The notes under the pieces were generated by a model. That model ran no database searches. It saw only the letters and a program-made list of their open reading frames with translations, and was not told the DNA's origin. A program made the translations under genes and the position numbers. From a virus (taxonomy: Duplodnaviria > Caudoviricetes): DNA of 64,000 nucleotides. The stretch covers positions 3,311-67,310 of IMG/VR virus record IMGVR_UViG_2634166314_000001; one strand, given 5' to 3'. Below are positions 1-64,000 of this stretch, in pieces (within the stretch, counting starts at the first letter, position 1; every line of letters begins with the position of its first letter).

Positions 1-34
1 ATTATGTACATTATTTTCCCAAATCCCCTACATT

Positions 35-967
35 ATGAAGGTCATCGTAACACTTTCCGGAGGTAAGGATTCCACAGCTACATTGATTTTAGCTTTGAAT
101 AAATTCAATCGCTCGAACTTAATTTTCCTATTTTGCGATACAGGATGGGAACATGAGATTACATATAAATACTTAGATTATCTCGAAGAGAGGTTTGGCA
201 TTAATATTATTCGTACACGGTCTTACAAATTTGACTCACTGGTTGATTTAGCCAAGAAAAAGGGGCGTTTTCCTTCGACAAAAAGCAGATTTTGTACCGA
301 GGAGCTGAAGGTGAAACCAATGATTGATTTCATACTGGATCAGGTAAATGATAACATATTAGTTCTTCAAGGAATTAGGGCAGAAGAAAGTCATAAGAGA
401 GCTACAATGCCTAAGAATTGCGAATTTTTTAAATTTTACTTTGAACCTTACACATACGACAAAAATGGAAGGGGAAAGTATTATACATATCGAAAAGCGG
501 ATGTTATTTCATTTTGTAAAGAGTATGTTCACGATGTAGATCGCCCTATTATTGATTGGAGCGAGAGTGATGTATTTGCTTTTTTGGAGGCAAATTTTAC
601 TGAGCGGAATAAATTATATGATATGGGATTTCATAGGGTTGGTTGCTTCCCTTGTATAATGTGTGGAAAGGAGGAATTTAAGTTAATTGTTAAAAATTTT
701 CCTGCTTGGATTCAAGGCTTAGCCAAGCAGGAAGAGCAAATAGGAGCATCCTTCTTTCCTCCAAAGTATATTCCTAAGACATATTGCAGTATCCAGAAGG
801 AAATTTTTGACAAAAGGTCCGGCAAGTCTCGTCTGGTATTTATCCCGACTGTTACCGATGTTGCTAAATATGTTTTTACAAGAGCTTATTCTAGAAACAA
901 GAAAATGAGAGATAAGACTCTTAGTCTATTCGGTTGTTCTAATAATCTTAATCCTTGTGAAGTTTGA
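35..967 (+). CDS. PAPS reductase (CysH/DndC-like) family protein
   Basis: PP-loop SGGKDS, DTGWE, GIRAEES and RVGCFPC motifs. Confidence 0.9.
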   Translation: MKVIVTLSGGKDSTATLILALNKFNRSNLIFLFCDTGWEHEITYKYLDYLEERFGINIIRTRSYKFDSLVDLAKKKGRFPSTKSRFCTEELKVKPMIDFILDQVNDNILVLQGIRAEESHKRATMPKNCEFFKFYFEPYTYDKNGRGKYYTYRKADVISFCKEYVHDVDRPIIDWSESDVFAFLEANFTERNKLYDMGFHRVGCFPCIMCGKEEFKLIVKNFPAWIQGLAKQEEQIGASFFPPKYIPKTYCSIQKEIFDKRSGKSRLVFIPTVTDVAKYVFTRAYSRNKKMRDKTLSLFGCSNNLNPCEV

Positions 968-1322
968 ACTATTTCTCAATTGGTACGAAAATCAAATTAG
1001 CATGAAACAAAATACAGAATTAATCGAAACAATTATCAATCTCACTCAGGCGATCATACTGCTTCAAAAGGCGGATGGCATTTTGATAAATGATCTTCCT
1101 GCTTACTATAGGGTCTCTCCTGACAAAGATGTTTTCTTTGGTTCGCTTTTTTTTAAAAGCACAAAAGGGCTTATAGGTGAAATACTTGGAACTATTCATT
1201 TTGATAAGTGGTATAACGAAAGCGTAAAATTATCTGGGTCTGATTTGTTCTTTACTACTCCAGGTGACTTGCCAATAAAGGTTACTCTATTGACAAAATT
1301 GAGCGTTGACTCATACAGATAG
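957..1322 (+). CDS. hypothetical protein
   Basis: ORF in tightly packed operon; start uncertain (GTG 957 or ATG 1002). Confidence 0.55.
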   Translation: MKFELFLNWYENQISMKQNTELIETIINLTQAIILLQKADGILINDLPAYYRVSPDKDVFFGSLFFKSTKGLIGEILGTIHFDKWYNESVKLSGSDLFFTTPGDLPIKVTLLTKLSVDSYR

Positions 1323-1324
1323 CT

Positions 1325-1792
1325 ATGAATTCAATAGAGCAAGAAAATATAAACGATCAAATAGAGGAGTTTTACAAAAAAACAGGTATTGCTATTTGGT
1401 ATCTGGTAGAACCAGCTGAGATATATCATGGAATGCTGGTTGCAAGCATGGATTTTGGTGTTTCAGAATCGGATTTTTGGTGCAAGGATTGCCAGTTTAA
1501 GTATTTCCATATTGATTCCCGTAAATGGGAATTTTATCTATGTACAAACTCAGGGCGCATATTATTATTCATTAGACACACCTCAGCAACAAGTCTATTC
1601 TACCCCTTAACTCTTGATCTTGGTAATCAATTTAAACAGGGTGTAAATGCCAAAATTCCAGTAATATCTGATTTGATTGATAGATACCAATTGTTCGATA
1701 GATCATTGGTTAATGGGTACAGTATTAATCCTAACATTCTGCTTGGAATATGTTCAGATGGCGCAGGGAATTTCACTCAAAGAAACTTTTAA
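1325..1792 (+). CDS. hypothetical protein
   Basis: 155-aa ORF, operon spacing. Confidence 0.65.
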   Translation: MNSIEQENINDQIEEFYKKTGIAIWYLVEPAEIYHGMLVASMDFGVSESDFWCKDCQFKYFHIDSRKWEFYLCTNSGRILLFIRHTSATSLFYPLTLDLGNQFKQGVNAKIPVISDLIDRYQLFDRSLVNGYSINPNILLGICSDGAGNFTQRNF

Positions 1793-1810
1793 TCAAAAAT
1801 AGGAATAACT

Positions 1811-2452
1811 ATGGAAAAGGATGAGATAATCCGTTTATTGGAACTATTTCGTTACAAAGAAAACGACAGACCAGGATTAAATAATTACTTGGACGTAACT
1901 TGGAATAGCAACAAATATGTCGCTACTACAACTCCCCACCATTTTATTATCATTAAAAAGTCGATTTATGAATTTACTCCATCAGGGTTTCTGAATCTTT
2001 CCGCACACATTCCATCCCCTAACTGCGAGGTTGAAATCTCTGTTAATGAGATAATCAACAAAGTATCTCAAATTAGGTTGGTTGAGGTAGAACAAGAATG
2101 CGAGTGTTCTTATTGTTCCGGGACTGGTGAGGTTAAAGAGGGCTTTTATTCCTCATATTGTCGAAACTGTGACGGATATGGGTTTGTTGGAAATGGGCAG
2201 TACGAAACCATCATCGATGAAGAAGTACGAATAAAAATTAGGGACAGTTTATTCAACAATGGATTTATTGCCAAACTACTTGAAGTTTGTCAGGCCACAA
2301 ATTCTAAAAATATTTTCTTGATTCATCAGAAAGATGAACGGGTAAATCTATTCAAAATAAATAATGAAATTTTGATAGGAATTATGCCTATGCGCCCCGC
2401 AAAAGATGAAGAATTTGTGACAATTGATCTGAAAAATCCTGCGTCAGCTTAA
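1811..2452 (+). CDS. Sliding-clamp-like fragment with DnaJ-type zinc finger
   Basis: CSYCSGTG and CRNCDGYG repeats; VATTTPH and IGIMPMR resemble beta-clamp ATDGH and LIMPMR motifs. Confidence 0.55.
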   Translation: MEKDEIIRLLELFRYKENDRPGLNNYLDVTWNSNKYVATTTPHHFIIIKKSIYEFTPSGFLNLSAHIPSPNCEVEISVNEIINKVSQIRLVEVEQECECSYCSGTGEVKEGFYSSYCRNCDGYGFVGNGQYETIIDEEVRIKIRDSLFNNGFIAKLLEVCQATNSKNIFLIHQKDERVNLFKINNEILIGIMPMRPAKDEEFVTIDLKNPASA

Positions 2453-2547
2453 TGGGTTTATCTCTACGTCGCTTCTTCCCTTTTTCTCTTTCAGGGTTGT
2501 CAGCCACAGAAATGTTAGTTACTGCAGTATCAAACAGAATTAAGATT

Positions 2548-3348
2548 ATGGAATCATATTTTGGAGGCAAAGGATCAGATGGGACATATCAAACTATCAT
2601 TAATCAGATACCAGCTGTGGAAATTTATATCGAAGCCTATGCTGGACATGCAAGTGTTTTTCGAAAAATGATCCGGCCTAACTTAACAATATTAAATGAT
2701 ATTAATCCTAAAGTTTATCAGAAACTTATTGCTCATTTTCCGGAAAGCATCAGTTTTAGTGATGATACGGACCGGAAAGATTTTATCCGGAAGTATCTTG
2801 AAAAAATAAGTAACTCGAGCATCGGAGAAATTAAAAATACTTGCCAAGGAAATAACGATGCCGGATCTATTTTGATAATTGAGTGTCTTGATGCAATTGA
2901 TTTGATAGATAAATACAAGGAATTAATTGAAGTTTTTAATTCGCTGATTTATTCAGACCCACCTTACCCACTCGGATCGAGAAAAAGTCAAGTAAAAAGA
3001 TACGAATTTGAAATGACTGACCAGGATCATGTTAAGTATCTGAAGTATCTGAAAAACATTCGTTGTAAGCAGCTTATTAGTACTTATCCAAATGATATTT
3101 ATGAAGATTTACTACCCCCCCCCTATTTTAATCTGCATGAGTTCTGGTCTCAAACAAGGAAAGGGTTAGCTAAAGAATATTTATACAAAAATTATGAAAC
3201 ACCTACTGAGCTTCAAGATTACAGCTATTTAGGAAGTGATTTCAGGGAGCGAGACAAATTAAAGCGGATTAAAAGAAATTTCCTGAGAAAATTTAAAGAA
3301 ATGCCCCGTCAACTACAAAACTCAATTTTGAAAGAACTACTGTTATGA
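2548..3348 (+). CDS. DNA adenine methyltransferase (Dam-like)
   Basis: YFGGK, EAYAG, NDIN and DPPY motifs; ATG 2548 preferred over 2452. Confidence 0.85.
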   Translation: MESYFGGKGSDGTYQTIINQIPAVEIYIEAYAGHASVFRKMIRPNLTILNDINPKVYQKLIAHFPESISFSDDTDRKDFIRKYLEKISNSSIGEIKNTCQGNNDAGSILIIECLDAIDLIDKYKELIEVFNSLIYSDPPYPLGSRKSQVKRYEFEMTDQDHVKYLKYLKNIRCKQLISTYPNDIYEDLLPPPYFNLHEFWSQTRKGLAKEYLYKNYETPTELQDYSYLGSDFRERDKLKRIKRNFLRKFKEMPRQLQNSILKELLL

Positions 3349-4997
3349 AAACTGTTGCACACTTTGACACTATCGCAAAATTTAAGCCTAATTCAGTTAT
3401 TATAACTAAAAGATGGGTTCAATCTGAACGATCAGAGGAAACAACTCAAAATGAAGTTTCCTTGGCGAATTTGCTAAAAGATGGAGCAAAGTCTGAAAAT
3501 ATGAACGGGTACTTGTCAGAGGCTTCTAAAAGAAATTTAAAGAACCTGGCAGAAAACTTTCTAATGTCGGTTGAGCTTACTACAGGCATGAAGTATGCGA
3601 CTGATTCAACTAAAAAAAACGGAGAAAAATCATTCAGTTTGCTTGCGGATCAGGTAAAAAGGATTTCAGGGGTCGAATATCAACAAAATAATCAGGTGTA
3701 TCCGACTTTCATAACGTTGACTCTCCCATCAAAGCAACTTCATAATGATAACTATATCAAGAACGAGTGTCTCGACCCATTCATAGAATGGCTTAAATCT
3801 GATCGTGAGTACATTACAAGAAAAGGCAAGGGAAAAGGTTTATTGCAGGGGTGTAATGTAAAGGTATATTTGTGGAGAGCTGAAACTCAGAAAAACGGGC
3901 AGTTGCATTTCCATATAATAGTTGATCGGTGGATAGATAAAGATCAGATTCGTTGGCGTTGGAATCAGATAGTCAATCGGCTGGGCTATGTTGACAGATT
4001 TCGTAATGTGCAACTTCATAAATATAGAAACGGTTTCTCATGCACGGTTGAGGAAATAGAGTCGCAGCGCAAAAAGTTACAGGATAAGTTATTTCAGGCT
4101 AATAAGCATAATCAATTGCCGAAAAATATTCATCCGGCCGTTGAACATGAGTTTATCACAGCTTTCAAGTCTGGAAAAAAAGCGTTTTCTGTGAAAAAAT
4201 CTGCTGAATTGGCAAAATGTGTACTTGAGTACAATTACAGAAAGAAAGTTGAGAATAATTTTACCGATCCTCCAAGTACCCAGGTAATCCCAATTCAGAA
4301 TGCAAAGAGTGTAACAGCATATGTTACCAAGTACATTTCAAAGTCTAGTGAGGAAATTGCTCCGAAATTAAATGATAATCAGGAGTTTGTTGCTACTGAG
4401 GAGTTTGGCAAGTTGAAAAAATATATTGTCAATTATCGTTACGAATTATCACTTGATGGTCAGGAGGTGAAGATTGAGACAAGTCGCCAGGAGTATAAAC
4501 CGAGATTTGAAACAAGGAAGGTCACTGGCCGCTTATGGGGACGAAGCGACTCTCTTTTTGGAATTAAAGCTTTTGAAAAAGCGATTTATACTTACAAACT
4601 TGTTGAGGAGCCAGTCTATGAAACCAGGGTTGAAAATAAAAAAATATTTTCCCACACCATAACTGACCTCTGGGGAAATGAGTCGTTGAAATATGAACAT
4701 AGAGATGTATTAGTTACTGATACTCACTATAAGCGACAAGCTTACGGTATTGAGGATAAAGTAAGCTGGAATTATATAGATTGTTTGAAAAATATTATTG
4801 GAAAAGCACAGATCGATGAAGCGACAAATAAAGTAGGCGGAAGTTTCGTCGCCTTCGGTGGACAGGTCATTCCAGTCTATAAAAAAGAAGAGGGTAAGGT
4901 AAAATACCAAAAGCATTTTATGCAGGAAAATGCGCCAGAGCTTTATAATGAGTACTTAAACCACTATGGCGAAATATTCAAGACCCTCTACGCTTGA
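3345..4997 (+). CDS. Rolling-circle replication initiator (HUH endonuclease)
   Basis: Motif I FITLTL, motif II LHFHIIV (preceded by WRAETQKNG), motif III YVTKYISK. Confidence 0.8.
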   Translation: MKTVAHFDTIAKFKPNSVIITKRWVQSERSEETTQNEVSLANLLKDGAKSENMNGYLSEASKRNLKNLAENFLMSVELTTGMKYATDSTKKNGEKSFSLLADQVKRISGVEYQQNNQVYPTFITLTLPSKQLHNDNYIKNECLDPFIEWLKSDREYITRKGKGKGLLQGCNVKVYLWRAETQKNGQLHFHIIVDRWIDKDQIRWRWNQIVNRLGYVDRFRNVQLHKYRNGFSCTVEEIESQRKKLQDKLFQANKHNQLPKNIHPAVEHEFITAFKSGKKAFSVKKSAELAKCVLEYNYRKKVENNFTDPPSTQVIPIQNAKSVTAYVTKYISKSSEEIAPKLNDNQEFVATEEFGKLKKYIVNYRYELSLDGQEVKIETSRQEYKPRFETRKVTGRLWGRSDSLFGIKAFEKAIYTYKLVEEPVYETRVENKKIFSHTITDLWGNESLKYEHRDVLVTDTHYKRQAYGIEDKVSWNYIDCLKNIIGKAQIDEATNKVGGSFVAFGGQVIPVYKKEEGKVKYQKHFMQENAPELYNEYLNHYGEIFKTLYA

Positions 4998-5211
4998 CAA
5001 GTTTGGTACCTGGGAAGTATTGGAGGATGGTAGTCTGTTTGAAACGGCTAACAATTATCATATCACCCCTGATAGGTTCGGTGAATCAGATTGGTGGTCA
5101 TTCTTCAGGACAGACCCAAGCCATAACTGGGGGGATTATATGAAAGCCTTATTTCGTGCATGCGAAGTGGGGAAGATTAAAGAATTAAACATGAAAATGT
5201 CTGACGAATAA
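4966..5211 (+). CDS. hypothetical protein
   Basis: 81-aa ORF overlapping end of Rep. Confidence 0.6.
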   Translation: MAKYSRPSTLDKFGTWEVLEDGSLFETANNYHITPDRFGESDWWSFFRTDPSHNWGDYMKALFRACEVGKIKELNMKMSDE

Positions 5212-5223
5212 ATAATACCGGTT

Positions 5224-5556
5224 ATGGATAATAAACCTGAAAAAATAAGTTTCTCAAAAAATTGGAACCACAAGCTTGATTGTGAATATTTTACTACATT
5301 CAGACTTTTCAACCCGGAAAAATATTTTGAAGGGCGATCGGTTGAAATACATGAAAACGGTGTTTTAAAGAAAACAGCAGTTATTCAGTCAGTTAGGGTA
5401 TTGTACCTCAGCCAAATTAACGGCTGGATGACTGCGATAGACGCAGGATGTGGTGTAGAGTACTTCGAAAAGATTATTAAAACAATGTATAAAAACAAAG
5501 TTTCAGATTTCACTACTCAAAAGTTTCATTTTCTTTTACTTAGAACTTTACAATAA
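5224..5556 (+). CDS. hypothetical protein, possibly ASCH/PUA-like
   Basis: ISFSKNWNHKL...FTTFRL pattern. Confidence 0.55.
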   Translation: MDNKPEKISFSKNWNHKLDCEYFTTFRLFNPEKYFEGRSVEIHENGVLKKTAVIQSVRVLYLSQINGWMTAIDAGCGVEYFEKIIKTMYKNKVSDFTTQKFHFLLLRTLQ

Positions 5557-5586
5557 GGATAATTTCAACTTTAAACTACAATAGAA

Positions 5587-5913
5587 ATGGCATTAAGTTT
5601 TAAAACGGTAGAACAGGCTTATGAGATATTCGGTCTCATTAAAAAAGAGTTCCTGCCTGATTTGAATATACCATCATGGCCCTCTGATATGGGTGAATGG
5701 GGTACTAAAAGGCAGACATATCCTCCGGTGTTAGAGGTACTTGGTTGGGGAAAAAAGCAAGATGATGGGTGGGAAAGTATTTGTTTTTTCATCCAAAATC
5801 CGTCAAAAGAGTTGATTGATGGATTTGAAAAGCTTAATACAATAAAGGGAAATACGCATATCTGTAAACCTTATGATCTAAATGATAGGCTATTTTGCAT
5901 TGGTTGGTTTTAG
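5587..5913 (+). CDS. hypothetical protein
   Basis: 108-aa ORF. Confidence 0.65.
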   Translation: MALSFKTVEQAYEIFGLIKKEFLPDLNIPSWPSDMGEWGTKRQTYPPVLEVLGWGKKQDDGWESICFFIQNPSKELIDGFEKLNTIKGNTHICKPYDLNDRLFCIGWF

Positions 5914-5988
5914 GTCCTATAGGAATTTATTCGATTCGAATTTTGTATGTTTTTTTTGTATTTTTGAGTACTGAACTTATTATATGCT

Positions 5989-6387
5989 ATGAATTTTAAA
6001 GCCAAAAATACGACTGTTTTGACTGCTGAGGGTAAAGCTGAGTTGTTTTTTCAAACGGTAAATTGCGATCACCTGCTAGAAAACTACCGAACAGATGTAA
6101 ATAAGATAGGTAAAGAAAGGGTACATGATGTTAAATTTTCAGATATATCTCAACTTTTGTCTGGCAATGTCTGTTTTAGTGAAGTACCGAAATCGAAAAA
6201 CAAATTTCAAGCAATTTCGTTTTACCGGGGAAAATATTACGTAACTTTTTATTACCTTGACAAGAGAAAAGATTGTGAAACTTTATTTGCAGTAATAATC
6301 AGCTGCTACATAAGCCATGAAAGCCATATCATTAAAAAATACGACACCTATAAAAAGGAAGTCGAGCAACAATACGGAAAAAAATAA
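5989..6387 (+). CDS. hypothetical protein, possible BrnT/RelE-fold toxin
   Basis: Ends with beta strands YYVTFY...AVIISC then a helix; TATTTTTG promoter-like element upstream. Confidence 0.45.
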   Translation: MNFKAKNTTVLTAEGKAELFFQTVNCDHLLENYRTDVNKIGKERVHDVKFSDISQLLSGNVCFSEVPKSKNKFQAISFYRGKYYVTFYYLDKRKDCETLFAVIISCYISHESHIIKKYDTYKKEVEQQYGKK

Positions 6388-6481
6388 GAAATCTCCAACT
6401 TACATGATATTTGATGGTAAAATGTATAAGGAAGACGATAGCGGGAAAATGAAGCCATTCATTCCAAAACGCACGAAATAA
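6317..6481 (+). CDS. small basic protein (54 aa), possible antitoxin-like partner
   Basis: Read from sequence: MKAISLKNTT...FIPKRTK*, overlaps previous gene and ends just before terminator. Confidence 0.4.
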   Translation: MKAISLKNTTPIKRKSSNNTEKNKKSPTYMIFDGKMYKEDDSGKMKPFIPKRTK

Positions 6482-6486
6482 TATTT

Positions 6487-6517
6487 AGCCCTCATTCCAA
6501 GAATGAGGGCTTTTTTT
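6487..6517 (+). terminator. Rho-independent terminator between convergent genes
   Basis: agccctcattc-caa-gaatgagggct followed by T run. Confidence 0.85.
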
Positions 6518-6743
6518 ATGATAATGATACTGCAGTAATCTTCACTCCCGCCAGTCTGGCCAGCTTTGGAGATTCTCCGAGAAATCTCATTATTAATAAT
6601 GCTTCCTGTGGGTAGATGGTTGCCCTGTAGTTTAGGACTTTTGGAAGGTACTCTGAAAGTCCGCTTTTTTCTGCATGACTTTTAAGAGTTGATACTTTTA
6701 TCTGGTAGCAATCTGCTACTTGGGTGAGAGAAAATCCGATCAT
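6516..6743 (-). CDS. Small HTH DNA-binding protein (DUF4248-like)
   Basis: SLTQVADCYQIKVSTLK HTH and YPQEALLIMRFLGE C-terminus. Confidence 0.6.
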   Translation of the reverse strand: MIGFSLTQVADCYQIKVSTLKSHAEKSGLSEYLPKVLNYRATIYPQEALLIMRFLGESPKLARLAGVKITAVSLS

Positions 6744-6924
6744 GTTGCCGTGAACTTACTGTGAACCTCCCGGAAACTGTCAAGCTATTGCGAACGGAAG
6801 TCCGATTCTTTAGCTTTGTTTCACGAAAAAGAGGGTGATATCGGTAGTACAAAGGTCGAATGTTGATGCTAAGATACACCCTTATTCTCATTTTGTCAAT
6901 AGTCACGAAATCCAACGAAATCCG

Positions 6925-7815
6925 ATGAAAAAGAGCAGAAACAACGGAATCCACGCTACAACCTCACCAAAGGTTAGCCAGAAACTTCTTGAAAGAATTA
7001 ACAAGGAGGCTGAGGAGTATGAAGACGGAAAAGCCGGGGTAATTCGGGAAGCCTTAACAGAGTATTTTTTTCCCAATCCAGTCGAGATTTCCATTCCAGG
7101 GCCGGAAATCATCGAAGAAAGAACTTACACAATACAGGGGCTTGTAGGCTTAGACGTTGCTCACGCTTTAAATAGTTTTTCCCATCAAAATAATGTGGGA
7201 ATTGAGGTGGTTTCCGGCAGCATCCTGACGGATTTCGTTAATCAGCGTTGGAAATATAAACAAAATGCTGAGGAACGTATTGACATAGTTGTTTTACCGA
7301 CTGATTTAGCAGAAATCCGTAGATTGTTCGAGTCTGAGCAGGATTCTGTTGCTTATGAAGATTTCCTAACAGATGTTCTCAGGGCAGGGATTTTAGCAAA
7401 GAAATCCGAGAAAAACACTGGATTTCGCATTGATGGACTCAGTCAAGAAACGCCGGACAATTCAATTAAAATCTCCTTCGATGAAATTAATGATGAAGAG
7501 GTGCGGAAATCGTTGCAGGAATCCGGTTTTAATGAAGATCGGTATATGACTATCAAAAAGGAAAGCGAGACCCGTGATAAGTTTTCAAGATTGCTGGATG
7601 AAAAAGTTGAGGAATTAAACAGAAAAGTACGGGCATCTGAAGCTAAGATTCTTCAGTCTGAGGCTTATATTGAGAGTTTCGAGAAATTCAGGTTAGCAAC
7701 TTTAGCTGTCATTAAAAGTTATGCTGAATACTCTTCTTCCTCAATATTTTCAAAACTGAAACGCTTTACTGAGCAGGAAATCGTTTCTAAATATTTTGAT
7801 CAGAAGTTTTTGTAA
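6925..7815 (+). CDS. Protein with N-terminal ribbon-helix-helix-like domain and C-terminal coiled coil
   Basis: SPKVSQKLLERINKEA...KAGVIREALTEYF; ATG 6925 preferred. Confidence 0.55.
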   Translation: MKKSRNNGIHATTSPKVSQKLLERINKEAEEYEDGKAGVIREALTEYFFPNPVEISIPGPEIIEERTYTIQGLVGLDVAHALNSFSHQNNVGIEVVSGSILTDFVNQRWKYKQNAEERIDIVVLPTDLAEIRRLFESEQDSVAYEDFLTDVLRAGILAKKSEKNTGFRIDGLSQETPDNSIKISFDEINDEEVRKSLQESGFNEDRYMTIKKESETRDKFSRLLDEKVEELNRKVRASEAKILQSEAYIESFEKFRLATLAVIKSYAEYSSSSIFSKLKRFTEQEIVSKYFDQKFL

Positions 7816-7827
7816 AATTATGAACGA

Positions 7828-8238
7828 ATGAAGGTACTTGCACTTGTGGAAATAGATCCATTGACTGGAATAATCGTTGAAAAGTTGCCTCATAAAATTT
7901 ACTCTGAAAATTGTTCGGTTGAACGGGCTGACTCTTTCTTCATACAAAGTATTGCATTAAAGAAAGCAAAATCGAATTTGACGGAAATCGAACGAAATCA
8001 GCAAATTCGTTTAACAGCAAATTTCGAAGAAATCGTTAAAATGGGCTTCATACATCACTCGGAATTTGAAAAAGTTATTGAAAAGAAGCTGATCGAAATA
8101 CAGAACCGTATCACACTTAGGTTTTATTACGATTTCTGGATTAAAAAGCCGATTTCAAAGATGCGGTGGAGAATTACTGCAAAAGTGGGCCCGTCTTTGG
8201 TAAAATTCTTAATAAGGTTAAAAAATGGGAAACATTGA
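7828..8238 (+). CDS. hypothetical protein
   Basis: 136-aa ORF in operon. Confidence 0.6.
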   Translation: MKVLALVEIDPLTGIIVEKLPHKIYSENCSVERADSFFIQSIALKKAKSNLTEIERNQQIRLTANFEEIVKMGFIHHSEFEKVIEKKLIEIQNRITLRFYYDFWIKKPISKMRWRITAKVGPSLVKFLIRLKNGKH

Positions 8239-8866
8239 TTTTTTAAGTGATTTCGAAAATGCAGGTAATGATGATTCCTATGGATTATTCAGTACTGAAG
8301 TATCTCAGCCAGCTGAGGAACTATTACCGCACAGGGGTACACCATATCTTGAAAAATCGGGCGATTTCTTGGGAGGATTGTTCAAGACGGTAAATAAGCC
8401 GGAATCAGAATATGAGCCAAAATATTCGAGCGAAGACCTCGAAATTCGTGCTGAATTGATGGTTGATTTGCTAATGACGAAGTTTAATCTGTTTATCGGA
8501 TTGGCTAAAGGCGGAGTTTCGGAACTCGTAGTAAGCGATCAGGATTTGGAAATCTTACGAAATCACCAATTGAATGGATTTCCAGAAAGTGCAGAAACAG
8601 CGGAAATCCGGGAAAGAATTGCTGTTAAGGAAAAGTTGGAGCAAACTCCCCCGTCTGATATGAAGCTAAAGCGGGAAATCTTGAAAAAAGCCGTAAAACT
8701 GGATTTGGAACGAAAAATGAAAGCGGGAAAACTTGAGGAATTGTCAATTGAAAAAATGATACTAATGATGGTTTCCTCTGAGTTCTCTGTTTTGGTAGGG
8801 AAAAATTACGGGGTATTCAGCTCAATCGGAAAAAATCTCATAAAGAAAGCAAAAGGGTTTTTGTAA
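8225..8866 (+). CDS. hypothetical protein upstream of packaging ATPase
   Basis: Acidic N-terminus, amphipathic basic C-terminus. Confidence 0.65.
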   Translation: MGNIDFLSDFENAGNDDSYGLFSTEVSQPAEELLPHRGTPYLEKSGDFLGGLFKTVNKPESEYEPKYSSEDLEIRAELMVDLLMTKFNLFIGLAKGGVSELVVSDQDLEILRNHQLNGFPESAETAEIRERIAVKEKLEQTPPSDMKLKREILKKAVKLDLERKMKAGKLEELSIEKMILMMVSSEFSVLVGKNYGVFSSIGKNLIKKAKGFL

Positions 8867-8867
8867 T

Positions 8868-9548
8868 ATGGACGGAAGAGGTAACGTGTGGTATCTGTGC
8901 GGTAAGCGGGGAACAGGGAAATCGTTTGAGGCTCTGGAAATCGCTGCGTTTTTCAGGGAACGTAGAGAATCGCCTAAAAGAACGATTATCCTGGATCACA
9001 CCCAAAACGATGATACTTACGGAGGAATTGATGTAATTCAGATTGATGATCTCAGGTATTTGCTGCCTGGGAGAGCATGCGTAAGAGTACAAACCCAAGA
9101 CTGGTCCCGTTTCTTGGATTTCGCATTCAAAATTAAGAATGCTTCAATCGTGATCGATGATGCTACGGGATTATGGAGGGGTAATGTTCCGGATAAACTT
9201 ATTTCGTTCGTTGGACTTGCAAAAAATCACAGATTAGAGTTAATCATGCAGTTTCACACTATTGCGGATACTGCACCATCGATCTTAAAGAGTTGCAATA
9301 TGTTGGTTATAAAACAAACTAACGACTCGTTTCCAATCAAAAAAAGCGCACCCAATTCGCGCTTAATAGAACGAATGATATTGGATTGTGGGGATGAAAA
9401 TTCGAAATATGATCCTAATCGGAAATGGGCTACAAGGTTGGTGGACATAAATGAAGAGATGGTTTATGTTAAAAATCCGACAGTGTCAAATTTTGCTGAG
9501 TCTTATAAACAAAGGAGAGAGATTTCCGAAATCATAAAAACACTATGA
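8868..9548 (+). CDS. FtsK/HerA-superfamily ATPase, putative genome-packaging ATPase (A32/P9-like)
   Basis: N-terminal Walker A GKRGTGKS, Walker B IVIDDA, AKNHRLELIMQFH; only 226 aa, no nuclease domain. Confidence 0.75.
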   Translation: MDGRGNVWYLCGKRGTGKSFEALEIAAFFRERRESPKRTIILDHTQNDDTYGGIDVIQIDDLRYLLPGRACVRVQTQDWSRFLDFAFKIKNASIVIDDATGLWRGNVPDKLISFVGLAKNHRLELIMQFHTIADTAPSILKSCNMLVIKQTNDSFPIKKSAPNSRLIERMILDCGDENSKYDPNRKWATRLVDINEEMVYVKNPTVSNFAESYKQRREISEIIKTL

Positions 9549-9799
9549 AAGGTAAATTCAACTGGTGGAATCTCGTACAGTTTTTCGGGGTTTTAATCGC
9601 ATTTAATGTCATTATCCGGATTTTATTCGGAATCTTAAACAATTTCAGAAAGCCTAGGCCACAACTGGAAATTAAACCAGATATTCAGCCTTCTGTTGAA
9701 GAAGAACGAAAAAGGATTTCCTTAACCTCAGAAGAATTGGACGAAATTGTCAAAAAAAGAGCCAATTCAATCATACAGGAATTGCCACTGGAAAGCTAA
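9545..9799 (+). CDS. small membrane protein
   Basis: N-terminal hydrophobic helix. Confidence 0.7.
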   Translation: MKGKFNWWNLVQFFGVLIAFNVIIRILFGILNNFRKPRPQLEIKPDIQPSVEEERKRISLTSEELDEIVKKRANSIIQELPLES

Positions 9800-9836
9800 A
9801 AAATTTGTTTAAGCTGCAATTATAAATTTCTATATC

Positions 9837-10073
9837 ATGCCGAATCCGAAGATACGCCCAAAAATGACTCTTAGCGAAATCGCTATCGAGTTTGGGTTTA
9901 CTACAAGAAACGGACCCCATGAAAGAGCGGATTTGAATTATCTGCTCTTTTCCCTTCAACCATACCGAAAGACCCTTATTACCAGATTTAAAACAGATGT
10001 TTGGGCATGGGGAAAACGGAAACCTCTCCCCTATACTGTTATTTGCTTCATTTTCAGCAAGTTTCAATCATAG
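9837..10073 (+). CDS. small HTH-like protein (possible late regulator)
   Basis: MTLSEIAIEFG; LPYTVICFIFSKF resembles DUF4248 C-terminus. Confidence 0.5.
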   Translation: MPNPKIRPKMTLSEIAIEFGFTTRNGPHERADLNYLLFSLQPYRKTLITRFKTDVWAWGKRKPLPYTVICFIFSKFQS

Positions 10074-10116
10074 TTTGTGCGTCACTCGTGCATTACTCGT
10101 GCATACTTCGTGCGTT
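10073..10116 (+). promoter_or_regulatory. Four 11-bp phased direct repeats upstream of structural operon
   Basis: GTGC at 10077, 10088, 10099, 10110. Confidence 0.6.
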
Positions 10117-10219
10117 TTACAGCCGCTTTAAGCCCGATTTAGAGCCAGATGATTTTTTATGTGCTTTATCATTGTGTCATAATTAAGCAGAAAAGCTTTT
10201 TTCACAAAATAGAAAAATT

Positions 10220-10753
10220 ATGTCACAGCATTTAAAATTAATTCTTTCCAATGCTACTGAGTCTTGTGTAGCTGTGTTGTTCCCAGGCGTAGCAAAAGAC
10301 ATTAACGGGCCGGGTAATTACATGTCAGATTCTGCATTCAAAGCGCATCCGGGGAATTTAGAGCTGACGGCAAAGGCCTTCTCTGGTAAGCAACAAATCA
10401 AAATTGATGATCTAATTACTTACTTGAATCAAGTTGGAAACTTCAATATTGAAAACATCTTAGTATTGGCAAACAACGGTGAAAATCAAAATCCTGTTGA
10501 AAGATTCGCTTTGACAGAGTTTAATCCTTTCAGCGATCCAGCTGAGGTTGAAATTGAGTTTGATTTGAAAACTGGTAAAACAGCTGAGGGTCGTTACTTT
10601 GACATGTATCAATTGAGAAATCCAATCGTTCTCAGTCCGCTTACAGTTTTGGCCGTGTGTCTGAAGGGAAGTAGCTCTGATATTGAAATTATTTTCAATT
10701 ATGGTGGTCAGGGTGATTTAGGGATTCCTGAGCAGGAAACACGCATTTTGTAG
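10220..10753 (+). CDS. candidate capsid protein (beta-rich, possibly single jelly-roll)
   Basis: First gene of a 3-gene unit closed by a strong terminator; alternating beta-strand pattern; no TM; fold is inferred. Confidence 0.4.
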   Translation: MSQHLKLILSNATESCVAVLFPGVAKDINGPGNYMSDSAFKAHPGNLELTAKAFSGKQQIKIDDLITYLNQVGNFNIENILVLANNGENQNPVERFALTEFNPFSDPAEVEIEFDLKTGKTAEGRYFDMYQLRNPIVLSPLTVLAVCLKGSSSDIEIIFNYGGQGDLGIPEQETRIL

Positions 10754-10788
10754 TAAGTATTAGAATTTACGCTTAAGCATATATAAGC

Positions 10789-11280
10789 ATGAGATTTTCA
10801 AGACAATATCAGCAACGTGAAGTTGTGTTGGCATACAATGCCGGGGTGAATGTTGGTGTTAAGCCTGCAATCGTATATTATAAAGGGTTGTACTTCATTG
10901 CCCTGTTTGATCCGGATGGAACACATGTTACTATTCTGGGAAAAGAAGGTGTTGTTTCGCGACTTGCCGGAACACCCCAAAAGTTGAATTTTATCAATTC
11001 TTTTGTTCAAAACGATGTGGACCAGTTGGCATTGGAAGCTACTGTTACCGGTATTCTAGGGGCGGGCATTGTAAATACAAGTGTTTTAATATCGACTCTG
11101 ACTGGGTTGCCACTTTCAACTGATGGCTACATTGAGCCTGTAACAACGGTTGATTTTGAAGTTGACTCAGAAAAACAAGCGTTAGTACTTCAACTTGGAA
11201 TTTATCAGTCAATTGTACAGGAAGCCGGATTAGGCGCAAAGGTTAAAGAAAAGCTTAACCGGATCATTGCCGCTTTATAG
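10789..11280 (+). CDS. putative virion structural protein
   Basis: Position in the same 3-gene unit. Confidence 0.5.
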   Translation: MRFSRQYQQREVVLAYNAGVNVGVKPAIVYYKGLYFIALFDPDGTHVTILGKEGVVSRLAGTPQKLNFINSFVQNDVDQLALEATVTGILGAGIVNTSVLISTLTGLPLSTDGYIEPVTTVDFEVDSEKQALVLQLGIYQSIVQEAGLGAKVKEKLNRIIAAL

Positions 11281-11340
11281 CGATCGATTAAAAATAAAAA
11301 AGTAGGGAAACCTCTCAAAATACTCTAAACTGTAATTAGA

Positions 11341-11880
11341 ATGGCAACTAAAATTATCAATCTGGCTCCGAAAGGTGCTATCACAAACGGGCAATCAATC
11401 GGGAGTATTGATTATACAGTTACTGACGTTTCAATCTGGGATTTTAAGCTCGCAACTGTAGGGTCGCGGATCGTACTGTTTGGCAAACACTCATCACAGA
11501 CGAGTTATACCCCATTCTCTAAGGAGACATTGGCCAATATCGCAGAAAGCGATCGTGGTGTGCTAAATGCTGTTCTTGTTAAATACGCTTTAGGTATGGC
11601 TGAATCTACAGGAATGAGCATGCCTTCGATTGACACAACTAAGCAAATTGGTGTGTACACCGATGGTTTGGGTCATTTCGCTGAAACGCCATATACTGAC
11701 GCTTCAAACACGGACACAATTAAAACTATCCTGCAAACAGTTGCAGATGGTACTTCCACTACTACTGGAACAGGAGCAGTGACCCAGGCAAAAAAATGGT
11801 ATCAAAAGCCTATCACATGGGTTCTAGGTGCAGTTGGTGCGGTGGTCGCATATGTACTTGTGAAAAAGTTCTGGAAATAG
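11341..11880 (+). CDS. putative virion membrane protein, C-terminal anchor
   Basis: Thr/Gly linker then WVLGAVGAVVAYVLVKKFWK. Confidence 0.65.
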   Translation: MATKIINLAPKGAITNGQSIGSIDYTVTDVSIWDFKLATVGSRIVLFGKHSSQTSYTPFSKETLANIAESDRGVLNAVLVKYALGMAESTGMSMPSIDTTKQIGVYTDGLGHFAETPYTDASNTDTIKTILQTVADGTSTTTGTGAVTQAKKWYQKPITWVLGAVGAVVAYVLVKKFWK

Positions 11881-11906
11881 CATATGTTTTACCTCTAAAT
11901 AGACAG

Positions 11907-11940
11907 GAGCCTGCTTACTCAGTGTAGGCAGGCTCTTTTT
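11907..11940 (+). terminator. Rho-independent terminator
   Basis: gagcctgcttac / gtaggcaggctc stem plus T5. Confidence 0.85.
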
Positions 11941-11948
11941 CTTAAGTC

Positions 11949-12635
11949 ATGATAACTATTGAAGCTGCAAATAAAAATCCACTGGTGGTCGCAAGTTCAA
12001 ACCTGACAGTTTGGGGAGAATATGTAAAAGACATAAATATCGCCAGATTGTCAAAAAGCTTGACAACAATTAAGACAGGTGGAAAGGTCGGTGTAATTGT
12101 AGCTACATACTATAGCGGAGATGGTAAACATTTTGCAAAAGTACAGTTAGTCAATCCTGTTTCGAAATTACTTACAAAATACACTCATGGATATGTTTAT
12201 CTGGCTGACGTAAATTTATTTGGTACTGCAGTATCCACTCCTGCTACTGGAAAAACTTATTGGTGTACTGGAAGCAAAGTAAATATTCGGAAGGGTTCTT
12301 CTGTAGCTTCAGCTGTTCTGGCAAAGTTAGATAAGGGTGATGTTATTGGAACTTCAGATGGTATTCTTTATGGACAGTTCTTAAAGTTCAACCTTGCTTT
12401 GGGCGGTGTAGGATATGTTTCAAACCAATATTGCACACTCAAATCGCCTGAGCTTCCCGTAGTAACTCAGCCATTAACCGTCAAGGATTCGACATCAGGG
12501 AAAGAAACAACTGTTCAGATTCCGGTTGTTCAGCCCATAGAGGGATCAATAGACTGGTTGAGACTCGGAGTTAGTATTGTTGCGAGCTTTATCGGTGGAA
12601 TTATTCTAAGAAAAATCTTTAAAAAGAAAGCATGA
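11949..12635 (+). CDS. SH3b-domain protein with C-terminal membrane anchor
   Basis: VNIRKGSS...LAKLDKGD...GYVSNQY SH3b pattern; terminal TM plus KKKA. Confidence 0.75.
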   Translation: MITIEAANKNPLVVASSNLTVWGEYVKDINIARLSKSLTTIKTGGKVGVIVATYYSGDGKHFAKVQLVNPVSKLLTKYTHGYVYLADVNLFGTAVSTPATGKTYWCTGSKVNIRKGSSVASAVLAKLDKGDVIGTSDGILYGQFLKFNLALGGVGYVSNQYCTLKSPELPVVTQPLTVKDSTSGKETTVQIPVVQPIEGSIDWLRLGVSIVASFIGGIILRKIFKKKA

Positions 12636-12698
12636 AAGTTCTAAGTACCATATGGGGCGTAATGATGAAAATATTTTCATCTAAAATATTCTGGTATG
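12632..12698 (+). pseudogene. 5' part of membrane-protein gene interrupted by the Mu-like prophage
   Basis: ATGA overlap start; MKVLSTIWGVMMKIFSSKIFWY joins in frame to AAAAITGYLLLKK at 49612. Confidence 0.85.
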
Positions 12699-12726
12699 AT
12701 TAAATTACAATTCGAGATATTAAAAT
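12699..12726 (+). repeat. Left terminal inverted repeat of Mu-like prophage
   Basis: attaaattacaattcgagatattaaaat matches reverse complement of 49581-49608 at 21/28, including 14 contiguous bases. Confidence 0.85.
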
Positions 12727-12911
12727 CTGTAATTCAATATATTAAAATTACAAACGCTCAAAGATACATTTCTCCGAGCGTTTTAAATATGTTTTAAAGC
12801 CTTTTTAAAAACAAAATGCCGTTTAGAATTGAGCTTTTATATAAGGCTAATTGAAGCTATTTTTGACAATATTAATCAAAGATAATTTGATTAATGGTAG
12901 AAAAGTTGACG

Positions 12912-12942
12912 AAATCCTGCCTTGTTAGAGACAGGATTTTTT
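12912..12942 (+). terminator. hairpin/terminator near left end of Mu-like prophage
   Basis: aaatcctg...caggattt followed by T run on + strand. Confidence 0.55.
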
Positions 12943-13036
12943 GTTTTGTATAGTTTTGATTTATCTTTACAATCATAATAGGTGTAGAACTTTATTATTA
13001 ATTCCATTTAGCTTTTAGCTTTATGGAATTTTTGTT

Positions 13037-13288
13037 TCAAAACCAAATATTTTCTGGCGTTTCTGGGTCTGGGGCTATACTTAACGCAATAAGACTATCT
13101 GAAAGGTATATATCCTCATTTAATAGCCGAATATTAGCATGCCAACCCTCCGTTTGGCCTATCTCTCCAACGATATTAAGGCAATAATCAAGGGTGTAGC
13201 ATATATATCCTTCATCGCCTATCATTCCGTTTTCTAATAGACAGTCGTCTAACTCCTGTCTATTTTGTGCCTTAATAAATATATCCAT
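13037..13288 (-). CDS. small acidic protein following fibre gene
   Basis: GWHANIRL motif; last gene of tail operon. Confidence 0.65.
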   Translation of the reverse strand: MDIFIKAQNRQELDDCLLENGMIGDEGYICYTLDYCLNIVGEIGQTEGWHANIRLLNEDIYLSDSLIALSIAPDPETPENIWF

Positions 13289-13290
13289 TT

Positions 13291-15105
13291 TTATAAATTC
13301 TTAAGTGTGTTGTCTGCTAATTGTCCGTTATAAACTCTAAACGACTTTATCCAGCCATTCAGGAATTCAATTGCGCCAGTCCTGCTTCCTAGCGTAAAAT
13401 CTATGATATTCGCAGGCAAGGCCGCAACTGGATTATTAAGGGGCGTTCCGTTATCTGCGACGAAAGTAAATCCAGAAGCTCCGTATGAACCAGCGATTTT
13501 ATACGGCGTCTTAGGCAATATGCCCGTAACTGATTGCACTGAGGTAATAGAGTTAGCAACAATAGTCGCAAACTCTTTACTACCACTGAAATTATTTGCA
13601 CGCATATAAACCCTGTTATTAGAAGTGTTGTCACTAGCGAAAAACAGTGCATATCCTACTCCGGAATCAACATAGCTTAGTTGATATTCTGCTACAACTG
13701 AGGCGGCGTTTTTATTCCACCAAGAGCCTACAGGTATGTTGATTAAATCGGCTGCCCTTGTAGCAGTTGCAATACGTGTGTAAATATAACTTGAGGGAAC
13801 TTTGCCAGCCTCAAACTGACTCCCACAGACATAGTAATAGCCGTTATTAACTCTCGTTCCGCTCCCGTCTGCCGTCGCGGAAACAATTGTAACTTTCCAG
13901 TTTGTGTACGAACCGCCCATATTCGCGGCAAAACCTACCCGCATCCAACTATCTTGCTGTTTGTCGAGAAACGCGCCTGAAATATTAACACCTGATGTTA
14001 CACTTGACGAACCAACCGTACCCGTGTTTATGTTGTACCAAACTGCCGCCCTGGCAGTTCCCGTATTGTCTTGAATAAGAAATCTTATCCAGTCGAAGTT
14101 CCCTCTTCTGATAAAATGAGAAGCACAGTAGTAGTTGTTGGCCGTAACCGTAAGGTTTGTTTGTTCGATAAAAGCACCGCCCGAAGAGTCTTCCACAATC
14201 TTAGTTGCCTCTCCTGAAAAATTACCAACTCCGTTGACTTCTGCTGTAAAACCGACGGAAGTAATGCCAGTTTTTGCCCATGACGAGCCGGAATACTCCT
14301 GACTTTGAAGTAGCAAATTGGTCGCAGACCCTTCGACCTTGATGCCTCTAAATGCAAGGGATTGGGGGTCGTATTCGTATCTTGGTGCATAATATTGCGC
14401 TGTGGTCGTTTTTGTGTATGTCAATAATCCGCCTTGATTTGCCGACATACCTGTAATTCTAATTCCACTAACACCGTCGCCCGTATAAGCTGCGACACGA
14501 ACGTTCCAGGTGTACGGGCATGTGCAAAAAAAGGCACTTGCTGAACCGGACGCCACACATTTTATACTGACAGAGCACAAGTACCAGCCGCCTCCTATTG
14601 ATAAAACAGCAGGCGATGAACTTCCCGACGAAGCGGGAATAACTCCTGTTCTTAAATCAAAAACCGCCCAGTCATTCCCGCCAAAAACGGCGGCATTAGA
14701 CCCGATATAAAGCGCACGCCCAGCGTCTTGCGCTAAGCACGAAAAAGTGTAAGTTCTTGCAGGGATACACTCGCCGACAGACTGCGAGATGCGATGTTCG
14801 TTGTTGCTGGCGTCTTCTATGAGCGACCATGCAGCACCAACGCCAGTCGGAATACTTGTATTGTAGGAAGTGATTGAGCCTGCATTCTTAGCCCAGGCAG
14901 CATTACTAAGGTCTTCTGACCACGTAAATACATTTTCCTGACTTGCAACGAGTCTACCAGTCGAATTGAAATACATCGCCCTAGATGGGCGAGTGTAGTT
15001 AATAGTGACGCTCTGGGCATTAGACAAACTCTGAGAAACAGAGAAGTCTAAGCCGAGCGTTAAAGCCATATTTTGGGCTTGTCCAGCCCCTAACAAACTT
15101 AACAT
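13291..15105 (-). CDS. phage fibre/spike protein with repeated carbohydrate-binding-like beta-sandwich domains
   Basis: TRPSRAMYF...G.L, repeated N(V/L)xxxSE/Q..S..W.K units, SSYIYT..ATATRAAD, LamG-like end LNGWIKSFRVYN. Confidence 0.7.
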   Translation of the reverse strand: MLSLLGAGQAQNMALTLGLDFSVSQSLSNAQSVTINYTRPSRAMYFNSTGRLVASQENVFTWSEDLSNAAWAKNAGSITSYNTSIPTGVGAAWSLIEDASNNEHRISQSVGECIPARTYTFSCLAQDAGRALYIGSNAAVFGGNDWAVFDLRTGVIPASSGSSSPAVLSIGGGWYLCSVSIKCVASGSASAFFCTCPYTWNVRVAAYTGDGVSGIRITGMSANQGGLLTYTKTTTAQYYAPRYEYDPQSLAFRGIKVEGSATNLLLQSQEYSGSSWAKTGITSVGFTAEVNGVGNFSGEATKIVEDSSGGAFIEQTNLTVTANNYYCASHFIRRGNFDWIRFLIQDNTGTARAAVWYNINTGTVGSSSVTSGVNISGAFLDKQQDSWMRVGFAANMGGSYTNWKVTIVSATADGSGTRVNNGYYYVCGSQFEAGKVPSSYIYTRIATATRAADLINIPVGSWWNKNAASVVAEYQLSYVDSGVGYALFFASDNTSNNRVYMRANNFSGSKEFATIVANSITSVQSVTGILPKTPYKIAGSYGASGFTFVADNGTPLNNPVAALPANIIDFTLGSRTGAIEFLNGWIKSFRVYNGQLADNTLKNL

Positions 15106-15115
15106 ACCTTTGTCA

Positions 15116-15667
15116 TTAAAGCACTATGCCATTTACATATATTTCCCCCGCTGGAACAGCGTCTAAAACGTTGTCCGCTCCTGATGCTGTGATTGCAACC
15201 CAGATTGTTTGACTGACCTCTGCCGGGATAGACAAGGGAATCGAAACCCCCGCCCCTTGTGTATTTGCAGGAATCGGAAAGGTAAAAAAAGGAACATCCG
15301 TGGTTAGTGGGATAGTTGCTTTTGACCAAAACTTAAGAAATCGCACTACACTGCCTAGGCTTATAGCTGACATTGAACTAAGCTTTTTGAGCGTAGCATT
15401 AACCTGAGTCGGGGTGTTTGAAGTTGCCGAGGAAATTAACTTCCACGGCGTGCCTCCTTTTATTGTAACAGGTAGCCCCCCGCTAACTTGCGCCGGAAAC
15501 TTGGTGTCTATAGACGACAGTGAAGCATTAGCCGCCGTTTGTCCTGCCGCAGAAGTCGGTACGATAGGATTTCCGTCTACGTCGACAAGGAATACAGCCG
15601 GGGCACTAAACGCCCCGACTTTGGTTATAATTGCACCAGAACCATTTGAACTAACTGTACCTGCCAT
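15116..15667 (-). CDS. putative virion structural/fibre-associated protein
   Basis: Small-residue-rich ORF in tail operon. Confidence 0.6.
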   Translation of the reverse strand: MAGTVSSNGSGAIITKVGAFSAPAVFLVDVDGNPIVPTSAAGQTAANASLSSIDTKFPAQVSGGLPVTIKGGTPWKLISSATSNTPTQVNATLKKLSSMSAISLGSVVRFLKFWSKATIPLTTDVPFFTFPIPANTQGAGVSIPLSIPAEVSQTIWVAITASGADNVLDAVPAGEIYVNGIVL

Positions 15668-15669
15668 GT

Positions 15670-18639
15670 TTAAATATCGTTTAATTTGAATATATATAAC
15701 TCGTTAACGCCCGCCCGAACGTCTATCTGACGCTGCCAATTGTAGCCATTTTGGTCGTATTTTACTATAACAGAGCTTTGTTCAACGCCGTAAGGCTGAA
15801 CCGCATAGATTGCAATTAAGTTTTTCGGCCTATTGACAATAGCACGCACGGCGGTTTTTTGGTTAATCTGCCACTCAGGAGCTTTATACTGAACAAATGT
15901 GCTTCCTGAATCGTAGCTAACTTTAGTATTCCATCTTAGGAACTCTGTATTAGCGTCTAACAAATCGGATATTCCGTACAGACTACTAGCGATGGTTGTT
16001 TTTGCAGCGAAAAATCTGTAAAACGCTTTTAAAATGTAATTAAAACCCGACATGTCTTTAACTAGATTTGACAAGGTTGCTCCGTCTTTTGCGACCGGGT
16101 TGATGTCAGGGGCTGGGTCGTGCCACAGGTTTATCCATGCGCCCGTAAATAACGTCAATAATACCTGCCCCTCTGCAATTAACGCAGGCACAGGCTCTAT
16201 AAATCCTGCGCGATAACGGTCTATTGTTACATCCTCGTAGTTTGATGCTCCATTCTCCCCGTAGTTTTTGTAACCTGTTCCACCCAGGTTCATATAGGAA
16301 ATCTCGTGTACAACTGGATTGCTTTTACCGTCCTGCAATAGCTGATAAAATTGAACTTCCGGATTTCCACAGGCCTGAGTAGCCCAATGGCCGCCGTTAG
16401 GATTTGTTCCGTAGTGCGTAACAGCTGGCAGATTGTTGCCTTTTTTATTCTTAATAATACTACCCTCTGGCAAGAAGGTTTCATATTCAAAATACGTTTC
16501 AGTGAAGGCCGAAACCCTTGCCAAATCCGCCACCTTTTGCCCAACAAATGCAGACGGCATTTTTTTGGCTGTCAAATTGGATGTACTTTGGACTGGCTGA
16601 TACCAAAGTGCATTTCGCCCCGCATTCGTATAGTGGTTCAAATTTGGTCTGCCAAACGTAAAGACAGGACAGGTTGGGTACATTGTATTAACCCAGCAGT
16701 TTGACGTACTCGCCTGCATTAAATAGTATAGCCAGCCGTAATGTCTTGCCCGGAACTCTAAATCGTCAAGGCCATTTGTGAAACCACCCCAATTTTCCAT
16801 GTCCAGCAAAATAGTTTTTGCATTTAATAGATAGTTTGGCGTAGCCGGGTCGCCAAATCCGTAACCTTTCGCTCCGAAGCCTTGCAAAATAGCTTGTTGG
16901 TAACTGCTATTGCCATTATCTTCAAAGTAATCTAAAGTGTGGTCTCCCGCATCTATATGTAGATTAAACGGAGCGGAGTTCATCCAGCCAGTACCAGTCC
17001 AAAACGACCGTCTGAAGAATGGTAGCGTACTGACATACGCAGGATTTGCGTGCGGGTAAGACCCGTCAAATTCGCTTGGTTGCACACAGGCCGAGACAGT
17101 CGGCGTAGAAAATCCACGCTTGTATAGCTTATCTAAACCAAACTGATTCCTGCCGCCCGTACAGAATATAATTTGAAAAAACGGCTCTCCGGCTGTGTTA
17201 TTCGGTATATTAAAATCCGGAACAGCGTCTACAAGAATCTGATTGTATTGTGGCGAGTCTGTGACTACTGTATTTACAATTCTGAACGCCTCCGTAGAAG
17301 TTCCGCCACCTGAATCCGGGGCAGTTGGAATTACCGGATTTGCGACGGCTTCAATTGACTGAATTTTAGAAATAACCAACTGTCCTATGACTTGGTTTCC
17401 GGCATAATTCGGGTGAACCCCGTCGAACCTTGCAGCCCCTGAAATGTCTACGGAATGGTTATACGGGTTCTCTGAAACAATCGTATCAATTGTGGCATTA
17501 AAATACCCAAAATCTGCCCACGGGCGACAGATAATAATATGTGTTGATAAACCGAGTTTTGCACGAACACGACCTAATAAATTGGTCAGCCTGTCGTAAT
17601 AAATTGATGGCGTAACCCCGATTGCTTCGTGGTTTGCTGAATCGTTTACGGCAAGCTCTACAACTACATAAGGAGTAAAGGTTCTTCCAGCCGCAGCAAT
17701 AGCCGCCTTCATTGCATCAATGCGCTGTAGCATTGTATCCGCGTAGCCCAACCCGGCTGTAAATTGACCTACAAACGCACCTCCCTGAGCTATTTTCAAA
17801 AGATACGCGTCGTTCTGGTCAAACACATTATTCTCTATCGCTTTTGCGATATATAATTCTATTCCGTGTGTGTTTGCGATTGATTCGTTATCCGCCAAAT
17901 CGCTATTTACACCGATGCTTAGATTCTCTACAACCATTGTATTATTGTTGAGAATCTTGATGCGATTATAGGCGCGAATGTCACCAGTCGGAGCGCCAGA
18001 GTTGGCCGCACGGCCGCCCATGATACTGCTACCTAATAATACAAATAGACGGCGGTTATTAGTTTGCCCACTCGAATCAGGAGTCGGCGCAATTACTGAG
18101 CCAGCACCGTCTAAAATGTGCTTAAACTTGATTTCTGAGGTCGTGTCTGTTGTATGGGAACAACCAAAAACACCATGCCAGTAGTCAGTTCCGAACCCCG
18201 AAAAGAAGTTCTGTACCTCGTGTAACAATACCCACGCAATTGCGGTTGTAGTTGGCGAATCTGTACTGTAATACAATTTAACAGAAAGCCCTGTTTTTTG
18301 AACACGCAACCACACCGGAACGGCTTTTCCGTCTACAGATTTAAGTTGCTGAACCTGTCCGTTTGATGCTTTTGAAAGCACGACGATAGAGCCATTGGGC
18401 ACTATACAAATCCAGATTGCGGCATGCGCTGCAACCGACGGCATTCCGTTATGGATTAAGCAGCCAGCCTTAGCGAAACTGTTAGTGTTTTGCTGGCTTT
18501 CGACAAGGCAAACTTGGTCTATATCCACGTTGCTTTCTTTCTTGCAATACCAATTGTATTGTGTCTGGTCTTGCCAAATATCTGCGCCTTTTCCAAATAA
18601 TTGAAGGTCTCCGTTTCCGTTATATGAGTAATTAGCCAT
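15670..18639 (-). CDS. large tail spike/receptor-binding protein with SGNH (sialate O-acetylesterase-like) domain
   Basis: LLGSSIMGG, AQGG, AVND and DGVHP blocks between an N-terminal lectin-like domain and a large C-terminal domain. Confidence 0.7.
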   Translation of the reverse strand: MANYSYNGNGDLQLFGKGADIWQDQTQYNWYCKKESNVDIDQVCLVESQQNTNSFAKAGCLIHNGMPSVAAHAAIWICIVPNGSIVVLSKASNGQVQQLKSVDGKAVPVWLRVQKTGLSVKLYYSTDSPTTTAIAWVLLHEVQNFFSGFGTDYWHGVFGCSHTTDTTSEIKFKHILDGAGSVIAPTPDSSGQTNNRRLFVLLGSSIMGGRAANSGAPTGDIRAYNRIKILNNNTMVVENLSIGVNSDLADNESIANTHGIELYIAKAIENNVFDQNDAYLLKIAQGGAFVGQFTAGLGYADTMLQRIDAMKAAIAAAGRTFTPYVVVELAVNDSANHEAIGVTPSIYYDRLTNLLGRVRAKLGLSTHIIICRPWADFGYFNATIDTIVSENPYNHSVDISGAARFDGVHPNYAGNQVIGQLVISKIQSIEAVANPVIPTAPDSGGGTSTEAFRIVNTVVTDSPQYNQILVDAVPDFNIPNNTAGEPFFQIIFCTGGRNQFGLDKLYKRGFSTPTVSACVQPSEFDGSYPHANPAYVSTLPFFRRSFWTGTGWMNSAPFNLHIDAGDHTLDYFEDNGNSSYQQAILQGFGAKGYGFGDPATPNYLLNAKTILLDMENWGGFTNGLDDLEFRARHYGWLYYLMQASTSNCWVNTMYPTCPVFTFGRPNLNHYTNAGRNALWYQPVQSTSNLTAKKMPSAFVGQKVADLARVSAFTETYFEYETFLPEGSIIKNKKGNNLPAVTHYGTNPNGGHWATQACGNPEVQFYQLLQDGKSNPVVHEISYMNLGGTGYKNYGENGASNYEDVTIDRYRAGFIEPVPALIAEGQVLLTLFTGAWINLWHDPAPDINPVAKDGATLSNLVKDMSGFNYILKAFYRFFAAKTTIASSLYGISDLLDANTEFLRWNTKVSYDSGSTFVQYKAPEWQINQKTAVRAIVNRPKNLIAIYAVQPYGVEQSSVIVKYDQNGYNWQRQIDVRAGVNELYIFKLNDI

Positions 18640-18640
18640 C

Positions 18641-19651
18641 TTACAAGTTAGGAACTGTTACGTATGTTGTTGAGAAATAAAATGTATTGGTAGGGGCATA
18701 AAATGCCCTTAACTGAAACTGTCCTGTTTGTCGGTGAAAGTCTGTCACGGGGAAGCTATTGGAGTCTGTAAATCCCCCCGCTGACACCTTAAAACTAAGT
18801 ACATAATTGTCGGGGTTAACATAATTTACTGTTGCGTATGTAACATCCCCGAGCTTCGCAAACGTAACACTTGTAATCCGTGCAGTGCTGTCATAAGAAA
18901 TCTGCACATCTCCGCCAGTTTCACCGTATGTCCAGCCCGCTGACTCGTCCACGACCGGAACACTTGCGCCGTATCCAGTTTCGCCGTATGTCCATCCCGT
19001 CGGGTTCGTTCCGGCCGTTGGGATAGTTAAGCTAATCGAACGAGCAGCAATAAGTACACCTGTATTGCTTAGCTCTGACACATAGAAAATATAAGTCTGA
19101 CCAGGAACTACATTAAACGCATTGTTACTTTGTTCGTCACCCTGATTCTTTCTATAAGAAAGTTGCTTGCTTGCTGGATTATTAACAACAACAGTCGCAA
19201 TCATAGTCCCGGAAACTTCCTGCAAATCAACGCGTGTAATGCTCCATGTGACTTGTACGGGGATGTATTTATTTACATCGTCCCGGATTACCGCCATATA
19301 CTTACTTCCGATACAGAAGTGAGAGAGAAACTCTCTAATGGCAAGTTCTGTTAGCTTACTGGTGTCGGTCGGAATAATTACAGCAACAGTAACAAGTCCT
19401 GAATAAATCTCCTTTAATGGGTCGTCGAAAGCAATCTGTACATTAAAGTACTTTTTAATTGCTGCCGCTAAGCTTCCTTCTTGCGGTGTTACCCGTAAGC
19501 GTTCTTCTTGCTTTGCCAGTTCGGAAATTGCATTATTATTAATCGCTGCAATATCCGTAAACAAGCTTGATATAAAATTTATGTTTACTGAATTTCGGTT
19601 GTCTTCCGGGAGCAGAAATTCAATAAGTTTTGCCAAATTAAATGATACCAT
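18641..19651 (-). CDS. baseplate wedge/tail fibre attachment protein
   Basis: Follows baseplate J-like gene; internal repeat GWTYGETG x2. Confidence 0.55.
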   Translation of the reverse strand: MVSFNLAKLIEFLLPEDNRNSVNINFISSLFTDIAAINNNAISELAKQEERLRVTPQEGSLAAAIKKYFNVQIAFDDPLKEIYSGLVTVAVIIPTDTSKLTELAIREFLSHFCIGSKYMAVIRDDVNKYIPVQVTWSITRVDLQEVSGTMIATVVVNNPASKQLSYRKNQGDEQSNNAFNVVPGQTYIFYVSELSNTGVLIAARSISLTIPTAGTNPTGWTYGETGYGASVPVVDESAGWTYGETGGDVQISYDSTARITSVTFAKLGDVTYATVNYVNPDNYVLSFKVSAGGFTDSNSFPVTDFHRQTGQFQLRAFYAPTNTFYFSTTYVTVPNL

Positions 19652-19652
19652 T

Positions 19653-20462
19653 CTATTTCCAGATTACAGTTGAGCTAGGTATATCCAAGACGAAAAAACC
19701 TTTCGTCGTCTGCCTTCCAGTCGTAAATACTGTCCAGGTTGCACCATCTTTCCAATAAGCGTTTTTGATGTCGCAGTCAATAAGGAACGCTTTGTCTTTT
19801 ATATAGTTTGAAAGCTCTCTAAGCGACAAGTAACCGTTAAATTGAGTGAGCTTGAAGAAATCCGTAATTGCATCTCTGACGGTAATACCATAGTCGGAAT
19901 TTAGACCAGTGGTCAGGTTTCCCCCGGCCGTACTACGTGTAATTTCGATTTCAAGTTTAATTGTATCGGCGGTTGCATTATCAATTAACACTTTTACTCC
20001 CGCAGGCTTAATACTTCGAAAGTAATATGAGAACTCTGCAAGCTCCGTAGGCGTTAGACTAACCGCATTGCCCGCATTATCCGCCTTCGCTACTCGCACA
20101 TACAAAAACCCGTTATTATCCTCCTGCACACTCACGTACTTAATAATCTGCTTGGTGGTGTCAATTTGTGGATACTTAGGAACAAAGTCCGTCCATGTAA
20201 GTGTATCTGAGATCTGGAATTTTTTAGCCCGGTCAGCATACCATCCGATTGTCATAACCTGCGTATTATCTACGTAAGCCTGAACCTGTGTACGCATCCT
20301 GTCCCAGTTAATTTCGACCTGCAAGATTATCTCCGCAGCTATACCCTTGATAACATCCCAAAGCCGGACATTTCCGGTTGTGGTAGTATTTTCAAGACTG
20401 GGCAAAAGCTCTAACGTCTTGTTTGTGATACTTGTAAATATTTCGTTCCTTGTGCGTGCCAT
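19653..20462 (-). CDS. baseplate J-like protein
   Basis: MARTRNEI, WYADRAKKFQ, IKPAGV motifs; position. Confidence 0.7.
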   Translation of the reverse strand: MARTRNEIFTSITNKTLELLPSLENTTTTGNVRLWDVIKGIAAEIILQVEINWDRMRTQVQAYVDNTQVMTIGWYADRAKKFQISDTLTWTDFVPKYPQIDTTKQIIKYVSVQEDNNGFLYVRVAKADNAGNAVSLTPTELAEFSYYFRSIKPAGVKVLIDNATADTIKLEIEITRSTAGGNLTTGLNSDYGITVRDAITDFFKLTQFNGYLSLRELSNYIKDKAFLIDCDIKNAYWKDGATWTVFTTGRQTTKGFFVLDIPSSTVIWK

Positions 20463-20672
20463 TTATGTTACGATTGGGCTGTACGGGCTTAAAGCGCGCA
20501 CGGTTTGCGGTTTGATTTTGTCGTCCCTGATTTCTAAACTCAGATTCGTAATCGGGTCTGTAAGCGAGGTTAAAGCGTTATCCTCAATGAGCCACTGTAC
20601 GCCTGCTATATCACCGTAAAACTGTAGCGCAACATCATACAGCGTCTGTTTTTGCTTAACTTGATATTTCAT
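20463..20672 (-). CDS. LysM-like tail protein X
   Basis: QTLYDVALQFYG. Confidence 0.75.
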   Translation of the reverse strand: MKYQVKQKQTLYDVALQFYGDIAGVQWLIEDNALTSLTDPITNLSLEIRDDKIKPQTVRALSPYSPIVT

Positions 20673-20946
20673 CCGCTAACAGGGTTTTAATGTCGGCAGC
20701 CTGCAAATCTGCATTAATTCCGACCTGATTTAGTTCGCCTAAGACGATACGATTAAGTGCGACTGTTGGGGTTGTGGAATTGACATAATCCAAGATTCCA
20801 ACCCCCGAAATCGGCTCGAATTTATTACCACCTTTTCGGGTCGTAATAACCGACTTAATTGCCTGGTTCGCTCCGTTGGCGATGATTATATCACCGTTAT
20901 TCACAAGAATCTCGCCTGCGCTATTTGTTAAAATATCGGTTATCAT
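20656..20946 (-). CDS. baseplate gp25/gpW-like protein
   Basis: DIL...GD..I, KG..KFEP..GVGI. Confidence 0.6.
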   Translation of the reverse strand: MITDILTNSAGEILVNNGDIIIANGANQAIKSVITTRKGGNKFEPISGVGILDYVNSTTPTVALNRIVLGELNQVGINADLQAADIKTLLADEISS

Positions 20947-21473
20947 TCGAACAGGGAATTTATCTTTGTTTGCAAAGAAGTAATACTCACAATGGTGTCT
21001 GGGGAAAGGGCAGAGCTGGGCGCGCCGGGCGAGCTACAGATTACCTTAAGTCCATTTAGTAGGCTTATTAAATCGCCAAATATTCCGGCAAGGCTCTGAC
21101 TTGTATTAGCAATCTGCACCTTAGCCCCAGACAATATTTTTACGCCGTTTCCGGTCGCTTCTATTCTTGTGTTTGATACGTTGTAGACCAACTTGTCTAC
21201 TTTGTCAAATTTGACAATCGTAAAATCCTCCCCGTTTTCAATTCGACCTAAAAGCACCTTTGAACCTACTGCTGGGATTAACCAAAATCCTTCCGAGGTA
21301 TCCGGGCTTGCAGATAATTCAACCGTGTGAACAATGTCCGGGCTTCCCTCTTCTGTAACATCTGCGGTTGTGTCTGTTACAGATTGTACAATGCCCGTTA
21401 GTACCTGAATAGTAGTATAGCTTTGCACATGTTCGGCTAGTGCTGTTCGCATTTGCTGGATAGCATTTTCCAT
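20943..21473 (-). CDS. baseplate spike (gpV/gp45-like)
   Basis: OB-fold IPAVGSKVL; position. Confidence 0.65.
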   Translation of the reverse strand: MENAIQQMRTALAEHVQSYTTIQVLTGIVQSVTDTTADVTEEGSPDIVHTVELSASPDTSEGFWLIPAVGSKVLLGRIENGEDFTIVKFDKVDKLVYNVSNTRIEATGNGVKILSGAKVQIANTSQSLAGIFGDLISLLNGLKVICSSPGAPSSALSPDTIVSITSLQTKINSLFE

Positions 21474-21488
21474 TTTTTTAAAAGGTTT

Positions 21489-22448
21489 TTAAGAGACTTT
21501 TAAACCGAGCGATGCAGTCTTGCAAAAGCCTACCTGCCCGCCTTTTACCTCTACCTTTACAGCAATAACATAATATGAGCCATTTTGCTGCGGGTATAGC
21601 TCGTTAACTATTTTTGCGGTATTTCCAACCGCCACAGTACTATGCCCCCACGTTTTTATTTCGCCACGGTATCCGTCGTAGGAGTAACGCTTCAAACTCT
21701 CTTCTGCGAGCTTCTGTAAAGTCGCTGGGTCGGAAATGTCGGGAAACCGCATAACCTTATTATCTCCGCCCAACGTCCCTACAGTTTTTTCAATTTTGTT
21801 TCTGTTTTTAGTCTTGCCGATTGCGGTTATTGAAATATTCACCTGGTCGGCACGGACATATTGCAAGTTGGTATCCTTGCGCATATTATTGTGTGTGTAG
21901 AAATTGACCTCTCCAGTTTTTTGTGTGTAAAGCAGGTGAGCGTTTAGTTCTGTGCCTACACAAAAAATGTTAATGTTAGTGTCCTGCTTAAGCTTTTCTA
22001 AAACCTGATATGCGGTCTGGTCTCTTATTACATACTTTTCGAATCTGATGCCCTGTACGCTTATGTTGAAGGTAAATCCACCGATCTGATTCACAATATC
22101 TTTAATCAGCGTGCTAATATCTACATTCGTATAGGACTTGTTTTTGACCTGTTTGCGAAGCAAAAACATACTATCCTCAAATTCGAGCCTCATCGGAGTA
22201 TTGGGGCTGATTGCCCGTAAGTAACCTGTAAACTCCTGTCTGTTTTTGCCGTCATAACCGAGTGAAACAGTTGCAATGTCGCCCCGTTTTACCTTGCCTT
22301 CTATATTATAAGGAAGGTTTTGTAACATTGCTGGAAGCTCTATAACACAAGTACCGCTTAACTGCTCTATGCTCTTGTTTATCTCTATTGCAGAGAAAGA
22401 GCGCAAGCGCACGTTAGCAATTCTTATATCGTGAGTAATTTCCAGCAT
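21489..22448 (-). CDS. baseplate hub / late control D-like protein
   Basis: LGYDG..EFTGY, YDGYRGEIKTWG, GSYYVIAV. Confidence 0.75.
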   Translation of the reverse strand: MLEITHDIRIANVRLRSFSAIEINKSIEQLSGTCVIELPAMLQNLPYNIEGKVKRGDIATVSLGYDGKNRQEFTGYLRAISPNTPMRLEFEDSMFLLRKQVKNKSYTNVDISTLIKDIVNQIGGFTFNISVQGIRFEKYVIRDQTAYQVLEKLKQDTNINIFCVGTELNAHLLYTQKTGEVNFYTHNNMRKDTNLQYVRADQVNISITAIGKTKNRNKIEKTVGTLGGDNKVMRFPDISDPATLQKLAEESLKRYSYDGYRGEIKTWGHSTVAVGNTAKIVNELYPQQNGSYYVIAVKVEVKGGQVGFCKTASLGLKVS

Positions 22449-22449
22449 C

Positions 22450-22902
22450 CTAATTTAGCAATTCAAAAATTTGGTCTGAGAGACCTTGTACAATGTAATC
22501 TAAACGATTCCCCTGCATTTGTAATCTAGGGATTTGTTGTATAGCAATATGGCTAATCCCGAAATCCGTTGTTAGGTCACAATAGATTAAAAGACTGCGG
22601 TTATAATCCAAAAAATCCTTTAGCTTATTAATATTCCGTTCGTCTTTTTCCCCGTAATTAGCCGGAGAAATGTCTATAATACTACCCTCTATCGTGATTC
22701 CGTAATCGCCATCCGAAAACAATTCCTTGACCGTTCCCCGATAGTATTTGCTATTCGCCAAAGGCGTTGCGACAATAAATTTTTGCTTTGCAAGCGTAAC
22801 AAGGGGCTCAACAGGAAACCACCAAATATCTGCCGGGGTCTCCGGTTTGGCGAATCCTACAGGGAGTCGCATTGGTATGCCTAAAGCGTTCTTGATTTCC
22901 AT
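22450..22902 (-). CDS. tail tube initiator-like protein (DUF6046-like)
   Basis: GTVKELFSDGDYGITIEG; follows tape measure. Confidence 0.6.
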   Translation of the reverse strand: MEIKNALGIPMRLPVGFAKPETPADIWWFPVEPLVTLAKQKFIVATPLANSKYYRGTVKELFSDGDYGITIEGSIIDISPANYGEKDERNINKLKDFLDYNRSLLIYCDLTTDFGISHIAIQQIPRLQMQGNRLDYIVQGLSDQIFELLN

Positions 22903-22908
22903 ATTTTT

Positions 22909-24597
22909 CTAATTAGCCAACGCCTGGGCGGAACCTACGACGCGTAAAAACATGTCCATAAATTGTCTCTGAACCTCCTCTACGCCTAAGCCCTCACCAG
23001 CAGTGTAATTTAGCGTTTCGAGGAATTTTGAAACGTTAACATTGATTGTAGTCGCCTTTCCACCTGTTGCGCTTCCTGTGCCACCCGCGGAAGCTGAGCC
23101 GGAAACTAATTGCGATTCCGTTTTTTGCTTCTCTTCCGAAAGTCTGGCGTTTCGGTCGCCCGTTAGTTGACGGTGTACATCGTTACGTTTCTGGTCTTTA
23201 CCGTGAATCCTTGATTCTATAAGATTAAACTTATCACTGTCGTACTCTTTCCCAATCTGCGTAAAACTTCTTTTCCAAATATCTAAAGGCCTGTCGCTCC
23301 CTTTTGCATCTGTAAAGCCTTTTTTTATGCTCGTAAATGCCTTCCCGGCTGCTTTTATCTCAGGACTAAAATCATCAATTTTACGGCCACCCCAATCAAA
23401 TAGCTGTGTCATCCATTTCAAGGGAGCAAAGGGTTGTTTGAGCCTATTGCCCAATGTGTCTACTACATTAGCCGCTTGCAAAGCCTTTACATTAAATGTT
23501 TCAAGAATTTTTGAAGCGGTTTCAAATGGGGACACAAAAGTATTCCCAATGTCCCGAAAAGCTTGTTTTAACGGGTCGGCGTTCTTTAAGAAATCATTGC
23601 CAAAGTCAATCAACTTATCCAGTTTTGGGAGCAAATTATCTAACGATTCTGTTGCGATTTCGTTCTTAAATGTCCCCCATAACGTCGAAAGCTTGCCGCG
23701 TGTAGTCTGAGCCTGTTTATCCATAAGGCCGTAAAACTTCCCGCCTTTTTCTGTTAAAGACTCTAACGCTCTGTCGACGTCTTGGAAACTAACCTTTCCG
23801 TCTGAAATAAGCTGCGATAAGGTCGCGCGACTTACTTTTTTAAGCTTTGCAAGGGCGTCTAATATTGGCACAAGGTTGTTTTCAAATTCCCGGGCATTAA
23901 TCATGTCCAGTTTTCCGATTCCTTTAACCTGCGCGTAATTAAAGATGTTCCGGTTTAGGTTCTCCGCTTTTCCACGGCTTAAATCTCCGAACATCGCCAT
24001 CTTTTTTTCAATTTTGTCGGCCGAAACATTTTGACTCAACAATGCACCTGCCTGCAAGACGTCGTCATTTTCGTACGAAGTCTTGTCTGCATATTTGTTC
24101 AAATTCGCAACAACAGAGGCTGCCTTATGCTTGCCAACAAACTGCTCGAAATCCAATAAAGTACTTTGTCTGTCCATGCCCAATTTAGCAGCATAGGTCA
24201 AGCCAGCCGCCGCCATTGTACCCGCCACCAAATAGGGGTTTCCAATCATTGGGAGAGTAGCAGAAAAAGGATTCTTAGAGCCTCCGAGCTTAGGCGTCCC
24301 GAAATTACTATTGCCTCCTCCGCCAGACGGCAGCGTATTCAACCGGGCTTTTAATTTATCTATCTGCTGTTCAGTCTTCTTTATCTTGGAGTCGTCTATT
24401 TCAATGGTCTTTTTGACCTCTAAGCTTTGCAGCTTTGAATTAAGCTTATCTACAAGCTTACCCGTATTTCCGATTGCCCGGTCGAACGAAGCTTGTTTTT
24501 TCACCATACGGTCGGTTTTGTTCGTATAGTTGTTGAAAAGATTATCAAGCGGGCTTGAAAACAAGTCCGATAATCCTATGTCAAAACTGTATGCCAT
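22909..24597 (-). CDS. tail tape measure protein
   Basis: Helical A/K-rich; GKVSF...LTEKGGKFYGLMDKQAQT..GKLSTL. Confidence 0.85.
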   Translation of the reverse strand: MAYSFDIGLSDLFSSPLDNLFNNYTNKTDRMVKKQASFDRAIGNTGKLVDKLNSKLQSLEVKKTIEIDDSKIKKTEQQIDKLKARLNTLPSGGGGNSNFGTPKLGGSKNPFSATLPMIGNPYLVAGTMAAAGLTYAAKLGMDRQSTLLDFEQFVGKHKAASVVANLNKYADKTSYENDDVLQAGALLSQNVSADKIEKKMAMFGDLSRGKAENLNRNIFNYAQVKGIGKLDMINAREFENNLVPILDALAKLKKVSRATLSQLISDGKVSFQDVDRALESLTEKGGKFYGLMDKQAQTTRGKLSTLWGTFKNEIATESLDNLLPKLDKLIDFGNDFLKNADPLKQAFRDIGNTFVSPFETASKILETFNVKALQAANVVDTLGNRLKQPFAPLKWMTQLFDWGGRKIDDFSPEIKAAGKAFTSIKKGFTDAKGSDRPLDIWKRSFTQIGKEYDSDKFNLIESRIHGKDQKRNDVHRQLTGDRNARLSEEKQKTESQLVSGSASAGGTGSATGGKATTINVNVSKFLETLNYTAGEGLGVEEVQRQFMDMFLRVVGSAQALAN

Positions 24598-24772
24598 TAT
24601 TTATATCGGTCAGGATAAAGTAGTTTTAATAGAAAAAGGCATTCTTGCCAGGCTGCGCCGAACTGTTCGTTTGAAAGCTGGTTGGGGTTTTGGATTCCGA
24701 GAAAGTGACGAAGCAAGGTATTGCGCTTCCTTACTTCGTCCAGGTACGTTTCTTGCAGAGGCTTTCCAGCCT

Positions 24773-25081
24773 CTAAACGTTTTTTAAGCTACCCTCGAAC
24801 ACCGGGATTAACTGGGCAGCGGCCTGATAGCATTGGAACAACAAAAGTTCGTCCGCCTCTAAGGCTTCCGGGTTATCGCTGCCCAAGTAGCAGTTTACAA
24901 ACATTGCCTTGCCTCTGTTAAAGCCCTCTTCTGACAAAGCGGCTTGGATAATATCGAGCGTCGGACGCTTAAAAAATACGGCAATTACGGTTGCTTCGTC
25001 TGTTTTAATAGACGCCTCTTTTACTTTTTTGCCCGCAAATCCGGCAATATCTGCCGCGGATAATGGTGCTTTGAAATCCAT
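24773..25081 (-). CDS. tail assembly chaperone (gpG-like); -1 frameshift extension to 24597
   Basis: Between tube and tape measure; slippery A AAA AAC before the stop. Confidence 0.8.
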   Translation of the reverse strand: MDFKAPLSAADIAGFAGKKVKEASIKTDEATVIAVFFKRPTLDIIQAALSEEGFNRGKAMFVNCYLGSDNPEALEADELLLFQCYQAAAQLIPVFEGSLKNV

Positions 25082-25113
25082 ATTTTTGTTTTTAAAAAGC
25101 TTTTAAAAATTGA

Positions 25114-25518
25114 TTAAACGAGACTTAAGAAGATGAAGTTTGCTGTAACTTCCGTGTCCGGGTCGCCCTGTCCGATGCTCACATCTTCACCGCCGAACTC
25201 GCAGAACATTAAGCTGTCTGACTGTACAGTTAAGTCCGGGCGTTTGTACGCAATTGTGATTGTGAACGGCGGAACATCTCCGAGAAGCTTTACACCGAAG
25301 CGCGCTTTAATTGCAATCAGGTCTCTTTTTTTAATTGTGATTGAGCCGCTGAAGCTCTTGTTTCCAATCCCGACGAATTGGGGGTTTGTCCCAGCTCCGT
25401 ACTGCAATTTCTTATCGAAATCGGCAGTGTACTGCACACGGGTAAAGCTTGTAAGCTCCTGCCCGTTGTGCAGTAATCGAAGCTGAGACCAGTCGTATGC
25501 TCTACTGTCGAATGCCAT
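25114..25518 (-). CDS. tail tube protein
   Basis: FDSRAYDWS, YGAG..P...G.GNKSFSGSITI. Confidence 0.8.
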   Translation of the reverse strand: MAFDSRAYDWSQLRLLHNGQELTSFTRVQYTADFDKKLQYGAGTNPQFVGIGNKSFSGSITIKKRDLIAIKARFGVKLLGDVPPFTITIAYKRPDLTVQSDSLMFCEFGGEDVSIGQGDPDTEVTANFIFLSLV

Positions 25519-25527
25519 CTTTATCTG

Positions 25528-26694
25528 TTAAATTGTTGTTGCGAAACCAATCTTGACGATAATTTCTTTCATTGTCGCAGTCGGAACAATCTTTAGAACA
25601 ACCTCTAAATTGCCCGTTTGTAAAATGTTCTGAGCCGGGTTAATTTGGCATTTTACTGCGCTGATTTCCCCCTGGCAGTTGATTGTAACCGCGCTTTCAC
25701 ATTCTCTTTCGAAAAATGAAAGTTTAGCAGCGTCTAACAAACCATTATCTATTACGATTGTCTCGTTAACGTGGTTAACGAACGTAGCGTAAGCAATACG
25801 GTGAACCTTGTCGATAGTTCTGCCAGCCTGCAAGCTTGAATAATCGTCGCTTGTCGCTGTCGCAGTACTGTCGTTTAAGAAGAAATATCCCAACTTACCC
25901 GGATAAGCTGTAGGTACAATGTACCCCTTGCTCGCAAGCGTTGCCAAATCTGCGAACTGACTTTCTATCGTCGTTCCGTTCGTAAGATACATTGCAGAAC
26001 TAGGCAGCGCACCCCAGCCCACATGTCCGATGTGCTGGTTAACTGCAACTGCGGCAATCCTGCCTAAAAGCAAGCCTTGCGCGGCATTTCTTGCAGCAAC
26101 CGTAACACAGGCAAGGTTAATGGCCACCCGGTTATAAGCCGCGCTCGTAAGGTTTACCACTACAGCCGGGTCGCTTCCGTAGAATCTACCGTCCAAGATT
26201 ATACGCAGTGGTTTTTGACCGCCCGCGTAAGTCTCCGCTAACGCCTGCGCCTTGATTAGAGCCGTTGGAATATCTGCGTCTAGCCCGGCCGTAATTGCCG
26301 GAGATGTTCCGCCCGAAACGAACAAAGAAACCGCAAGCACATTGACTCTGCCTTGACTGTAATCAAGCAGCTTCTTTGCAGAGTTTGCCGTATCCTTGTC
26401 GAGTACTTCCGACATTTTGGCTGTTTTCGGGTACATCATAATATAGAACTCTCTGCCCTCGTTCTGTGGGAACGAATAGAAGTCTTTTATTTGTGACCAG
26501 GCCTCTGCGTTCTCTGTTCCTGCGATAGCCGTTAGCCCTAATCCCTCCGCCTGCGCCAAAGAGTTAATCATCTTTGGCGTATATAAGGCAAGGTTAGCCG
26601 TTGCCGTGCCAGTGAACAGCAGTCCGGTGACACGGTCTTGAACGGTCTGGACTTTGCCCAGACCGCCGTTGCTTAAAATGATTTGAACTGCCAT
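25528..26694 (-). CDS. tail sheath protein (DUF2586-like)
   Basis: GLLLGRIA, GYFFLND.TAT..SDDY...RTIDK. Confidence 0.8.
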   Translation of the reverse strand: MAVQIILSNGGLGKVQTVQDRVTGLLFTGTATANLALYTPKMINSLAQAEGLGLTAIAGTENAEAWSQIKDFYSFPQNEGREFYIMMYPKTAKMSEVLDKDTANSAKKLLDYSQGRVNVLAVSLFVSGGTSPAITAGLDADIPTALIKAQALAETYAGGQKPLRIILDGRFYGSDPAVVVNLTSAAYNRVAINLACVTVAARNAAQGLLLGRIAAVAVNQHIGHVGWGALPSSAMYLTNGTTIESQFADLATLASKGYIVPTAYPGKLGYFFLNDSTATATSDDYSSLQAGRTIDKVHRIAYATFVNHVNETIVIDNGLLDAAKLSFFERECESAVTINCQGEISAVKCQINPAQNILQTGNLEVVLKIVPTATMKEIIVKIGFATTI

Positions 26695-26697
26695 TGA

Positions 26698-26928
26698 TTA
26701 GGTCTTTTCGATTGTAGGGAAATCCCAGTGAGTTCCGCGATTTCGCGAAAGTTTCCACAAATCACCATGCCCATCTAAAAAGACCTTTAGGTTCACACAG
26801 TCGTCAGAGTGCACCGCGGTAATAATTGCGGGCAATTCTTTCTTTGAAAAACCGGAATGCTGCATAAGTGAAATATCTTCCTCGGTCGGCTTGTATATTA
26901 CAATCCGTCCAATTGTTACTTTTGACAT
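26698..26928 (-). CDS. hypothetical phage protein
   Basis: TIGRIVIY...PAIITAV...VNLKVFLDG. Confidence 0.7.
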   Translation of the reverse strand: MSKVTIGRIVIYKPTEEDISLMQHSGFSKKELPAIITAVHSDDCVNLKVFLDGHGDLWKLSRNRGTHWDFPTIEKT

Positions 26929-26966
26929 ATAAAAGGGGTTTTAAAAGGCTTTTAAAAAGGATTAAA

Positions 26967-27926
26967 TTAAGCTGCTGTATCCTCCACAAGTGCTACAACG
27001 CCCAAGTTATCAAGGCGTTTTTTGATGCCAGTCGCACGGGTAAGCGAAGAAAGAATACTACCGTAAAACTGTGGGTCATTATCTCTTTCGAAAACGTCAA
27101 CTTCCCCTACAGCCTTATAAACCATTGACGGATGCCAGAAAAGACTAGCTGCGTTATCTGTCGCGGCCGCAGTCGTGTAAGTCTTAAGGCTCATATCTTT
27201 TGCCCCGGTGTAGGCGGCATTGATATTAAGCACCCGGCTACGCTTCATAATCTTAAATCCCATTAGCTCGTTGATTACACCAGCTTTCAAGTCCGCTTCG
27301 TTGGTTACATCACGGCGTAGCATCACATCGTCAGAAAACAGATCGTTATACATCTGAGGTGTTAATAACGCTACACGGCCGTCTTGCGGGACATCTTGCG
27401 CGTCAAGCATTGCCGCCATTCTTGCGATGTCTTGTCGCAAAGCGGTTTTTCTGTTACCAGTCGACCCGGCCAGCTCCGCAGCTCTTGCCGCCCCTGTTGT
27501 CTTGCTGATGCGGACAAACGGAGAGGCTGCGCCCGTCGTCGCGACGTTAATAAATCCGCTAGCTGCGGCCCAGTTGAACAGTACTTTCAAAGCAACACGG
27601 TCGGTCAAGTTTGCCAAGTTTTGCGACATAACAGAGTTCCGTTTCGAGAACGAAAGTTCGTATTCATCAATTTTGGCGATTCTGACAGGCTTTACGTAAA
27701 AATTCGTAAGCGGTAGGATTAAATCCAAGTCCGTACGCTCTGTTGCATCAACGGGAAACACGGTTAAGTCTTGCTCCACATCTGTCGCTCCACCAGCCTG
27801 CGGGATATGCAGGAACTTACCGTTTATCAGGAATGAGGTCGCGTCTTCGGCGAACTCTAAAAATTTGTTGTTAGCGTAAATCGCCTCCACGATGTCGTTA
27901 ATCCAGATTTCTTTTTGGATAGCCAT
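26967..27926 (-). CDS. major capsid protein (HK97 fold)
   Basis: MAIQKEIW, HIPQAG, DAQDVPQDGRVALL, GFKIMKRS; follows protease/scaffold. Confidence 0.85.
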   Translation of the reverse strand: MAIQKEIWINDIVEAIYANNKFLEFAEDATSFLINGKFLHIPQAGGATDVEQDLTVFPVDATERTDLDLILPLTNFYVKPVRIAKIDEYELSFSKRNSVMSQNLANLTDRVALKVLFNWAAASGFINVATTGAASPFVRISKTTGAARAAELAGSTGNRKTALRQDIARMAAMLDAQDVPQDGRVALLTPQMYNDLFSDDVMLRRDVTNEADLKAGVINELMGFKIMKRSRVLNINAAYTGAKDMSLKTYTTAAATDNAASLFWHPSMVYKAVGEVDVFERDNDPQFYGSILSSLTRATGIKKRLDNLGVVALVEDTAA

Positions 27927-27978
27927 TTTTTAAAAGAAGATTTTTTAAAGTATCTATTTGTCTGTTTTAGATTAGCGA

Positions 27979-28920
27979 CTATGCGCCGTATTTTGTGCCG
28001 AACTTCGCGCTAAAAAGCTTACTGAATCGCTCCGGATTACTTTGTTTTAGTGCGTATAATTGACCCGTTTTATCGAGTCTGGTGTACTCGTCTGCAAGCT
28101 TAATTACATCGTTATCTGCCTGCGAATCCGGTTGAATTACATCTGCAAGTGACACAGGGGCTTTTCTTTCAGCTAGCAATTTTTCTACAAGCTCATAGTT
28201 ACCCGAAGCGTCAGCCAACGCGATGAACGTTTCTTTTTCTGTCGCAGAGATGCGCTTTTCGGTAATAGCCTTGTCGCACAATTGTGCAAAGGCGGCCTTT
28301 TCGTCTGTTTTGTTTTTAGCTACAAGCTCATCAAACCTTGCCTTGTAGCCCTGTTCTTGTTTCAATGCAGTAACGGACTGCAAGGCCGCTGACTCGTCTG
28401 CGGAGTCAGACAAATTCAGTAGCTTTCTTAATTGCTCTAACATTGTTTTTTTAGGTTGTTTAAGTTGTTTTAAAAGGTTGTCTGAGAGATTGAAATATGT
28501 ACTCTCGCGGTCATTTTCGTCGACAAGACGAATGCAGGATTTATTTCCCGCGAGCGTAACAAGAGAGGTTTCACGCGCTTTCGAGCGGGCAAAGTACACA
28601 TACTCTTTCCCGTTTATAGTTTTCAGATATGCGCTACTTTCATCCGGGCGAACAGATATAGACGCGCGGGTTATTATGCCATCGTCAACCAACTGTTTTA
28701 CCTTTGCGGCTTCCGCAATCCCTGTGTAGGGATTCCATTTTTGCGAAATCGCACCGTCGACTAATTTGCGGTCTGTCCAGTGCCCGCATGGCACATTTAA
28801 GTCATGATTAAAAAAACATGTTGGCTCTTGGTCGACGTCGCTAAAGTCTATCCCTTCGCTGTCCAGCCCAAAACCATACACATTTATCGTGTCTTGTGTA
28901 GCTATGAAAATGTAATTCAT
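27979..28920 (-). CDS. prohead protease/scaffold (Mu gpI-like)
   Basis: FFNHD, RASISV, ETSLVT..GN protease motifs plus helical scaffold C-terminus. Confidence 0.8.
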   Translation of the reverse strand: MNYIFIATQDTINVYGFGLDSEGIDFSDVDQEPTCFFNHDLNVPCGHWTDRKLVDGAISQKWNPYTGIAEAAKVKQLVDDGIITRASISVRPDESSAYLKTINGKEYVYFARSKARETSLVTLAGNKSCIRLVDENDRESTYFNLSDNLLKQLKQPKKTMLEQLRKLLNLSDSADESAALQSVTALKQEQGYKARFDELVAKNKTDEKAAFAQLCDKAITEKRISATEKETFIALADASGNYELVEKLLAERKAPVSLADVIQPDSQADNDVIKLADEYTRLDKTGQLYALKQSNPERFSKLFSAKFGTKYGA

Positions 28921-29106
28921 TTTGCTTTCCCTTGTTGTTCGAAACAAAGCTCGAACAAAATTTTAAGTGTCGCAAAAACCTATTTTCAAATTGACCTAAA
29001 ATTAAGTTCAAATTAGCCTAAATTCAGACTAAATTGGATTTGACTTTTTGTAACTACTTGAATAACTGCTGAATTTCGAAGAAAAAAGACAAACATTCTT
29101 GAATTT
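28921..29106. promoter_or_regulatory. Divergent late control region with five phased AAATT repeats
   Basis: AAATT at 28988, 28999, 29010, 29020, 29031. Confidence 0.6.
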
Positions 29107-29556
29107 ATGACAGCAGAAAAGCTAGCCGAAACCCTTTATTTTAGCGGGTTAAGTCAGAAAAAAATCGCAGAAATTACAGAGAAGTCCGAGGCCACGGTAT
29201 CAGCCTGGGCACAAAAAAACAAGTGGGCAGATAAGCGCGCCAGCACCTTAGCCACCCAGGAAAGTGCCGTACAAAGAATCATGAGTCTGATAGATTACCA
29301 GCTCAGATATTTGGAGCAACAAAAGGATAAGGCGATACAGGAGGGAAAACTTGTTCCGCTGGATAAGGGGCAGATTGATGCTCTTTCAAAGCTGCTATCT
29401 GGCATTAAGCAAAAGGAGATGACATTCGCCCAAATAGTAAACAATATTACTGAATTATTAGGCTGGCTACAGACGGAAGATATTGCACTCAGCAAAGCCC
29501 TTGTTCCCTTCACTAATAAGTTTATTAATCTCAAAAAGGATAATTTCGACAAGTGA
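29107..29556 (+). CDS. terminase small subunit (HTH)
   Basis: LSQKKIAE...SEATVSAWAQKNKW; precedes TerL. Confidence 0.8.
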   Translation: MTAEKLAETLYFSGLSQKKIAEITEKSEATVSAWAQKNKWADKRASTLATQESAVQRIMSLIDYQLRYLEQQKDKAIQEGKLVPLDKGQIDALSKLLSGIKQKEMTFAQIVNNITELLGWLQTEDIALSKALVPFTNKFINLKKDNFDK

Positions 29557-31112
29557 TAACTACTAAAGACAAACAGGCTTTAGAAGCGTATCAAGCGGTC
29601 AAACTCAGCATCGGAAAAGCTACAGAGGTTATCTTAGACGAGACTGAATCGCAAAAGGAAAAACGTGTCGCAGAGCTATTAAAGCCTAAAAATTTTGAAG
29701 CTTTTTGCGACTATTATTTTCCACATTTAAAGACCGCGCCTTTCGGTTGGTTTCATAAGCGAGGGGCAAAAGAAGTATTAGAAGACAATAAGCATTTTGG
29801 CGTATGGGAATTTCCGCGCGAACATGCTAAGTCTACGTTAGCACTAATGCTATTTATTAATCTCTACTTTGCAGGAGAGATTACAGGGCTTGTCTTAACC
29901 TCTCAGAGTGCTGATAAGGCCGAAACTTTGCTTTCGAGATTTCAGGCAGAATTTGAAGCAAACGCGCGGCTTATAAACGATTTCGGGAGTCAAAAAAATA
30001 TTGGAGATTGGTCGGTAGGACAGTTCTCAACTATCCGCGACGTGGGATTTTGGGCGTTCGGAGTTGGACAAAGTCCGCGGGGGGTTATCGTAGGCGGAAA
30101 CCGTCCTAACGCCTGTCTTGTAGACGATGTAGACACGCCGGATTTGTGTAGAAACCTCGAACGCGTAACCCGTACAGTTGACTGGATAATGGGGGATTTA
30201 TGGGGGGCGTGTGCTATCAAACAAGCTCGTTTTTTGTGTCTCGGAAATGGTATTCACCAAAAGTCTGTACTTAGACATATCGTCGGAGACACAGAGATAG
30301 GAATGCCGAAAAAACCGGGCGTAAGACATCTGAAAGTCTATGCCCTTGAAAATCCCAAAACGCATGCAAAAGACCAAAGCGAAAAGGGCGTCCCAGCCTG
30401 GAAGGAAAACTATTTGCGTGGGCAACTTGACTTAAAGCTTATGCAGGTCGGCTACAGGGTAGCGCAGCGGGAGTATTTTCATAAGCATATTATCGACGGA
30501 ACTGTGTTCAAAAAAGAGTGGGTAAATTATGTTCCTGTCAAGAGCTTGGCAGACTGTCAAGTCGCTGTAAGCTATGTTGACCCTTCTTATAAAGATACCA
30601 AGCGCAACGACTTTAAAGCCATTGTTGCTACAACCCGGATAGGTACAAAAATCGTGGTAGTAGGGGTTTGGGTTAGGCAGGCAAGCGTTTCCAGTATGGT
30701 GACTGCGCACTATGACATGGATTTGTTCCTAAAAAGCAAAGGACTGAAACTACATATTTGCTATATGGAGGCGAATATGATGCAGGACACACACTTAACC
30801 GAATATGTAGCACAAAAAGAAAATTTCGGATACATGCTGCCAATTCGGGCAGATACGCGAAAAAAACCAGACAAAACGGGGCGCATCGAAAATATGACCC
30901 CTTTGTTCGAGAGAGGTATTATTGTATTTGCGGACTACCTGAGAAACACCCCTGATTTAATCGCCTTTTTAGAGCAGCTTTTAGGTTTTCCAAACGCGCA
31001 CGACGACGCACCCGATGCCTTGGAAGGAAGCGAAAATAAACTAAATGAACATCACAGATCAATGACCCAACCACCTGAAACTGGCGGAACACGCCGTACA
31101 ACAACCTGGTAA
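29553..31112 (+). CDS. terL: terminase large subunit
   Basis: PREHAKST, LVDDVD, YVDPS, HDDAPDALEG. Confidence 0.92.
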   Translation: MITTKDKQALEAYQAVKLSIGKATEVILDETESQKEKRVAELLKPKNFEAFCDYYFPHLKTAPFGWFHKRGAKEVLEDNKHFGVWEFPREHAKSTLALMLFINLYFAGEITGLVLTSQSADKAETLLSRFQAEFEANARLINDFGSQKNIGDWSVGQFSTIRDVGFWAFGVGQSPRGVIVGGNRPNACLVDDVDTPDLCRNLERVTRTVDWIMGDLWGACAIKQARFLCLGNGIHQKSVLRHIVGDTEIGMPKKPGVRHLKVYALENPKTHAKDQSEKGVPAWKENYLRGQLDLKLMQVGYRVAQREYFHKHIIDGTVFKKEWVNYVPVKSLADCQVAVSYVDPSYKDTKRNDFKAIVATTRIGTKIVVVGVWVRQASVSSMVTAHYDMDLFLKSKGLKLHICYMEANMMQDTHLTEYVAQKENFGYMLPIRADTRKKPDKTGRIENMTPLFERGIIVFADYLRNTPDLIAFLEQLLGFPNAHDDAPDALEGSENKLNEHHRSMTQPPETGGTRRTTTW

Positions 31113-31114
31113 AA

Positions 31115-31534
31115 ATGGCATACGTAACAACAACAGACCTTAACGCAGCTCTCTACGAAGAGATTCAGCAATCTATTAGCCGGGACAATTCGAACCCGCC
31201 AGAAACCGCAATAAACAACGCGATGGACTTGGTTGCAGCAAAACTTTCACTACGCTATAACATTGCGGCGGAGTTTGCTAAAACTGGCGATAGTCGTAAC
31301 TCCCTGCTTGTAATGTACGTAAGAGATATAGCAATATACTTCTTATACAAGCTCCCTGAGTCCGTTCCTGCAAAGCGAAAGTTTGCATACGAAGAAGCAA
31401 TATCTTTCTTGCTCGAATGTCAGCAGGGACTATCCGTAATACAGGGCTTAGACCCCGCGCCAGTAAGCGAAAACCCGGCAGCTTCGGACAGAATTGCCGC
31501 TGGATACGAACCCCGCAGGCCGTCAAGGTGGTAA
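31115..31534 (+). CDS. Mu gp36-like head-tail connector (DUF1320)
   Basis: L..RYNI..EF...G..R...DIAIY.L...YEEAI.FL. Confidence 0.75.
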   Translation: MAYVTTTDLNAALYEEIQQSISRDNSNPPETAINNAMDLVAAKLSLRYNIAAEFAKTGDSRNSLLVMYVRDIAIYFLYKLPESVPAKRKFAYEEAISFLLECQQGLSVIQGLDPAPVSENPAASDRIAAGYEPRRPSRW

Positions 31535-31641
31535 ACCCCTTTTAAAACATTTTTAATTTTTCTTGTAATCGATTTTAATAGTCGATTGACACAACTATTC
31601 GACTTGCGACAATATCGTCGCTTAAACGCAAAATTAAGCCG

Positions 31642-32982
31642 ATGGCAAAAAAAAGAAAACCAGACGCGGGCATAACCGTTACAGACTTCGCCCGCCCTGT
31701 GGTAGAAGTAAAGAACCTAAGTATAGACGTCCGACCGCTTAACCGAACAAGAAAGGAGCTATCGCAGGTTCGACAAGCAATCGTTTCTGCTGAAAGTTCT
31801 GTTAATCCAAACAGGCGGCTGCTGCTTGAATTGTATGCGGAAATCTTATTAGACCCGCACCTTACTTCTGTCTCTGAAAAACGCAGATTAGCTGTAACCA
31901 ATACTGATATTGTTTGCGCGAACGAAAAGGGGGAGCAACACCTATTAGTGCACAAGTTAATAGATACACAATGGTTTGAACAGCTTTTAAGTCATATTAT
32001 CGAAACGGTAGGGTTTGGCTATACTTTAATAGACCTACTTACGGCCAACCTGCTCGACCCTGCAAGTCTCGAAGAATGCGAGATTATAGACCGTCGGCAT
32101 GTCAAGCCCGAACTTTCTATTGTAACCAAAACTCCGGAAATGAACAGTGGGTTTGGTTATACCCTTCCGCCATACAACAACCTTTATTTAAGCGTTGGGA
32201 AAAAGCGGGATTTAGGCTTACTGCTTAAAGCGCTTCCCTGGATACTCCTAAAGACGGGGAACATTCAAGATTGGGCGATTTTTAATCAAATATTCGGCAT
32301 GCCCTACCGGGTTGGAAAATACAACAGTACTGTTCCTGGCGACCGTGAAAAGCTTAAACAAGCATTAGAGGAAGCTGGAACAAGTACGTATCTGATTTTG
32401 CCAGATGGGACAGAAATAGAGTATATACAAAACACTGGTACAGCAGGGAATGCAGAAAACTTTCAAAAGTTTCAAAAAACCTGCGACGACCAGGTTAGTA
32501 AACTTTGGCTTGGCGGAACGCTAACAACGGACGCAGGAGACAAGGGGGCTCGAAGTTTGGGCGATGTGCATTTAGAGGTAGAGGAAAAAATTGCGGCAGC
32601 AGATAGAAGGTTTGTGCTTAGAATCCTTAATAGCAAGTTCATCCCTGCTCTAAGGTATGCCGGATACGACATTCAAGAAGGCTACAGATTTGACTTTAAG
32701 GAAGCCGAAGAGCAGCTCTCTATTGTCGAGCAACTTGATAACGACCTCAAAATTCACGAAAAAGTTGGCAGGATACCTAAGAAGTTTTTTGCGGAAAAAT
32801 ACGGGGTAACGTTTGTTGACGACAACGACGAGCCGGAAAAAGAAGAGCCTGAGCCAACTAAGCCAGTAGAGAAAGAAAAGAAGCCTAAAGAAGAGGCTGT
32901 AAATAACGCAGACGGACTAAGCCTTAGTCACCGCCTTGTTTCGTCTTTTCTCTCTTTTTTCGACCAAGCCCCGAAGTTGTAA
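31642..32982 (+). CDS. portal protein (Mu gp29/DUF935)
   Basis: DPHL, LGLLLK, FGMPYRVGKY, LGGTLTT, SLGDVH. Confidence 0.9.
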   Translation: MAKKRKPDAGITVTDFARPVVEVKNLSIDVRPLNRTRKELSQVRQAIVSAESSVNPNRRLLLELYAEILLDPHLTSVSEKRRLAVTNTDIVCANEKGEQHLLVHKLIDTQWFEQLLSHIIETVGFGYTLIDLLTANLLDPASLEECEIIDRRHVKPELSIVTKTPEMNSGFGYTLPPYNNLYLSVGKKRDLGLLLKALPWILLKTGNIQDWAIFNQIFGMPYRVGKYNSTVPGDREKLKQALEEAGTSTYLILPDGTEIEYIQNTGTAGNAENFQKFQKTCDDQVSKLWLGGTLTTDAGDKGARSLGDVHLEVEEKIAAADRRFVLRILNSKFIPALRYAGYDIQEGYRFDFKEAEEQLSIVEQLDNDLKIHEKVGRIPKKFFAEKYGVTFVDDNDEPEKEEPEPTKPVEKEKKPKEEAVNNADGLSLSHRLVSSFLSFFDQAPKL

Positions 32983-33005
32983 AATTAAGCGACCTCGGGG
33001 CGCAA

Positions 33006-33782
33006 GTGAACACCCTATATTCTCATTCGCACACCAATTTAGCGGATGAGGGTAATAATATGAGCGTGAAGGGAATCGTTAACGAAGCCCTTAAGCAAAT
33101 TCATGAAGGCACAGAATTAGAGATAAGTCAACTCCTTTTTAACCTTACTTATTCTTCTCTACTAGAGGCGGTAAACAAGGGGTTAGAGGGTGAGATAAAG
33201 CAGGAATTTAAAAGCAAATTAAAATACTCCGCTGCCTCCTTCTCTGCACATAAGACCGCTGCTCAGTGTGCAGAGCTGCGAGATAGCTTACTCGACGAGA
33301 ACGGAAAAAAAAGAAGCTTCGCGAAATTCAAAAAAGCAGTATCCGGGATTGTAGACAACTACAACGTGAGATGGCTAGAAGTAGAACACCAGGCGGCTGT
33401 AAGGGGGGCGAGAATGGCGACGAATTGGCAGAGATGGGAGGCGCAAGCTGACATTTATCCGAACCTACGCTATCTGCAAACGCGGGCAACGACTCCGGAC
33501 GAGGCACATTTAAAGTTAGTTGGAATTGTGCGGCCTATGAACGACCCGTTTTGGAGAAAACACCTCCCGCCGAGCCGCTGGGGCTGTCTCTGTGGCGCAG
33601 TGCCAACAACCGAAGGTGTAACAGAATTGCCGGAAAAACTCCCGGAAGTGTCGCAAGGTTTAGGCGGAAATGTCGGACAGACAGGCGAATTATTTACCGA
33701 CGACCATCCGTATTTCAGCAAAAAAGTTTCGGAGCAAACAATTAACAGCTTACAAGATGCCTATAAACCCTCAGCCGAATAA
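33006..33782 (+). CDS. Mu gpF-like head morphogenesis protein
   Basis: YNVRWLEVE, PNLRY, DPFW..H.PP..WGCLC. Confidence 0.85.
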   Translation: MNTLYSHSHTNLADEGNNMSVKGIVNEALKQIHEGTELEISQLLFNLTYSSLLEAVNKGLEGEIKQEFKSKLKYSAASFSAHKTAAQCAELRDSLLDENGKKRSFAKFKKAVSGIVDNYNVRWLEVEHQAAVRGARMATNWQRWEAQADIYPNLRYLQTRATTPDEAHLKLVGIVRPMNDPFWRKHLPPSRWGCLCGAVPTTEGVTELPEKLPEVSQGLGGNVGQTGELFTDDHPYFSKKVSEQTINSLQDAYKPSAE

Positions 33783-34251
33783 AAAGGAGCTGGCGCGGAT
33801 TGTTACCGCTCTTAAAAGTCCTGCGACCAGGCGGCAAATTTTAACGATAATCGGGCAGGAAGGCGAAAACTGGTTTAAGAAGTCGTTCCGCGACGAAGGC
33901 TTTACGGATACCACCCTCGTAAAGTGGCAGCCCTCTAAGCGACTTACAGCCCTGCCCGCAGAAGGCAAGAAGGCCAAGAAAAGGACAGCTCTACAGAACA
34001 GACCGACCCTGACCCAGTCCGGAGACCTGGGCGATTCGATAACCTGGGAAAACGCCGGACAATTCGGGGTTAAGTTCGCCTCAGATCTGGACTATGCGAA
34101 GGTTCAGAATGAAGGCGGAAGAGCTGGGAGAAAGCTAGCGGCAAGAATCCCAAAACGTCAATTTATGGGAAAATCCGAGCTGCTTAATTTAAAGATTATG
34201 CAGACGATTAGAACACAGGTTTTAGATAAAATTTTAAACAATAAAAAATAA
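33757..34251 (+). CDS. Mu gpG-like virion morphogenesis protein
   Basis: L..SGDL.DSI, YAKVQNEGG, IPKRQFMG. Confidence 0.85.
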   Translation: MPINPQPNKKELARIVTALKSPATRRQILTIIGQEGENWFKKSFRDEGFTDTTLVKWQPSKRLTALPAEGKKAKKRTALQNRPTLTQSGDLGDSITWENAGQFGVKFASDLDYAKVQNEGGRAGRKLAARIPKRQFMGKSELLNLKIMQTIRTQVLDKILNNKK

Positions 34252-34745
34252 TGCTAGAAGCACAATTTGAGATTGCAGGAGCTTTATTGCCGCTATTGCA
34301 GGCAGGGACGGTCAAGCAGTTTGATTTAGATAAGGGGCAATTAGAAGACCCTGACAAATACGAAAGCATCCTGCAAGTATCGGTACTTTTGGGTGGTTTG
34401 GATATAGACTTTCAAGGCTCTCATGTCGGTAACGCGCAGACAGGAGCGGGCAGCTTTACTTTAAAAACAATATTCAGACTTCCGGAAACTACCTACATCA
34501 CAAGCAAGGTAGACGATTTGCAAAGACTTGCGGACAACTTCGCAGCTCTCTGGGTTGCAAAAGAGGTTCACAAAGCTGTTTGTAAGCTACCGACCGTTGC
34601 CCGGCACGGGTACAGGGAGTATTCTGTCAATACGTTCTACGTCGTAGAGCAAACATATAGGTCTCAGTTTTGGGATACTATCAATACTCCGCAAACCATT
34701 ACTTTACACGATTTCACCATTAACGTAAATATCCCAATTTTATGA
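34251..34745 (+). CDS. tail terminator (Mu gp37-like)
   Basis: FDLDKGQLE motif; position. Confidence 0.55.
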   Translation: MLEAQFEIAGALLPLLQAGTVKQFDLDKGQLEDPDKYESILQVSVLLGGLDIDFQGSHVGNAQTGAGSFTLKTIFRLPETTYITSKVDDLQRLADNFAALWVAKEVHKAVCKLPTVARHGYREYSVNTFYVVEQTYRSQFWDTINTPQTITLHDFTINVNIPIL

Positions 34746-35380
34746 GAATAACAGCAAAAGTACTACAGGCAATTGGCGTGCCTGCGACACGCATAGACGA
34801 GCATATTGACCCTATAAACGGGGCTATCTTGTTTGCGAAACTTAGCACAAGCGAACAGGTTGCAGCATTTATTGCAAATGCCGCTTACGAAACAGGATTT
34901 TTTCTAAATCTTACTGAAAATCTTAACTACACAGAAGAGCGGATTTTGCAGGTATTTGGCAGACGGATTACTCCTGCACAAGCGAAATTGTGCGCCAGAA
35001 ATCCCAATAAATTAGGCGATTGGGTATATGCAAACCGGAACGGAAACGGGGGGGTAGAAAGCGGGGACGGGTTTCGTTTTCGTGGGCGTGGATATTTCCA
35101 CACAACCGGGCGGGCGAATTACAAAGCCCTAAACGGCACAGTCGGAAGGCATATACTCCCGGACGGAAGCGAAGCTGACATAGATTTCACTAAAAAACCT
35201 CTTATCCTTTCTGACCCAACCTTTGCCGCCCTATCCGCTGCGCAGTATTGGATAGATAACAAGCTTTCTTCCTGCGAAAGCTTCGAGGCGATTTGCATTA
35301 AGATTAACGGAGGCGAAAACGGCCTTGATGCCCGAAAACAGATTTACACCAAACTTTTAAATGCTTTAAAAACAATTTAA
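34742..35380 (+). CDS. endolysin, glycoside hydrolase family 19
   Basis: AAFIA..AYET, ENLNY, GDGFRFRGRG..TGRANY, INGG.NGL. Confidence 0.9.
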   Translation: MRITAKVLQAIGVPATRIDEHIDPINGAILFAKLSTSEQVAAFIANAAYETGFFLNLTENLNYTEERILQVFGRRITPAQAKLCARNPNKLGDWVYANRNGNGGVESGDGFRFRGRGYFHTTGRANYKALNGTVGRHILPDGSEADIDFTKKPLILSDPTFAALSAAQYWIDNKLSSCESFEAICIKINGGENGLDARKQIYTKLLNALKTI

Positions 35381-35392
35381 AACACCGCTAAG

Positions 35393-35728
35393 ATGGTAAA
35401 ACAAATTTTAGATTTTTTGGGTATTGCACCCGAAGCAATTACGTCCGGGGCGCTCGGTGCGGCTATTGCACAGTTTTTTAAATTCGGCCTCAAATGGTGG
35501 GAGCGATGCGTACAAATTTTGGTCGGCGGAGTATTCGCCGGGTACGCAGACCTCGCATTATTAGAGTACTTTCCGGCGATGAAAAGCCGGGGTTTTGCCG
35601 CATTTTTGGCCGGACTACTAAGTTATTACATCATTGGCGGCATGATGGTTTGGGGCAAGAGCTTCAAGAAAAGCCCAATCCGGGCAATTAACAATTTAAA
35701 ACAAGGACGCGATGAAACAAATCAGTAA
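35393..35728 (+). CDS. holin
   Basis: Three hydrophobic segments, basic C-terminus, next to endolysin. Confidence 0.65.
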   Translation: MVKQILDFLGIAPEAITSGALGAAIAQFFKFGLKWWERCVQILVGGVFAGYADLALLEYFPAMKSRGFAAFLAGLLSYYIIGGMMVWGKSFKKSPIRAINNLKQGRDETNQ

Positions 35729-35993
35729 AGCCCTGTTCACCGAAACGCTATTGGGAGTAATAGCCATTTCGCTAATTATTGTACTTACACAAGTGCTAGG
35801 CTGTAAGCACAAAAAGCAGTCAACTGACCTGCTAATTAAGCGCGATAGCCTCGCCATCGTCGCTAAGTACGACAGTATCAGAGTTGTAAATTTAAAACTT
35901 AAAGACAGTATCACCGATGCGAAAATTCAAAAGATTCCTGCTCATTTTTCTAAGTCTTTCCGCGACTCTGTGTTTCGGAATTTCGGGAAGTAG
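35712..35993 (+). CDS. spanin-like component
   Basis: Hydrophobic N-terminus with VLGC lipobox-like motif. Confidence 0.5.
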   Translation: MKQISKALFTETLLGVIAISLIIVLTQVLGCKHKKQSTDLLIKRDSLAIVAKYDSIRVVNLKLKDSITDAKIQKIPAHFSKSFRDSVFRNFGK

Positions 35994-36312
35994 TTTGAGC
36001 GACACGACACGAAAGCAGCTTGTCACATTTCCGGCGGTGACAGTTGAGAAAGCTGACAGTATTACAAGGGCGCTGGTAGAATATCCGTTGCTTAAAACCC
36101 GGGTTTCTTATCTCTCGCAGGCGCTTGACGCAAGTGAGAGCGAAAAGAGGAACAAGAACCTGGCAGATAAGATTACTATTCAGGTTCTTTCTGCGCAACT
36201 TGTCGCGGCACAAAAACAGATAAAGAAAGAAAGGTTTTGGAAAAAAGTCTGGCGGGGTGTGGCTATTGTAGAGCCTGTAGTTATTGCAGTCCTTATTACT
36301 GCTCATAAATAA
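35917..36312 (+). CDS. spanin-like component
   Basis: Signal-like N-terminus, coiled coil, C-terminal TM; overlaps previous gene. Confidence 0.5.
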   Translation: MRKFKRFLLIFLSLSATLCFGISGSSLSDTTRKQLVTFPAVTVEKADSITRALVEYPLLKTRVSYLSQALDASESEKRNKNLADKITIQVLSAQLVAAQKQIKKERFWKKVWRGVAIVEPVVIAVLITAHK

Positions 36313-36344
36313 AGAAAAGCCTCTCGGATTCGAGGGGCTTTTTT
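36311..36344. terminator. bidirectional terminator
   Basis: aaaagcctctcg-gatt-cgaggggctttttt between convergent genes. Confidence 0.85.
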
Positions 36345-36361
36345 ATTTTAATAATTGCCGC

Positions 36362-37231
36362 TTAATTATTACCATAATCAAAGCTTTCGTCTGGCTCAAA
36401 GTTAGGGTTAAGCATTTGAAGGTCTAAATGAGTCCCTGCATCTGTGTATCTGGTTGGGTTGAATATCTCCCCATGAGTCCCCAAATCGCCTTTATATATT
36501 GCATCACCCTTTTTAAAGGAATATGACACCTTTTGTTTATCGGGATTATATTTTCCATGTTGAAGAACTACATTGTCAGAAACCTTAAAATGCCTAATTT
36601 CATCTTCGTTCATTTCAAACCACACAAATCCGGTTCGGTCGTTAAACAAAAAGCTTAATTGCAAACTGTTCCCATTTCTATAGACCGAATACACGCTACC
36701 TTCTTTCCCTATATACACATCGTCTAGTATTAAAGCCCTCAGCCGATGGAAGAAATCTGACTTTACTTTCCTAGTCAATTCACGACGACCATTTAGGTAC
36801 AAAGAAAGGGTGCTTTTATCTATACTCATATATTGCTCAACGTCAACCGCTCTCATACCGACCTTAGACATCTTATTTTTAATCCAACTCGTTGTTACTA
36901 TGTCTGAATCAGTCTTTATATATATCTTTGTTCCGACACGTAGCGCCCTTCCGGACAACATACTATTGTCTATCATTTCTTTTGTCAGCCTTACCAGACC
37001 TTCTGCGTCAGCGTAGTTTTCGCTAAGGCTTCGTCCTTGTGACACTTCAACAACTACCTCTTTTTTATCCACAAAGACGATGTTGAAGCGGATATTGCTA
37101 TACCGTTTGTGTGCGATTGCAGTTCGTTCTAACTTAGCCAATTGGTCTTCACTAAGATATTGCAATCGTTTAAGATTTTGAATTGTGCTTTCGTTTACCA
37201 TTTTTTTAAGGGTTAAAGAAGGGGCTTTCAC
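36362..37231 (-). CDS. XRE-type HTH-containing accessory protein
   Basis: GMRAVDVEQYMSIDKSTLSLYLNGRR central HTH. Confidence 0.7.
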   Translation of the reverse strand: MKAPSLTLKKMVNESTIQNLKRLQYLSEDQLAKLERTAIAHKRYSNIRFNIVFVDKKEVVVEVSQGRSLSENYADAEGLVRLTKEMIDNSMLSGRALRVGTKIYIKTDSDIVTTSWIKNKMSKVGMRAVDVEQYMSIDKSTLSLYLNGRRELTRKVKSDFFHRLRALILDDVYIGKEGSVYSVYRNGNSLQLSFLFNDRTGFVWFEMNEDEIRHFKVSDNVVLQHGKYNPDKQKVSYSFKKGDAIYKGDLGTHGEIFNPTRYTDAGTHLDLQMLNPNFEPDESFDYGNN

Positions 37232-37243
37232 CCCTTCGTGTTG

Positions 37244-37588
37244 TTAAGTTAATAAATCCTTGTATCGGTTTGTGTGGATTTCGTAAATACCAATTTGCTC
37301 ATTTTCGATTCCTAATCTTGTTGCCTCGCTTTCGCTTTCGACAATCAAAACCGCATCAAAATAATAATCGCCTTGATTATTCCAACCTCCAACAATCCCA
37401 GCAGTTTTTTTGAGAGCAACGTCAATTACTTTCATTGCCCCCTCTCTCCCAAAACAATTTTGTGTTTCTAAGAGAGCCACCGCCCAACCATGCGTAACAG
37501 GCTGGAAGGTGTTTACATTAATCGTGAATCCATCCGGATTCTCAGAGGCTACACGTAGTAGCTCATCTGTCATTTGCTGATTTACCAT
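37244..37588 (-). CDS. hypothetical accessory protein
   Basis: 114-aa ORF with own upstream intergenic region. Confidence 0.7.
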   Translation of the reverse strand: MVNQQMTDELLRVASENPDGFTINVNTFQPVTHGWAVALLETQNCFGREGAMKVIDVALKKTAGIVGGWNNQGDYYFDAVLIVESESEATRLGIENEQIGIYEIHTNRYKDLLT

Positions 37589-37629
37589 AAATAAAGAACT
37601 TGTTTAAATTTAACAATACGAAGTTACTA

Positions 37630-37655
37630 CAAAAGTTTGCAAATGCAAACTTTTG
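37630..37655. promoter_or_regulatory. palindromic operator-like site
   Basis: caaaagtttgca-aa-tgcaaacttttg, perfect 12-bp arms. Confidence 0.6.
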
Positions 37656-37678
37656 GTTGTGTTTTTTTATAGCTGTGC

Positions 37679-37706
37679 AAAAAAAATCCCTCAGCCCGGA
37701 GGGATT
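37679..37706 (-). terminator. terminator of early operon
   Basis: aatccctc/gagggatt stem with T8 on minus strand. Confidence 0.8.
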
Positions 37707-37968
37707 AGTTTAGATTCAATTTTTTGTATTTAGCCTTTTGCATTTCTGCGTGTTCCCTCTCCAGTTCCACTAATCGCACATAGAGAGCCTCGAGGCATGT
37801 TGCAAAAGCCGCATCTAACCTTAGTATCTTTCTAGGCACACCCCTTCTTACCTCAACGCCTGCCCTAATTAGTACGATTTCAATCGCGTCTATTCCTACA
37901 GGAACTAAGGATATTCGCACCCCACACATAAGGGCGCTTGCAAGTTTGTCTAGTGAGTTATTTTCCAT
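37705..37968 (-). CDS. hypothetical protein
   Basis: Early operon ORF; start at MENNSL inferred. Confidence 0.55.
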   Translation of the reverse strand: MENNSLDKLASALMCGVRISLVPVGIDAIEIVLIRAGVEVRRGVPRKILRLDAAFATCLEALYVRLVELEREHAEMQKAKYKKLNLN

Positions 37969-38275
37969 CGTTTTGGGGTTTGCGTTTTTCATAATATACC
38001 ATATAAAAAGATTCTTCAAGGGTTTCAATATAGTCTCCTGATATTCCGACATTTCCGCCCCTGAGTTCTAGTATTGCCTTCTTTAGTTTGTCAACTACAT
38101 GCCGTTTGAATGATTTTCGGGACAAATCAGCAGGACGAAACATTTCACAAATCTCAACCTGTAGCCAATTTTTACCTTCCGAAACGGTAATTACTATAGG
38201 TTGTTTTTCTTCGTAAGTAAAACCAATTCCGTATATATTAACATACTTCGATAATTCGTCTAAAATTTCTTTCAT
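37958..38275 (-). CDS. hypothetical protein
   Basis: Early operon ORF. Confidence 0.55.
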   Translation of the reverse strand: MKEILDELSKYVNIYGIGFTYEEKQPIVITVSEGKNWLQVEICEMFRPADLSRKSFKRHVVDKLKKAILELRGGNVGISGDYIETLEESFYMVYYEKRKPQNDGK

Positions 38276-38445
38276 GTCAGTTTGATTTATTATCGTATCA
38301 CAGTACGATATTGTACGATTATCGTGCTGTAATACGATAGTGGTTATTAATCGTCTTTCTTCTTTGGTGAACCTACAAGTATGTGGAATGCAACGGAAAG
38401 TAAGACTATCGTTAAAAATTGTTCTATTGTCATTTTTTTCTAGTT

Positions 38446-38715
38446 TTATTCTGTGTAATAATCAAAACGTTTTATTCTCTGTAATCCTAGTACGCAGTAG
38501 TCTTTCCCGATACCGAACTGTCCGCCTTCCAACTTATAAGAGATTTTCGCAAACATTACACGATGTGTATATTCTTGTTTGTGTGCTATCCATTCCCTTA
38601 GCATTAGTTCGTCTCCGACGCTGAAATTCCTGTCATCCTTTCTCACTTCAAAAGGCTTTTTTCTTAGCCAGGTTTGCGAGAAGTATTCTCTTTCGCACTT
38701 GATTTCATGTGTCAT
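38446..38715 (-). CDS. ASCH/DUF3850 domain protein
   Basis: HEIKC..EYF....KKPFEVRKDDRNFSVGDEL.LREW. Confidence 0.85.
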   Translation of the reverse strand: MTHEIKCEREYFSQTWLRKKPFEVRKDDRNFSVGDELMLREWIAHKQEYTHRVMFAKISYKLEGGQFGIGKDYCVLGLQRIKRFDYYTE

Positions 38716-38987
38716 GATTTGATAAATTTATATTGCAAATCTGTCGTCAGGTACTTTTCTAATATTTCGAAGGCTTTTTGATTAATCTTTTCGTTAACCC
38801 TAGTCAAATCAGGGTCTTTCAGTTTATTGTCAAGCTGCCGGATTCTCCTAAGCAGCATTGATGTTAACTCAACCAACGTATCAACCCCCATGAAAGATTT
38901 AATCTCGTTTATTTCGGAGGTCGCAAGTTCAATTCCGTGATTTTCTAAAAAGAACTTGAATATTTCGACATTTCGGTCATTCTTCAT
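38712..38987 (-). CDS. hypothetical protein
   Basis: Early operon ORF. Confidence 0.55.
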   Translation of the reverse strand: MKNDRNVEIFKFFLENHGIELATSEINEIKSFMGVDTLVELTSMLLRRIRQLDNKLKDPDLTRVNEKINQKAFEILEKYLTTDLQYKFIKS

Positions 38988-39327
38988 CGTCTGGCAAATA
39001 GGGGTTATGCACCTCATCCATATCATGTACCAAAATCTCGAAAGGAACTTGGATAACTCGTTTATCTATTTCGAGCGAGCGATCCCACTCGTCCATAAAC
39101 AAAGACATGTCTTCGAATACATGCGTCAGTCTTTCAACTGAACTATTCAGTAAATCTTCCCCCTTTTTAATTATGTGGGACGTAGAGCCAAATGGATCGC
39201 TGTACGCTCTTTCAATTACCAATGCCTGCAACATGTTACTAAGATTGTGTGCGAGGTATTGTATTTGCCCTGTGGCAATAAGAATTTTCGCGGCGGCATC
39301 CAGCTTTGCGTTATTATTCTCTTTCAT
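38977..39327 (-). CDS. hypothetical protein
   Basis: Early operon ORF. Confidence 0.6.
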   Translation of the reverse strand: MKENNNAKLDAAAKILIATGQIQYLAHNLSNMLQALVIERAYSDPFGSTSHIIKKGEDLLNSSVERLTHVFEDMSLFMDEWDRSLEIDKRVIQVPFEILVHDMDEVHNPYLPDDEE

Positions 39328-39357
39328 TTTTTTGTGTTTAAAAGGTTTTTAAAATTT

Positions 39358-39972
39358 TTAGTTACCCCACTGCTCTGCCATCGCGTTCGCGATACCCTGA
39401 TAGGTTTTCGCCCTTAATTCGGCCGCCTTACCCCCCAGTTTGTTGTTTCCTGATGGGGATTGGTTTTGCCATCTTTCGCCCGGCTTCAATCTTAAAACTT
39501 CTGTATGGCGCAACAGGGGCAAGCCTTTAAGCCATAGGCAGGTAGCTTTACTTTCCGGATGTCCAAACTGAAACGGTTGTATAATCTGTGTTTGTTCAAC
39601 TCCGATTATCCGCTTTGCATAGCAGTGCATTATCGGGTTTTCAATTGCTATTCTTTCGCAATGATGATTAAGGAACAGCTTAAAAAAGTTTGCTGCCTCA
39701 ATCATTTCTAAGATTTTATCAGGATTTAGGCCAAATTCTTTCTTAGAGTTATGATACAGCCTCAGTACGCTAGAGTTGCAGAGCCTTGTACAGACAGGGT
39801 GTGCGATAATCAAATCCCAGCTATTGCAATATAGAATATCCCTGACATCGCCTTTGTAGTGCTTTCCAAGAATGTCGCTATTTTGCAGGTCGCAGCTCCA
39901 GGCATCATGTCCGTGCTTTTCGAACGCTTGCCGAATTATGCCGGACTTTTCACATGCAACCAGCACTCTCAT
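39358..39972 (-). CDS. short phage DNA cytosine methyltransferase-like protein
   Basis: MRVLVACEKSG, WSCDL, AHPVCT, IENP, QPFQFGH..SKATCLWL. Confidence 0.75.
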   Translation of the reverse strand: MRVLVACEKSGIIRQAFEKHGHDAWSCDLQNSDILGKHYKGDVRDILYCNSWDLIIAHPVCTRLCNSSVLRLYHNSKKEFGLNPDKILEMIEAANFFKLFLNHHCERIAIENPIMHCYAKRIIGVEQTQIIQPFQFGHPESKATCLWLKGLPLLRHTEVLRLKPGERWQNQSPSGNNKLGGKAAELRAKTYQGIANAMAEQWGN

Positions 39973-40394
39973 TGCTCCCATACTCTCGACCTTAAGTAAG
40001 TTTCTGCGTATTTCTGCGAAATCCCCGGCTGTTTAATAAGCCTTTGCCTGTAGCGCGGTATGTCTTCCATTACCTGTACCTTTTCTTTTAAAGTTAGCTT
40101 CTCGAATACCTTTTCACTTAGCTTTTTGTTGCTATTTGCTTTGTTTCCGTATGCTTCCCAAAAGTCTAAAAATTGAACTTCTGCGGGGAAGTGCTTTGCT
40201 GTAATGTTCTTAGCGTCTTTAATAAACTTGTTTGCAGCAGTTACATTAACAGGGAAGTTCGCAGCTAAAAAAGTAAGTTGGGAGGCATTTAGCTCAGCTT
40301 CGTTAGAGAATCGCACCAAAGTTCCATCTAAGCGAAATTCAAGTATCAATTCTCCCTCGAACAAAGCAGAGCTAAGGATGAATTTTTCGGTCAT
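39969..40394 (-). CDS. hypothetical protein with replication-initiator-like C-terminal helical domain
   Basis: FLDFWEAYG.K...KYAETYL. Confidence 0.6.
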   Translation of the reverse strand: MTEKFILSSALFEGELILEFRLDGTLVRFSNEAELNASQLTFLAANFPVNVTAANKFIKDAKNITAKHFPAEVQFLDFWEAYGNKANSNKKLSEKVFEKLTLKEKVQVMEDIPRYRQRLIKQPGISQKYAETYLRSRVWEQ

Positions 40395-40696
40395 AAGTAA
40401 TTAAGTTTAACTTCTATAATTACGAATTTTTCGTTAACCCCCGGGTATTCTCGTTTCTTAATTCTATAAGTCTTGATCTTTCTGCTAGTAACAAATAACT
40501 CACCCTTGTCAAGAGCTGACACCAAAGGGATACCATCCAGTTCTTTAGAAATTTTACGCTCCATTTGCTCAACTTCGTCTTTCGCTTCATTCCATCTTTT
40601 TCTTAATACTTCTACCTGCTCGGCCTTTTTCCTCATCTCCTCATACTTATCAAGTGTATTGCCGAGCATCACTTTGTGTTCATTTATTAGCTCCAT
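40391..40696 (-). CDS. hypothetical coiled-coil protein
   Basis: Early operon ORF. Confidence 0.6.
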   Translation of the reverse strand: MELINEHKVMLGNTLDKYEEMRKKAEQVEVLRKRWNEAKDEVEQMERKISKELDGIPLVSALDKGELFVTSRKIKTYRIKKREYPGVNEKFVIIEVKLNYL

Positions 40697-40737
40697 TTCT
40701 TTATTTGTTTAGTAATTTTTGTAAATAATTAGCCATT

Positions 40738-40890
40738 TGCGCACCTGGAAGGGTTACTGTCAAACCCTTTTCGTCACCCCCCCCCCGTGCTTCCGCGTTT
40801 AAGCCTGTAACGCCCCGCTTTTGAGGCTGTCACCTCGTAATTGGGAGGGTTGCCAGCTAGCATCTCTAAGAGATTTAAGCGGGCTACTTT
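40738..40890 (-). ncRNA. candidate structured RNA in early operon
   Basis: GC-rich non-coding gap with several stems and repeated UGACAG loops. Confidence 0.35.
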
Positions 40891-40906
40891 GTTTTCGATC
40901 GCTGTT

Positions 40907-41179
40907 TTAATATTCATCTGTCTCTACCTCACACGACAGATTTTTAATTAAAAGCACAGCGCCAGGAACAGGAATTGGGGCGACGGCTTCATCGTCAAGA
41001 GCGTCAAAAGTTTCTAGTACGGCTTTCGCTACTTTCTCCGCAATACATCTTAATGTGCTTTCTTCTTCAAAATCGTTTTCCAGTGCACACATTAGCGTTC
41101 GTTCAGCATCCCAATAATTCCCATCAAACTCTGCTTCGAGTTCAATTTCTTTTACAATCTTCACTTTGTATTTTTTCAT
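40907..41179 (-). CDS. hypothetical protein
   Basis: Early operon ORF; start at MKKYKV inferred. Confidence 0.55.
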   Translation of the reverse strand: MKKYKVKIVKEIELEAEFDGNYWDAERTLMCALENDFEEESTLRCIAEKVAKAVLETFDALDDEAVAPIPVPGAVLLIKNLSCEVETDEY

Positions 41180-41453
41180 CGTTATCCTTGTTGTTTTTGT
41201 TGAAACCGTAGTCAATGGAGTATGGAAACTCCTTTTCTTCACTTTTATGCCAAAGCCGCTCGTTATTAACTTTCCGAACCGAATGATAGACTATCAAGCA
41301 TGTCATTTCACAATACTCGAATTGCTCCCACGCTGAAAGCCTATGAAACCAAGTACACCTACTCATCATTGTTTCTCTAACCCTGTTTAAATTGTAGAGA
41401 ACCTTTATGTTTTTAGCATATCTATCTTGCGTTATCTCTTCGAATGTTTTCAT
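41142..41453 (-). CDS. hypothetical protein
   Basis: Early operon ORF. Confidence 0.55.
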   Translation of the reverse strand: MKTFEEITQDRYAKNIKVLYNLNRVRETMMSRCTWFHRLSAWEQFEYCEMTCLIVYHSVRKVNNERLWHKSEEKEFPYSIDYGFNKNNKDNDEKIQSEDCKRN

Positions 41454-41473
41454 TTTGCTATACTTTGAAATGA

Positions 41474-41983
41474 TTATTTAGCTAATCGCTCAGGGGCGTT
41501 TTTGTACAGATTTCCGCCGGGATTTTTGTACGCCCGTCTTTGTATTGCCTCATTGTAGCTTTTCTCGCCATACAAACAGATATGTGACGATTTTAGAGCT
41601 TTTTCACAATGTTTCTTTTCTTGCTCAGACATGAGATTATAAAACACCTTCTTTGCTCCCGTGAGCATACAGCGTTTAATACATGCCTTGCTTTGCAAAT
41701 AATGCCTGTACTGTCTGTGAAATCCCATAAGCCTCAATATCAGCTCTGATTTGTTATCAAATCGCTCATCTACTGAGGGAAATCGGATAAAAAAGGGCAG
41801 TAAGTCTTTTACAAATAGATAGTCGCTTGCCTTTATGTAGCTCGGGTCAAACTTCTTTAACACTAAAGCAAAAACCGCCCTGCCCTCGGCTGTACGAATG
41901 CCTGTAATTAGGCTCAGTTCGAGATAATTAACCCTTAATTTCTCTAACTCGTTTTCAGTGTATTGCTTAAATACTTCCATCAC
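41474..41983 (-). CDS. hypothetical protein
   Basis: Early operon ORF. Confidence 0.6.
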   Translation of the reverse strand: MMEVFKQYTENELEKLRVNYLELSLITGIRTAEGRAVFALVLKKFDPSYIKASDYLFVKDLLPFFIRFPSVDERFDNKSELILRLMGFHRQYRHYLQSKACIKRCMLTGAKKVFYNLMSEQEKKHCEKALKSSHICLYGEKSYNEAIQRRAYKNPGGNLYKNAPERLAK

Positions 41984-42088
41984 GGAATTTTATATAAAAC
42001 CATTACCAGATGAATGTAAAAGAGCAACGATGCGATAACTAAAACGGAGTAAAAAACTGCTTCTGAGGCTAACCATGAGCCGAACTTT

Positions 42089-42430
42089 TTAAAATTTTCT
42101 CGCATGACTTTTGGGGATTGTGTAAATCTTAGGATTACTATCGTTTGTGTATTTCGACTTCGGTAGGGATTCGGAACTAATGTTACTTTCCCCTTTAGTA
42201 AGATGCGACCGGAAAATTTTGTAGTCTGCCCAGCCCGGACGGCGGGGCTTCCATTTCACATACCTGTTTTCTAAAAGCTTATAAAAACAGGAAATGTTTT
42301 CGGCTGACAAGTCTTTAAATTCCAGCACTGGAACTCCGTCCATGACCTCGCACACTACGCCGAAAGTGTACAAGCTTTCCGTACGTGTATCGCTTAGATA
42401 CACCTTTATTTTTTGTCCTATCTTATACAT
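42089..42430 (-). CDS. hypothetical protein
   Basis: Early operon ORF. Confidence 0.6.
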   Translation of the reverse strand: MYKIGQKIKVYLSDTRTESLYTFGVVCEVMDGVPVLEFKDLSAENISCFYKLLENRYVKWKPRRPGWADYKIFRSHLTKGESNISSESLPKSKYTNDSNPKIYTIPKSHARKF

Positions 42431-42434
42431 TTTG

Positions 42435-42608
42435 TTATTTTACCCCTTTTAAGATGTTTTCAATTGTAGCGTTTTCTTTGTAAAATTTTCTGGCAAGAAT
42501 AGGAACAATAACATCTACACGAAGCCCCTTTTTGTAATAGTCTTCGAAGTCCTTACGAATTGCTTCGTACATCATTTTTGTAGTATGCCTTTTTGCGCCT
42601 TTCGCCAT
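42435..42608 (-). CDS. small HTH protein, Mor/C-like activator candidate
   Basis: YEAIRKDF...LARKFYKENATIENIL. Confidence 0.55.
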   Translation of the reverse strand: MAKGAKRHTTKMMYEAIRKDFEDYYKKGLRVDVIVPILARKFYKENATIENILKGVK

Positions 42609-42615
42609 CTTTTTT

Positions 42616-42954
42616 TTAAATGTATTTTTTAATAATTGTGTCCCTGAGTTGCTGCAAAAAGTTTTCCTCGTAGGTATCCTTTCCAACAAAATCAAAACAA
42701 CCGTCTTGTAGACAGCAAATGAAAATAAGCGCTTGGCTTATCGTAAGCGTAAACACTGTTTCAGCCCCTATATTTTTCGCTCTACTCGCCTTCTTTGCCG
42801 CTTGCTCATAGATTTCTTGTAAGATTGCTGCACAGCCGTAAAGCAAGATATTTTCCTTTAAAACAGGCAGTGGGTTTTGTTGAAAAAACACAACAAGTAT
42901 TTTTCCGAGGGCTTCCAGTTCGCTGTGATTAAACTTTAGCTTTAGTTCCTGCAT
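42616..42954 (-). CDS. hypothetical protein
   Basis: Early operon ORF. Confidence 0.6.
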   Translation of the reverse strand: MQELKLKFNHSELEALGKILVVFFQQNPLPVLKENILLYGCAAILQEIYEQAAKKASRAKNIGAETVFTLTISQALIFICCLQDGCFDFVGKDTYEENFLQQLRDTIIKKYI

Positions 42955-43127
42955 CGCATTTCTAAGATTTTGATACATAACCAATTAGGAAAATAGTTAA
43001 GTCGCCAGCGTGGGTAAAAAGCTCTGTTTAGTGCTAAACTTGCTTTCGGGTTTCTAGTTGAAAGCACATTAAAGAGGCTTTCCGGGAAGAAAAACCAATC
43101 TTCCAAATACACTAATATTTTATTCAT
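42942..43127 (-). CDS. hypothetical protein
   Basis: Short ORF with overlapping start/stop. Confidence 0.4.
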   Translation of the reverse strand: MNKILVYLEDWFFFPESLFNVLSTRNPKASLALNRAFYPRWRLNYFPNWLCIKILEMRCRN

Positions 43128-43585
43128 CTTTTTGCTGCTTGTTGCTTCCATCTTTCTAGTGCAGTAATGCAATTTCTCAGATCGTCAGCAGGTAATTTAA
43201 AAATCGTTTCAACCTTAAATGTTTTCTGTACAAACTTATTAAGACGCGAGAAATCATTTCCCTGAATAAGCCCCATTCCGCGGGCAATCTGGTTGATTTT
43301 TGTTCGCATGCGGTTAAGAGATTTTTGTATTCCGTCTTGCAATTCGGCTATTAATGCAGCCATCTGCGATTCCGTTAATTCGCTTGAATGTTCTGTTACG
43401 CCACCTGAGTAGTGTAGTACCATTTTTTCGACCTTTGATTTGTCAAATTTCCGCTCTTTCACAAGTAAATGAAAAGCTTTATTTTGTTCTGATGTTCTTT
43501 TGTTATTTTCCATGCTTATCGTTATGTATTGTGGGAAATAGTACTCGTAAAACTGCTTAAATCCTTTCTCGCTATACTTCATCAC
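43124..43585 (-). CDS. GemA/gp16-like protein
   Basis: SSELTESQMAALIAEL...RTKI...RLNKFV...L...ITALE pattern. Confidence 0.55.
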   Translation of the reverse strand: MMKYSEKGFKQFYEYYFPQYITISMENNKRTSEQNKAFHLLVKERKFDKSKVEKMVLHYSGGVTEHSSELTESQMAALIAELQDGIQKSLNRMRTKINQIARGMGLIQGNDFSRLNKFVQKTFKVETIFKLPADDLRNCITALERWKQQAAKR

Positions 43586-43593
43586 CTTTTCGT

Positions 43594-43824
43594 TTATACG
43601 TTGAATAAATCTTGCTGGTTATCTGGTCTCTTGTTTTGATTAGGTGCGTACTTTTTAACCTTTTCAGCCCACTTTAGATACTCCTTTTCGAGTTCCTCTC
43701 GCAGCTTCAAAAACTCTTTTGGCTTGTTGGCTTTTAAGTACGTTTTTGAGTCGTGAGACCTTAGTTTAGCCTCAGCAGACTTTAAGTGTACTTTGGCTTG
43801 TTGGTAGCTGCTAAGCGGCTTCAT
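43594..43824 (-). CDS. hypothetical protein
   Basis: Basic ORF ending QQDLF. Confidence 0.5.
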   Translation of the reverse strand: MKPLSSYQQAKVHLKSAEAKLRSHDSKTYLKANKPKEFLKLREELEKEYLKWAEKVKKYAPNQNKRPDNQQDLFNV

Positions 43825-44468
43825 ACACGCGTTAGAGAAAGAGGGATTTCGTCCCATTCGCCAAGTTCATTTTTTTCTTGAAATGTCATAGTATAGCGCG
43901 TGTCTATTTGTCTATAACTTTCCTTCAACAACTCAATTCCTTTTTTCCAGTTTGGGTCTTCGTAATCATTTTCCATCTTATATAAGAGTTGCGCCCTTGA
44001 AAGCTCTAACTTACCGTTTGCATTTTTCTCTAAAAGAGTTCTAATCCATTTGTACGCATCTTCGTCTTTGGCTTTAAAATGACTTTGAATAAACAGGGAT
44101 AGATGTTCTTCTGCCATTTGTGCACGCTCGTCAAAATCACTCACCGTCCGGTATGCGTACACACACCTTCTTGCGCCATCCTTACTAGTTACTGAAAAGC
44201 CTCCCTTTGAGTGCGCTGGAATGTCTCCATATTCTTGCATAATTTTATAGAGTGCCTCCAATTCGTCAAATGCCTTTTTCTTGAACTCGTAGAGCGCAAT
44301 TGACAGCCCATTCGCCCCAGACATTAAGCTTTGTAAGACATCCTCTCTTGTGTCTTCATATGCTTGTCTTTTAGACCTTTTTAGTTCGTTTTCTTCTCTG
44401 CGTTTTTTCGAAAGTAACGCCTCCAATTGCTCTACTGTAAGTTCAGTTGCTACTGCTGTGTTTTCCAT
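43821..44468 (-). CDS. DUF3164-family Mu-like early protein
   Basis: FDERA..AE, W.KGIELLKESY, W..IPLSL; follows ATPase B. Confidence 0.75.
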   Translation of the reverse strand: MENTAVATELTVEQLEALLSKKRREENELKRSKRQAYEDTREDVLQSLMSGANGLSIALYEFKKKAFDELEALYKIMQEYGDIPAHSKGGFSVTSKDGARRCVYAYRTVSDFDERAQMAEEHLSLFIQSHFKAKDEDAYKWIRTLLEKNANGKLELSRAQLLYKMENDYEDPNWKKGIELLKESYRQIDTRYTMTFQEKNELGEWDEIPLSLTRV

Positions 44469-44532
44469 GTTATTTATTGTTTTATTGTTTGAATTTGTAA
44501 GCCTTCTAAGTGTTAAATATCCCTTAAACATA

Positions 44533-45459
44533 TTATTGTTTGTTTTGCCGTTTTATCGCGACTACAATACTTCTTTCGACTCTTCTAAGGTCTGTTACAA
44601 CCTCTGTAATCTTGCCTCGTCCGTTTGTTCTCGTCTCTCTGTCACATCCTGCCCAGATAGCCGAAATTGTTTCCGTGTCGCTTACACCGTTGGCCTGGCA
44701 TATCTTTGCAACGTCTTCGTACTGGCTTCCGGGAAGTTCAAGAAACCTGCTGCCAATACGTGAAAGAATTTCATCAAAGCCAACTTGATTCTTTGCAGCT
44801 CCGTTTAAAATCTTCTTTTTAAGATGCTGAGTTCCGCAGATAACCAAGCCACATTCGCGCTCTAAGGCATTGTAAAAGCTTATAATAAACTGCAAGCTTG
44901 CGGGCTTTAACTTGTCAGTTTCATCAAGCATCAGGATAGGTTTTGTTGTCGCAGAACGCTGGCGAAAAAAGGCTATAATCTGTTCTAACATATCCTCGCA
45001 TGTATGTCGTTTTTCAGACAATTTTATACCCACCTCTCTGCAAACTTTCTCTAAAAACACCCGGTATCCCCACGCCTCGCAACGGATTAGAAATACGCCG
45101 CTTGTAGTATCGTTTTTTAGGAAGGATTCTAGGCTTTTAGTCTTTCCTGAACCCGCCTTTTCCGATATGCCAATACACATAGAATCCTGTTTAGCGTTTT
45201 CTAAAGCGGCAGTGAGCCATTGGAAATTTGTAATGTCCGCAATCTGCCATTTTTCGGAATCCACTCGGTAGTTAAGCATTCCCGCAATGTCACTCCAAGC
45301 CTTGTCAGGGAACTTGAACCATCGCTCAGGCTTGCGAATCTCCGTAATGTAAGCGTTCGAAACCCCTAGCTTTGCCGCAACCTTAGTGTAGCTGCCCAGG
45401 TTTGAACTTTCCCGCTCAATCAGCGAGACAATATCGTGTTTGTGCTTTGTTGTTATCAT
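44533..45459 (-). CDS. MuB-like AAA+ transposition ATPase
   Basis: N-terminal HTH, Walker A AGSGKT, Walker B LMLDETDKL. Confidence 0.9.
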   Translation of the reverse strand: MITTKHKHDIVSLIERESSNLGSYTKVAAKLGVSNAYITEIRKPERWFKFPDKAWSDIAGMLNYRVDSEKWQIADITNFQWLTAALENAKQDSMCIGISEKAGSGKTKSLESFLKNDTTSGVFLIRCEAWGYRVFLEKVCREVGIKLSEKRHTCEDMLEQIIAFFRQRSATTKPILMLDETDKLKPASLQFIISFYNALERECGLVICGTQHLKKKILNGAAKNQVGFDEILSRIGSRFLELPGSQYEDVAKICQANGVSDTETISAIWAGCDRETRTNGRGKITEVVTDLRRVERSIVVAIKRQNKQ

Positions 45460-45494
45460 ATTTATAAACGGGTTTTAAATTCCTTTTAAAAACT

Positions 45495-47621
45495 CTACCA
45501 TTGCCCCCAAAAGTCGTCCATTACCTTTACGGGTTCAGCAGCTTTTCCCTTCTTAGTTCCCCTGCGTTTAATGTTCTCTTTCATTTCTGCTATATTTGGA
45601 AGGAATGCGGCTGTTTCTGCTTCTACGGCAGCAGCTTTACTAACTTTGTGGCTGGCAAGAATCGCCATTGGGTCGTATTGTCCTGCCTCCATTAGTATTT
45701 TGGCCTTTTTCTTAATTGCCTCACTCGTTTGCTTTTGCTTTGCCTGAAACTCTGCGATTTTACCCCATTCTGCATCCTTTCCGTAACCGTCAAACCCGTC
45801 ATTTCTTGCCAAACTTCCCAGAAAATCGCCTGTGTCCGGGGTAAATATCATCACTTCGCTCAGGTCTCTTTCGTCGTATTTTACTACGATTTCGGCGTGT
45901 TTCATTAAAATATCGGCCGCATTTATCGCGTATTTAGCTGCTTTCGACTCAATAAGAGGGAATAAACACACCTCGTTATGTACCTGCAATCTGACTGTAC
46001 GCCTTGTGATTTTCAGTTTAGTTGTTTTCCACAGCAAATCGGCAATTTCCCAGCGTTCTATGTTTACGCTTCCCTCATAATCATCGAATAGATTGTATAG
46101 CTCTGATGGGCTATAGTCAACATTCTTGTATTTTTTAGAATATTTACTCAGCTTAGTTTTTCTATACTCGTTTATATACCCTGCAATCTCTTTAACAGCA
46201 TCCTCAAATTTCCAGTTTTCTCTTTTTGCTTGCTGGAATTGCTTAGTAAGCTGGTCGGCAGATCGGTGAGCATTTTCACGCCGTGACTTAACGCCCTCCC
46301 CGATATAATAGTCTGAATCTATCAAGAATACAGACTGAAATGTTTCAAACCAGCGTTCAACGCCCGGCTTCCCGGTTGGGCTAGTGGTTTCGGTAGTTTT
46401 AACACCAAACCCCTGAAACTTCTTAATAATCGTTTCGACTTCGTCAGTTCCATACCAGCTACCACGGTCATATCTTAGCTCGTATGGTAGTTTTCCGGTG
46501 CGCTCAATGGCCATTCGCAAGGCATTTATTACCATATGTCTATTTTCAGACATATCAAGGCTGTATCCGAGAATATCTTGCGTAGCGTGGTCGCGTACAA
46601 CGCTTAGTACCGCCCGTCCCATCGCTAAATCTTTTTTCTTTGTTGTAACTTCGTTGGGATCTTCCCAATAGTGCGGAGTTATGTTAATTGGAGTTGCATC
46701 TATTTCCCAGAGAATATTCTTTTCTGTGGGCATCCGGAGAGGCACAAAACCAGAGAACTTTGCCGCCCGCCCTGTTCCGCCAAAACGCTTAGCCTGCGTT
46801 ATCACTTTTGTTTCTTGTTTAGCTAAAGCCTTGTAGAACCATTGTTCAGATACAAATTCGCCGTCTTCCCATCCTAATAGGCTGGCAGCCAACTTACATT
46901 GTCTATAAATGTGCGCGGCAGAAAAGTTCCGGCCATCGTTTCGCATAGCCAGCGCCCACGCATAAAGTTCGTCGTGTCGTTTTGCCTTGCGGTTTTTGTT
47001 TCCTACGTTTTTAATCGTAATAGCCTCCCAGATTTCGCATTCTTTGCGGAGGTAAACACGCTCCAATAACCTTTTTAGGTTTATTTCATGCACTGGAAGA
47101 AGCTTGGGTACACCCTTGCCCTGCTGATACGTTCCAATCCAAGCGGCAGCCTGCTTAAACGTATCATATCGCTTCCAGTTGTCAACATGACTAGCAACTA
47201 TCTCACATATTGCGCAAGCTTTAGCAAGTGCTAATTGTTTTTTTTCATCTCTATCATTCCACGCCTTGTAATGCCGCATATACACCATTACTCTAACATC
47301 AATCTCTGAAACTATCTTATCAAGATTAATTTCTATTACGCTTTTCTGTACAATATGCCCTCTATTTTTCTGTTCATTTATGTACTCTTGCGGTTGAACA
47401 CCTTTAAGTACATTCTTAAGCATTAGGTCTTTATACCGTAATGCCATCGCTTCCCATTGCACAAGGCTTTTTCGACGATCAGAAGGGTCTTTTTTTATTA
47501 CCCAGCCATCCCGCCCACGATACGCCCCAACCACAATTGTATTTTTCTGAATACCTGCGGCCGTGAGAGACTCGATAGTAACGTATAAGCGTCCGTCTAT
47601 TTCCTTTACAATATCCTGCAT
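45495..47621 (-). CDS. MuA-like DDE transposase
   Basis: WEIDAT, RYDRGS, KPGVERWF catalytic triad; C-terminal VKYD..DLS. Confidence 0.92.
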   Translation of the reverse strand: MQDIVKEIDGRLYVTIESLTAAGIQKNTIVVGAYRGRDGWVIKKDPSDRRKSLVQWEAMALRYKDLMLKNVLKGVQPQEYINEQKNRGHIVQKSVIEINLDKIVSEIDVRVMVYMRHYKAWNDRDEKKQLALAKACAICEIVASHVDNWKRYDTFKQAAAWIGTYQQGKGVPKLLPVHEINLKRLLERVYLRKECEIWEAITIKNVGNKNRKAKRHDELYAWALAMRNDGRNFSAAHIYRQCKLAASLLGWEDGEFVSEQWFYKALAKQETKVITQAKRFGGTGRAAKFSGFVPLRMPTEKNILWEIDATPINITPHYWEDPNEVTTKKKDLAMGRAVLSVVRDHATQDILGYSLDMSENRHMVINALRMAIERTGKLPYELRYDRGSWYGTDEVETIIKKFQGFGVKTTETTSPTGKPGVERWFETFQSVFLIDSDYYIGEGVKSRRENAHRSADQLTKQFQQAKRENWKFEDAVKEIAGYINEYRKTKLSKYSKKYKNVDYSPSELYNLFDDYEGSVNIERWEIADLLWKTTKLKITRRTVRLQVHNEVCLFPLIESKAAKYAINAADILMKHAEIVVKYDERDLSEVMIFTPDTGDFLGSLARNDGFDGYGKDAEWGKIAEFQAKQKQTSEAIKKKAKILMEAGQYDPMAILASHKVSKAAAVEAETAAFLPNIAEMKENIKRRGTKKGKAAEPVKVMDDFWGQW

Positions 47622-47622
47622 A

Positions 47623-47814
47623 CTATATATCCCTTAACTCTGCTATTATTTTTTTAGTCAAACCTGCCTTAGAGTCCAAATACACATCTATTGCCACTCT
47701 CGCACGCATGTTATTTCTTACTCCGTTATTGGTTGCTCTTAAAGTATCATAAGGCACTCCCGACATATCGGAGATTAATTTCAATTCACCGAAACTCAAT
47801 CTTTTGTTCTGCAT
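47623..47814 (-). CDS. Ner/Cro-like HTH regulator
   Basis: 63 aa, ELKLISDMSGVPYDTLR; directly upstream of transposase. Confidence 0.6.
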   Translation of the reverse strand: MQNKRLSFGELKLISDMSGVPYDTLRATNNGVRNNMRARVAIDVYLDSKAGLTKKIIAELRDI

Positions 47815-47825
47815 TTTTAATTAAA

Positions 47826-48200
47826 TTAAGAGACCATCTTTAACCATGCTGAATAGGTATTAATCCTTCTGTTTGTTGTCCCAATTTTTTGAATTGTGAC
47901 AACCCACCCTCTATCTGCATTCATACTCTTATTGCCAATTTCGACAACTTCCCAATTTCCAAAACGTTCAGACACATCACCCGGCAAACTTGATGTAACA
48001 ATACTGCCAATTGTCGGCAATCGTAAGCTGTCGATTTCGATTTTTTGAAATATGTCGGCTTTTTTAAAAGCGTCATGACTTCCATGATACTTATGTGGAC
48101 AAAGCGGGCAGGTCTCAATTATTAATTCTGCCCTTACAAGAGCCTCCATAATAGGCTCTTGCCGACATACATTACATGTTATTGTTACATTTTTAGACAT
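47826..48200 (-). CDS. hypothetical protein with CxxC/CxxCxH motifs
   Basis: First gene of early operon. Confidence 0.6.
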   Translation of the reverse strand: MSKNVTITCNVCRQEPIMEALVRAELIIETCPLCPHKYHGSHDAFKKADIFQKIEIDSLRLPTIGSIVTSSLPGDVSERFGNWEVVEIGNKSMNADRGWVVTIQKIGTTNRRINTYSAWLKMVS

Positions 48201-48354
48201 TTTTCAAAATTTAGTACCGTTCCCTCAAATTTGTATTGCTTTTCAAGTATAATCTACTTAGTTTGTATCTAAGACTGAGTACAATATTACCGACAATTTT
48301 CATAAATACAAAATTATTGTCGGCTTTTTTTGTAATAATTATAACAATAGTCAA
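48201..48354. promoter_or_regulatory. immunity control region with inverted CCGACAAT sites
   Basis: ccgacaat 48290-48297 and attgtcgg 48316-48323 between divergent repressor and early operon. Confidence 0.55.
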
Positions 48355-49059
48355 ATGACAAAGATAATTGATCGGGTTTTTGAATACCTTCGGTATAAAA
48401 ATATACCCCATACAAAGTTTGAGAAGCAAATTAATTTAAGTAAAGGGTATCTGACAATAATCAAAAATAGAGATTCAGACATCAGTGGGTCAACAATAAT
48501 TAAAATTGTCGACTTTATGCCGACAATTAACACCGAATGGCTATTAACAGGGCGTGGAGACATGGAAAAACAGGGCGAAATGTCGGACTTAAAGGTAAAT
48601 CAATTTCAGGGGAAGGCTATTGAAAAAAAATATAGTTCACAGAGTATCCCTCTCTATAATTTAGATGCTACAGCGGGATTAATCCCCTTGTTTAATAATT
48701 CAGCAGCACAAACACCAGTTGACTACCTTTCAATACCAAATCTGTCGAAGTGCGACGGTGCGGTATATGTTACTGGCGACAGCATGTACCCTCTACTTAA
48801 GTCCGGGGATATTGTACTTTATAAGCAACTAGCAAGTATAGAAAGTGTTTTTTGGGGCGAGATGTATTTACTTAGTCTTGTAGACGAATATGAGCAGGAG
48901 GAGTATATCACTGTAAAATTTGTACAGCAATCAACACGGGAAAATTACATTAGACTTGTAAGTCAAAATCCACATCACCAACCAAAAGACGTACAGGTCG
49001 GTGCTGTTAAAGCAATCGCATTCGTAAAAGCCTCTGTGAGAATTAACTCGATGGGGTAA
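48355..49059 (+). CDS. CI-like repressor (HTH plus S24 peptidase)
   Basis: INTEWLLTGRGDM, ATAG cleavage site, VTGDSMYP, TVK. Confidence 0.92.
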   Translation: MTKIIDRVFEYLRYKNIPHTKFEKQINLSKGYLTIIKNRDSDISGSTIIKIVDFMPTINTEWLLTGRGDMEKQGEMSDLKVNQFQGKAIEKKYSSQSIPLYNLDATAGLIPLFNNSAAQTPVDYLSIPNLSKCDGAVYVTGDSMYPLLKSGDIVLYKQLASIESVFWGEMYLLSLVDEYEQEEYITVKFVQQSTRENYIRLVSQNPHHQPKDVQVGAVKAIAFVKASVRINSMG

Positions 49060-49158
49060 TTGTACAACAATACATAAATTTTTACATGTATTTAAATACA
49101 TCTTTATTGTATTTAAAAATACATATATATCAATCTATAAACTTTTACATGTATTAAA

Positions 49159-49407
49159 ATGGACAAAAAACACAGTATTGCAAGTTGGTTTATCGGTGGT
49201 TTATTTATACTTTTTGCCTTCGCAGGTTTTTTTTCAGAGCCTTTACCTGCATTCTTTTATTTACTTTCAGGCGTCGTTATCCTACCTTACTCATCAAACT
49301 TGATTTTTGGGAAAATAAGGCTAGAATACAACGCAATAAGGGCTTTAAGGTTGTTTTTTGCAATAGTGTTCTATCTTATCGCCCTGAAATGTACAAGCCA
49401 GATTTAA
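49159..49407 (+). CDS. small membrane protein
   Basis: Three hydrophobic segments; downstream of repressor. Confidence 0.55.
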   Translation: MDKKHSIASWFIGGLFILFAFAGFFSEPLPAFFYLLSGVVILPYSSNLIFGKIRLEYNAIRALRLFFAIVFYLIALKCTSQI

Positions 49408-49580
49408 CCAAAATTCAACCCAATTCATAAATAGATGTATTTCAGTCTTATTTTTCATGCAAAATTAAAGTACAATTAAAATACATCTATTTTTTAATAA
49501 TTCGTTTCATTAGCCATCAAATTGAAAAAACCTCTAATCTCCTCATTTTCAGGCTTTTTTAAACCATTCTGTACATCTTT

Positions 49581-49608
49581 ATTTTAATATCTCGTATTAC
49601 CCCCTAAT
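49581..49608 (-). repeat. Right terminal inverted repeat of Mu-like prophage
   Basis: attttaatatctcgtattaccccctaat followed by TATG (49609-49612). Confidence 0.85.
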
Positions 49609-50028
49609 TATGCTGCAGCGGCAATTACCGGGTATCTCTTGCTTAAGAAATATGTTTTTAAGAAGAACTCTGCTCCGGAGGTTTTAGGCTATTCGCCATC
49701 CCTCCCACTCCCTGATCAAAGCGATAGTTTCAAAACTTGGATTAGGGCTACTGGACAAACAATGGTTGACAAGCTCGGTAGTTATCTTTCAACCTGGCAC
49801 TTTACAAATGGCACTTTGAATGATTACATCTTAGAAATCGAAAAGTATAACGATAATCAACTTATCTATGTCATTAACGGATATAATCAGTTGTATTATA
49901 GCAATAACAAAGGGTCGTTAGCTAAGGATTTGGATGATGTATCTTATTATACTCCACTATCCCCGATCCGTGACAATCTTGTGAAAAGAATCAAAACCTT
50001 AGAATTAAAATACCAAAACAATAACTAA
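49609..50028 (+). pseudogene. 3' part of interrupted membrane-protein gene
   Basis: Open frame YAAAAITGYLLLKKYVFKK...; completes the TM helix begun at 12632. Confidence 0.85.
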
Positions 50029-50030
50029 AA

Positions 50031-50189
50031 ATGGATGGATTGTTAGGAAATATTCTCGGCACTGTAAAAACGGATAATCAGATCAGTCTTGACCAGAAAT
50101 CAGTACTAAATACTGGTATTATCTTGGGATTGTCTGCTATTGTTGCCGCAGTACTTATTAAATTCATTTATAAACTATTAGGCTGGTAA
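50031..50189 (+). CDS. small membrane protein (52 aa)
   Basis: Read from sequence: MDGLLGNILG...IILGLSAIVAAVLIKFIYKLLGW*. Confidence 0.65.
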   Translation: MDGLLGNILGTVKTDNQISLDQKSVLNTGIILGLSAIVAAVLIKFIYKLLGW

Positions 50190-50935
50190 TGATGACAAAA
50201 TCTGAAATAGAACTTGAAAAAGAGTTGCTGTTGATTTCTCAGGAGGAAGCTGCTGAACGGCTTTTGCAACTCGAAGCGGAACAGGCGAAAATTGCCAAAA
50301 CTGAAAAGGAAGAACTTCGAAAACGAAAACTTTCACTTTTAGATGATGCTCGAAATTACGAAGCCCTTGCCAGAGATGCAAAAACTAAAGAGGACACAGA
50401 TCAAAAGCTCGATTGGGCGAAAGCCTCAAGAGATGAAGCTGCAAAGATTGTAATCGAAGGGGAGACCTTCGAGGAAGAATTGCCAAAAGTAGAACAGATT
50501 GCCAATAAACGAAAACTGAGTCGATTCATTGCAAAATACATGCCATTCATTCAGGTTGGCGTGCTGGTTTCAATGATTGTCGCTCTGTTAATGTCATTTT
50601 ATGGTTATCAAGCAAAGATTGAGCGGGCAAATTCACTCTTAAGTGAAGATGAGCTTATTACAAAAAAAGTAAACGCTTTCAACGATTCAAATTTACAGAG
50701 AATTGTATTTGAGCGGTTACTACAGAGTACCGACCTGGTATTCATTTTGATTTTCCTGTTAATTATTGCGCCATCCGTTCTATGCTATCAATTGCCGTTT
50801 GTTAAGTCAAATAAAGATTTTTATCACGATTTTTTCTACAAACTAACCGCATGGGAAAGGATAAAATTTGTTGCTATGTTATTTGGATCGTTGCTAATTT
50901 ATTTTGGTTTGAGTCACTCAGTCAACCAATTTTGA
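50189..50935 (+). CDS. coiled-coil plus three-TM membrane protein
   Basis: Charged N-terminal half, three hydrophobic segments. Confidence 0.7.
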   Translation: MMTKSEIELEKELLLISQEEAAERLLQLEAEQAKIAKTEKEELRKRKLSLLDDARNYEALARDAKTKEDTDQKLDWAKASRDEAAKIVIEGETFEEELPKVEQIANKRKLSRFIAKYMPFIQVGVLVSMIVALLMSFYGYQAKIERANSLLSEDELITKKVNAFNDSNLQRIVFERLLQSTDLVFILIFLLIIAPSVLCYQLPFVKSNKDFYHDFFYKLTAWERIKFVAMLFGSLLIYFGLSHSVNQF

Positions 50936-51483
50936 GCGAATCGGAGCTGAGGGAAAAAATAGTTAAAGCCCAGGAAAAGTATCTGACAGTTAGAGAAGAT
51001 AGATACTGGAGTAACACTCAAAAGACATGGGTTTACACGAATAGAGGAACTGAATTAGATAAAATTCAAAAACGGGCAGGTTGTCCACTTGGGTGCTATT
51101 GGTGCGGTGCATATCAAACTGTTTTACATCAGGATGTCGGGATAGACGTTCGAAAAGATTTCGGGATTGAAAATCCGCTTTCGGTTAGAGAATGGTTTAA
51201 GAAAAGTTCTCGAATAGTGTATATAAAGGGCTCTGGAAATCAAAGAACTGGCATTTTGCCTAAAAAGGGCGATGAGATGCGAATGTTTTATTCCCATATC
51301 GAAATGTACGTCGGTGATGACTGGTTAAAAGATTTTGCAAGAAAAAAAATCCCCAGCGGGGGCGGAAACACGGGAGGCGGCAAAGGCTGGCATGGTGTTT
51401 ACATCACCAATCGAAATTTAAACGAAATACAGTTAGTCAGTAATCATATTAGTTTCTATTATAATAAGCAAAAAAAGCTGTGA
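50851..51483 (+). CDS. CHAP-like peptidoglycan amidase with signal-like N-terminus
   Basis: YWCGAY, PKKGD, SHIEMY, GGNT. Confidence 0.7.
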   Translation: MGKDKICCYVIWIVANLFWFESLSQPILSESELREKIVKAQEKYLTVREDRYWSNTQKTWVYTNRGTELDKIQKRAGCPLGCYWCGAYQTVLHQDVGIDVRKDFGIENPLSVREWFKKSSRIVYIKGSGNQRTGILPKKGDEMRMFYSHIEMYVGDDWLKDFARKKIPSGGGNTGGGKGWHGVYITNRNLNEIQLVSNHISFYYNKQKKL

Positions 51484-52160
51484 GCCTGATTTTTATAGAT
51501 AAAATTCCTGCAAACCTCAGAACCGAATTTGAAAAGAAATTAAGGGTTGTTTGTATGAATCTTAAGATCAGAAATCCTAATTGGTTAATGGCGTTGATAT
51601 GGGCTGAGTCGAGATTTATACCAACCGCTAAGGCTCCAGACTCTACGGCAACTGGCTTAATACAGTTTTTAGAATCTACCGCAAATGAAATAGGATATTC
51701 AACTGCCCAGATTGCTAAAATGAATGTTATCGAGCAGTTGGTTCCAGTAGAGAGGTATCTATCGTTGCAAATTAAAAGGTATGGTTTGCCTGATAATGGG
51801 TATGAGTTGTATGAGTTGGTGCATTACCCGGCAGCATTTAAAAAAGCAAATGGTTTTATCCTGTATTCAAAAGGTTCAGCCGCATACAACGCAAATAGGC
51901 TTGATTATGATAAGGACGGTAATGTAACAGTATTCGAGTTAAAGACTTTTTTAGAGAAACAGGTTAACCCGTATTACGATATTTCCTTCTTGAATCAGTC
52001 GGAATCTGGACAAAATGTAAATCAGTTTATCCAAGGGGTTCCTAATTTTTTACTTTGGGTTATTGTAGTTGGCTTTTTCTTTTTCACAGGGTTTTCATTA
52101 TTGAAACCGGGTTCCTGGAAGGCTTTTAGAATAATGATAATTGGACTATTTAAGAAATGA
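51480..52160 (+). CDS. lytic transglycosylase with C-terminal membrane anchor
   Basis: WLMALIWAESRF, ATGLIQF, LDYDKDGNVT, terminal TM. Confidence 0.8.
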   Translation: MSLIFIDKIPANLRTEFEKKLRVVCMNLKIRNPNWLMALIWAESRFIPTAKAPDSTATGLIQFLESTANEIGYSTAQIAKMNVIEQLVPVERYLSLQIKRYGLPDNGYELYELVHYPAAFKKANGFILYSKGSAAYNANRLDYDKDGNVTVFELKTFLEKQVNPYYDISFLNQSESGQNVNQFIQGVPNFLLWVIVVGFFFFTGFSLLKPGSWKAFRIMIIGLFKK

Positions 52161-52630
52161 TGACAATCGGTTTTGAAACTTTTGACATAGATCATCCGGA
52201 AGTATCCACGATTATAATGAGTCTGGCCAGTGCAGGGATATGGTCACATTGCGAGATACACTTTAGTGACGGAGCAGTCGGAACAGCCGGAGACAAAAGA
52301 AGGGGTGTAATGCTTATTTCAGATAAGGACAAAGTTTACAAACCTGAAAACTGGCAGTTCTTTCAGATACCAGCCAAGGCGGATCAAGAGGCTAAAGTGA
52401 GACAGTATTTTATAGATAGACAATCAGAAAGATATAATTGGACTGGCATTTTTGCCGGAATGATCGCAGGTTTTGATCTTACAAATTCTAATGGTCAGTT
52501 CTGTAGCGAAATATGTTTTAATTCATTGGTTCAAGCAGGGGTTATTGAAAGTTATGGATTAAAAAGTTTCCAACTCTCTCCATCGCATTTATACGAAATT
52601 TTAACAAGGTTGAAATTTAAGAAATTATGA
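52157..52630 (+). CDS. permuted papain-like (NlpC/P60, YiiX-type) enzyme
   Basis: WSHCEI, Y.W.G, FCSE, LSP..L. Confidence 0.7.
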   Translation: MMTIGFETFDIDHPEVSTIIMSLASAGIWSHCEIHFSDGAVGTAGDKRRGVMLISDKDKVYKPENWQFFQIPAKADQEAKVRQYFIDRQSERYNWTGIFAGMIAGFDLTNSNGQFCSEICFNSLVQAGVIESYGLKSFQLSPSHLYEILTRLKFKKL

Positions 52631-52767
52631 AAAAATGGTTCTTTATTATTGGAATTGGCGTAAACCTTTTAATTGTAATCGGTTTGGTACTTCAATTCTT
52701 TGTCAATATCAATACGTTGAAAGAGCAACGCATGCGTAAACAACTTGAAAATGTACCAACGAAATAA
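52627..52767 (+). CDS. small membrane protein (46 aa)
   Basis: Read from sequence: MKKWFFIIGIGVNLLIVIGLVLQFF... Confidence 0.55.
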   Translation: MKKWFFIIGIGVNLLIVIGLVLQFFVNINTLKEQRMRKQLENVPTK

Positions 52768-52888
52768 ATACTATTTATTCATCACATTGATTGTGTTTGG
52801 TATAGGAAGCTATATCACATTGGATGCAATTTTCATTAAACCAGGGCGACTGAAATCAAACCGGAAATTTGTAATCAAAAGAAATTAA
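52751..52888 (+). CDS. small membrane protein (45 aa)
   Basis: Read from sequence: MYQRNKYYLFITLIVFGIGSYITL... Confidence 0.5.
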   Translation: MYQRNKYYLFITLIVFGIGSYITLDAIFIKPGRLKSNRKFVIKRN

Positions 52889-52891
52889 AAA

Positions 52892-53611
52892 ATGCCTTTA
52901 GCAATCGAAATATTGAAATCCTCATTTTACACGACAAATCAAGTGCCGGGTAATATGGCGATTGTGAACCAGATCAGAAGTGCGTACGGAGCAATCATTA
53001 ACGAGGCGTGTTCCTCAGCAAATGCAAGGCTTGATTCGTACATCTTGGAAGCACTTTTTTTCATCGAAAGCAAGGGCAATCCGAATGCTGCGAACGGGCA
53101 AGCCTACGGAATCGGGCAATTGGACCCAAAAACGGCAAGCAATATTCCATTCTGGCTCAAAAAAAGAGCAAAAATCATGACGGATTCTCAGGAAGCTAAG
53201 ATTTATCAACTTTTTGGTCAAAACCTTGCGGATTGTCTGCTGAATCTAAAGTGGGATAACGCTCCCAGTAAATGTTCAGGTGCTGCAGATTCAACAAATC
53301 TGATAACAAAGCAACAGTTATTAAATCCAGAGATAAATATTTGGTTGTCTTCCATGTATATGGATTATTTAGTCGACAAGTATTCTGAAGGAGGAATCAT
53401 AGGAATCGGCAATCCGACAAAAGTCAGGATGGACAAAATTATTGTACACTACAATGCCGGGCAGGGTAATGCAAATAAAGTGCCGAAGTCCTTAACACCT
53501 ACTGACACTGTCAGTTTTGTGAAAAATAATATTTCTAATACCACATCTGATTACATTCTAAAGTTTATAGGCACAAACGGGCTTATAGACTCAATTACAA
53601 GAACTCTCTAA
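52892..53611 (+). CDS. SLT-family lytic transglycosylase
   Basis: IESKGNPNA, AYGIGQL, LLNPEINI, HYNAG. Confidence 0.85.
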   Translation: MPLAIEILKSSFYTTNQVPGNMAIVNQIRSAYGAIINEACSSANARLDSYILEALFFIESKGNPNAANGQAYGIGQLDPKTASNIPFWLKKRAKIMTDSQEAKIYQLFGQNLADCLLNLKWDNAPSKCSGAADSTNLITKQQLLNPEINIWLSSMYMDYLVDKYSEGGIIGIGNPTKVRMDKIIVHYNAGQGNANKVPKSLTPTDTVSFVKNNISNTTSDYILKFIGTNGLIDSITRTL

Positions 53612-53623
53612 ACTCATTATAAA

Positions 53624-54211
53624 ATGGCTCTGATTACTAAAGGTTCTAAAATTTATTGCTTTTCAAAAGCGGGGTGTACTGTATATGAAGACGAGCATTA
53701 CGGAGCGCATTTTCCTGATTGGCACGAGCCTATGATGCAATGGTATGGTGACAGTGGGACGACAAATGAGCCAAAACGGTTTTTGCAGGGTTCTCTAATC
53801 GGAACAGCAACAGGCGAAAAAAGAGTAAAGGGTGATGTGTTGTACTACCAGGTAAACACATTTTCAGAAAACCGTAACAGTACAGGGTTCCTCGGTTGGG
53901 GTGCAGGTGAATACACACCAAGACCGATGTTGGCCTGGGTAAGCAGTCAGGATGCTACTGACAGCGAGGATGCGGCTTTTGCTGCATTCGACAAAAGGGA
54001 GGATGGTGCATCTATTGAAGATATTAAGAAGGCGAACGCCAATGGTGACACTGGTTACACAAAGCCTCCTAAAAGTGCGGCCGGAAGTGGAAATACCCCA
54101 GGCGCTGGAACTCCTAATTCAAACGCATCATCAAGTAAAATTCTTCTGTATGGGCTTGCAGTTGCCGTAGTAGGGTTTGTCATTTATTTGTTTGCCCGGA
54201 AACATAATTAA
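53624..54211 (+). CDS. C-terminally anchored membrane protein
   Basis: G/S/P/N linker then ILLYGLAVAVVGFVIYLFARKHN. Confidence 0.7.
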   Translation: MALITKGSKIYCFSKAGCTVYEDEHYGAHFPDWHEPMMQWYGDSGTTNEPKRFLQGSLIGTATGEKRVKGDVLYYQVNTFSENRNSTGFLGWGAGEYTPRPMLAWVSSQDATDSEDAAFAAFDKREDGASIEDIKKANANGDTGYTKPPKSAAGSGNTPGAGTPNSNASSSKILLYGLAVAVVGFVIYLFARKHN

Positions 54212-54229
54212 CCTCTAAACCTAATTAAA

Positions 54230-54628
54230 ATGGGAGCATATAAAGACGCAACAGGAAAGACCCGGGTGGGGAAAGTACTTCAGGACATTGGTGGTTTCTT
54301 CTCAGGTATTTTTAAGAAAAAGACTGATACGAGCTCTACCAGTTCAAGTCCTGCGGGGACTTCTTCCGGATCGGATAACTCGAAGGGTGCAACAGGAACT
54401 TTCGATTGGGCGAGTTTGATAGTAACTATTGGGGGAATTGTAGGCGGGGTACTGGGGATTAATTCAGGGGAAAATGCCGGGATTCCCGCAAATACAACTA
54501 TTACACCGGCTCAACAACAACAGCTAGAGGATGAACAGTCCGCTAAAACCGGGAAGTTCACTATCATAGGAATTGTACTTGTTGTGGTTGCAATTATTTC
54601 ATTTTTCATTTTCAGGAAGAAAAAGTAA
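54230..54628 (+). CDS. low-complexity membrane protein with C-terminal anchor
   Basis: S/T/G-rich; ends IIGIVLVVVAIISFFIFRKKK. Confidence 0.7.
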   Translation: MGAYKDATGKTRVGKVLQDIGGFFSGIFKKKTDTSSTSSSPAGTSSGSDNSKGATGTFDWASLIVTIGGIVGGVLGINSGENAGIPANTTITPAQQQQLEDEQSAKTGKFTIIGIVLVVVAIISFFIFRKKK

Positions 54629-55396
54629 ATGGTTAACATCGGTATCATATCCCAGGTCTCAAGTTTGGACAGATCCACCCTCTTGAAAATAAGAGAAGCC
54701 CTAAACATTCAGGCTGGACAACTCTTAAATTTGAATGGGTACGAAGGACATTATGAGGTATTTGATTCTATTTCCAGTATGCCGGATAATTATTATCCGA
54801 TGTACATCAAAAGCGAAATCGACCAGCCGGAATTAAATGGATACCATTGGGTTGACGAGAAGAATAAGCCATATATAGATGTTCGATACAATAGCGACTT
54901 TGATGCTTTAACCCTTACAATGAGTCATGAAGGAATTGAGACAATTGCGAATCCAAGGGTAGATAAATTTCTGAAAGCAGACAATTTTCTTAACGAACCT
55001 AACTTGCAAGGAGAGTTCTTTTTTGAGATTGCGGATATAACACAAAGTAAGGAATTCGCCTATCGAATTAACGGAATATTAGTATCAAATTTTGTATCAA
55101 ACAATTGGTATGACACAACCAAAGTTACAGGACAAAAATATGATTATCTGGGATATTGTACAGAGCCACGGCAATTGCTTGAAGGTGGTTATAAAAGCCT
55201 AAAGGTTACTGATAAACGTGACCCCAGCATTGTTGAATACTGGCAGGCTTTTAAACAGAAAGGAGTAATTATCTGGAAGAAATTAAACGGAAAAGATGTT
55301 GCTTTAACTGCAATCAGCAATCCGTTTCCCTGGTTAATTGTAACAATTTCAGCCGTTTTTATTTTCCTGTTTTTGATATTTAGAAAAAAATCATAA
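54629..55396 (+). CDS. zincin-like metalloprotein with C-terminal anchor
   Basis: GYH, SHEGIETIANP, EIAD, VSNFV; terminal TM plus RKKS. Confidence 0.6.
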   Translation: MVNIGIISQVSSLDRSTLLKIREALNIQAGQLLNLNGYEGHYEVFDSISSMPDNYYPMYIKSEIDQPELNGYHWVDEKNKPYIDVRYNSDFDALTLTMSHEGIETIANPRVDKFLKADNFLNEPNLQGEFFFEIADITQSKEFAYRINGILVSNFVSNNWYDTTKVTGQKYDYLGYCTEPRQLLEGGYKSLKVTDKRDPSIVEYWQAFKQKGVIIWKKLNGKDVALTAISNPFPWLIVTISAVFIFLFLIFRKKS

Positions 55397-55410
55397 AAAA
55401 TACCTCAGCT

Positions 55411-55629
55411 ATGAAAAAGACAAAATCGGCTCCTAAAAAAGCATCTAAGCCAAAAAAGAAAGTGGTAAAATCAGGTTTAACTCCTGCTCAGAAACGAATC
55501 AAAAGAATCAGTCAGGTTGCTACTGAGATTCAAAAGTCAGGCGGAAAGACAACGAAAAAAGTAACTGTATCAAAGTTTAAAGTAAGTCGTGTCGAGGCGG
55601 TAAAAAGAGCCGCAAAACAGGTTAAGTGA
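55411..55629 (+). CDS. highly basic histone-like protein
   Basis: K/R-rich 72 aa. Confidence 0.65.
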   Translation: MKKTKSAPKKASKPKKKVVKSGLTPAQKRIKRISQVATEIQKSGGKTTKKVTVSKFKVSRVEAVKRAAKQVK

Positions 55630-56015
55630 TGCTTTTAATTGCTCGGCTCAATTCTGAAATTACCCTCAAGCGGTGGAAGTTTCTACTACTCCGTTTGGGG
55701 GCAATAGCATTTTTACTTGGTTGTTTTGGTTTCTGGATGTACTATAGACAGGCAGATTTTCGAATTGCTCAGATGCAAACTGAAAATGATTATCTGACAA
55801 AGGTGCTGAGAGATAATCAGGGAAAGCGATCTGCATTACAGAAATCATTTGCAGAGGCAATTAAGAAAGGTTTAAATACTAATGCTGAAATAGAAAATAA
55901 AGATGCTGCAGATCAGAAATATCTTGAAAGTAATAGCCTGGATCGTACTGATTCTGCCAGAGACGCTCTATGGCAAAAGTATTACGGCAGCAGACTCTAC
56001 AGCCAGAAAAGATAG
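55626..56015 (+). CDS. membrane-anchored coiled-coil protein (spanin-like)
   Basis: N-terminal TM then coiled coil. Confidence 0.5.
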   Translation: MMLLIARLNSEITLKRWKFLLLRLGAIAFLLGCFGFWMYYRQADFRIAQMQTENDYLTKVLRDNQGKRSALQKSFAEAIKKGLNTNAEIENKDAADQKYLESNSLDRTDSARDALWQKYYGSRLYSQKR

Positions 56016-56355
56016 TTTAGAGATTCAGGAACCATTGTTCTTAGTCAGAAAGTCACAGATTGACTTGGCGATTAATAATAAGATCGCTCTGGATTCTCTT
56101 AGGATCAGATTTGAATTATTGAAGCTGAGTTCGAAAGTAAGTCTGGAAAAAGCAAAAGTGATAGGTTCTCAGATATTTCAGATTTGTGATGACGATATGA
56201 AGACAGCCGGGATTATAATTGCAAATGATAAAAAGATCAGAAAACGGCTCAATCTTAAGTTAGTATTGCAATATATCAAAGCACCTCTGCTCGGTGCTGG
56301 TTTATTTTACCTCGGAAATATAGCAGCACAAAAAGGCTTAATTATAAAGTTATGA
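55903..56355 (+). CDS. spanin-like partner
   Basis: Overlaps previous gene; signal-like N-terminus and C-terminal hydrophobic segment. Confidence 0.5.
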   Translation: MLQIRNILKVIAWIVLILPETLYGKSITAADSTARKDSLEIQEPLFLVRKSQIDLAINNKIALDSLRIRFELLKLSSKVSLEKAKVIGSQIFQICDDDMKTAGIIIANDKKIRKRLNLKLVLQYIKAPLLGAGLFYLGNIAAQKGLIIKL

Positions 56356-56537
56356 ACATATTCTCGTCAATTTTAGGGGCAATATTCGGTACTTCGGACA
56401 ATAGTTCTGAGGAATTGGGGGCTTTGAAGCAACAAGTATCGGCCTTAACCAAGTCAGTAAAAACTTTCAAAATCATTAGTGCGGTTTTGGGAATTGGTTT
56501 CCTAACTACCCTGATCTTATATCTGAGAAAGAAATGA
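56352..56537 (+). CDS. small C-terminally anchored protein
   Basis: IISAVLGIGFLTTLILYLRKK. Confidence 0.65.
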   Translation: MNIFSSILGAIFGTSDNSSEELGALKQQVSALTKSVKTFKIISAVLGIGFLTTLILYLRKK

Positions 56538-56899
56538 AAATACTTAAAACCATATTCGTATTGGCAATAATCGGGGGAATTTCTGCTCTGATCTATAAAT
56601 TCCGTATCGAACTTGGAATTGAGGATAGCACCGATCAAGCTGCTACAACTCCTGAAAACCTTACTGCTAATATTCAGCCGGAATTGATTTCTGACTCTCA
56701 ATCGTTGGTAAATTATACAGACCGCCAGTTAGCTACTGCCGCTATAGCATTAGCTATAAAAAATCAGCCTGTTTCCACTAATACGATAAGTTTTTACGAT
56801 CCCAATAATGTTAAAGAAGGTTGGAATTACGTTCCGGGCGAGGGCCTTTACTATCGACAAGGCAAAGATTTGCTATTTATCCACTCAACATTACAATAA
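56534..56899 (+). CDS. N-terminally anchored membrane protein
   Basis: IFVLAIIGGISALIY. Confidence 0.65.
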   Translation: MKILKTIFVLAIIGGISALIYKFRIELGIEDSTDQAATTPENLTANIQPELISDSQSLVNYTDRQLATAAIALAIKNQPVSTNTISFYDPNNVKEGWNYVPGEGLYYRQGKDLLFIHSTLQ

Positions 56900-56904
56900 T
56901 TCAT

Positions 56905-58941
56905 ATGACTCTGACCAAGACTCAACAATTTGTTCAGGATGCTGTTAAGCCATCAAATTTCAATGGTCTGATTAAACAGGGTACGATTGCTCAATTGCGT
57001 AGTATGTCCCCTGTTTCATCAGATTTGTCTGTTCTGTATGAAAGTACGGACATGGGTGGCGGAAAGTGGACTCCTGATTTTGCTGATACAACATCGCTTG
57101 ACAATACTGGAGGAATTTTAGTCTGTGCAAATGGCGTTAGACTAAAACGCCAATTTGGTGGCAGAGCGGCTAATGTTGTTTCGTATGGAGCGATAGGGGA
57201 TGGCGTAGCAGATGACACAGCTGCAATTCAAAGGGCATTGGATAATCATAGAGTTGTTTTTTTTCCAAAGCCGAAGTGGCGATATAAGGTTACGGCATCG
57301 CTTAAAATTAACAACTACACAATGGTGTATGGGGAACAATGTTTCCTTGATCAAAATACACTAAATAATCAAACGATCTTCTATTCTGGTACAGGATATT
57401 TATTTACAACTCCTGCAAGTGATCCTGGTTCCGGTGTATGTATTCAGTTGAGAAATCTTTCGATTGAGGGTAACAATTCTACCAATGTTGCGCTGAATTC
57501 TGCTATACAGAGATTATCCGTTAAGAACTGTCTTTTCAGGCATTTTGATGCTGGAATTGACTTTACTGCATATGCAGTTAGCGACGTCGTTGAAACTGTA
57601 ATTGATGAATGCTATTTTATTGAGTGCAATACAGGTATGAGAAGTTCGAGCACATCAGGCAGACACACTACCGACGGTATTCTGAAAAATTGCTTCTTTG
57701 TTAAATGTGTAACTGGGATAAATCTTGATACGGCGGCGGGGTGGCTAATCACAGGAAATCATTTCTATGGACTTGGAGTCAGCCAACAGCATATTGTAAT
57801 CTCAGGGTATTTACTTAAAATCCTCGGAAATTACATAGAGCCAGCTGATCAACGAGGGATTGTCTACAAAATGACAGAAGGGAACGGCGTTTGTAACACC
57901 ATTATTGCTGACAATCAAATCATGGTAAAGTCTGGCGAAGTAGGTATTACATTGATGTCGCTTGTAGGTGAGGCTGACGGCTTAATCGTCGCTGACAACA
58001 TGATTAATTCCGGCACAGGTATGACAACAGGAAGTACGGGGATTAAAGTCGAAGGGCAATACCGGGTATATGGAACATTGCTCAATAACGACATTAATAA
58101 TGTCGAGGTTGAAGTCGATACCGGAACGCTTGGAAGTATTAGGTATGCAGGGTTTTCGCATAACTATTATAAGTTTAGAGGAAGCAATGGTATTGAACTT
58201 TCGAACGGTGTAAGGTTGAGTGAATATTTTGGAAAGCCAACACCAGCGCAACCGTATGGAAGTCAAGGGTATGTATATAATCAGGCTTCTGGGAGTGTAA
58301 GAGATATTGGCGGATGGGAATATCGGGCTGACCTTTCAACCGGATGGAAAAAAGTAGTTTCGTTAGACTCAGAAATGTTAGACAGTAGCACTATGCCGAC
58401 CACAGGCAATTTTAATGCTGGTGTAACTGTTTGGAATGATAATCCAATGCTATACACTACATATGGTGTTAATTATTCTATTCTTGGTTGGAAGCGATTA
58501 ACGTCAGGTTCTAGTCATGCTTTGGGAGTCGACTGGTATGCAATTCGTTCAATTGACCCCACAGGAGTAATTGCCGTTCAAACACTTAGTGATTTAAACG
58601 GATTAGGAAAAGAGGGTTGGTTCAAAACAACAGCAGGTCCAGCTAATGCACCTGCCGGATCGTCCCCAACAGCATTTTTTCAGGGTGTGCAATTTCTTAG
58701 CAACGGACAGTCGGATTATATAAACCAGCTTGTTTTCGATACCAGTGGAAACGAATATAAACGAACGAAATCTGGTGGCGTATGGGGAAGTTGGTATAAG
58801 GTTTCTTCAAGACTTGAAGGTAGTACTGCTCAAAGAAATGCAATAGTTTCACCACAGGAAGGGCAAGACTATTATAATACCGAAACACATGCAAAGGAAT
58901 TTTGGAACGGAACCGTTTGGAAAACGATCACTACTAATTAA
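56905..58941 (+). CDS. beta-helix (pectate-lyase-like) spike / receptor-binding depolymerase
   Basis: YGAIGDGVADDTAAIQRA, parallel beta-helix repeats, fibre-like C-terminal modules. Confidence 0.85.
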   Translation: MTLTKTQQFVQDAVKPSNFNGLIKQGTIAQLRSMSPVSSDLSVLYESTDMGGGKWTPDFADTTSLDNTGGILVCANGVRLKRQFGGRAANVVSYGAIGDGVADDTAAIQRALDNHRVVFFPKPKWRYKVTASLKINNYTMVYGEQCFLDQNTLNNQTIFYSGTGYLFTTPASDPGSGVCIQLRNLSIEGNNSTNVALNSAIQRLSVKNCLFRHFDAGIDFTAYAVSDVVETVIDECYFIECNTGMRSSSTSGRHTTDGILKNCFFVKCVTGINLDTAAGWLITGNHFYGLGVSQQHIVISGYLLKILGNYIEPADQRGIVYKMTEGNGVCNTIIADNQIMVKSGEVGITLMSLVGEADGLIVADNMINSGTGMTTGSTGIKVEGQYRVYGTLLNNDINNVEVEVDTGTLGSIRYAGFSHNYYKFRGSNGIELSNGVRLSEYFGKPTPAQPYGSQGYVYNQASGSVRDIGGWEYRADLSTGWKKVVSLDSEMLDSSTMPTTGNFNAGVTVWNDNPMLYTTYGVNYSILGWKRLTSGSSHALGVDWYAIRSIDPTGVIAVQTLSDLNGLGKEGWFKTTAGPANAPAGSSPTAFFQGVQFLSNGQSDYINQLVFDTSGNEYKRTKSGGVWGSWYKVSSRLEGSTAQRNAIVSPQEGQDYYNTETHAKEFWNGTVWKTITTN

Positions 58942-58946
58942 GAATC

Positions 58947-60209
58947 ATGCTAAACCTCACATATCCTACAAAACCGATCATTTACCAAAGGAATAATTCG
59001 GGCTTTGCGCTTGTAAAATTCTCAGGATTATCTGATACTGCAGTAACTGTAAAATTTTCGGCTTTGGAAAATTCTGGAACTGATTTTTCTATTACTCTTC
59101 CAGTAAATAATGCCGAATTTAAAGCTAATGTGAAAGTCCCTCAGGGACTCTATCAGGTTGTTGTTACCAATAAATCAGAATCGAAAAAATTGGAATACTT
59201 AGGGGTCGGTGAAGTGATCGTTTGGAGTGGACATAGTTTCGCAGATGGTTACGGCATTGGTTCGGATACCTCTCCCCTGGCATTTTTTACGGAAAATTTC
59301 TGGAAAAGAAATGATCCGGATCAGTATAAAAAACCGGAAGAGGTACAAAGGTATTTGGACAATATCAGGCAAGAAACGGCAAGGGGATTACCTGCCAGAG
59401 TTGCAAGCCAAATGGCAGAAAAGTTGATGGTTCCAGTTCTGTTTTATCATTGTGCTTGGGGCGGAACCCGCATGATGGATTGGGCAGACGCAGCTTCAGG
59501 AATTAAAACCGGACGGGAATATGCCGGGTATAAACAAGGATATGAAGATTTAGGCTATCCCTACGCTATACTTGGAGAAGCTCTTAAGACTTTTGTACAA
59601 GAAACCGGTTGCAGGGGAGTTTTGATTATTCATGGAGATAATGACAGAGATAAGCAGTTTACTCAAAACATTTTACTTGATGGCTGGAAAAGATTGATTA
59701 ACAAAATTAGAGTTGATGCAAATTTTAACTTGCCTGTTTCATTGGCACGAAGTTGTATTGATCCTAATTTCCCTGAAATCATTGCTTCTACCAATCAGGC
59801 TATTGAGCAGCTGCCGAGTATGTATTATGGCCCTGACTTATCTCAGATGGGAGCTTCATACCGAATTTCGGACGGATTACACTTGAATGATTTGGGGGAA
59901 ATCAAAGTAGCTCAGGATTGGACAAGTATGCTGATTTCTCAGAATTTCTTCGCATCTAATCCTAAACCGACTCCAACGTTCACTGAAATCACTAAGATTG
60001 TGCAGACGACGGCCGCTCAAATAAAGGACGAGGCGAATACTTCTGTAGCTGCAATCGTTATAGGACTTGCTTTTATTACAATTTTGGCAATTTCTTTGAT
60101 TGCTAAATTTCGTTGGTTTTTGGCATTAGTATTTACGCTGTTGGTTGCCGGAATTTCATACTTAATCGGGTTTACGAATCTGTTTGGTATTAAGAAATCC
60201 GGTTCCTGA
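58947..60209 (+). CDS. SGNH / sialate O-acetylesterase-like protein with C-terminal TM hairpin
   Basis: GVGEV...GHS, AWGGT, HGDND, DGLH. Confidence 0.75.
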   Translation: MLNLTYPTKPIIYQRNNSGFALVKFSGLSDTAVTVKFSALENSGTDFSITLPVNNAEFKANVKVPQGLYQVVVTNKSESKKLEYLGVGEVIVWSGHSFADGYGIGSDTSPLAFFTENFWKRNDPDQYKKPEEVQRYLDNIRQETARGLPARVASQMAEKLMVPVLFYHCAWGGTRMMDWADAASGIKTGREYAGYKQGYEDLGYPYAILGEALKTFVQETGCRGVLIIHGDNDRDKQFTQNILLDGWKRLINKIRVDANFNLPVSLARSCIDPNFPEIIASTNQAIEQLPSMYYGPDLSQMGASYRISDGLHLNDLGEIKVAQDWTSMLISQNFFASNPKPTPTFTEITKIVQTTAAQIKDEANTSVAAIVIGLAFITILAISLIAKFRWFLALVFTLLVAGISYLIGFTNLFGIKKSGS

Positions 60210-60339
60210 TCGTATCAAATTAAAATGCGATGCGATATCGCATCTGAATATATTTTGTTACGGCCCGGATCGACTTATTTTACGATGTCGGCCGGAATCT
60301 AAGAAAAGTTCGATCCTGGATCTTATCAGCCAAAAGTAT

Positions 60340-60822
60340 ATGAAACATTTTTTTCAAAAACCGGATGCAAGTGATTTAATCGAGATGCCATCGTTCAACA
60401 AGTTGAGGACATTCTCTCGAATTTGTAAGGCGATTCCGAAAGCTGTTTCTGAGAGTGAAAAGTTATCTGTTAAATTTCAAGGAAAACCTCTGAAATCCAC
60501 TCTGTTTTCAATCTATAAATTTTGTCGTGAAAATATAAATTACAGAGAAGATACTCCTGGAATCGAGCAAATAAGACTACCAAATCAAACTTGGTTTGAT
60601 CGGAAAAAGGGTGTTGATTGTGAAGATTTCGCGATATTTTGTTCCTCAATTTTAGTCAATCTTCAGATACCTCATCGGGTATGTATGATTGATTTTGGTG
60701 AAGGATGGCAGCATATTTTAATTATCGTCCATACAATGAGTTGTGATTTTATCTTGGACCCAGTCAACGAAAAATTCAATAAGATTAAAAGGTTTAAACG
60801 GATTAAGTATCAGTCATTTTAG
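60340..60822 (+). CDS. transglutaminase-like (Cys-His-Asp) protein
   Basis: YREDTPGIEQIRLP, GVDCEDF, WQHI, ILDPV; frame open from 60184. Confidence 0.8.
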   Translation: MKHFFQKPDASDLIEMPSFNKLRTFSRICKAIPKAVSESEKLSVKFQGKPLKSTLFSIYKFCRENINYREDTPGIEQIRLPNQTWFDRKKGVDCEDFAIFCSSILVNLQIPHRVCMIDFGEGWQHILIIVHTMSCDFILDPVNEKFNKIKRFKRIKYQSF

Positions 60823-60832
60823 CAGTAAAAAC

Positions 60833-62215
60833 ATGGAATATTACGGAATTGAAAGTTATTCAGCAACTCAGGTAAAGAAACTTGGGTTGGATAATAAGTC
60901 TGGACTGGGTAAAATTGTTTCAACCGGAACAAAAAACTCAATATATGATATTATCACTGATCGAATTATTGAGATTATTCAAAATAATGACAATCTCGTT
61001 TGGCGACAATCATGGACTACAAACAAAGAGGGGCAACCGAACTTTCCTATGAACTATACTTCAAAGGAAAATTATAAGGGCTTCAATGGTTATTTTATCA
61101 AATGGCAAATGGTTGCCCTCAAACATGATTGCCCATATTTTATGACTTACAAGCAGGTTTTCGAGAAAGGTGGAAATGTAAAAAAAGGTGCCAAGGCATA
61201 CACAGCATGTTTTTACACGAAAGATTTATACAGACATTTGCAGACCGGAAAGACGATTACTGCCAGTAAGTATAAGGAATTATCACATGCCGAAAAGGCG
61301 AATTACCATCAGTCATTCACTCTAAAGGTTTACAATATCTTTAACGCCAATGATATAGAAGGAGTTAAGTTTGACGATAGATGGAAGGGGGTTGCAGTAT
61401 CAAAAAAGGATCAAATCACTAATTGTGAGAAAATTTATACAAAAATGCCAAACAAGCCGAAGTTGTACTTCGGTGGCGATAAGGCGTACTATACTCCTAA
61501 CTTCGATTCTGTACAAATGCCAGTAATAAAGGATTTTAATGTTCCACAGGAATATTACTCAACCCTTTTTCATGAGTTGATCCATTCAACAGGGTATTCA
61601 GAACGATTAAATCGAAAATTCGGAAAAGGAATGAGTGATCCTCAGTATGCTTTTGAGGAATTAATCGCAGAGTTAGGTGCCTCGTATCTATGTGGGTATA
61701 CTCACATAGATTATTTCACACTTAATAATTCTGCAGCATATATTAAAAGTTGGAAAAAATCAGTAATTGAAGAACTCCGGGGTAATAATAAAGCAATATT
61801 CAAAGCTGCGTCAGAGGCACAGAAGGCATCTGATTACATTCTCGGAAAATTGGACAAGGAAATCTACAGGAAATTTAAAGGGAAGATTGAAACGCCAAAA
61901 ATCGGAGATAAGTCTCGTCCTGTTCTCTCTAAAAGCTTCAAATTAAGAGAAGAGAAGGAAAAACTAAAAGGAGATATTTCAAAGCTAACGAGAAAAGTCA
62001 AGGATAATGCGAAGTTTAAAGAAAAGCTGGCTTTTGAATTAGATAAATATCTAAAATCGCTAAATGGGTTGTCCGGGTTAGATTCTGAATTAACGAGTTT
62101 GAAAGCAAAGAAAAAATTCTTGACAAATTTATTGAGAGGTGATAATGAAGACTTTAAGGTAATTGGTAGAAGGGTTGGTTTGAGTTATCGGACGACTTCT
62201 ATCAGGAAAAAGTAG
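60833..62215 (+). CDS. ardC: ArdC-like antirestriction/ssDNA-binding protein with zincin domain
   Basis: ITDRII, WRQSW, YKGFN, MTYKQ, KKGAK, AYY.P..D.VQMP, TLFHELIH, YAFEELIAELG. Confidence 0.85.
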   Translation: MEYYGIESYSATQVKKLGLDNKSGLGKIVSTGTKNSIYDIITDRIIEIIQNNDNLVWRQSWTTNKEGQPNFPMNYTSKENYKGFNGYFIKWQMVALKHDCPYFMTYKQVFEKGGNVKKGAKAYTACFYTKDLYRHLQTGKTITASKYKELSHAEKANYHQSFTLKVYNIFNANDIEGVKFDDRWKGVAVSKKDQITNCEKIYTKMPNKPKLYFGGDKAYYTPNFDSVQMPVIKDFNVPQEYYSTLFHELIHSTGYSERLNRKFGKGMSDPQYAFEELIAELGASYLCGYTHIDYFTLNNSAAYIKSWKKSVIEELRGNNKAIFKAASEAQKASDYILGKLDKEIYRKFKGKIETPKIGDKSRPVLSKSFKLREEKEKLKGDISKLTRKVKDNAKFKEKLAFELDKYLKSLNGLSGLDSELTSLKAKKKFLTNLLRGDNEDFKVIGRRVGLSYRTTSIRKK

Positions 62216-62240
62216 ATAAATGATTCCTGAAACATCAAAT

Positions 62241-62276
62241 AAAAAGCAGATATTGCCTGGCAATATCTGCTTTTTT
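62241..62276. terminator. bidirectional terminator
   Basis: aaaaagcagatattgcc-t-ggcaatatctgctttttt. Confidence 0.9.
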
Positions 62277-62295
62277 GATAGTATTAGTTTGTAGC

Positions 62296-62703
62296 TTATT
62301 TCTGACTATCTGTTTTAATTAGATACCCTTTCCCTGTAACACTAGTTGTATATCCTGCATAGGAAATAAGAATCAATGGGATTACAGTACGCTTTGTGAC
62401 AAATTTTGGTTGAACTATTCCATCGATTCGATGCTCTTTACAGGCCTTCAGATATGCCTGCTCCCTTCTAAATTCCTCACTCTTTCCACCACCGAAAGGT
62501 AGAAATAAAAGCCAAACCTTTGTAAAAGATTTGCTTGTCTCAACGTTTGAAGTGATTTTGTAATCCTCTCTTTTCAAATTCGATAATTCCGTGTCATTGA
62601 CCGAATTAAATCTTTGATTTTGACTGCTGGTTTTAGGCTGAACGGTGCAGGAAGAAATTGTAGCTAAGAAAGCGAATAGTACGAGTAGAATAGGGTTCTT
62701 CAT
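62296..62703 (-). CDS. lipoprotein
   Basis: Signal peptide with ISSC lipobox. Confidence 0.75.
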   Translation of the reverse strand: MKNPILLVLFAFLATISSCTVQPKTSSQNQRFNSVNDTELSNLKREDYKITSNVETSKSFTKVWLLFLPFGGGKSEEFRREQAYLKACKEHRIDGIVQPKFVTKRTVIPLILISYAGYTTSVTGKGYLIKTDSQK

Positions 62704-62740
62704 TTTTTTTATAAGGGTTAAATTGTTTTATATACGTAAA

Positions 62741-64000
62741 CTAAGCTAAAAAACCTTTTGTAGACAAATATTCATCTCTTAAAATAGTATGATCAATTTC
62801 CAAATAACTCTCAAGTTCCCTGGTAGTCGTCCAACCAGCAATAACTGCAATGCTTTCACCACGTAGTTTTTTGACATTATAGGCCTCTGAAATACCGGAT
62901 GATCGTCCCATTTTTGAAGAAACATTTTTGTTAACTTTTGCCTTTGCAAATAACATTTTTAAATAACGATTGAAGTTGGTTGTGCTAAATCTGGGCATCT
63001 CCTGTAAGGACCCATATTTAAGCATTATTCGAATAGCTTTGTCAGACATTGGAATTATTTGTATCTGCCGTCCCTCTTCAATTGCCTTTTTTCTGGGTTT
63101 TATAATCCAGAAGTTGCCATTTTCATCGGTTCTTAAGTGTTTTTCATCACATAATTGCTTGAAATCACCATGATGAATGATACACTCTCTACAGAAAATA
63201 AACACATCCAGGTATCTTTGCTCATTCCAGTTAAGTTCTAGTTTTTCGATAGCAGAAACCTCAGTTGGGCTAACTGTTTTTACTTTTTTCCTGCCTTCGT
63301 GTTTTAACTTGTAAAATATTGTAGGATTGTCTCTTGTCAACTTGCATCTTCTTGCAAAATCAACTATTGTTCGGATTAATTTTATATGTTTGGTGGCATA
63401 ATTTTGCCCTCTTGATTTCCCTTCGTCATTAATATTTGACGTTAGGTATAAATCAAACTGCTCGCAAAAACGTTCATCAACTTGGTCAATCCTGATTGAT
63501 AGTTTCTTTTGAAATAAAAGAAATTTGGTGAGGTTCTTGATTCTTTTGATATAAGTTTCATAAGTGGAACTCTCAATATTTCCTTTGTGCTTCAATTCCT
63601 CTTCCTTGCGAATTTTAGTTTTTTGCTCAGCAAGGTAGTCTTCGACTACTTTCAAAAGTGTTTCTTCTGATTTTGTCGTTGAAATTTTATTAAAAATAGT
63701 CTTTTCATTAATAACCAATCCATTTAGCTCAAAATCCCGTTTTTGATCCTCTATTTCCCTCCTTATCGCCCTTAGTCGCCTGTTTTTTGCTTCAAATCCT
63801 TCCCCAGATATAAGCTCCTGGTTAATTGAATCCCAGTGCAAAAAGGCAGTGGAAATTTTAGTACTTTTTTCGACTGATTTAATTCCGTCGATCATTACAT
63901 AATAGTAAATTATACCCAGACCTTTCCTTTTTTTTGATGTAGTTTGTGATTGTCGGAAATAAAATGTGATTTTCATTTGGTGTTCGATTAGGTTTTTCAT
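62741..64000 (-). CDS. int: tyrosine recombinase / integrase (Bacteroidetes type)
   Basis: Arm-binding N-terminus, SAM-like core, RKK, KMGR, AGW, YL; start may be ATG 63976. Confidence 0.85.
   Translation of the reverse strand: MKNLIEHQMKITFYFRQSQTTSKKRKGLGIIYYYVMIDGIKSVEKSTKISTAFLHWDSINQELISGEGFEAKNRRLRAIRREIEDQKRDFELNGLVINEKTIFNKISTTKSEETLLKVVEDYLAEQKTKIRKEEELKHKGNIESSTYETYIKRIKNLTKFLLFQKKLSIRIDQVDERFCEQFDLYLTSNINDEGKSRGQNYATKHIKLIRTIVDFARRCKLTRDNPTIFYKLKHEGRKKVKTVSPTEVSAIEKLELNWNEQRYLDVFIFCRECIIHHGDFKQLCDEKHLRTDENGNFWIIKPRKKAIEEGRQIQIIPMSDKAIRIMLKYGSLQEMPRFSTTNFNRYLKMLFAKAKVNKNVSSKMGRSSGISEAYNVKKLRGESIAVIAGWTTTRELESYLEIDHTILRDEYLSTKGFLA

What the first reader, a model, noticed from the sequence alone, without database searches (positions are those of the whole stretch)
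3345..62215. Outer element looks like a large tailless, lipid-containing temperate virus of Bacteroidetes
Seen: after removing 12699-49612, at least 27 kb of mostly co-oriented genes remain with no recognisable terminase, portal, HK97 capsid or tail. They include an HUH Rep (3345), a 226-aa FtsK/HerA-type ATPase (8868), many small membrane proteins, lytic enzymes, a beta-helix spike, a transglutaminase-like protein, ArdC and an integrase. Known: a short A32/P9-type ATPase with many membrane proteins and a spike typifies internal-membrane viruses (PRD1, PM2, Bam35), and PM2 replicates by rolling circle. Inference: this is a provirus of a poorly described membrane virus lineage, much larger than PM2 (~10 kb).
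Basis: partly seen in the sequence, partly recalled or inferred. Interest (0 to 1): 0.92.

Follow-up and report, generated by a model that had tools for sequence, protein, structure and literature searches.

The report
Tailless membrane-virus-like provirus, Bacteroidota
A 32-kb element inserted in a tRNA gene of a Bacteroidota bacterium, itself split by a Mu-like phage, carries the DNA-packaging motor and entry enzymes typical of tailless, lipid-containing viruses, but its coat protein has not been firmly identified.

Summary
The outer element is a discrete 31.8-kb integrative unit at tRNA-Lys, bounded by a 15-bp direct repeat (window -4543 to 64199). A 36.9-kb Mu-like prophage splits one of its conserved genes. 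An uninterrupted 38-kb sister copy sits at tRNA-Thr on another contig. The ATPase family occurs in 32 of 301 genomes of the host family.

None of 41 ORFs matches a terminase, portal, HK97 capsid, tail tube or sheath, T4SS or relaxase family. The 226-aa ATPase profile hits only viral packaging ATPases: STIV2 B204 (E 6.5e-7), P23-77 (hhalign 92%), PRD1 P9 and PM2 P9 (about 60%). Host FtsK, MuB and DnaB controls score under 4%. A membrane-anchored transglycosylase is 36% identical to the virion lytic enzyme of Flavobacterium phage FLiP.

The weak point is the capsid. There is no double-jelly-roll-sized ORF. The 177-aa protein models as a generic jelly-roll sandwich (best Z 5.8, phiCjT23 capsid, tied with lectins), and the 163-aa neighbour is not a jelly roll.

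Most likely (about 0.6) this is a provirus of an undescribed tailless, membrane-containing virus lineage. The scan has noted other tailless proviruses in other Bacteroidota genomes, but found no sequence look-alikes of this one.

The parts
2..967 (+). PAPS-reductase-domain protein (early region). P23-77 and SSIP-1 carry the same domain.
   Evidence: Pfam PF01507 1.9e-28. The family HMM hits P23-77 ORF3 at 8.6e-6.
2452..3348 (+). D12-class N6-adenine DNA methyltransferase
   Evidence: Pfam PF02086 2.9e-7. 76% identical in the C16 copy.
3345..4997 (+). HUH rolling-circle Rep, 550 aa (M13 gpII / ORF2 type)
   Evidence: Pfam PF23343 2.2e-8. phrog_3419 1.2e-4. Motifs FITLTLP 122, HFH 188, YVTKY 326. 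dN/dS 0.03.
6835..7815 (+). 326-aa helical, charged protein with a weak RHH motif. Probably a regulator or DNA-binding protein, not a capsid protein.
   Evidence: Sequence. RHH_1 0.003, below the cut-off.
8225..8866 (+). 213-aa acidic helical protein, always immediately upstream of the ATPase (candidate packaging accessory)
   Evidence: Family found in 10 of 11 related loci, adjacent to the ATPase.
8868..9548 (+). 226-aa P-loop ATPase of the viral genome-packaging type (PRD1 P9 / PM2 P9 / P23-77 ORF13 / STIV2 B204)
   Evidence: Profile A1 against PDB hits only B204, at 6.5e-7 over the full length. hhalign gives P23-77 91-93%, PRD1 P9 58-62%, PM2 P9 58-77%; controls score under 4%.
9545..9799 (+). 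84-aa protein with an N-terminal TM helix, directly after the ATPase
   Evidence: Hydropathy. Same position as P23-77 ORF14 and PRD1 gpi/P20.
10220..10753 (+). 177-aa all-beta protein, a predicted jelly-roll-type sandwich. Best capsid or penton candidate.
   Evidence: AF2 pLDDT 67, pTM 0.69. VIA top hit phiCjT23 capsid, Z 5.8, tied with lectins and STMV. Foldseek best E 0.03.
10789..11280 (+). 163-aa mixed alpha/beta protein with two C-terminal helices. No known fold, not a jelly roll.
   Evidence: AF2 pLDDT 78. No fold match. Only 15 representatives among 1.84 billion.
11341..11880 (+). 179-aa protein: N-terminal domain, Thr/Gly-rich linker, C-terminal TM anchor. The N-domain is paralogous to early gene 1325-1792.
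   Evidence: Alignment A4. Hydropathy.
11949..12635 (+). 228-aa protein with an SH3b-like wall-binding domain and a C-terminal TM anchor
   Evidence: NCBIfam EntD/EntC wall-binding models 5.6e-7, domain level. Hydropathy.
12634..12698 (+). 5' part of a conserved 159-aa N-terminally anchored membrane-protein gene, cut by the Mu-like insertion
   Evidence: The uninterrupted orthologue at C16:312095-312574 reads straight through the junction.
12699..49608 (.). Nested Mu-like transposable prophage (a separate element), flanked by TATG
   Evidence: Portal_Mu 9e-74, rve transposase, MuB-like AAA. Junctions.
49613..50028 (+). 3' part of the split 159-aa gene
   Evidence: Family found in 9 of 11 related loci.
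50189..50935 (+). 248-aa coiled-coil protein with three TM segments
   Evidence: Hydropathy. 88% identical in the C16 copy.
50851..51483 (+). 210-aa protein with no family match.
   Evidence: No Pfam or PHROG hit. dN/dS 0.08.
51480..52160 (+). Lytic transglycosylase with a C-terminal membrane anchor. Orthologue of the FLiP virion lytic enzyme, PRD1 P7-like.
   Evidence: Family HMM against FLiP 2.8e-37 and PRD1 P7 3.5e-5. BLASTP 36% identity over 137 aa, 4e-18. 190 phage records against 11 plasmid records.
52157..52630 (+). Permuted papain-like (NlpC/P60, YaeF-type) enzyme
   Evidence: NCBIfam NF008552 1.1e-4, below the cut-off. phrog_1128 5.6e-20.
52892..53611 (+). Soluble SLT-domain transglycosylase
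   Evidence: Pfam SLT 1.1e-9. PRD1 P7 1.5e-5.
53624..55396 (+). Three membrane proteins (195, 132 and 255 aa). Two are C-terminally anchored.
   Evidence: Hydropathy. Families conserved in related loci.
55626..56899 (+). Three small proteins (129, 150 and 121 aa) with N-terminal TM or signal segments
   Evidence: Hydropathy.
56905..58941 (+). Right-handed beta-helix protein (tailspike or depolymerase type): candidate receptor-binding spike
   Evidence: Pfam PF12708 1.7e-13. PHROG tailspike, tail-fibre and EPS-depolymerase families down to 6e-13.
58947..60209 (+). 420-aa protein with weak SASA/SGNH-esterase similarity and two C-terminal TM helices
   Evidence: Pfam SASA 0.0038, below the cut-off. 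Hydropathy.
60184..60822 (+). Transglutaminase-like (papain-fold) protein
   Evidence: Pfam DUF553 4.9e-7. SSIP-1 structural gp34 at 1.6e-5, BLASTP 2e-8. Fused to a methylase in relatives.
60743..62215 (+). ArdC-N plus zincin metallopeptidase (anti-restriction type)
   Evidence: Pfam PF18818 2.7e-32, PF08401 3.5e-20.
62741..64000 (-). Tyrosine integrase next to attR / tRNA-Lys
   Evidence: Pfam Phage_int_SAM_5 1.6e-10. tRNA-Lys at window 64185-64258 and the direct repeat.

Best explanation
The outer element is the provirus of an undescribed lineage of temperate, tailless, lipid-containing viruses of Bacteroidota. It has 31.8 kb of its own DNA; its intact sister copy is 38 kb.

Shown:
- It is a discrete integrative unit at a tRNA gene, with its own integrase, att repeats and a cI-type HTH gene at the far end.
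- It encodes a rolling-circle Rep.
- Its short ATPase belongs to the genome-packaging ATPases known from membrane-containing icosahedral viruses.
- It carries a virion-type, membrane-anchored transglycosylase orthologous to that of phage FLiP, further wall hydrolases, a tailspike-type beta-helix and about 14 membrane proteins.

Inferred life cycle:
- After induction the circle replicates by rolling circle, as PM2 does.
- Tail-anchored viral proteins are inserted into the cytoplasmic membrane.
- A shell built from small proteins (177-aa jelly-roll candidate, helped by the 163-aa and 179-aa proteins) pinches off a lipid vesicle.
- The ATPase, with its conserved 213-aa partner, pumps dsDNA in through a vertex.
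- The beta-helix and esterase recognise and cut surface polysaccharide.
- The anchored transglycosylase opens the wall at entry.
- ArdC and the transglutaminase-like protein protect incoming DNA from restriction.

The window's copy is probably disabled, because the Mu-like phage has split a conserved gene.
For: ATPase:
- Profile of 17 family members against all PDB sequences gives only STIV2 B204, at 6.5e-7 and 3.4e-6 over the full length. The next hit is at 0.16.
- hhalign gives P23-77 ATPase 91-93% (up to 194 columns), PRD1 P9 58-62% (188 columns) and PM2 P9 58-77%. That compares with 0.3% for host FtsK, 3.8% for MuB-like, 0.4% for DnaB, and at most 16% for 28 non-ATPase virion proteins.
- Neither ATPase copy matches PF01580. 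Nothing in the genome passes the cut-off for PF12846, the VirB4-type family.

Gene order: partner, ATPase, small TM protein, small structural-size proteins, membrane proteins, lysins and spike. This parallels P23-77, PRD1 and PM2.

Links to virion proteins:
- SLT-TM against the FLiP structural lytic enzyme, 2.8e-37 and 36% identity, same length and C-terminal anchor.
- The SLT type occurs in 190 phage records against 11 plasmid records.
- The transglutaminase-like domain matches SSIP-1 structural gp34.
- The beta-helix matches tailspike and depolymerase PHROGs.
- 10220 models as a jelly-roll sandwich whose top hit among 48,161 chains is the phiCjT23 capsid protein.

No tailed-phage or conjugation families among the 41 ORFs.

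Mobility and spread: tRNA insertion, repeats and integrase in both copies. The ATPase family is in 32 of 301 genomes and 12 of 51 genera. Genes are under purifying selection.
Against: - No capsid protein is established. No soluble beta-rich ORF has double-jelly-roll size.
- The 10220 model has pLDDT 67. Its best Z of 5.8 is tied with concanavalin-type lectins at 5.5 and lies below the tool's own trust level of 8. Foldseek against PDB and BFVD gave nothing at E <= 0.001.
- 10789 is not a jelly roll in its model.
- Profiles of 10220, 10789 and 11341 find nothing in PDB or in known capsid proteins by sequence.
- No relative was found in IMG/VR with the patterns used, or among 50,697 phage records with the ATPase.
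- ArdC and the large methylase/helicase proteins of relatives also occur on conjugative elements (abstract of PMC5512222 seen in listing).
- The ATPase has a weak PHROG hit labelled terminase large subunit (6.7e-4).
- No particle, expression or excision data exist.
Confidence: 0.6

Rival explanations
1. It is a non-viral integrative element that moves by an unrecognised route. For example, DNA could be translocated by the small ATPase through a membrane and wall-hydrolase complex, loosely analogous to actinomycete AICEs that combine an integrase, a rolling-circle Rep and an FtsK-like translocase. Alternatively it could be mobilised by another element.
For: The element combines a rolling-circle Rep, integrase, ArdC, several wall hydrolases and many membrane proteins. 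Relatives carry large methylase and Strawberry-notch-type helicase proteins, which are also common on conjugative elements. No capsid protein is proven.
Against: - No relaxase, coupling protein, VirB4/TraG or any Bacteroidota Tra family among the 41 ORFs. There is no PF12846 match above the cut-off anywhere in the genome.
- The ATPase has no TM segment. It matches viral packaging ATPases and not FtsK.
- A tailspike-type beta-helix and a FLiP-type virion lysin have no obvious role in conjugation.
Confidence: 0.17
2. It is a virus, but one without an icosahedral protein shell. The virion would be a pleomorphic or vesicle-like lipid particle, in the manner of plasmaviruses or pleolipoviruses, in which membrane-anchored proteins and spikes decorate a vesicle.
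For: There are about 14 membrane proteins, six of them C-terminally anchored, and no convincing major capsid protein. Rolling-circle Rep plus an NTPase plus spike and membrane proteins is also the pleolipovirus gene set (my recollection, not from a call).
Against: The ATPase is specifically like those that fill preformed icosahedral capsids. The anchored proteins lack N-terminal signal peptides. Their soluble domains would therefore face the cytoplasm, as expected for an internal membrane and not for an outer envelope (inference). The wall hydrolases imply lysis or wall penetration rather than budding alone.
Confidence: 0.12
3. It is a decayed tailed prophage or a phage satellite that borrows the capsid of a helper, for instance the Mu-like phage inside it.
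For: It hosts a complete tailed phage. Domain-level PHROG hits fall in the 'tail' category, and the ATPase has a weak hit labelled terminase.
Against: - Two copies share the same full gene set under purifying selection, and the intact copy has no tailed phage inside.
- The architecture is conserved across genera.
- No ORF is large enough to be a portal or large terminase apart from annotated non-structural proteins.
- At 32-38 kb with its own lysins and spike, it is unlike known satellites.
Confidence: 0.04
4. It is an unusually large filamentous (inovirus-like) prophage.
For: The Rep is of the gpII/ORF2 type, there are many small membrane proteins, and it has an integrase.
Against: Pfam reports no Zot/pI-type family at E <= 0.01, and the ATPase has no TM segment. 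There are four wall hydrolases and a depolymerase-type spike, which extruding phages do not need. The size is about twice or more that of known inoviruses (my recollection).
Confidence: 0.02

Closest known systems
Thermus phages P23-77 / IN93 (Matshushitaviridae; Helvetiavirae). Record GQ403789 read.
   Same: This is the best ATPase match among phages (hhalign 91-93%). The local order is the same: ATPase, small ORF, then 140-290-aa structural proteins, then small membrane proteins. Both have a PAPS-reductase gene in the early region (8.6e-6), a replication protein, endolysins and a transglycosylase. IN93 is temperate (my recollection).
   Different: The host is a mesophilic Bacteroidota bacterium and the genome is about twice as large. 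No sequence or clear fold match to VP16 or VP17 was found (neither appears in the top 50). Only one jelly-roll candidate was seen instead of two, and the 163-aa neighbour is not a jelly roll. It adds a beta-helix spike, an esterase and ArdC.
Flavobacterium phages FLiP (Finnlakeviridae) and phiCjT23. MF361639 read; PMC9719478 abstract and sections 6 and 12 read.
   Same: The host phylum is the same. The membrane-anchored virion lytic transglycosylase is orthologous (36% identity). The Rep is of the M13/gpII-like rolling-circle type (PMC5894146 passages). The top structural hit of 10220 is the phiCjT23 capsid protein. phiCjT23 is temperate.
   Different: Those phages have 7.6-9.2-kb ssDNA genomes and a double-jelly-roll capsid protein. 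FLiP lacks a packaging ATPase (PMC5894146 passage). phiCjT23-like prophages integrate through XerC/D at dif (PMC9719478 section 6). This element is 32-38 kb, has a packaging ATPase, uses a tyrosine integrase at tRNA genes, and has no double-jelly-roll-sized ORF.
PM2 (Corticoviridae) and PRD1 (Tectiviridae). AF155037 and AY848689 read.
   Same: The packaging ATPase is P9-type (hhalign about 60-77%). The SLT matches PRD1 P7 (1.5e-5 to 3.5e-5). The ATPase lies next to structural genes. PM2's P12 is annotated as a replication initiation protein with a mapped cleavage site. There are many small virion membrane proteins.
   Different: No match to P2 or P3 capsid proteins or to pentons. The genome is 2-3 times larger. 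It integrates at tRNA with an integrase, and its spike is of tailspike type.
Salisaeta icosahedral phage 1 (SSIP-1, JN880423, read)
   Same: It is a large (43.8 kb, circular) genome with no taxonomy below 'Viruses' in its record. It is a tailless, membrane-containing phage of a Bacteroidota-related host (titles and abstracts in the listing; details recalled). Its structural protein gp34 shares the transglutaminase-like domain, and a PAPS-reductase-like ORF matches at 0.0068.
   Different: The ATPase profile found no SSIP-1 match. No other family matched.
Polyvalent-protein / ArdC anti-restriction modules of phages and conjugative elements (PMC5512222, title and abstract seen in the listing)
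   Same: ArdC-N plus MPTase-PolyVal, next to a papain-fold or transglutaminase-like protein. In relatives that domain is fused to a methylase and followed by a Strawberry-notch-type helicase.
   Different: Here the domains are separate small genes at the end of the late operon. Delivery with the DNA is inferred, not tested.

Membership tests
Membrane-containing icosahedral viruses with a double-jelly-roll capsid (Bamfordvirae: PRD1, PM2, FLiP type) | [quoted passage not shown] | tested here: inconclusive
   No unassigned soluble ORF of 250-400 aa. 10220 models as one jelly-roll-like sandwich aligned to the first half of the phiCjT23 capsid protein at Z 5.8, rmsd 3.2, 98 residues, tied with lectins. 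Only 2 of the late proteins could be folded.
Membrane-containing icosahedral viruses with a double-jelly-roll capsid (Bamfordvirae: PRD1, PM2, FLiP type) | FtsK/HerA-superfamily (A32/P9-type) genome-packaging ATPase | tested here: met
   PDB profile search: only STIV2 B204, 6.5e-7. hhalign to PRD1 P9 58-62% over 188 columns and PM2 P9 58-77%. Controls under 4%.
Membrane-containing icosahedral viruses with a double-jelly-roll capsid (Bamfordvirae: PRD1, PM2, FLiP type) | Lipid membrane with virus-encoded membrane proteins inside the capsid | not testable with these tools
   About 14 predicted membrane proteins, six of them C-terminally anchored without signal peptides. This is compatible with the feature, but a virion membrane needs particles.
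Helvetiavirae-type viruses (P23-77, IN93, SH1) | Two vertical single-jelly-roll major capsid proteins encoded next to the packaging ATPase | tested here: inconclusive
   One jelly-roll-like candidate (10220). 10789 is mixed alpha/beta in a pLDDT-78 model. 11341 was not folded by me, and the Atlas model has pLDDT 0.44. No sequence match to VP16 or VP17.
Helvetiavirae-type viruses (P23-77, IN93, SH1) | Packaging ATPase related to P23-77 ORF13 | tested here: met
   hhalign 91-93%, E 4e-7 to 9e-7, up to 194 columns.
Finnlakeviridae / phiCjT23-like phages | Small (7-9 kb) circular ssDNA genome without a packaging ATPase | tested here: not met
   The element is 31.8 kb (38 kb for the sister copy) and encodes a packaging-type ATPase.
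Finnlakeviridae / phiCjT23-like phages | M13-like rolling-circle Rep and a virion lytic transglycosylase | tested here: met
   PF23343 2.2e-8. FLiP lytic enzyme 2.8e-37, 36% identity.
Conjugative or mobilisable elements (ICE / CTn) | T4SS ATPase (VirB4/TraG), coupling protein, relaxase | tested here: not met
   None among the 41 ORFs in Pfam or in the extra genes of the C16 copy. PF12846 has no match above the cut-off in the whole genome. The flanks hold host genes.
Tailed prophage (Caudoviricetes) | Large terminase, portal, HK97-fold capsid protein, tail genes | tested here: not met
   No such Pfam or PHROG family in the outer element. These genes occur only in the nested Mu-like insert.
Inoviridae-like filamentous prophage | Zot/pI-type assembly ATPase with a TM segment; genome of 5-15 kb | tested here: not met
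   No Zot family at E <= 0.01, and no TM segment in the ATPase. The element is 31.8 kb.

The most novel reading that the evidence does not exclude
These elements may be a new family-or-higher lineage of temperate internal-membrane viruses of Bacteroidota. Their shell would be built from a small single-jelly-roll protein resembling one half of the minimal phiCjT23/FLiP capsid protein, together with non-jelly-roll partners, instead of a fused double jelly roll. They would combine a P23-77/PRD1-type packaging motor with a FLiP-type Rep and entry enzyme in a 32-38 kb dsDNA genome. That would make them a living intermediate between the single- and double-jelly-roll virus lineages.
Probability: 0.25. 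Interest if true: 0.88.

Novelty: new variant of a known kind. Interest (0 to 1): 0.64.

Why it matters
Tailless lipid-containing phages are badly under-sampled, because detection pipelines key on tailed-phage hallmarks or on known double-jelly-roll capsid proteins.

This family would escape both routes:
- The ATPase family has only 22 clusters among 5.8 billion. All are unnamed or carry uninformative names, and none has a Pfam domain.
- Most late genes match no Pfam, PHROG or NCBIfam family.
- Yet the ATPase occurs in about one genome in ten of a Bacteroidota family.

If particles are confirmed, this would add a large-genome temperate lineage to the membrane-containing viruses. It would provide a mesophilic bacterial host system for them. 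It might also bear on how single- and double-jelly-roll capsids are related.

The pair of co-resident copies, one intact and one knocked out by a transposable phage, is a ready-made genetic comparison.

Tried and rejected
Negative or uninformative searches:
- The 326-aa ORF 6835-7815 as a capsid protein was rejected. It is helical, charged and has a weak RHH motif.
- Sequence profiles of 10220, 10789 and 11341 against PDB gave nothing below E 0.1.
- hhalign of these families against 31 chosen virion proteins of PRD1, PM2, FLiP, P23-77 and SSIP-1 gave at most 2.5%.
- Foldseek of the 10789 model against PDB, and VIA wide, matched only its C-terminal helices.
- Foldseek of the 10220 model against BFVD gave nothing at E <= 0.001.
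- ESM Atlas models of 10220 and 11341 have pLDDT 0.45 and 0.44 and gave no usable neighbours.
- IMG/VR scans with the ATPase alone and with the seven-member alignment A7 gave no confirmed relative. The genome-contig scan with A7 gave none. These scans depend on short degenerate patterns and are weak negatives.
- tblastn of the ATPase against 50,697 phage records gave no match.
- NCBIfam on 10 proteins gave only domain-level hits, for 11949 and 52157.

Checks that could not be done:
- Sequencing runs: only one DNA holder, probably the source assembly, kept as contigs. No RNA holder is listed. Read laying was not used, so there are no data on excision, copy number or expression.
- Empty-site check: the 1.1-kb left flank was not found in 25 relatives, one per genus, so insertion polymorphism could not be shown.
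- Two of 26 gene pairs in the dN/dS script were dropped because I gave the wrong frame for the C16 side. Seven more had saturated dS.
- An all-against-all hhalign run timed out. I replaced it with the 31-target run.
- Supplementary files of the papers were not opened. Supplementary lists of proviruses in PMC5894146 and PMC9502842 might include relatives of this element.
- Searches behind 'not described'. These were title and abstract listings, with passages of PMC5894146 and PMC9502842 and sections 6 and 12 of PMC9719478. None describes a 30-40 kb Bacteroidota provirus with this ATPase.

Full report
**What is there**

The window is G000:C27:565886-629885 of a 6.17-Mb, 38% G+C genome. The genome has 51 SusD-family matches. 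The control for that search rings only in Bacteroides thetaiotaomicron, so the host is a Bacteroidota bacterium.

ORFs on the + strand fill 1-12635 and 49639-62215. Between them lies a block of higher G+C with mixed orientation. That block is a Mu-like transposable prophage, with Portal_Mu 9e-74, a 708-aa rve transposase and a MuB-like AAA protein.

Aligning its junctions to an uninterrupted sister locus shows that 12699-49608 was inserted with a 4-bp duplication (TATG). The insertion lies inside a 159-aa gene for an N-terminally anchored membrane protein, and the two halves rejoin perfectly in frame.

**Limits of the outer element**

The integrase (62741-64000, minus strand) faces the 3' end of a tRNA-Lys(ttt), 185 bases beyond the window. 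The first 15 bases of that tRNA end recur once in the 123 kb searched upstream of it, at L001:15457, which is 4543 bases left of the window.

The element therefore spans 68.7 kb with the insert and 31.8 kb without it. The extra left part holds a divergently oriented Cro/cI-type HTH gene (21.7 bits, just under the cut-off), two unknown genes and a C5 cytosine methylase.

The 15 kb upstream and the 5.7 kb scanned downstream hold host genes (10 ORFs scanned). These include AraC regulators, Abi_2, a cysteine desulfurase with a type 2A encapsulin, a short-chain dehydrogenase, a tRNA methyltransferase and DnaB.

**A second copy and a family**

tblastn of 41 outer-element proteins against the whole genome found a collinear copy at C16, roughly 291-326 kb. 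It has counterparts for 33 of them, at 33-94% amino-acid identity, and no Mu-like insert.

That copy is bounded by a 13-bp repeat of the 3' end of tRNA-Thr (C16:289337 and 327430), giving 38.1 kb. It has a different tyrosine integrase, a serine resolvase and extra cargo: a 626-aa C5 methylase, and a ResIII/DEAD helicase next to a weak TIR_2 match that falls below the cut-off.

dN/dS between the copies is 0.02-0.31 for the 17 genes with unsaturated dS, out of 26 pairs attempted. The block from 6835 to 11880 is only 39-61% identical, while both flanks are 81-94% identical. The two co-resident elements are therefore mosaics with different core modules.

The ATPase finds relatives in 32 of 301 genomes of the same bacterial family, counting this one, and in 12 of 51 genera. 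I fetched ten of these loci, plus the C16 copy. Iterative HMM searches show a conserved late module:
- the 213-aa partner protein, then the ATPase, then small TM proteins;
- the 10220, 10789 and 11341 families, in the closer relatives only;
- the SH3b-TM protein and the 159-aa gene that Mu split here;
- the anchored SLT and a papain-like hydrolase;
- several C-terminally anchored proteins, the beta-helix, the esterase-like protein and the transglutaminase-like domain.

Replication and lysogeny genes differ between loci.

**What it is not**

Pfam was run on all 41 ORFs, PHROGs on 20 and NCBIfam on 10. None matched a terminase, portal, HK97 capsid, tail tube, sheath or tape measure, T4SS component, coupling protein or relaxase family.

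The only proteins over 300 aa are the PAPS reductase, Rep, the RHH protein, the beta-helix, the esterase-like protein, ArdC, the integrase and the C5 methylase. That leaves no room for hidden portal or terminase genes. The whole genome has no match above the cut-off to the VirB4-type family PF12846, and its single FtsK_SpoIIIE match is the host FtsK.

**The ATPase**

Pfam, PHROGs and NCBIfam do not recognise it, apart from two weak hits below any cut-off. Public protein sets hold 22 clusters of it, all unnamed or uninformatively named, and none with a Pfam domain.

A profile of 17 members searched against every PDB sequence returns two significant hits. Both are the genome-packaging NTPase B204 of Sulfolobus turreted icosahedral virus 2 (6.5e-7 and 3.4e-6), aligned end to end. 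The next hit is at 0.16.

hhalign scores:
- P23-77 packaging ATPase: 91-93%.
- PRD1 P9: 58-62% over 188 columns.
- PM2 P9: 58-77%.
- Host FtsK motor 0.3%, MuB-like protein 3.8%, DnaB 0.4%.
- 28 non-ATPase virion proteins: at most 16%.

**Other links to membrane-containing phages**

- The 226-aa transglycosylase with a C-terminal TM helix matches the 221-aa 'structural protein, putative lytic enzyme' of Flavobacterium phage FLiP. The family HMM gives 2.8e-37, with 36% identity over 137 residues, and the FLiP protein also ends in a hydrophobic helix.
- It also matches PRD1 P7 (3.5e-5), as does the second SLT protein (1.5e-5).
- This SLT type is found in 190 of 50,697 phage records, often as a baseplate-hub or tail domain. 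It is found in only 11 of 72,556 plasmid records.
- The transglutaminase-like domain matches structural protein gp34 of Salisaeta icosahedral phage 1 (1.6e-5; BLASTP 2e-8).
- The PAPS-reductase gene has a counterpart in P23-77 (8.6e-6).
- The beta-helix matches tailspike, tail-fibre and EPS-depolymerase PHROGs.
- The Rep belongs to PF23343, the gpII/ORF2 type. Yutin et al. describe an M13-like Rep for the FLiP group (PMC5894146, passages read).
- The local gene order parallels P23-77 (ORF13 ATPase, ORF14, VP15, VP16, VP17), PRD1 (P9, gpi, P20, P3) and PM2 (P9, P7, P2).

**The capsid problem**

I had two structure predictions.

The 163-aa protein (20-sequence alignment, pLDDT 78) is mixed alpha/beta with two C-terminal helices. 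It has no fold match.

The 177-aa protein (13 sequences, pLDDT 67, pTM 0.69) is an all-beta sandwich with one helix. In the search of 48,161 representative chains, its top hit is the capsid protein of the lipid-containing Flavobacterium phage phiCjT23 (7zzz_J: Z 5.8, rmsd 3.2, 98 residues, first half of the chain). The top 50 also holds STMV, a PR772 chain, SPV1, STIV and other viral jelly rolls, mixed with lectins and carbohydrate-binding modules. The second-look search puts concanavalin A at Z 5.5. By the tool's own guidance, differences under 1 are ties and Z under 8 may reflect only a common arrangement.

So 10220 is a jelly-roll-type sandwich. That fits a capsid or penton role but does not prove one. 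No ORF has the size of a double jelly roll. Sequence profiles of the three proteins find nothing in PDB or in known capsid proteins.

**Reading**

The packaging motor, the FLiP-type anchored entry enzyme, the tailspike-type spike and about 14 membrane proteins all point one way. Six of those membrane proteins are tail-anchored without signal peptides. Lysogeny genes are present, and conjugation and tailed-phage machinery are absent. Together these make a temperate, tailless, lipid-containing virus the best explanation, at about 0.6.

A non-viral integrative element with an unknown transfer route stays open at about 0.17. ArdC and the large methylase/helicase proteins of relatives are at home on conjugative elements, and no capsid is proven. 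A capsid-less pleomorphic virus (about 0.12), a satellite or decayed tailed prophage (about 0.04) and an inovirus (about 0.02) fit less well.

I read the transglutaminase-like protein plus ArdC as an anti-restriction module of the 'polyvalent protein' kind rather than a maturation protease. In relatives the same domain is fused to an N6 methylase and followed by a Strawberry-notch-type helicase (PMC5512222 title and abstract in the listing).

The window's copy is probably defective, because Mu split a gene conserved in 9 of the 11 related loci.

**Novelty**

Six literature searches found no description of such elements. Capsid-based censuses (PMC5894146, PMC9502842) would not have detected them. 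I could not see their supplements.

The scan's own notes list other tailless proviruses in Bacteroidota, in a Saprospiraceae genome and a Bacteroidales genome. No stored stretch resembles this ATPase.

I rate it a new variant of a known kind. It has a known type of packaging motor and entry apparatus. The genome is three times the size of PM2, integrates at tRNA genes, and has an unidentified and possibly unconventional shell.

Noticed in passing
L001:9161-12023 (minus strand), 3.4-6.3 kb left of the element's attL: Host operon of a 650-aa cysteine desulfurase (Aminotran_5, 4e-148) next to a type 2A encapsulin shell protein (SrpI-like, 6e-108). An Abi_2 gene lies at L001:3376-4305. These are outside the element and unrelated to it.
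   Followed up: no
G000:C16:289337-327442 (L035-L037): The intact sister element sits at tRNA-Thr, with a different integrase and a serine resolvase. Its cargo, absent from the window copy, is a 626-aa C5 methylase and a 747-aa ResIII/DEAD helicase followed by a 269-aa protein with a weak TIR_2 match (1.2e-4, below the cut-off). This may be a defence or counter-defence cassette.
   Followed up: partly
window 6835-11880 against C16:306141-311338: Between the two co-resident copies, the block holding the RHH protein, the ATPase partner, the ATPase and the three small late proteins is only 39-61% identical in protein. Both flanking modules are 81-94% identical. This is a mosaic pattern, and it may allow two related elements to coexist.
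   Followed up: partly
window 1325-1792 and 11341-11880: The N-terminal domain of the membrane-anchored 179-aa late protein has a soluble paralogue among the early genes (28-32% identity; invariant W, H-S, G and DG-G positions).
   Followed up: no
L043:6910-17545 (G265) and L028:7950-15946 (G190): In more distant relatives the transglutaminase-like domain is the N-terminus of a 1015-aa protein with a weak N6-methylase match (0.0082, below the cut-off). It is followed by a 1325-1353-aa Strawberry-notch-type helicase and, in G265, a 937-aa methylase. This is a polyvalent-protein-like block at the place where the window has a 212-aa protein plus ArdC.
   Followed up: partly
L015-L017 (G108:C6:225001-285000): One relative carries two copies of the ATPase module 17 kb apart in opposite orientation, with separate sets of the 10220, 10789 and 11341 families. 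These may be two adjacent or nested elements.
   Followed up: no
window 12695-12728 and 49582-49612: The Mu-like insert is flanked by a 4-bp (TATG) duplication rather than a clean 5-bp one. Its ends start ATTA, and it carries the inner inverted repeat CGAGATATTAAAAT 16 bases in from each end.
   Followed up: partly
phage record PQ408900.1, positions 7157-7558 (hit H1): The most identical phage match (42.8%) of the anchored transglycosylase is in an unannotated 18.2-kb 'Erwinia phage AnSW2-5-P-A' record. That size is unusual for a tailed phage.
   Followed up: no
L002:185-403 (window 64185-64403): Two tandem tRNA-Lys(ttt) genes lie 72 bases apart. The element sits at the first one.
   Followed up: no

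Follow-up and report, generated by a model that had tools for sequence, protein, structure and literature searches.

The window analysed here, a 64,000-nucleotide stretch of DNA, contains a compact unit of three plus-strand genes whose products of 177, 163 and 179 aa we call p177, p163 and p179. The initial annotation had described these genes as the major structural unit of a virus with no full-length double-jelly-roll (DJR) capsid gene, lying between phased repeats and a strong terminator. The three ORFs (10220-10753, 10789-11280 and 11341-11880), the repeats and the terminator are all real. They belong to a rare, integrated outer element of about 33-38 kb, carried by a soil or freshwater bacterium. 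Its copy in the window (copy A) is interrupted by a 36.9-kb Mu-like prophage, and a second, uninterrupted copy (copy B) lies on a separate contig (L003) of the same genome. Related loci are counted below as 18 sources, all of which carry the ATPase and p213. The features are as follows.

3345..4997, + strand: M13/plectrovirus-type rolling-circle replication initiator (Rep, 550 aa) of the outer element (Pfam PF23343 REP_ORF2-G2P, E 2.2e-8)
8225..8866, + strand: p213, helical, its N-terminus Pro-rich and variable, encoded immediately 5' of the ATPase gene (iterated HMM)
8868..9548, + strand: P-loop ATPase (226 aa), candidate B204/A32-type genome-packaging NTPase (PDB profile search)
9545..9799, + strand: 84-aa protein with an N-terminal transmembrane (TM) segment (translation)
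9837..10073, + strand: 78-aa protein, possibly a small regulator that binds DNA; its gene stops immediately upstream of the repeats (HMM homologues in 6/18 sources)
10077..10120, + strand: 11-bp phased direct repeats with units starting GTGC (four units by eye)
10165..10180, + strand: 16-nt block TTTATCATTGTGTCAT, shared unchanged by copies A and B and lying about 40 nt before the start of p177
10220..10753, + strand: p177, soluble beta-rich orphan, candidate shell or vertex protein (low-confidence jelly-roll-like AF2 model)
10789..11280, + strand: p163, soluble orphan (homologues in copy B, in P0004, probably of a third genome, and in two other-genus relatives)
11341..11880, + strand: p179, C-terminally membrane-anchored (7 orthologues aligned with 2 soluble paralogues)
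11905..11937, + strand: intrinsic-terminator-like hairpin (14-bp stem with 7 G-C pairs, 5-nt loop, T-run)
11949..12635, + strand: p228, with SH3-type wall-binding-like domain(s) and a C-terminal membrane anchor (NCBIfam)
12699..49612, no strand assigned: Mu-like transposable myovirus prophage, outside the three-gene unit (junctions mapped against copy B)
49613..64000, + strand (integrase on -): right arm of the outer element (75-93% identity to copy B)

Tandem Repeats Finder places the 11-bp repeats at 10084-10113, with a score of 42, 2.8 copies and 90% matches. Within the 64-kb window, positions 10085 and 10096 are the only two with the exact word CTCGTGCAT, and the repeats are partly conserved in copy B. 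The block TTTATCATTGTGTCAT is likewise unique in the window. A promoter here is putative: a scan for sigma-70 sites, as distinct from the promoter type of the host phylum, showed no enrichment (11 sites vs 9.6 expected). On the other side of the unit, the hairpin that follows the p179 homologue in copy B (L003:11364-11396) is the same letter for letter. Terminator-like sites in the region are not above chance (3 vs 2.8 expected), and in one related locus (L026) no such plus-strand site follows the p179 homologue. Between the ATPase gene and the repeats lie two small ORFs. An ORF of 84-87 aa follows the ATPase in most related loci, mostly with a TM segment predicted by a crude rule, and the 84-aa protein itself has a sequence homologue in copy B only. 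Its 78-aa neighbour is possibly a helix-turn-helix protein as judged from its letters, a reading that drew no supporting family match. The products of the unit are orphans: p177, p163 and p179 gave zero matches in Pfam, PHROG and NCBIfam, and none carries a signal peptide by eye.

Mapping the prophage junctions against copy B bears out the earlier proposal that one element is nested in another. The insertion splits the gene that comes next in the outer element, leaving about 22 codons on its near side, and the inserted DNA encodes an HK97-type capsid, sheath, tape measure, baseplate, terminase, portal, MuA- and MuB-like proteins and a repressor. Terminase, portal and HK97-fold capsid are confined to 12699-49612; none of the terminase, portal, HK97 capsid or tail families was found in the outer element (Pfam, PHROGs; NCBIfam on 43 ORFs), which is not of the tailed-phage type. 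Copy B and the left flank likewise yielded no terminase, portal, HK97 capsid or conjugation gene. Instead, its left part encodes the 550-aa Rep, which also matches phrog_3419 (E 1.2e-4), is 90% identical to its copy-B counterpart and retrieved by tblastn of phage records only three Inoviridae sp. Rep genes (E 3e-3, 9% query coverage). The right arm carries genes for two SLT transglycosylases, a papain-like enzyme, a 706-aa beta-helix protein, a transglutaminase-like protein, ArdC and the integrase, together with a membrane-anchored SGNH/SASA-like esterase and many other membrane-anchored proteins. About ten element proteins combine a soluble N-terminal domain with a single C-terminal TM segment and a basic tail, and the outer element encodes holin- or spanin-like small membrane proteins in addition to several wall-lytic enzymes. 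Of the features of a conjugative or mobilisable Bacteroidota element, ArdC is the only one present: Tra/T4SS, coupling-protein and relaxase families matched 0/43 outer-element ORFs in NCBIfam at E <= 1e-3 and none in Pfam.

The two copies differ in an instructive way. Their ORFs are 33-93% identical overall, and copy B has four extra ORFs whose matches in a Pfam-only scan are a helicase and a TIR domain only. The block that runs from the gene for a 326-aa protein through the ATPase to p179 has diverged as one (38-60% identity), whereas identity is 75-93% on either side of it, and the change occurs precisely at the terminator common to both copies. Joint divergence of this block is what would be expected of a co-adapted morphogenetic module. 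Full-text searching, at the level of result listings, found no papers on such elements in Runella, Flectobacillus or Siphonobacter.

Where, then, would a capsid gene be? Capsid families of Pfam, PHROG and NCBIfam found no match in copy A and its left flank. Among outer-element ORFs of 240-710 aa, most can be assigned: a PAPS-reductase-like protein (310 aa), an N6-methylase (298), Rep (550), a C5-methylase (444), an SLT enzyme (239), the beta-helix protein (706), the SGNH/SASA-like esterase (420) and ArdC (490). The remainder are the 326-aa protein, which is helical and charged, and two membrane-anchored proteins of 248 and 255 aa, so that neither copy contains, at the sequence level, a soluble 240-450 aa ORF without assignment. 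The claim that the outer element has no soluble ORF of DJR size holds at the level of sequence profiles, and at that level no DJR capsid gene was found in the left flank, the window or copy B. Considered as a hidden DJR capsid protein, the 420-aa ORF was rejected for its SGNH-type blocks (GHSF, HGDND, D-x-LHLN), present across four homologues, and its terminal TM segment; the 326-, 213- and 136-aa ORFs were rejected as capsid candidates for being helical and charged.

The ATPase gives the element its clearest viral affinity. Searched against 177,635 PDB sequences, a profile of six family members ranked B204 of STIV first (4r2h_A, E 1.8e-4) and B204 of STIV2 second (4kfr_A, E 4.1e-4); DnaB came third (E 0.06), about 300-fold behind this pair. 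The alignment with STIV B204 is nearly full length (residues 6-201 vs 5-201 of 210). Single-sequence Pfam matches are weak and mixed, with Pox_A32 and Zot each matching one of the six members (E 0.0055 and 0.095, respectively). By hhalign, the family aligns with ORF13 of P23-77 at 91.9% probability (E 6.8e-7), but a RecA control scores nearly as well (91.0%, E 1.1e-6), so that only the PDB ranking is specific; the PM2 ATPase family reaches 17%. A tblastn search of 50,697 phage records returned no match at E <= 1. One IMG/VR contig drawn in by the ATPase alignment (L013) was dropped as unrelated, its protein being a RecA accompanied by DnaB and primase. With moderate confidence, these comparisons place the ATPase in the A32/B204 packaging type of the FtsK/HerA superfamily. 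Its constant companion is p213, which adjoins it in 18/18 sources by iterated HMM; the p213 profile has no meaningful match in the PDB and none in Pfam, PHROG or NCBIfam.

The initial annotation had singled out p177, perhaps together with p163, as a possible single-jelly-roll (SJR) or split capsid. The AF2 model of p177 is an 8-9-strand beta-sandwich of low confidence (pLDDT 53.1, pTM 0.52; 74/177 residues below 50), with a core at residues 75-164 that reaches pLDDT 59-80 by 10-residue blocks. In VIA-align, viral jelly-roll capsid proteins make up 17 of the 50 best rows, among them the Faustovirus major capsid protein (MCP; Z 6.6, the best score), the phiCjT23 capsid protein (Z 6.2), PR772 (Z 5.8) and SPV1 (Z 5.3); all fall short of Z 8, a level that according to the tool is common for unrelated models. 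Foldseek against the PDB gave the STMV coat protein as the best match (E 2.7e-3) and nothing at E <= 0.001, and against BFVD a single uncharacterised match (E 7.5e-4, TM 0.39). A second-look structural alignment again yielded jelly-roll neighbours, and the three solved-structure searches agree. Lectins, CBM32 modules, nucleoplasmins and TNF-like proteins are jelly-roll neighbours too, so that sharing the fold does not imply a capsid. The ESM Atlas model was too poor (pLDDT 0.45) to give usable neighbours. The jelly-roll proposal for p177 thus survives in part: the beta-sandwich and its neighbours speak for it, the pLDDT of 53.1 and the lack of any Z >= 8 against it. We infer a jelly-roll fold from the model, and on that footing a capsid role for p177 is tentative, somewhat short of an even chance.

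Sequence comparisons portray p177 as rare and fast-evolving. Among 1.84 billion cluster representatives, it has homologues in one other cluster only (P0002, 38% identity); a word-indexed search found p177 itself only, a profile search added copy B only, and a scan of genome, viral and metagenome contigs with the p177-P0002 alignment found nothing. The two copies in one genome are 52-56% identical. In several homologues the C-terminus is an acidic tail tipped by hydrophobic residues, which is not typical of capsids. The p177 profile has no meaningful match in the PDB. In hhalign, p177, p163 and p179 compared among themselves and with candidate ORFs of one related locus (G356) gave nothing above 1.2% probability, and the same ceiling applies to the three families against P23-77 VP6, VP11, VP15, VP16, VP17 and VP20, PM2 P1 and P2 and the FLiP MCP. 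Even a true relative would not be expected to show sequence similarity to the P23-77, PM2 or FLiP capsid proteins.

The suggestion that p163 is a jelly-roll partner of p177 drew no support from the models. Its AF2 model is unusable (pLDDT 36.0), and the visible part is mixed alpha/beta, not all-beta; the ESM Atlas model (pLDDT 0.38) is also too poor to have usable neighbours, and the family profile has no meaningful PDB match. Homologues of p163 are 58% (copy B), 75% (P0004) and, in two relatives from another genus, 26-29% identical. The third protein, p179, consists of an N-terminal domain of about 120 aa, a Gly/Ser/Thr-rich linker, a C-terminal transmembrane helix and a short tail that is Lys-rich in most members and acidic in the second genus. 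Its residues 4-118 match a soluble early-region ORF (1325-1792, E 1e-7) and the copy-B homologue of that ORF (E 4e-12); a soluble early-gene paralogue of this domain would be unusual for a capsid component. Beyond the terminator, p228 matches SH3-containing wall-binding families of NCBIfam at E 5.6e-7 to 1.3e-4, all far below the cut-offs. It is 85% identical to its copy-B homologue, and counterparts with 27-39% identity follow p179 in the second genus and in G356.

Across related loci the unit is patchy. Whereas the ATPase and p213 occur in 18/18 sources, p177 and p163 occur in 4/18, and p179 together with p228 (by HMM) in 7/18. Three loci titled Siphonobacter keep p179 and p228; p177 and p163 were not found there, and their position is occupied by membrane proteins and p179-type domains. 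Neither p177 nor p163 was found in the approximately 38 kb of G356 that were examined. Two genomes of another genus preserve the gene order ATPase ... p177, p163, p179, p228 at 27-39% identity, the ATPase itself being 37-38% identical. In the third genome the p177 homologue (P0002) is just 38% identical, while the p163 homologue P0004, probably of that genome too, is 75% identical. In modules of this kind the major capsid genes are normally conserved best, and the scarcity of p177 and p163 among ATPase-bearing relatives, as far as sequence homology can reveal it, speaks against a capsid role. Separately, the loci titled Siphonobacter encode a 157-aa protein whose alignment has a probability of 35% (E 4e-4) with the p179 family and of 6% with p163; we regard this as a lead only.

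Among known systems, the Thermus phage P23-77 (Matshushitaviridae, Helvetiavirae), an icosahedral virus with an internal membrane and two single-jelly-roll capsid proteins, offers a close parallel in layout. In both, a packaging ATPase gene (about 225 aa) is followed by small ORFs and then by two small genes in the structural position (VP16 is 173 aa); in the annotation table the P23-77 order is ATPase, ORF14, VP15, VP16, VP17, and that of PM2 is P9, P7, P2. Location of the unit directly after the ATPase and two small ORFs, as for the P23-77 and PM2 capsid genes, counts in favour of a capsid operon. P23-77 and the element further share a PAPS-reductase-like gene (27% over 124 aa, E 1e-9), virion-type lysozyme/transglycosylase genes, many small membrane proteins and ATPase families that align over 146 columns, including the motif after Walker B. 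No sequence similarity was found between p177 or p163 and VP15, VP16 or VP17. The second protein is 163 aa and not predicted all-beta (VP17 is 291 aa), and the element, at 33-38 kb, is roughly double the 17 kb of P23-77 and carries an M13-type Rep and an integrase. B204 of STIV and STIV2 (4r2h, 4kfr) is of the same length class as the element ATPase and aligns nearly end to end, but STIV, which infects archaea, has a DJR capsid protein, and none was found in the element.

PM2, a Pseudoalteromonas phage (Corticoviridae), resembles the element in its rolling-circle Rep and in its layout, with the ATPase P9 (218 aa), a small ORF, the capsid gene and then small membrane proteins. Both would be temperate-type, tailless and membrane-containing; PM2 differs in its 269-aa DJR capsid protein and 10-kb genome. 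The M13-type initiator recalls inoviruses. The element is 33-38 kb long, as compared with about 5-15 kb for Inoviridae, whose major coat protein is short, and the Zot/pI-type morphogenesis ATPase of Inoviridae is membrane-anchored, whereas the 226-aa ATPase has no TM segment. The pleomorphic membrane-vesicle viruses of the Pleolipoviridae and Plasmaviridae, which to our knowledge lack a capsid protein, have membrane-anchored structural proteins, a rolling-circle Rep in some cases and a P-loop NTPase whose role is unclear; they infect archaea or wall-less bacteria, have genomes of 7-17 kb, and are likened to the element by description only. FLiP, a Flavobacterium phage (Finnlakeviridae), shares the host phylum, and the capsid chain of phiCjT23 is among the p177 model neighbours (Z 6.2). 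FLiP has a 311-aa DJR capsid protein, which p177 and p163 do not match in hhalign. In the portions of PMC5894146 used here, FLiP is presented as a 9-kb ssDNA virus without a packaging ATPase, contigs of the FLiP group encode a rolling-circle initiator resembling that of M13, and the capsid protein of FLiP is unrecognisable by sequence, so that DJR proteins can escape sequence detection.

Taken together, the best explanation is, tentatively, that the three genes form the late structural operon of a tailless, membrane-containing virus-like element. Gene order, repeats, terminator, the affinity of the ATPase to B204, synteny in a second genus and the absence of any recognisable capsid, tail or conjugation gene are the observed parts of this picture. 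We posit that the element would replicate by its M13-type rolling-circle initiator, that the three genes would be transcribed separately from their surroundings and presumably at a high level, and that the B204/A32-type ATPase would package the element's DNA. In the particle so envisaged, p177 would be the single-jelly-roll-type protein of the outer shell or of the shell vertices, p163 a second soluble virion component, and p179 would be tail-anchored in a putative virion membrane, to which the many small membrane-anchored proteins point indirectly, with its N-terminal domain toward the shell, while p228, the SLT enzymes, the esterase, the beta-helix protein and many of the membrane-anchored proteins could form the entry and exit apparatus. 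The overall picture drawn by the initial annotation is retained as to gene layout, nesting, lack of a DJR gene and a jelly-roll-like p177; it is weakened by p163, by the confidence of the models and by the patchy occurrence of the genes.

There are rival readings. The particle may be enveloped or pleomorphic and have no icosahedral shell; tail-anchored proteins would then stud a vesicle, with p177 and p163 serving as internal matrix or genome-associated proteins or not being virion proteins at all. Such a particle would suit the roughly ten tail-anchored proteins, which include surface-type enzymes (the SGNH/SASA-like esterase, an SLT transglycosylase) as well as p179, p228 and the 255-aa protein, the loci titled Siphonobacter that lack any p177- or p163-like soluble beta protein, and the acidic, hydrophobic-tipped tails of several p177 homologues. 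Yet an internal membrane would be equally expected to hold tail-anchored proteins, the best match of the ATPase is the motor of viruses with preformed icosahedral shells, and the p177 model is jelly-roll-like; we consider a shell-less particle unlikely. We assign a similarly low probability to the unit being a variable, moron-like accessory cassette that serves to exclude superinfection, to modify the host surface or to interact with the host in some other way. The private repeats and terminator, the occurrence of p177 and p163 in only 4/18 sources, the fast divergence of p177 (52-56% between copies, 38% in the third genome) and the lack of family matches are consistent with a cassette, but the p177-p163-p179-p228 order is retained between genera with identities (27-39%) similar to the 37-38% of the ATPase, the unit diverges along with the ATPase block and not alone, p179 and p228 reach 7/18 sources, and by eye none of the three proteins has a signal peptide.

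Two further readings are less likely still. As a minor vertex protein, such as a penton or spike knob, p177 would leave the role of major capsid protein to a divergent, unrecognised protein elsewhere in the element. PR772 chain 6q5u_O (124 residues, Z 5.8), PRD1 P5 and TNF-like knobs are among its model neighbours, and its high variability would suit an exposed position; neither copy, however, has a soluble 240-450 aa ORF left for such a protein, the leftovers being helical or membrane-anchored, and we think this quite improbable. Least probable of all is a non-viral, integrative plasmid-like or mobilisable element in which the ATPase would act in partition or transfer. The rolling-circle initiator, ArdC, integrase, methylases, defence-like cargo of copy B and weak, mixed Pfam matches of the ATPase could be read that way, but 0/43 ORFs match conjugation, relaxase-coupling or T4SS families, B204 comes first in the PDB search, and the element encodes a depolymerase-like beta-helix protein, an esterase, wall-lytic enzymes and holin- or spanin-like proteins.

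In its fullest form, the structural-operon reading would make the element a new lineage of temperate, tailless membrane viruses of 33-38 kb that joins a Varidnaviria-type ATPase to an inovirus-type Rep and has an SJR shell made of p177, with or without p163, which was swapped or lost in sister lineages; we regard so complete a scenario as possible but somewhat doubtful. As far as homology searches reach, such elements occur in few genera of one bacterial family. The element family is marked by the p213-ATPase pair (18/18 sources), yet none of its proteins can be named as the capsid. Detection of tailless, membrane-containing phages usually relies on the capsid gene, so that a lineage whose capsid is unrecognisable or non-canonical escapes notice. 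An intact copy B in the same cultivable-type genome makes the question accessible to induction and proteomics. If p177 is a shell protein, the family would represent a new bacterial single-jelly-roll capsid lineage, with a bearing on the origin of DJR proteins from SJR ancestors, and, were the new lineage confirmed, it would be the bacterial equivalent of the two-SJR and DJR capsid architectures or a stage on the way to them. Sister lineages without p177 and p163 might use this ATPase for a capsid-less membrane particle; and if there is no shell at all, a B204-type packaging ATPase at work in a capsid-less particle would be more surprising still.

All three open reading frames that the initial annotation had grouped as a major structural unit are present on the plus strand, with matching coordinates and lengths, and sequence features flank them on both sides.

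Features of the three-gene unit and its flanks
10084-10113: 11-bp tandem array upstream of the p177 gene, 2.8 copies, score 42
10165-10180: 16-nt block, nearer the p177 start codon than the repeats
10220-10753, plus strand: p177, 177 aa
10789-11280, plus strand: p163, 163 aa
11341-11880, plus strand: p179, 179 aa
11905-11937: hairpin with a 14-bp stem and a T-run, downstream of the p179 gene

By eye, four repeat units starting with GTGC extend across 10077-10120, in the putative promoter region. The 16-nt block occurs once in the window and has the same sequence in copy B, an uninterrupted second copy of the outer element in the same genome (contig C16, ~289,000-327,200; stretches L002-L004); the terminator hairpin is likewise identical in copy A, the window copy (11905-11937), and copy B (L003:11364-11396).

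The window spans 565886-629885 of contig C27. The outer element, the integrated element that carries the unit, starts ~6 kb left of the window with two HTH repressor-like genes and reaches at least the integrase at the window's right end. Host genes precede it, for an encapsulin with a cysteine desulfurase, for an AraC regulator and for a methyltransferase. The host encapsulin, of type 2A (SrpI-like), adjoins a 650-aa cysteine desulfurase (L001:9161-12023 in the left flank, minus strand), ~2 kb left of the element. Nested within copy A is a transposable myovirus prophage whose G+C exceeds that of its surroundings and which encodes an HK97-type capsid, sheath, tape measure, baseplate, tail protein, terminase and portal, together with an endolysin, holin, repressor and MuA- and MuB-like proteins.

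The nested prophage and a right-arm enzyme of the outer element
12699-49612: Mu-like prophage, 36.9 kb
44533-45459, minus strand: MuB-like gene of the prophage
45495-47621, minus strand: MuA-like gene of the prophage
48355-49059: repressor gene of the prophage
58947-60209: 420-aa SGNH/SASA-like esterase of the outer element, with an N-terminal beta domain and a C-terminal TM segment

Because the prophage lies inside an outer-element gene (~22 codons into the one after p228 by alignment of the two copies, with TATG at both junctions), copy A is probably disabled. Minus the prophage, the outer element measures about 33 kb and copy B about 38 kb; copy B has ~5 kb of extra cargo (L003:1287-5826) encoding a 747-aa superfamily-2 helicase and a 269-aa TIR-like protein, possibly a defence system. 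Most genes in the two arms match between the copies at 75-93% identity (one early ORF at only 33%), and identity falls to 38-60% in the stretch that starts with the 326-aa gene, includes the ATPase and ends with p179. This block-wise divergence implies that the ATPase and the three genes were inherited, or exchanged, as one block. High identity returns at the identical terminator, with p179 just upstream only 50% identical; the terminator marks a sharp recombination boundary between the divergent block and the conserved right arm.

The early region encodes a PAPS-reductase-like protein, N6- and C5-methylases and a 550-aa rolling-circle initiator of the M13/plectrovirus type (PF23343, E 2.2e-8). 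The PAPS-reductase-like gene (window 35-967) shares its annotation with ORF3 of Thermus phage P23-77 (27% identity over 124 aa, E 1e-9). The central block encodes a helical protein of 326 aa and one of 136 aa, p213, a P-loop ATPase of 226 aa, a TM protein of 84 aa and a further protein of 78 aa. Next come the three-gene unit and then p228, with SH3-type wall-binding-like domains and a C-terminal TM segment. The right arm encodes ~10 small proteins that each have a single C-terminal TM segment and a basic tail. It also encodes two SLT transglycosylases, a permuted papain-like enzyme, the esterase and a 706-aa beta-helix protein resembling pectate lyases, with a transglutaminase-like protein, ArdC and the integrase at its far end. 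The esterase blocks GHSF, HGDND and D-x-LHLN are kept in four homologues, and the product is a predicted membrane-tethered enzyme of receptor-destroying type, which phages do not usually encode. Among the scanned outer-element ORFs, no terminase, portal, HK97 capsid, tail or conjugation family was matched (Pfam and PHROGs; NCBIfam on 43 ORFs). The annotated absence of a candidate of double-jelly-roll (DJR) capsid size also holds at the level of sequence profiles, which leave no soluble ORF of 240-450 aa unassigned.

Against 177,635 distinct PDB sequences, a 6-sequence profile of the ATPase ranks STIV B204 first (4r2h_A, E 1.8e-4; residues 6-201 aligned to 5-201 of 210) and the STIV2 genome-packaging NTPase B204 second (4kfr_A, E 4.1e-4), followed by DnaB at E 0.06; with a 4-sequence profile, B204 comes third (E 0.014). 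Pfam matches Pox_A32 in one of six family members (E 0.0055) and Zot in one of six (E 0.095). In hhalign, an 18-member alignment reaches 91.9% probability with the packaging ATPase of P23-77 (146 columns, E 6.8e-7) and 17% with PM2 P9; this pairwise score to P23-77 is non-specific because the RecA control scores equally (91.0%, E 1.1e-6), five other NTPases (P-loop ATPases and helicases) reaching at most 2.1%. The specific evidence is the unbiased PDB ranking and a shared stretch after Walker B, which argue, with moderate confidence, for a B204/A32-type packaging enzyme.

p177, p163, p179 and the homologues tested have no Pfam, PHROGs or NCBIfam match except one weak, unnamed PHROG for one p179 homologue, and 1.84 billion cluster representatives yielded a single other p177 cluster (P0002, from a third genome; 38% identity). 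The AlphaFold2 model of p177, built from a 3-sequence alignment, has nine strands and one helix (mean pLDDT 53.1, pTM 0.52; 59-80 by 10-residue blocks in the core, 75-164). Among 48,161 PDB representatives no match reached Z 8, below which the comparison tool itself warns that scores are common for unrelated models; the best was a Faustovirus capsid protein (Z 6.6). Viral jelly-roll capsid proteins make up 17 of the best 50 matches, including phiCjT23 (Z 6.2), adenovirus hexon, PR772, SPV1 and nano-, gemini-, como-, nepo-, luteo- and satellite-virus coats; the others are lectins, CBMs, nucleoplasmin and similar sandwiches. Foldseek gave no PDB match at E <= 0.001 (top, STMV coat protein, E 2.7e-3, TM 0.24), a second-look alignment gave the same picture as the other structure searches, and BFVD returned nothing interpretable. 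On these matches p177 is, tentatively, a probable jelly-roll-class beta-sandwich. Its homologues bear acidic C-terminal tails that vary in length and finish in a hydrophobic tip; these are long in copy B and P0002, missing in the second genus, and reminiscent of SSB or nucleoplasmin tails.

The p163 models (AlphaFold pLDDT 36.0, Atlas 0.38) are too poor for fold assignment; the weak AlphaFold model places strands N-terminally and helices C-terminally. p179 comprises a ~120-aa N-terminal domain, a Gly/Ser/Thr-rich linker, a C-terminal TM segment and a short tail that in most members is rich in Lys. The N-terminal domain has a soluble paralogue in the early region (ORF 1325-1792; E 1e-7, or 4e-12 for the copy-B homologue). 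A third, weaker relative (157-160 aa) precedes the p179 homologue in Siphonobacter-titled loci.

The element family is rare: of 401 genomes sampled from the order, 3 yielded the ATPase, and of 401 sampled from the family, 3 yielded p163. A one-genome-per-species scan of 185,579 species gave 16 loci, all titled Siphonobacter, Flectobacillus or Runella. In the 18 sources compared (both copies of the window's genome and these loci, with those coinciding with related genomes G486, G403 and G356 counted once), p213 always adjoins the ATPase, p179 and p228 each occur in seven, and p177 and p163 each in four, absences that carry limited meaning because six loci end early at contig ends. Two second-genus genomes keep the order ATPase ... 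p177, p163, p179, p228 at identities of 27%, 27-29%, 29-31% and 37-39%, respectively (ATPase, 38%). Three Siphonobacter-titled loci keep p179 and p228, but where p177 and p163 would lie they have membrane proteins together with a protein of 157 aa, whose alignment to the p179 domain is weak (35% probability). The ~38 kb examined in G356 yielded none of p177, p163 and p179; between its ATPase and p228 homologue (L009:13118-17191, minus strand, and neighbours) lie very large proteins, one of 1357 aa with Strawberry-notch-type helicase domains and one of 1182 aa with a transglutaminase-like region, which may be anti-restriction proteins co-delivered with DNA. One second-genus contig holds two opposed ATPase copies ~17 kb apart, an arrangement that suggests two adjacent or nested elements.

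ATPase copies on the second-genus contig (stretch L019; also L026 and L029)
L019:1703-2410, minus strand
L019:19278-19985, plus strand

Downstream of the second of these (L029) are 520- and 1326-aa proteins, without p177 or p163.

We posit that the outer element is virus-like, temperate and tailless, that it contains a membrane and that its packaging ATPase is of Varidnaviria type; p177 would then be its best, and indeed sole, candidate shell or vertex protein of jelly-roll type, and p179 a tail-anchored membrane protein. This is the most economical reading, held tentatively because the fold evidence is weak and p177 and p163 are patchy among ATPase-sharing elements, a distribution that one would not expect for a major capsid protein. 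A capsid-less particle, enveloped or pleomorphic, would fit well with the many tail-anchored enzymes and with Siphonobacter-type elements that have no p177-like protein; set beside the capsid proteins among p177's structural neighbours, it is unlikely, and a three-gene unit serving as a variable accessory cassette, given second-genus genomes that keep its order and others that lack it, is no likelier. Less probable still is a minor vertex role for p177 while another gene encodes a capsid protein that escaped recognition, every DJR-sized soluble ORF having its assignment by sequence profile, and a non-viral element, beside the B204 ranking of the ATPase, is the least probable of all.

The three-gene unit of this putative tailless element occupies the position of the capsid genes in P23-77, which follow the ATPase (ATPase, ORF14, VP15, VP16, VP17), and an equivalent position to that in PM2 (P9, P7, P2). 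According to PMC5894146, FLiP-group phages from this host phylum pair an M13-like initiator with a capsid protein undetectable by sequence; the paper also shows that surveys seeded with capsid genes would overlook a family of this sort. A full-text literature search found no such elements, and the supplements of PMC5894146 may include proviruses of the host family. The family is a candidate Varidnaviria-like provirus without an identifiable capsid gene, and the intact copy B makes the hypothesis of a single-jelly-roll or split capsid testable.
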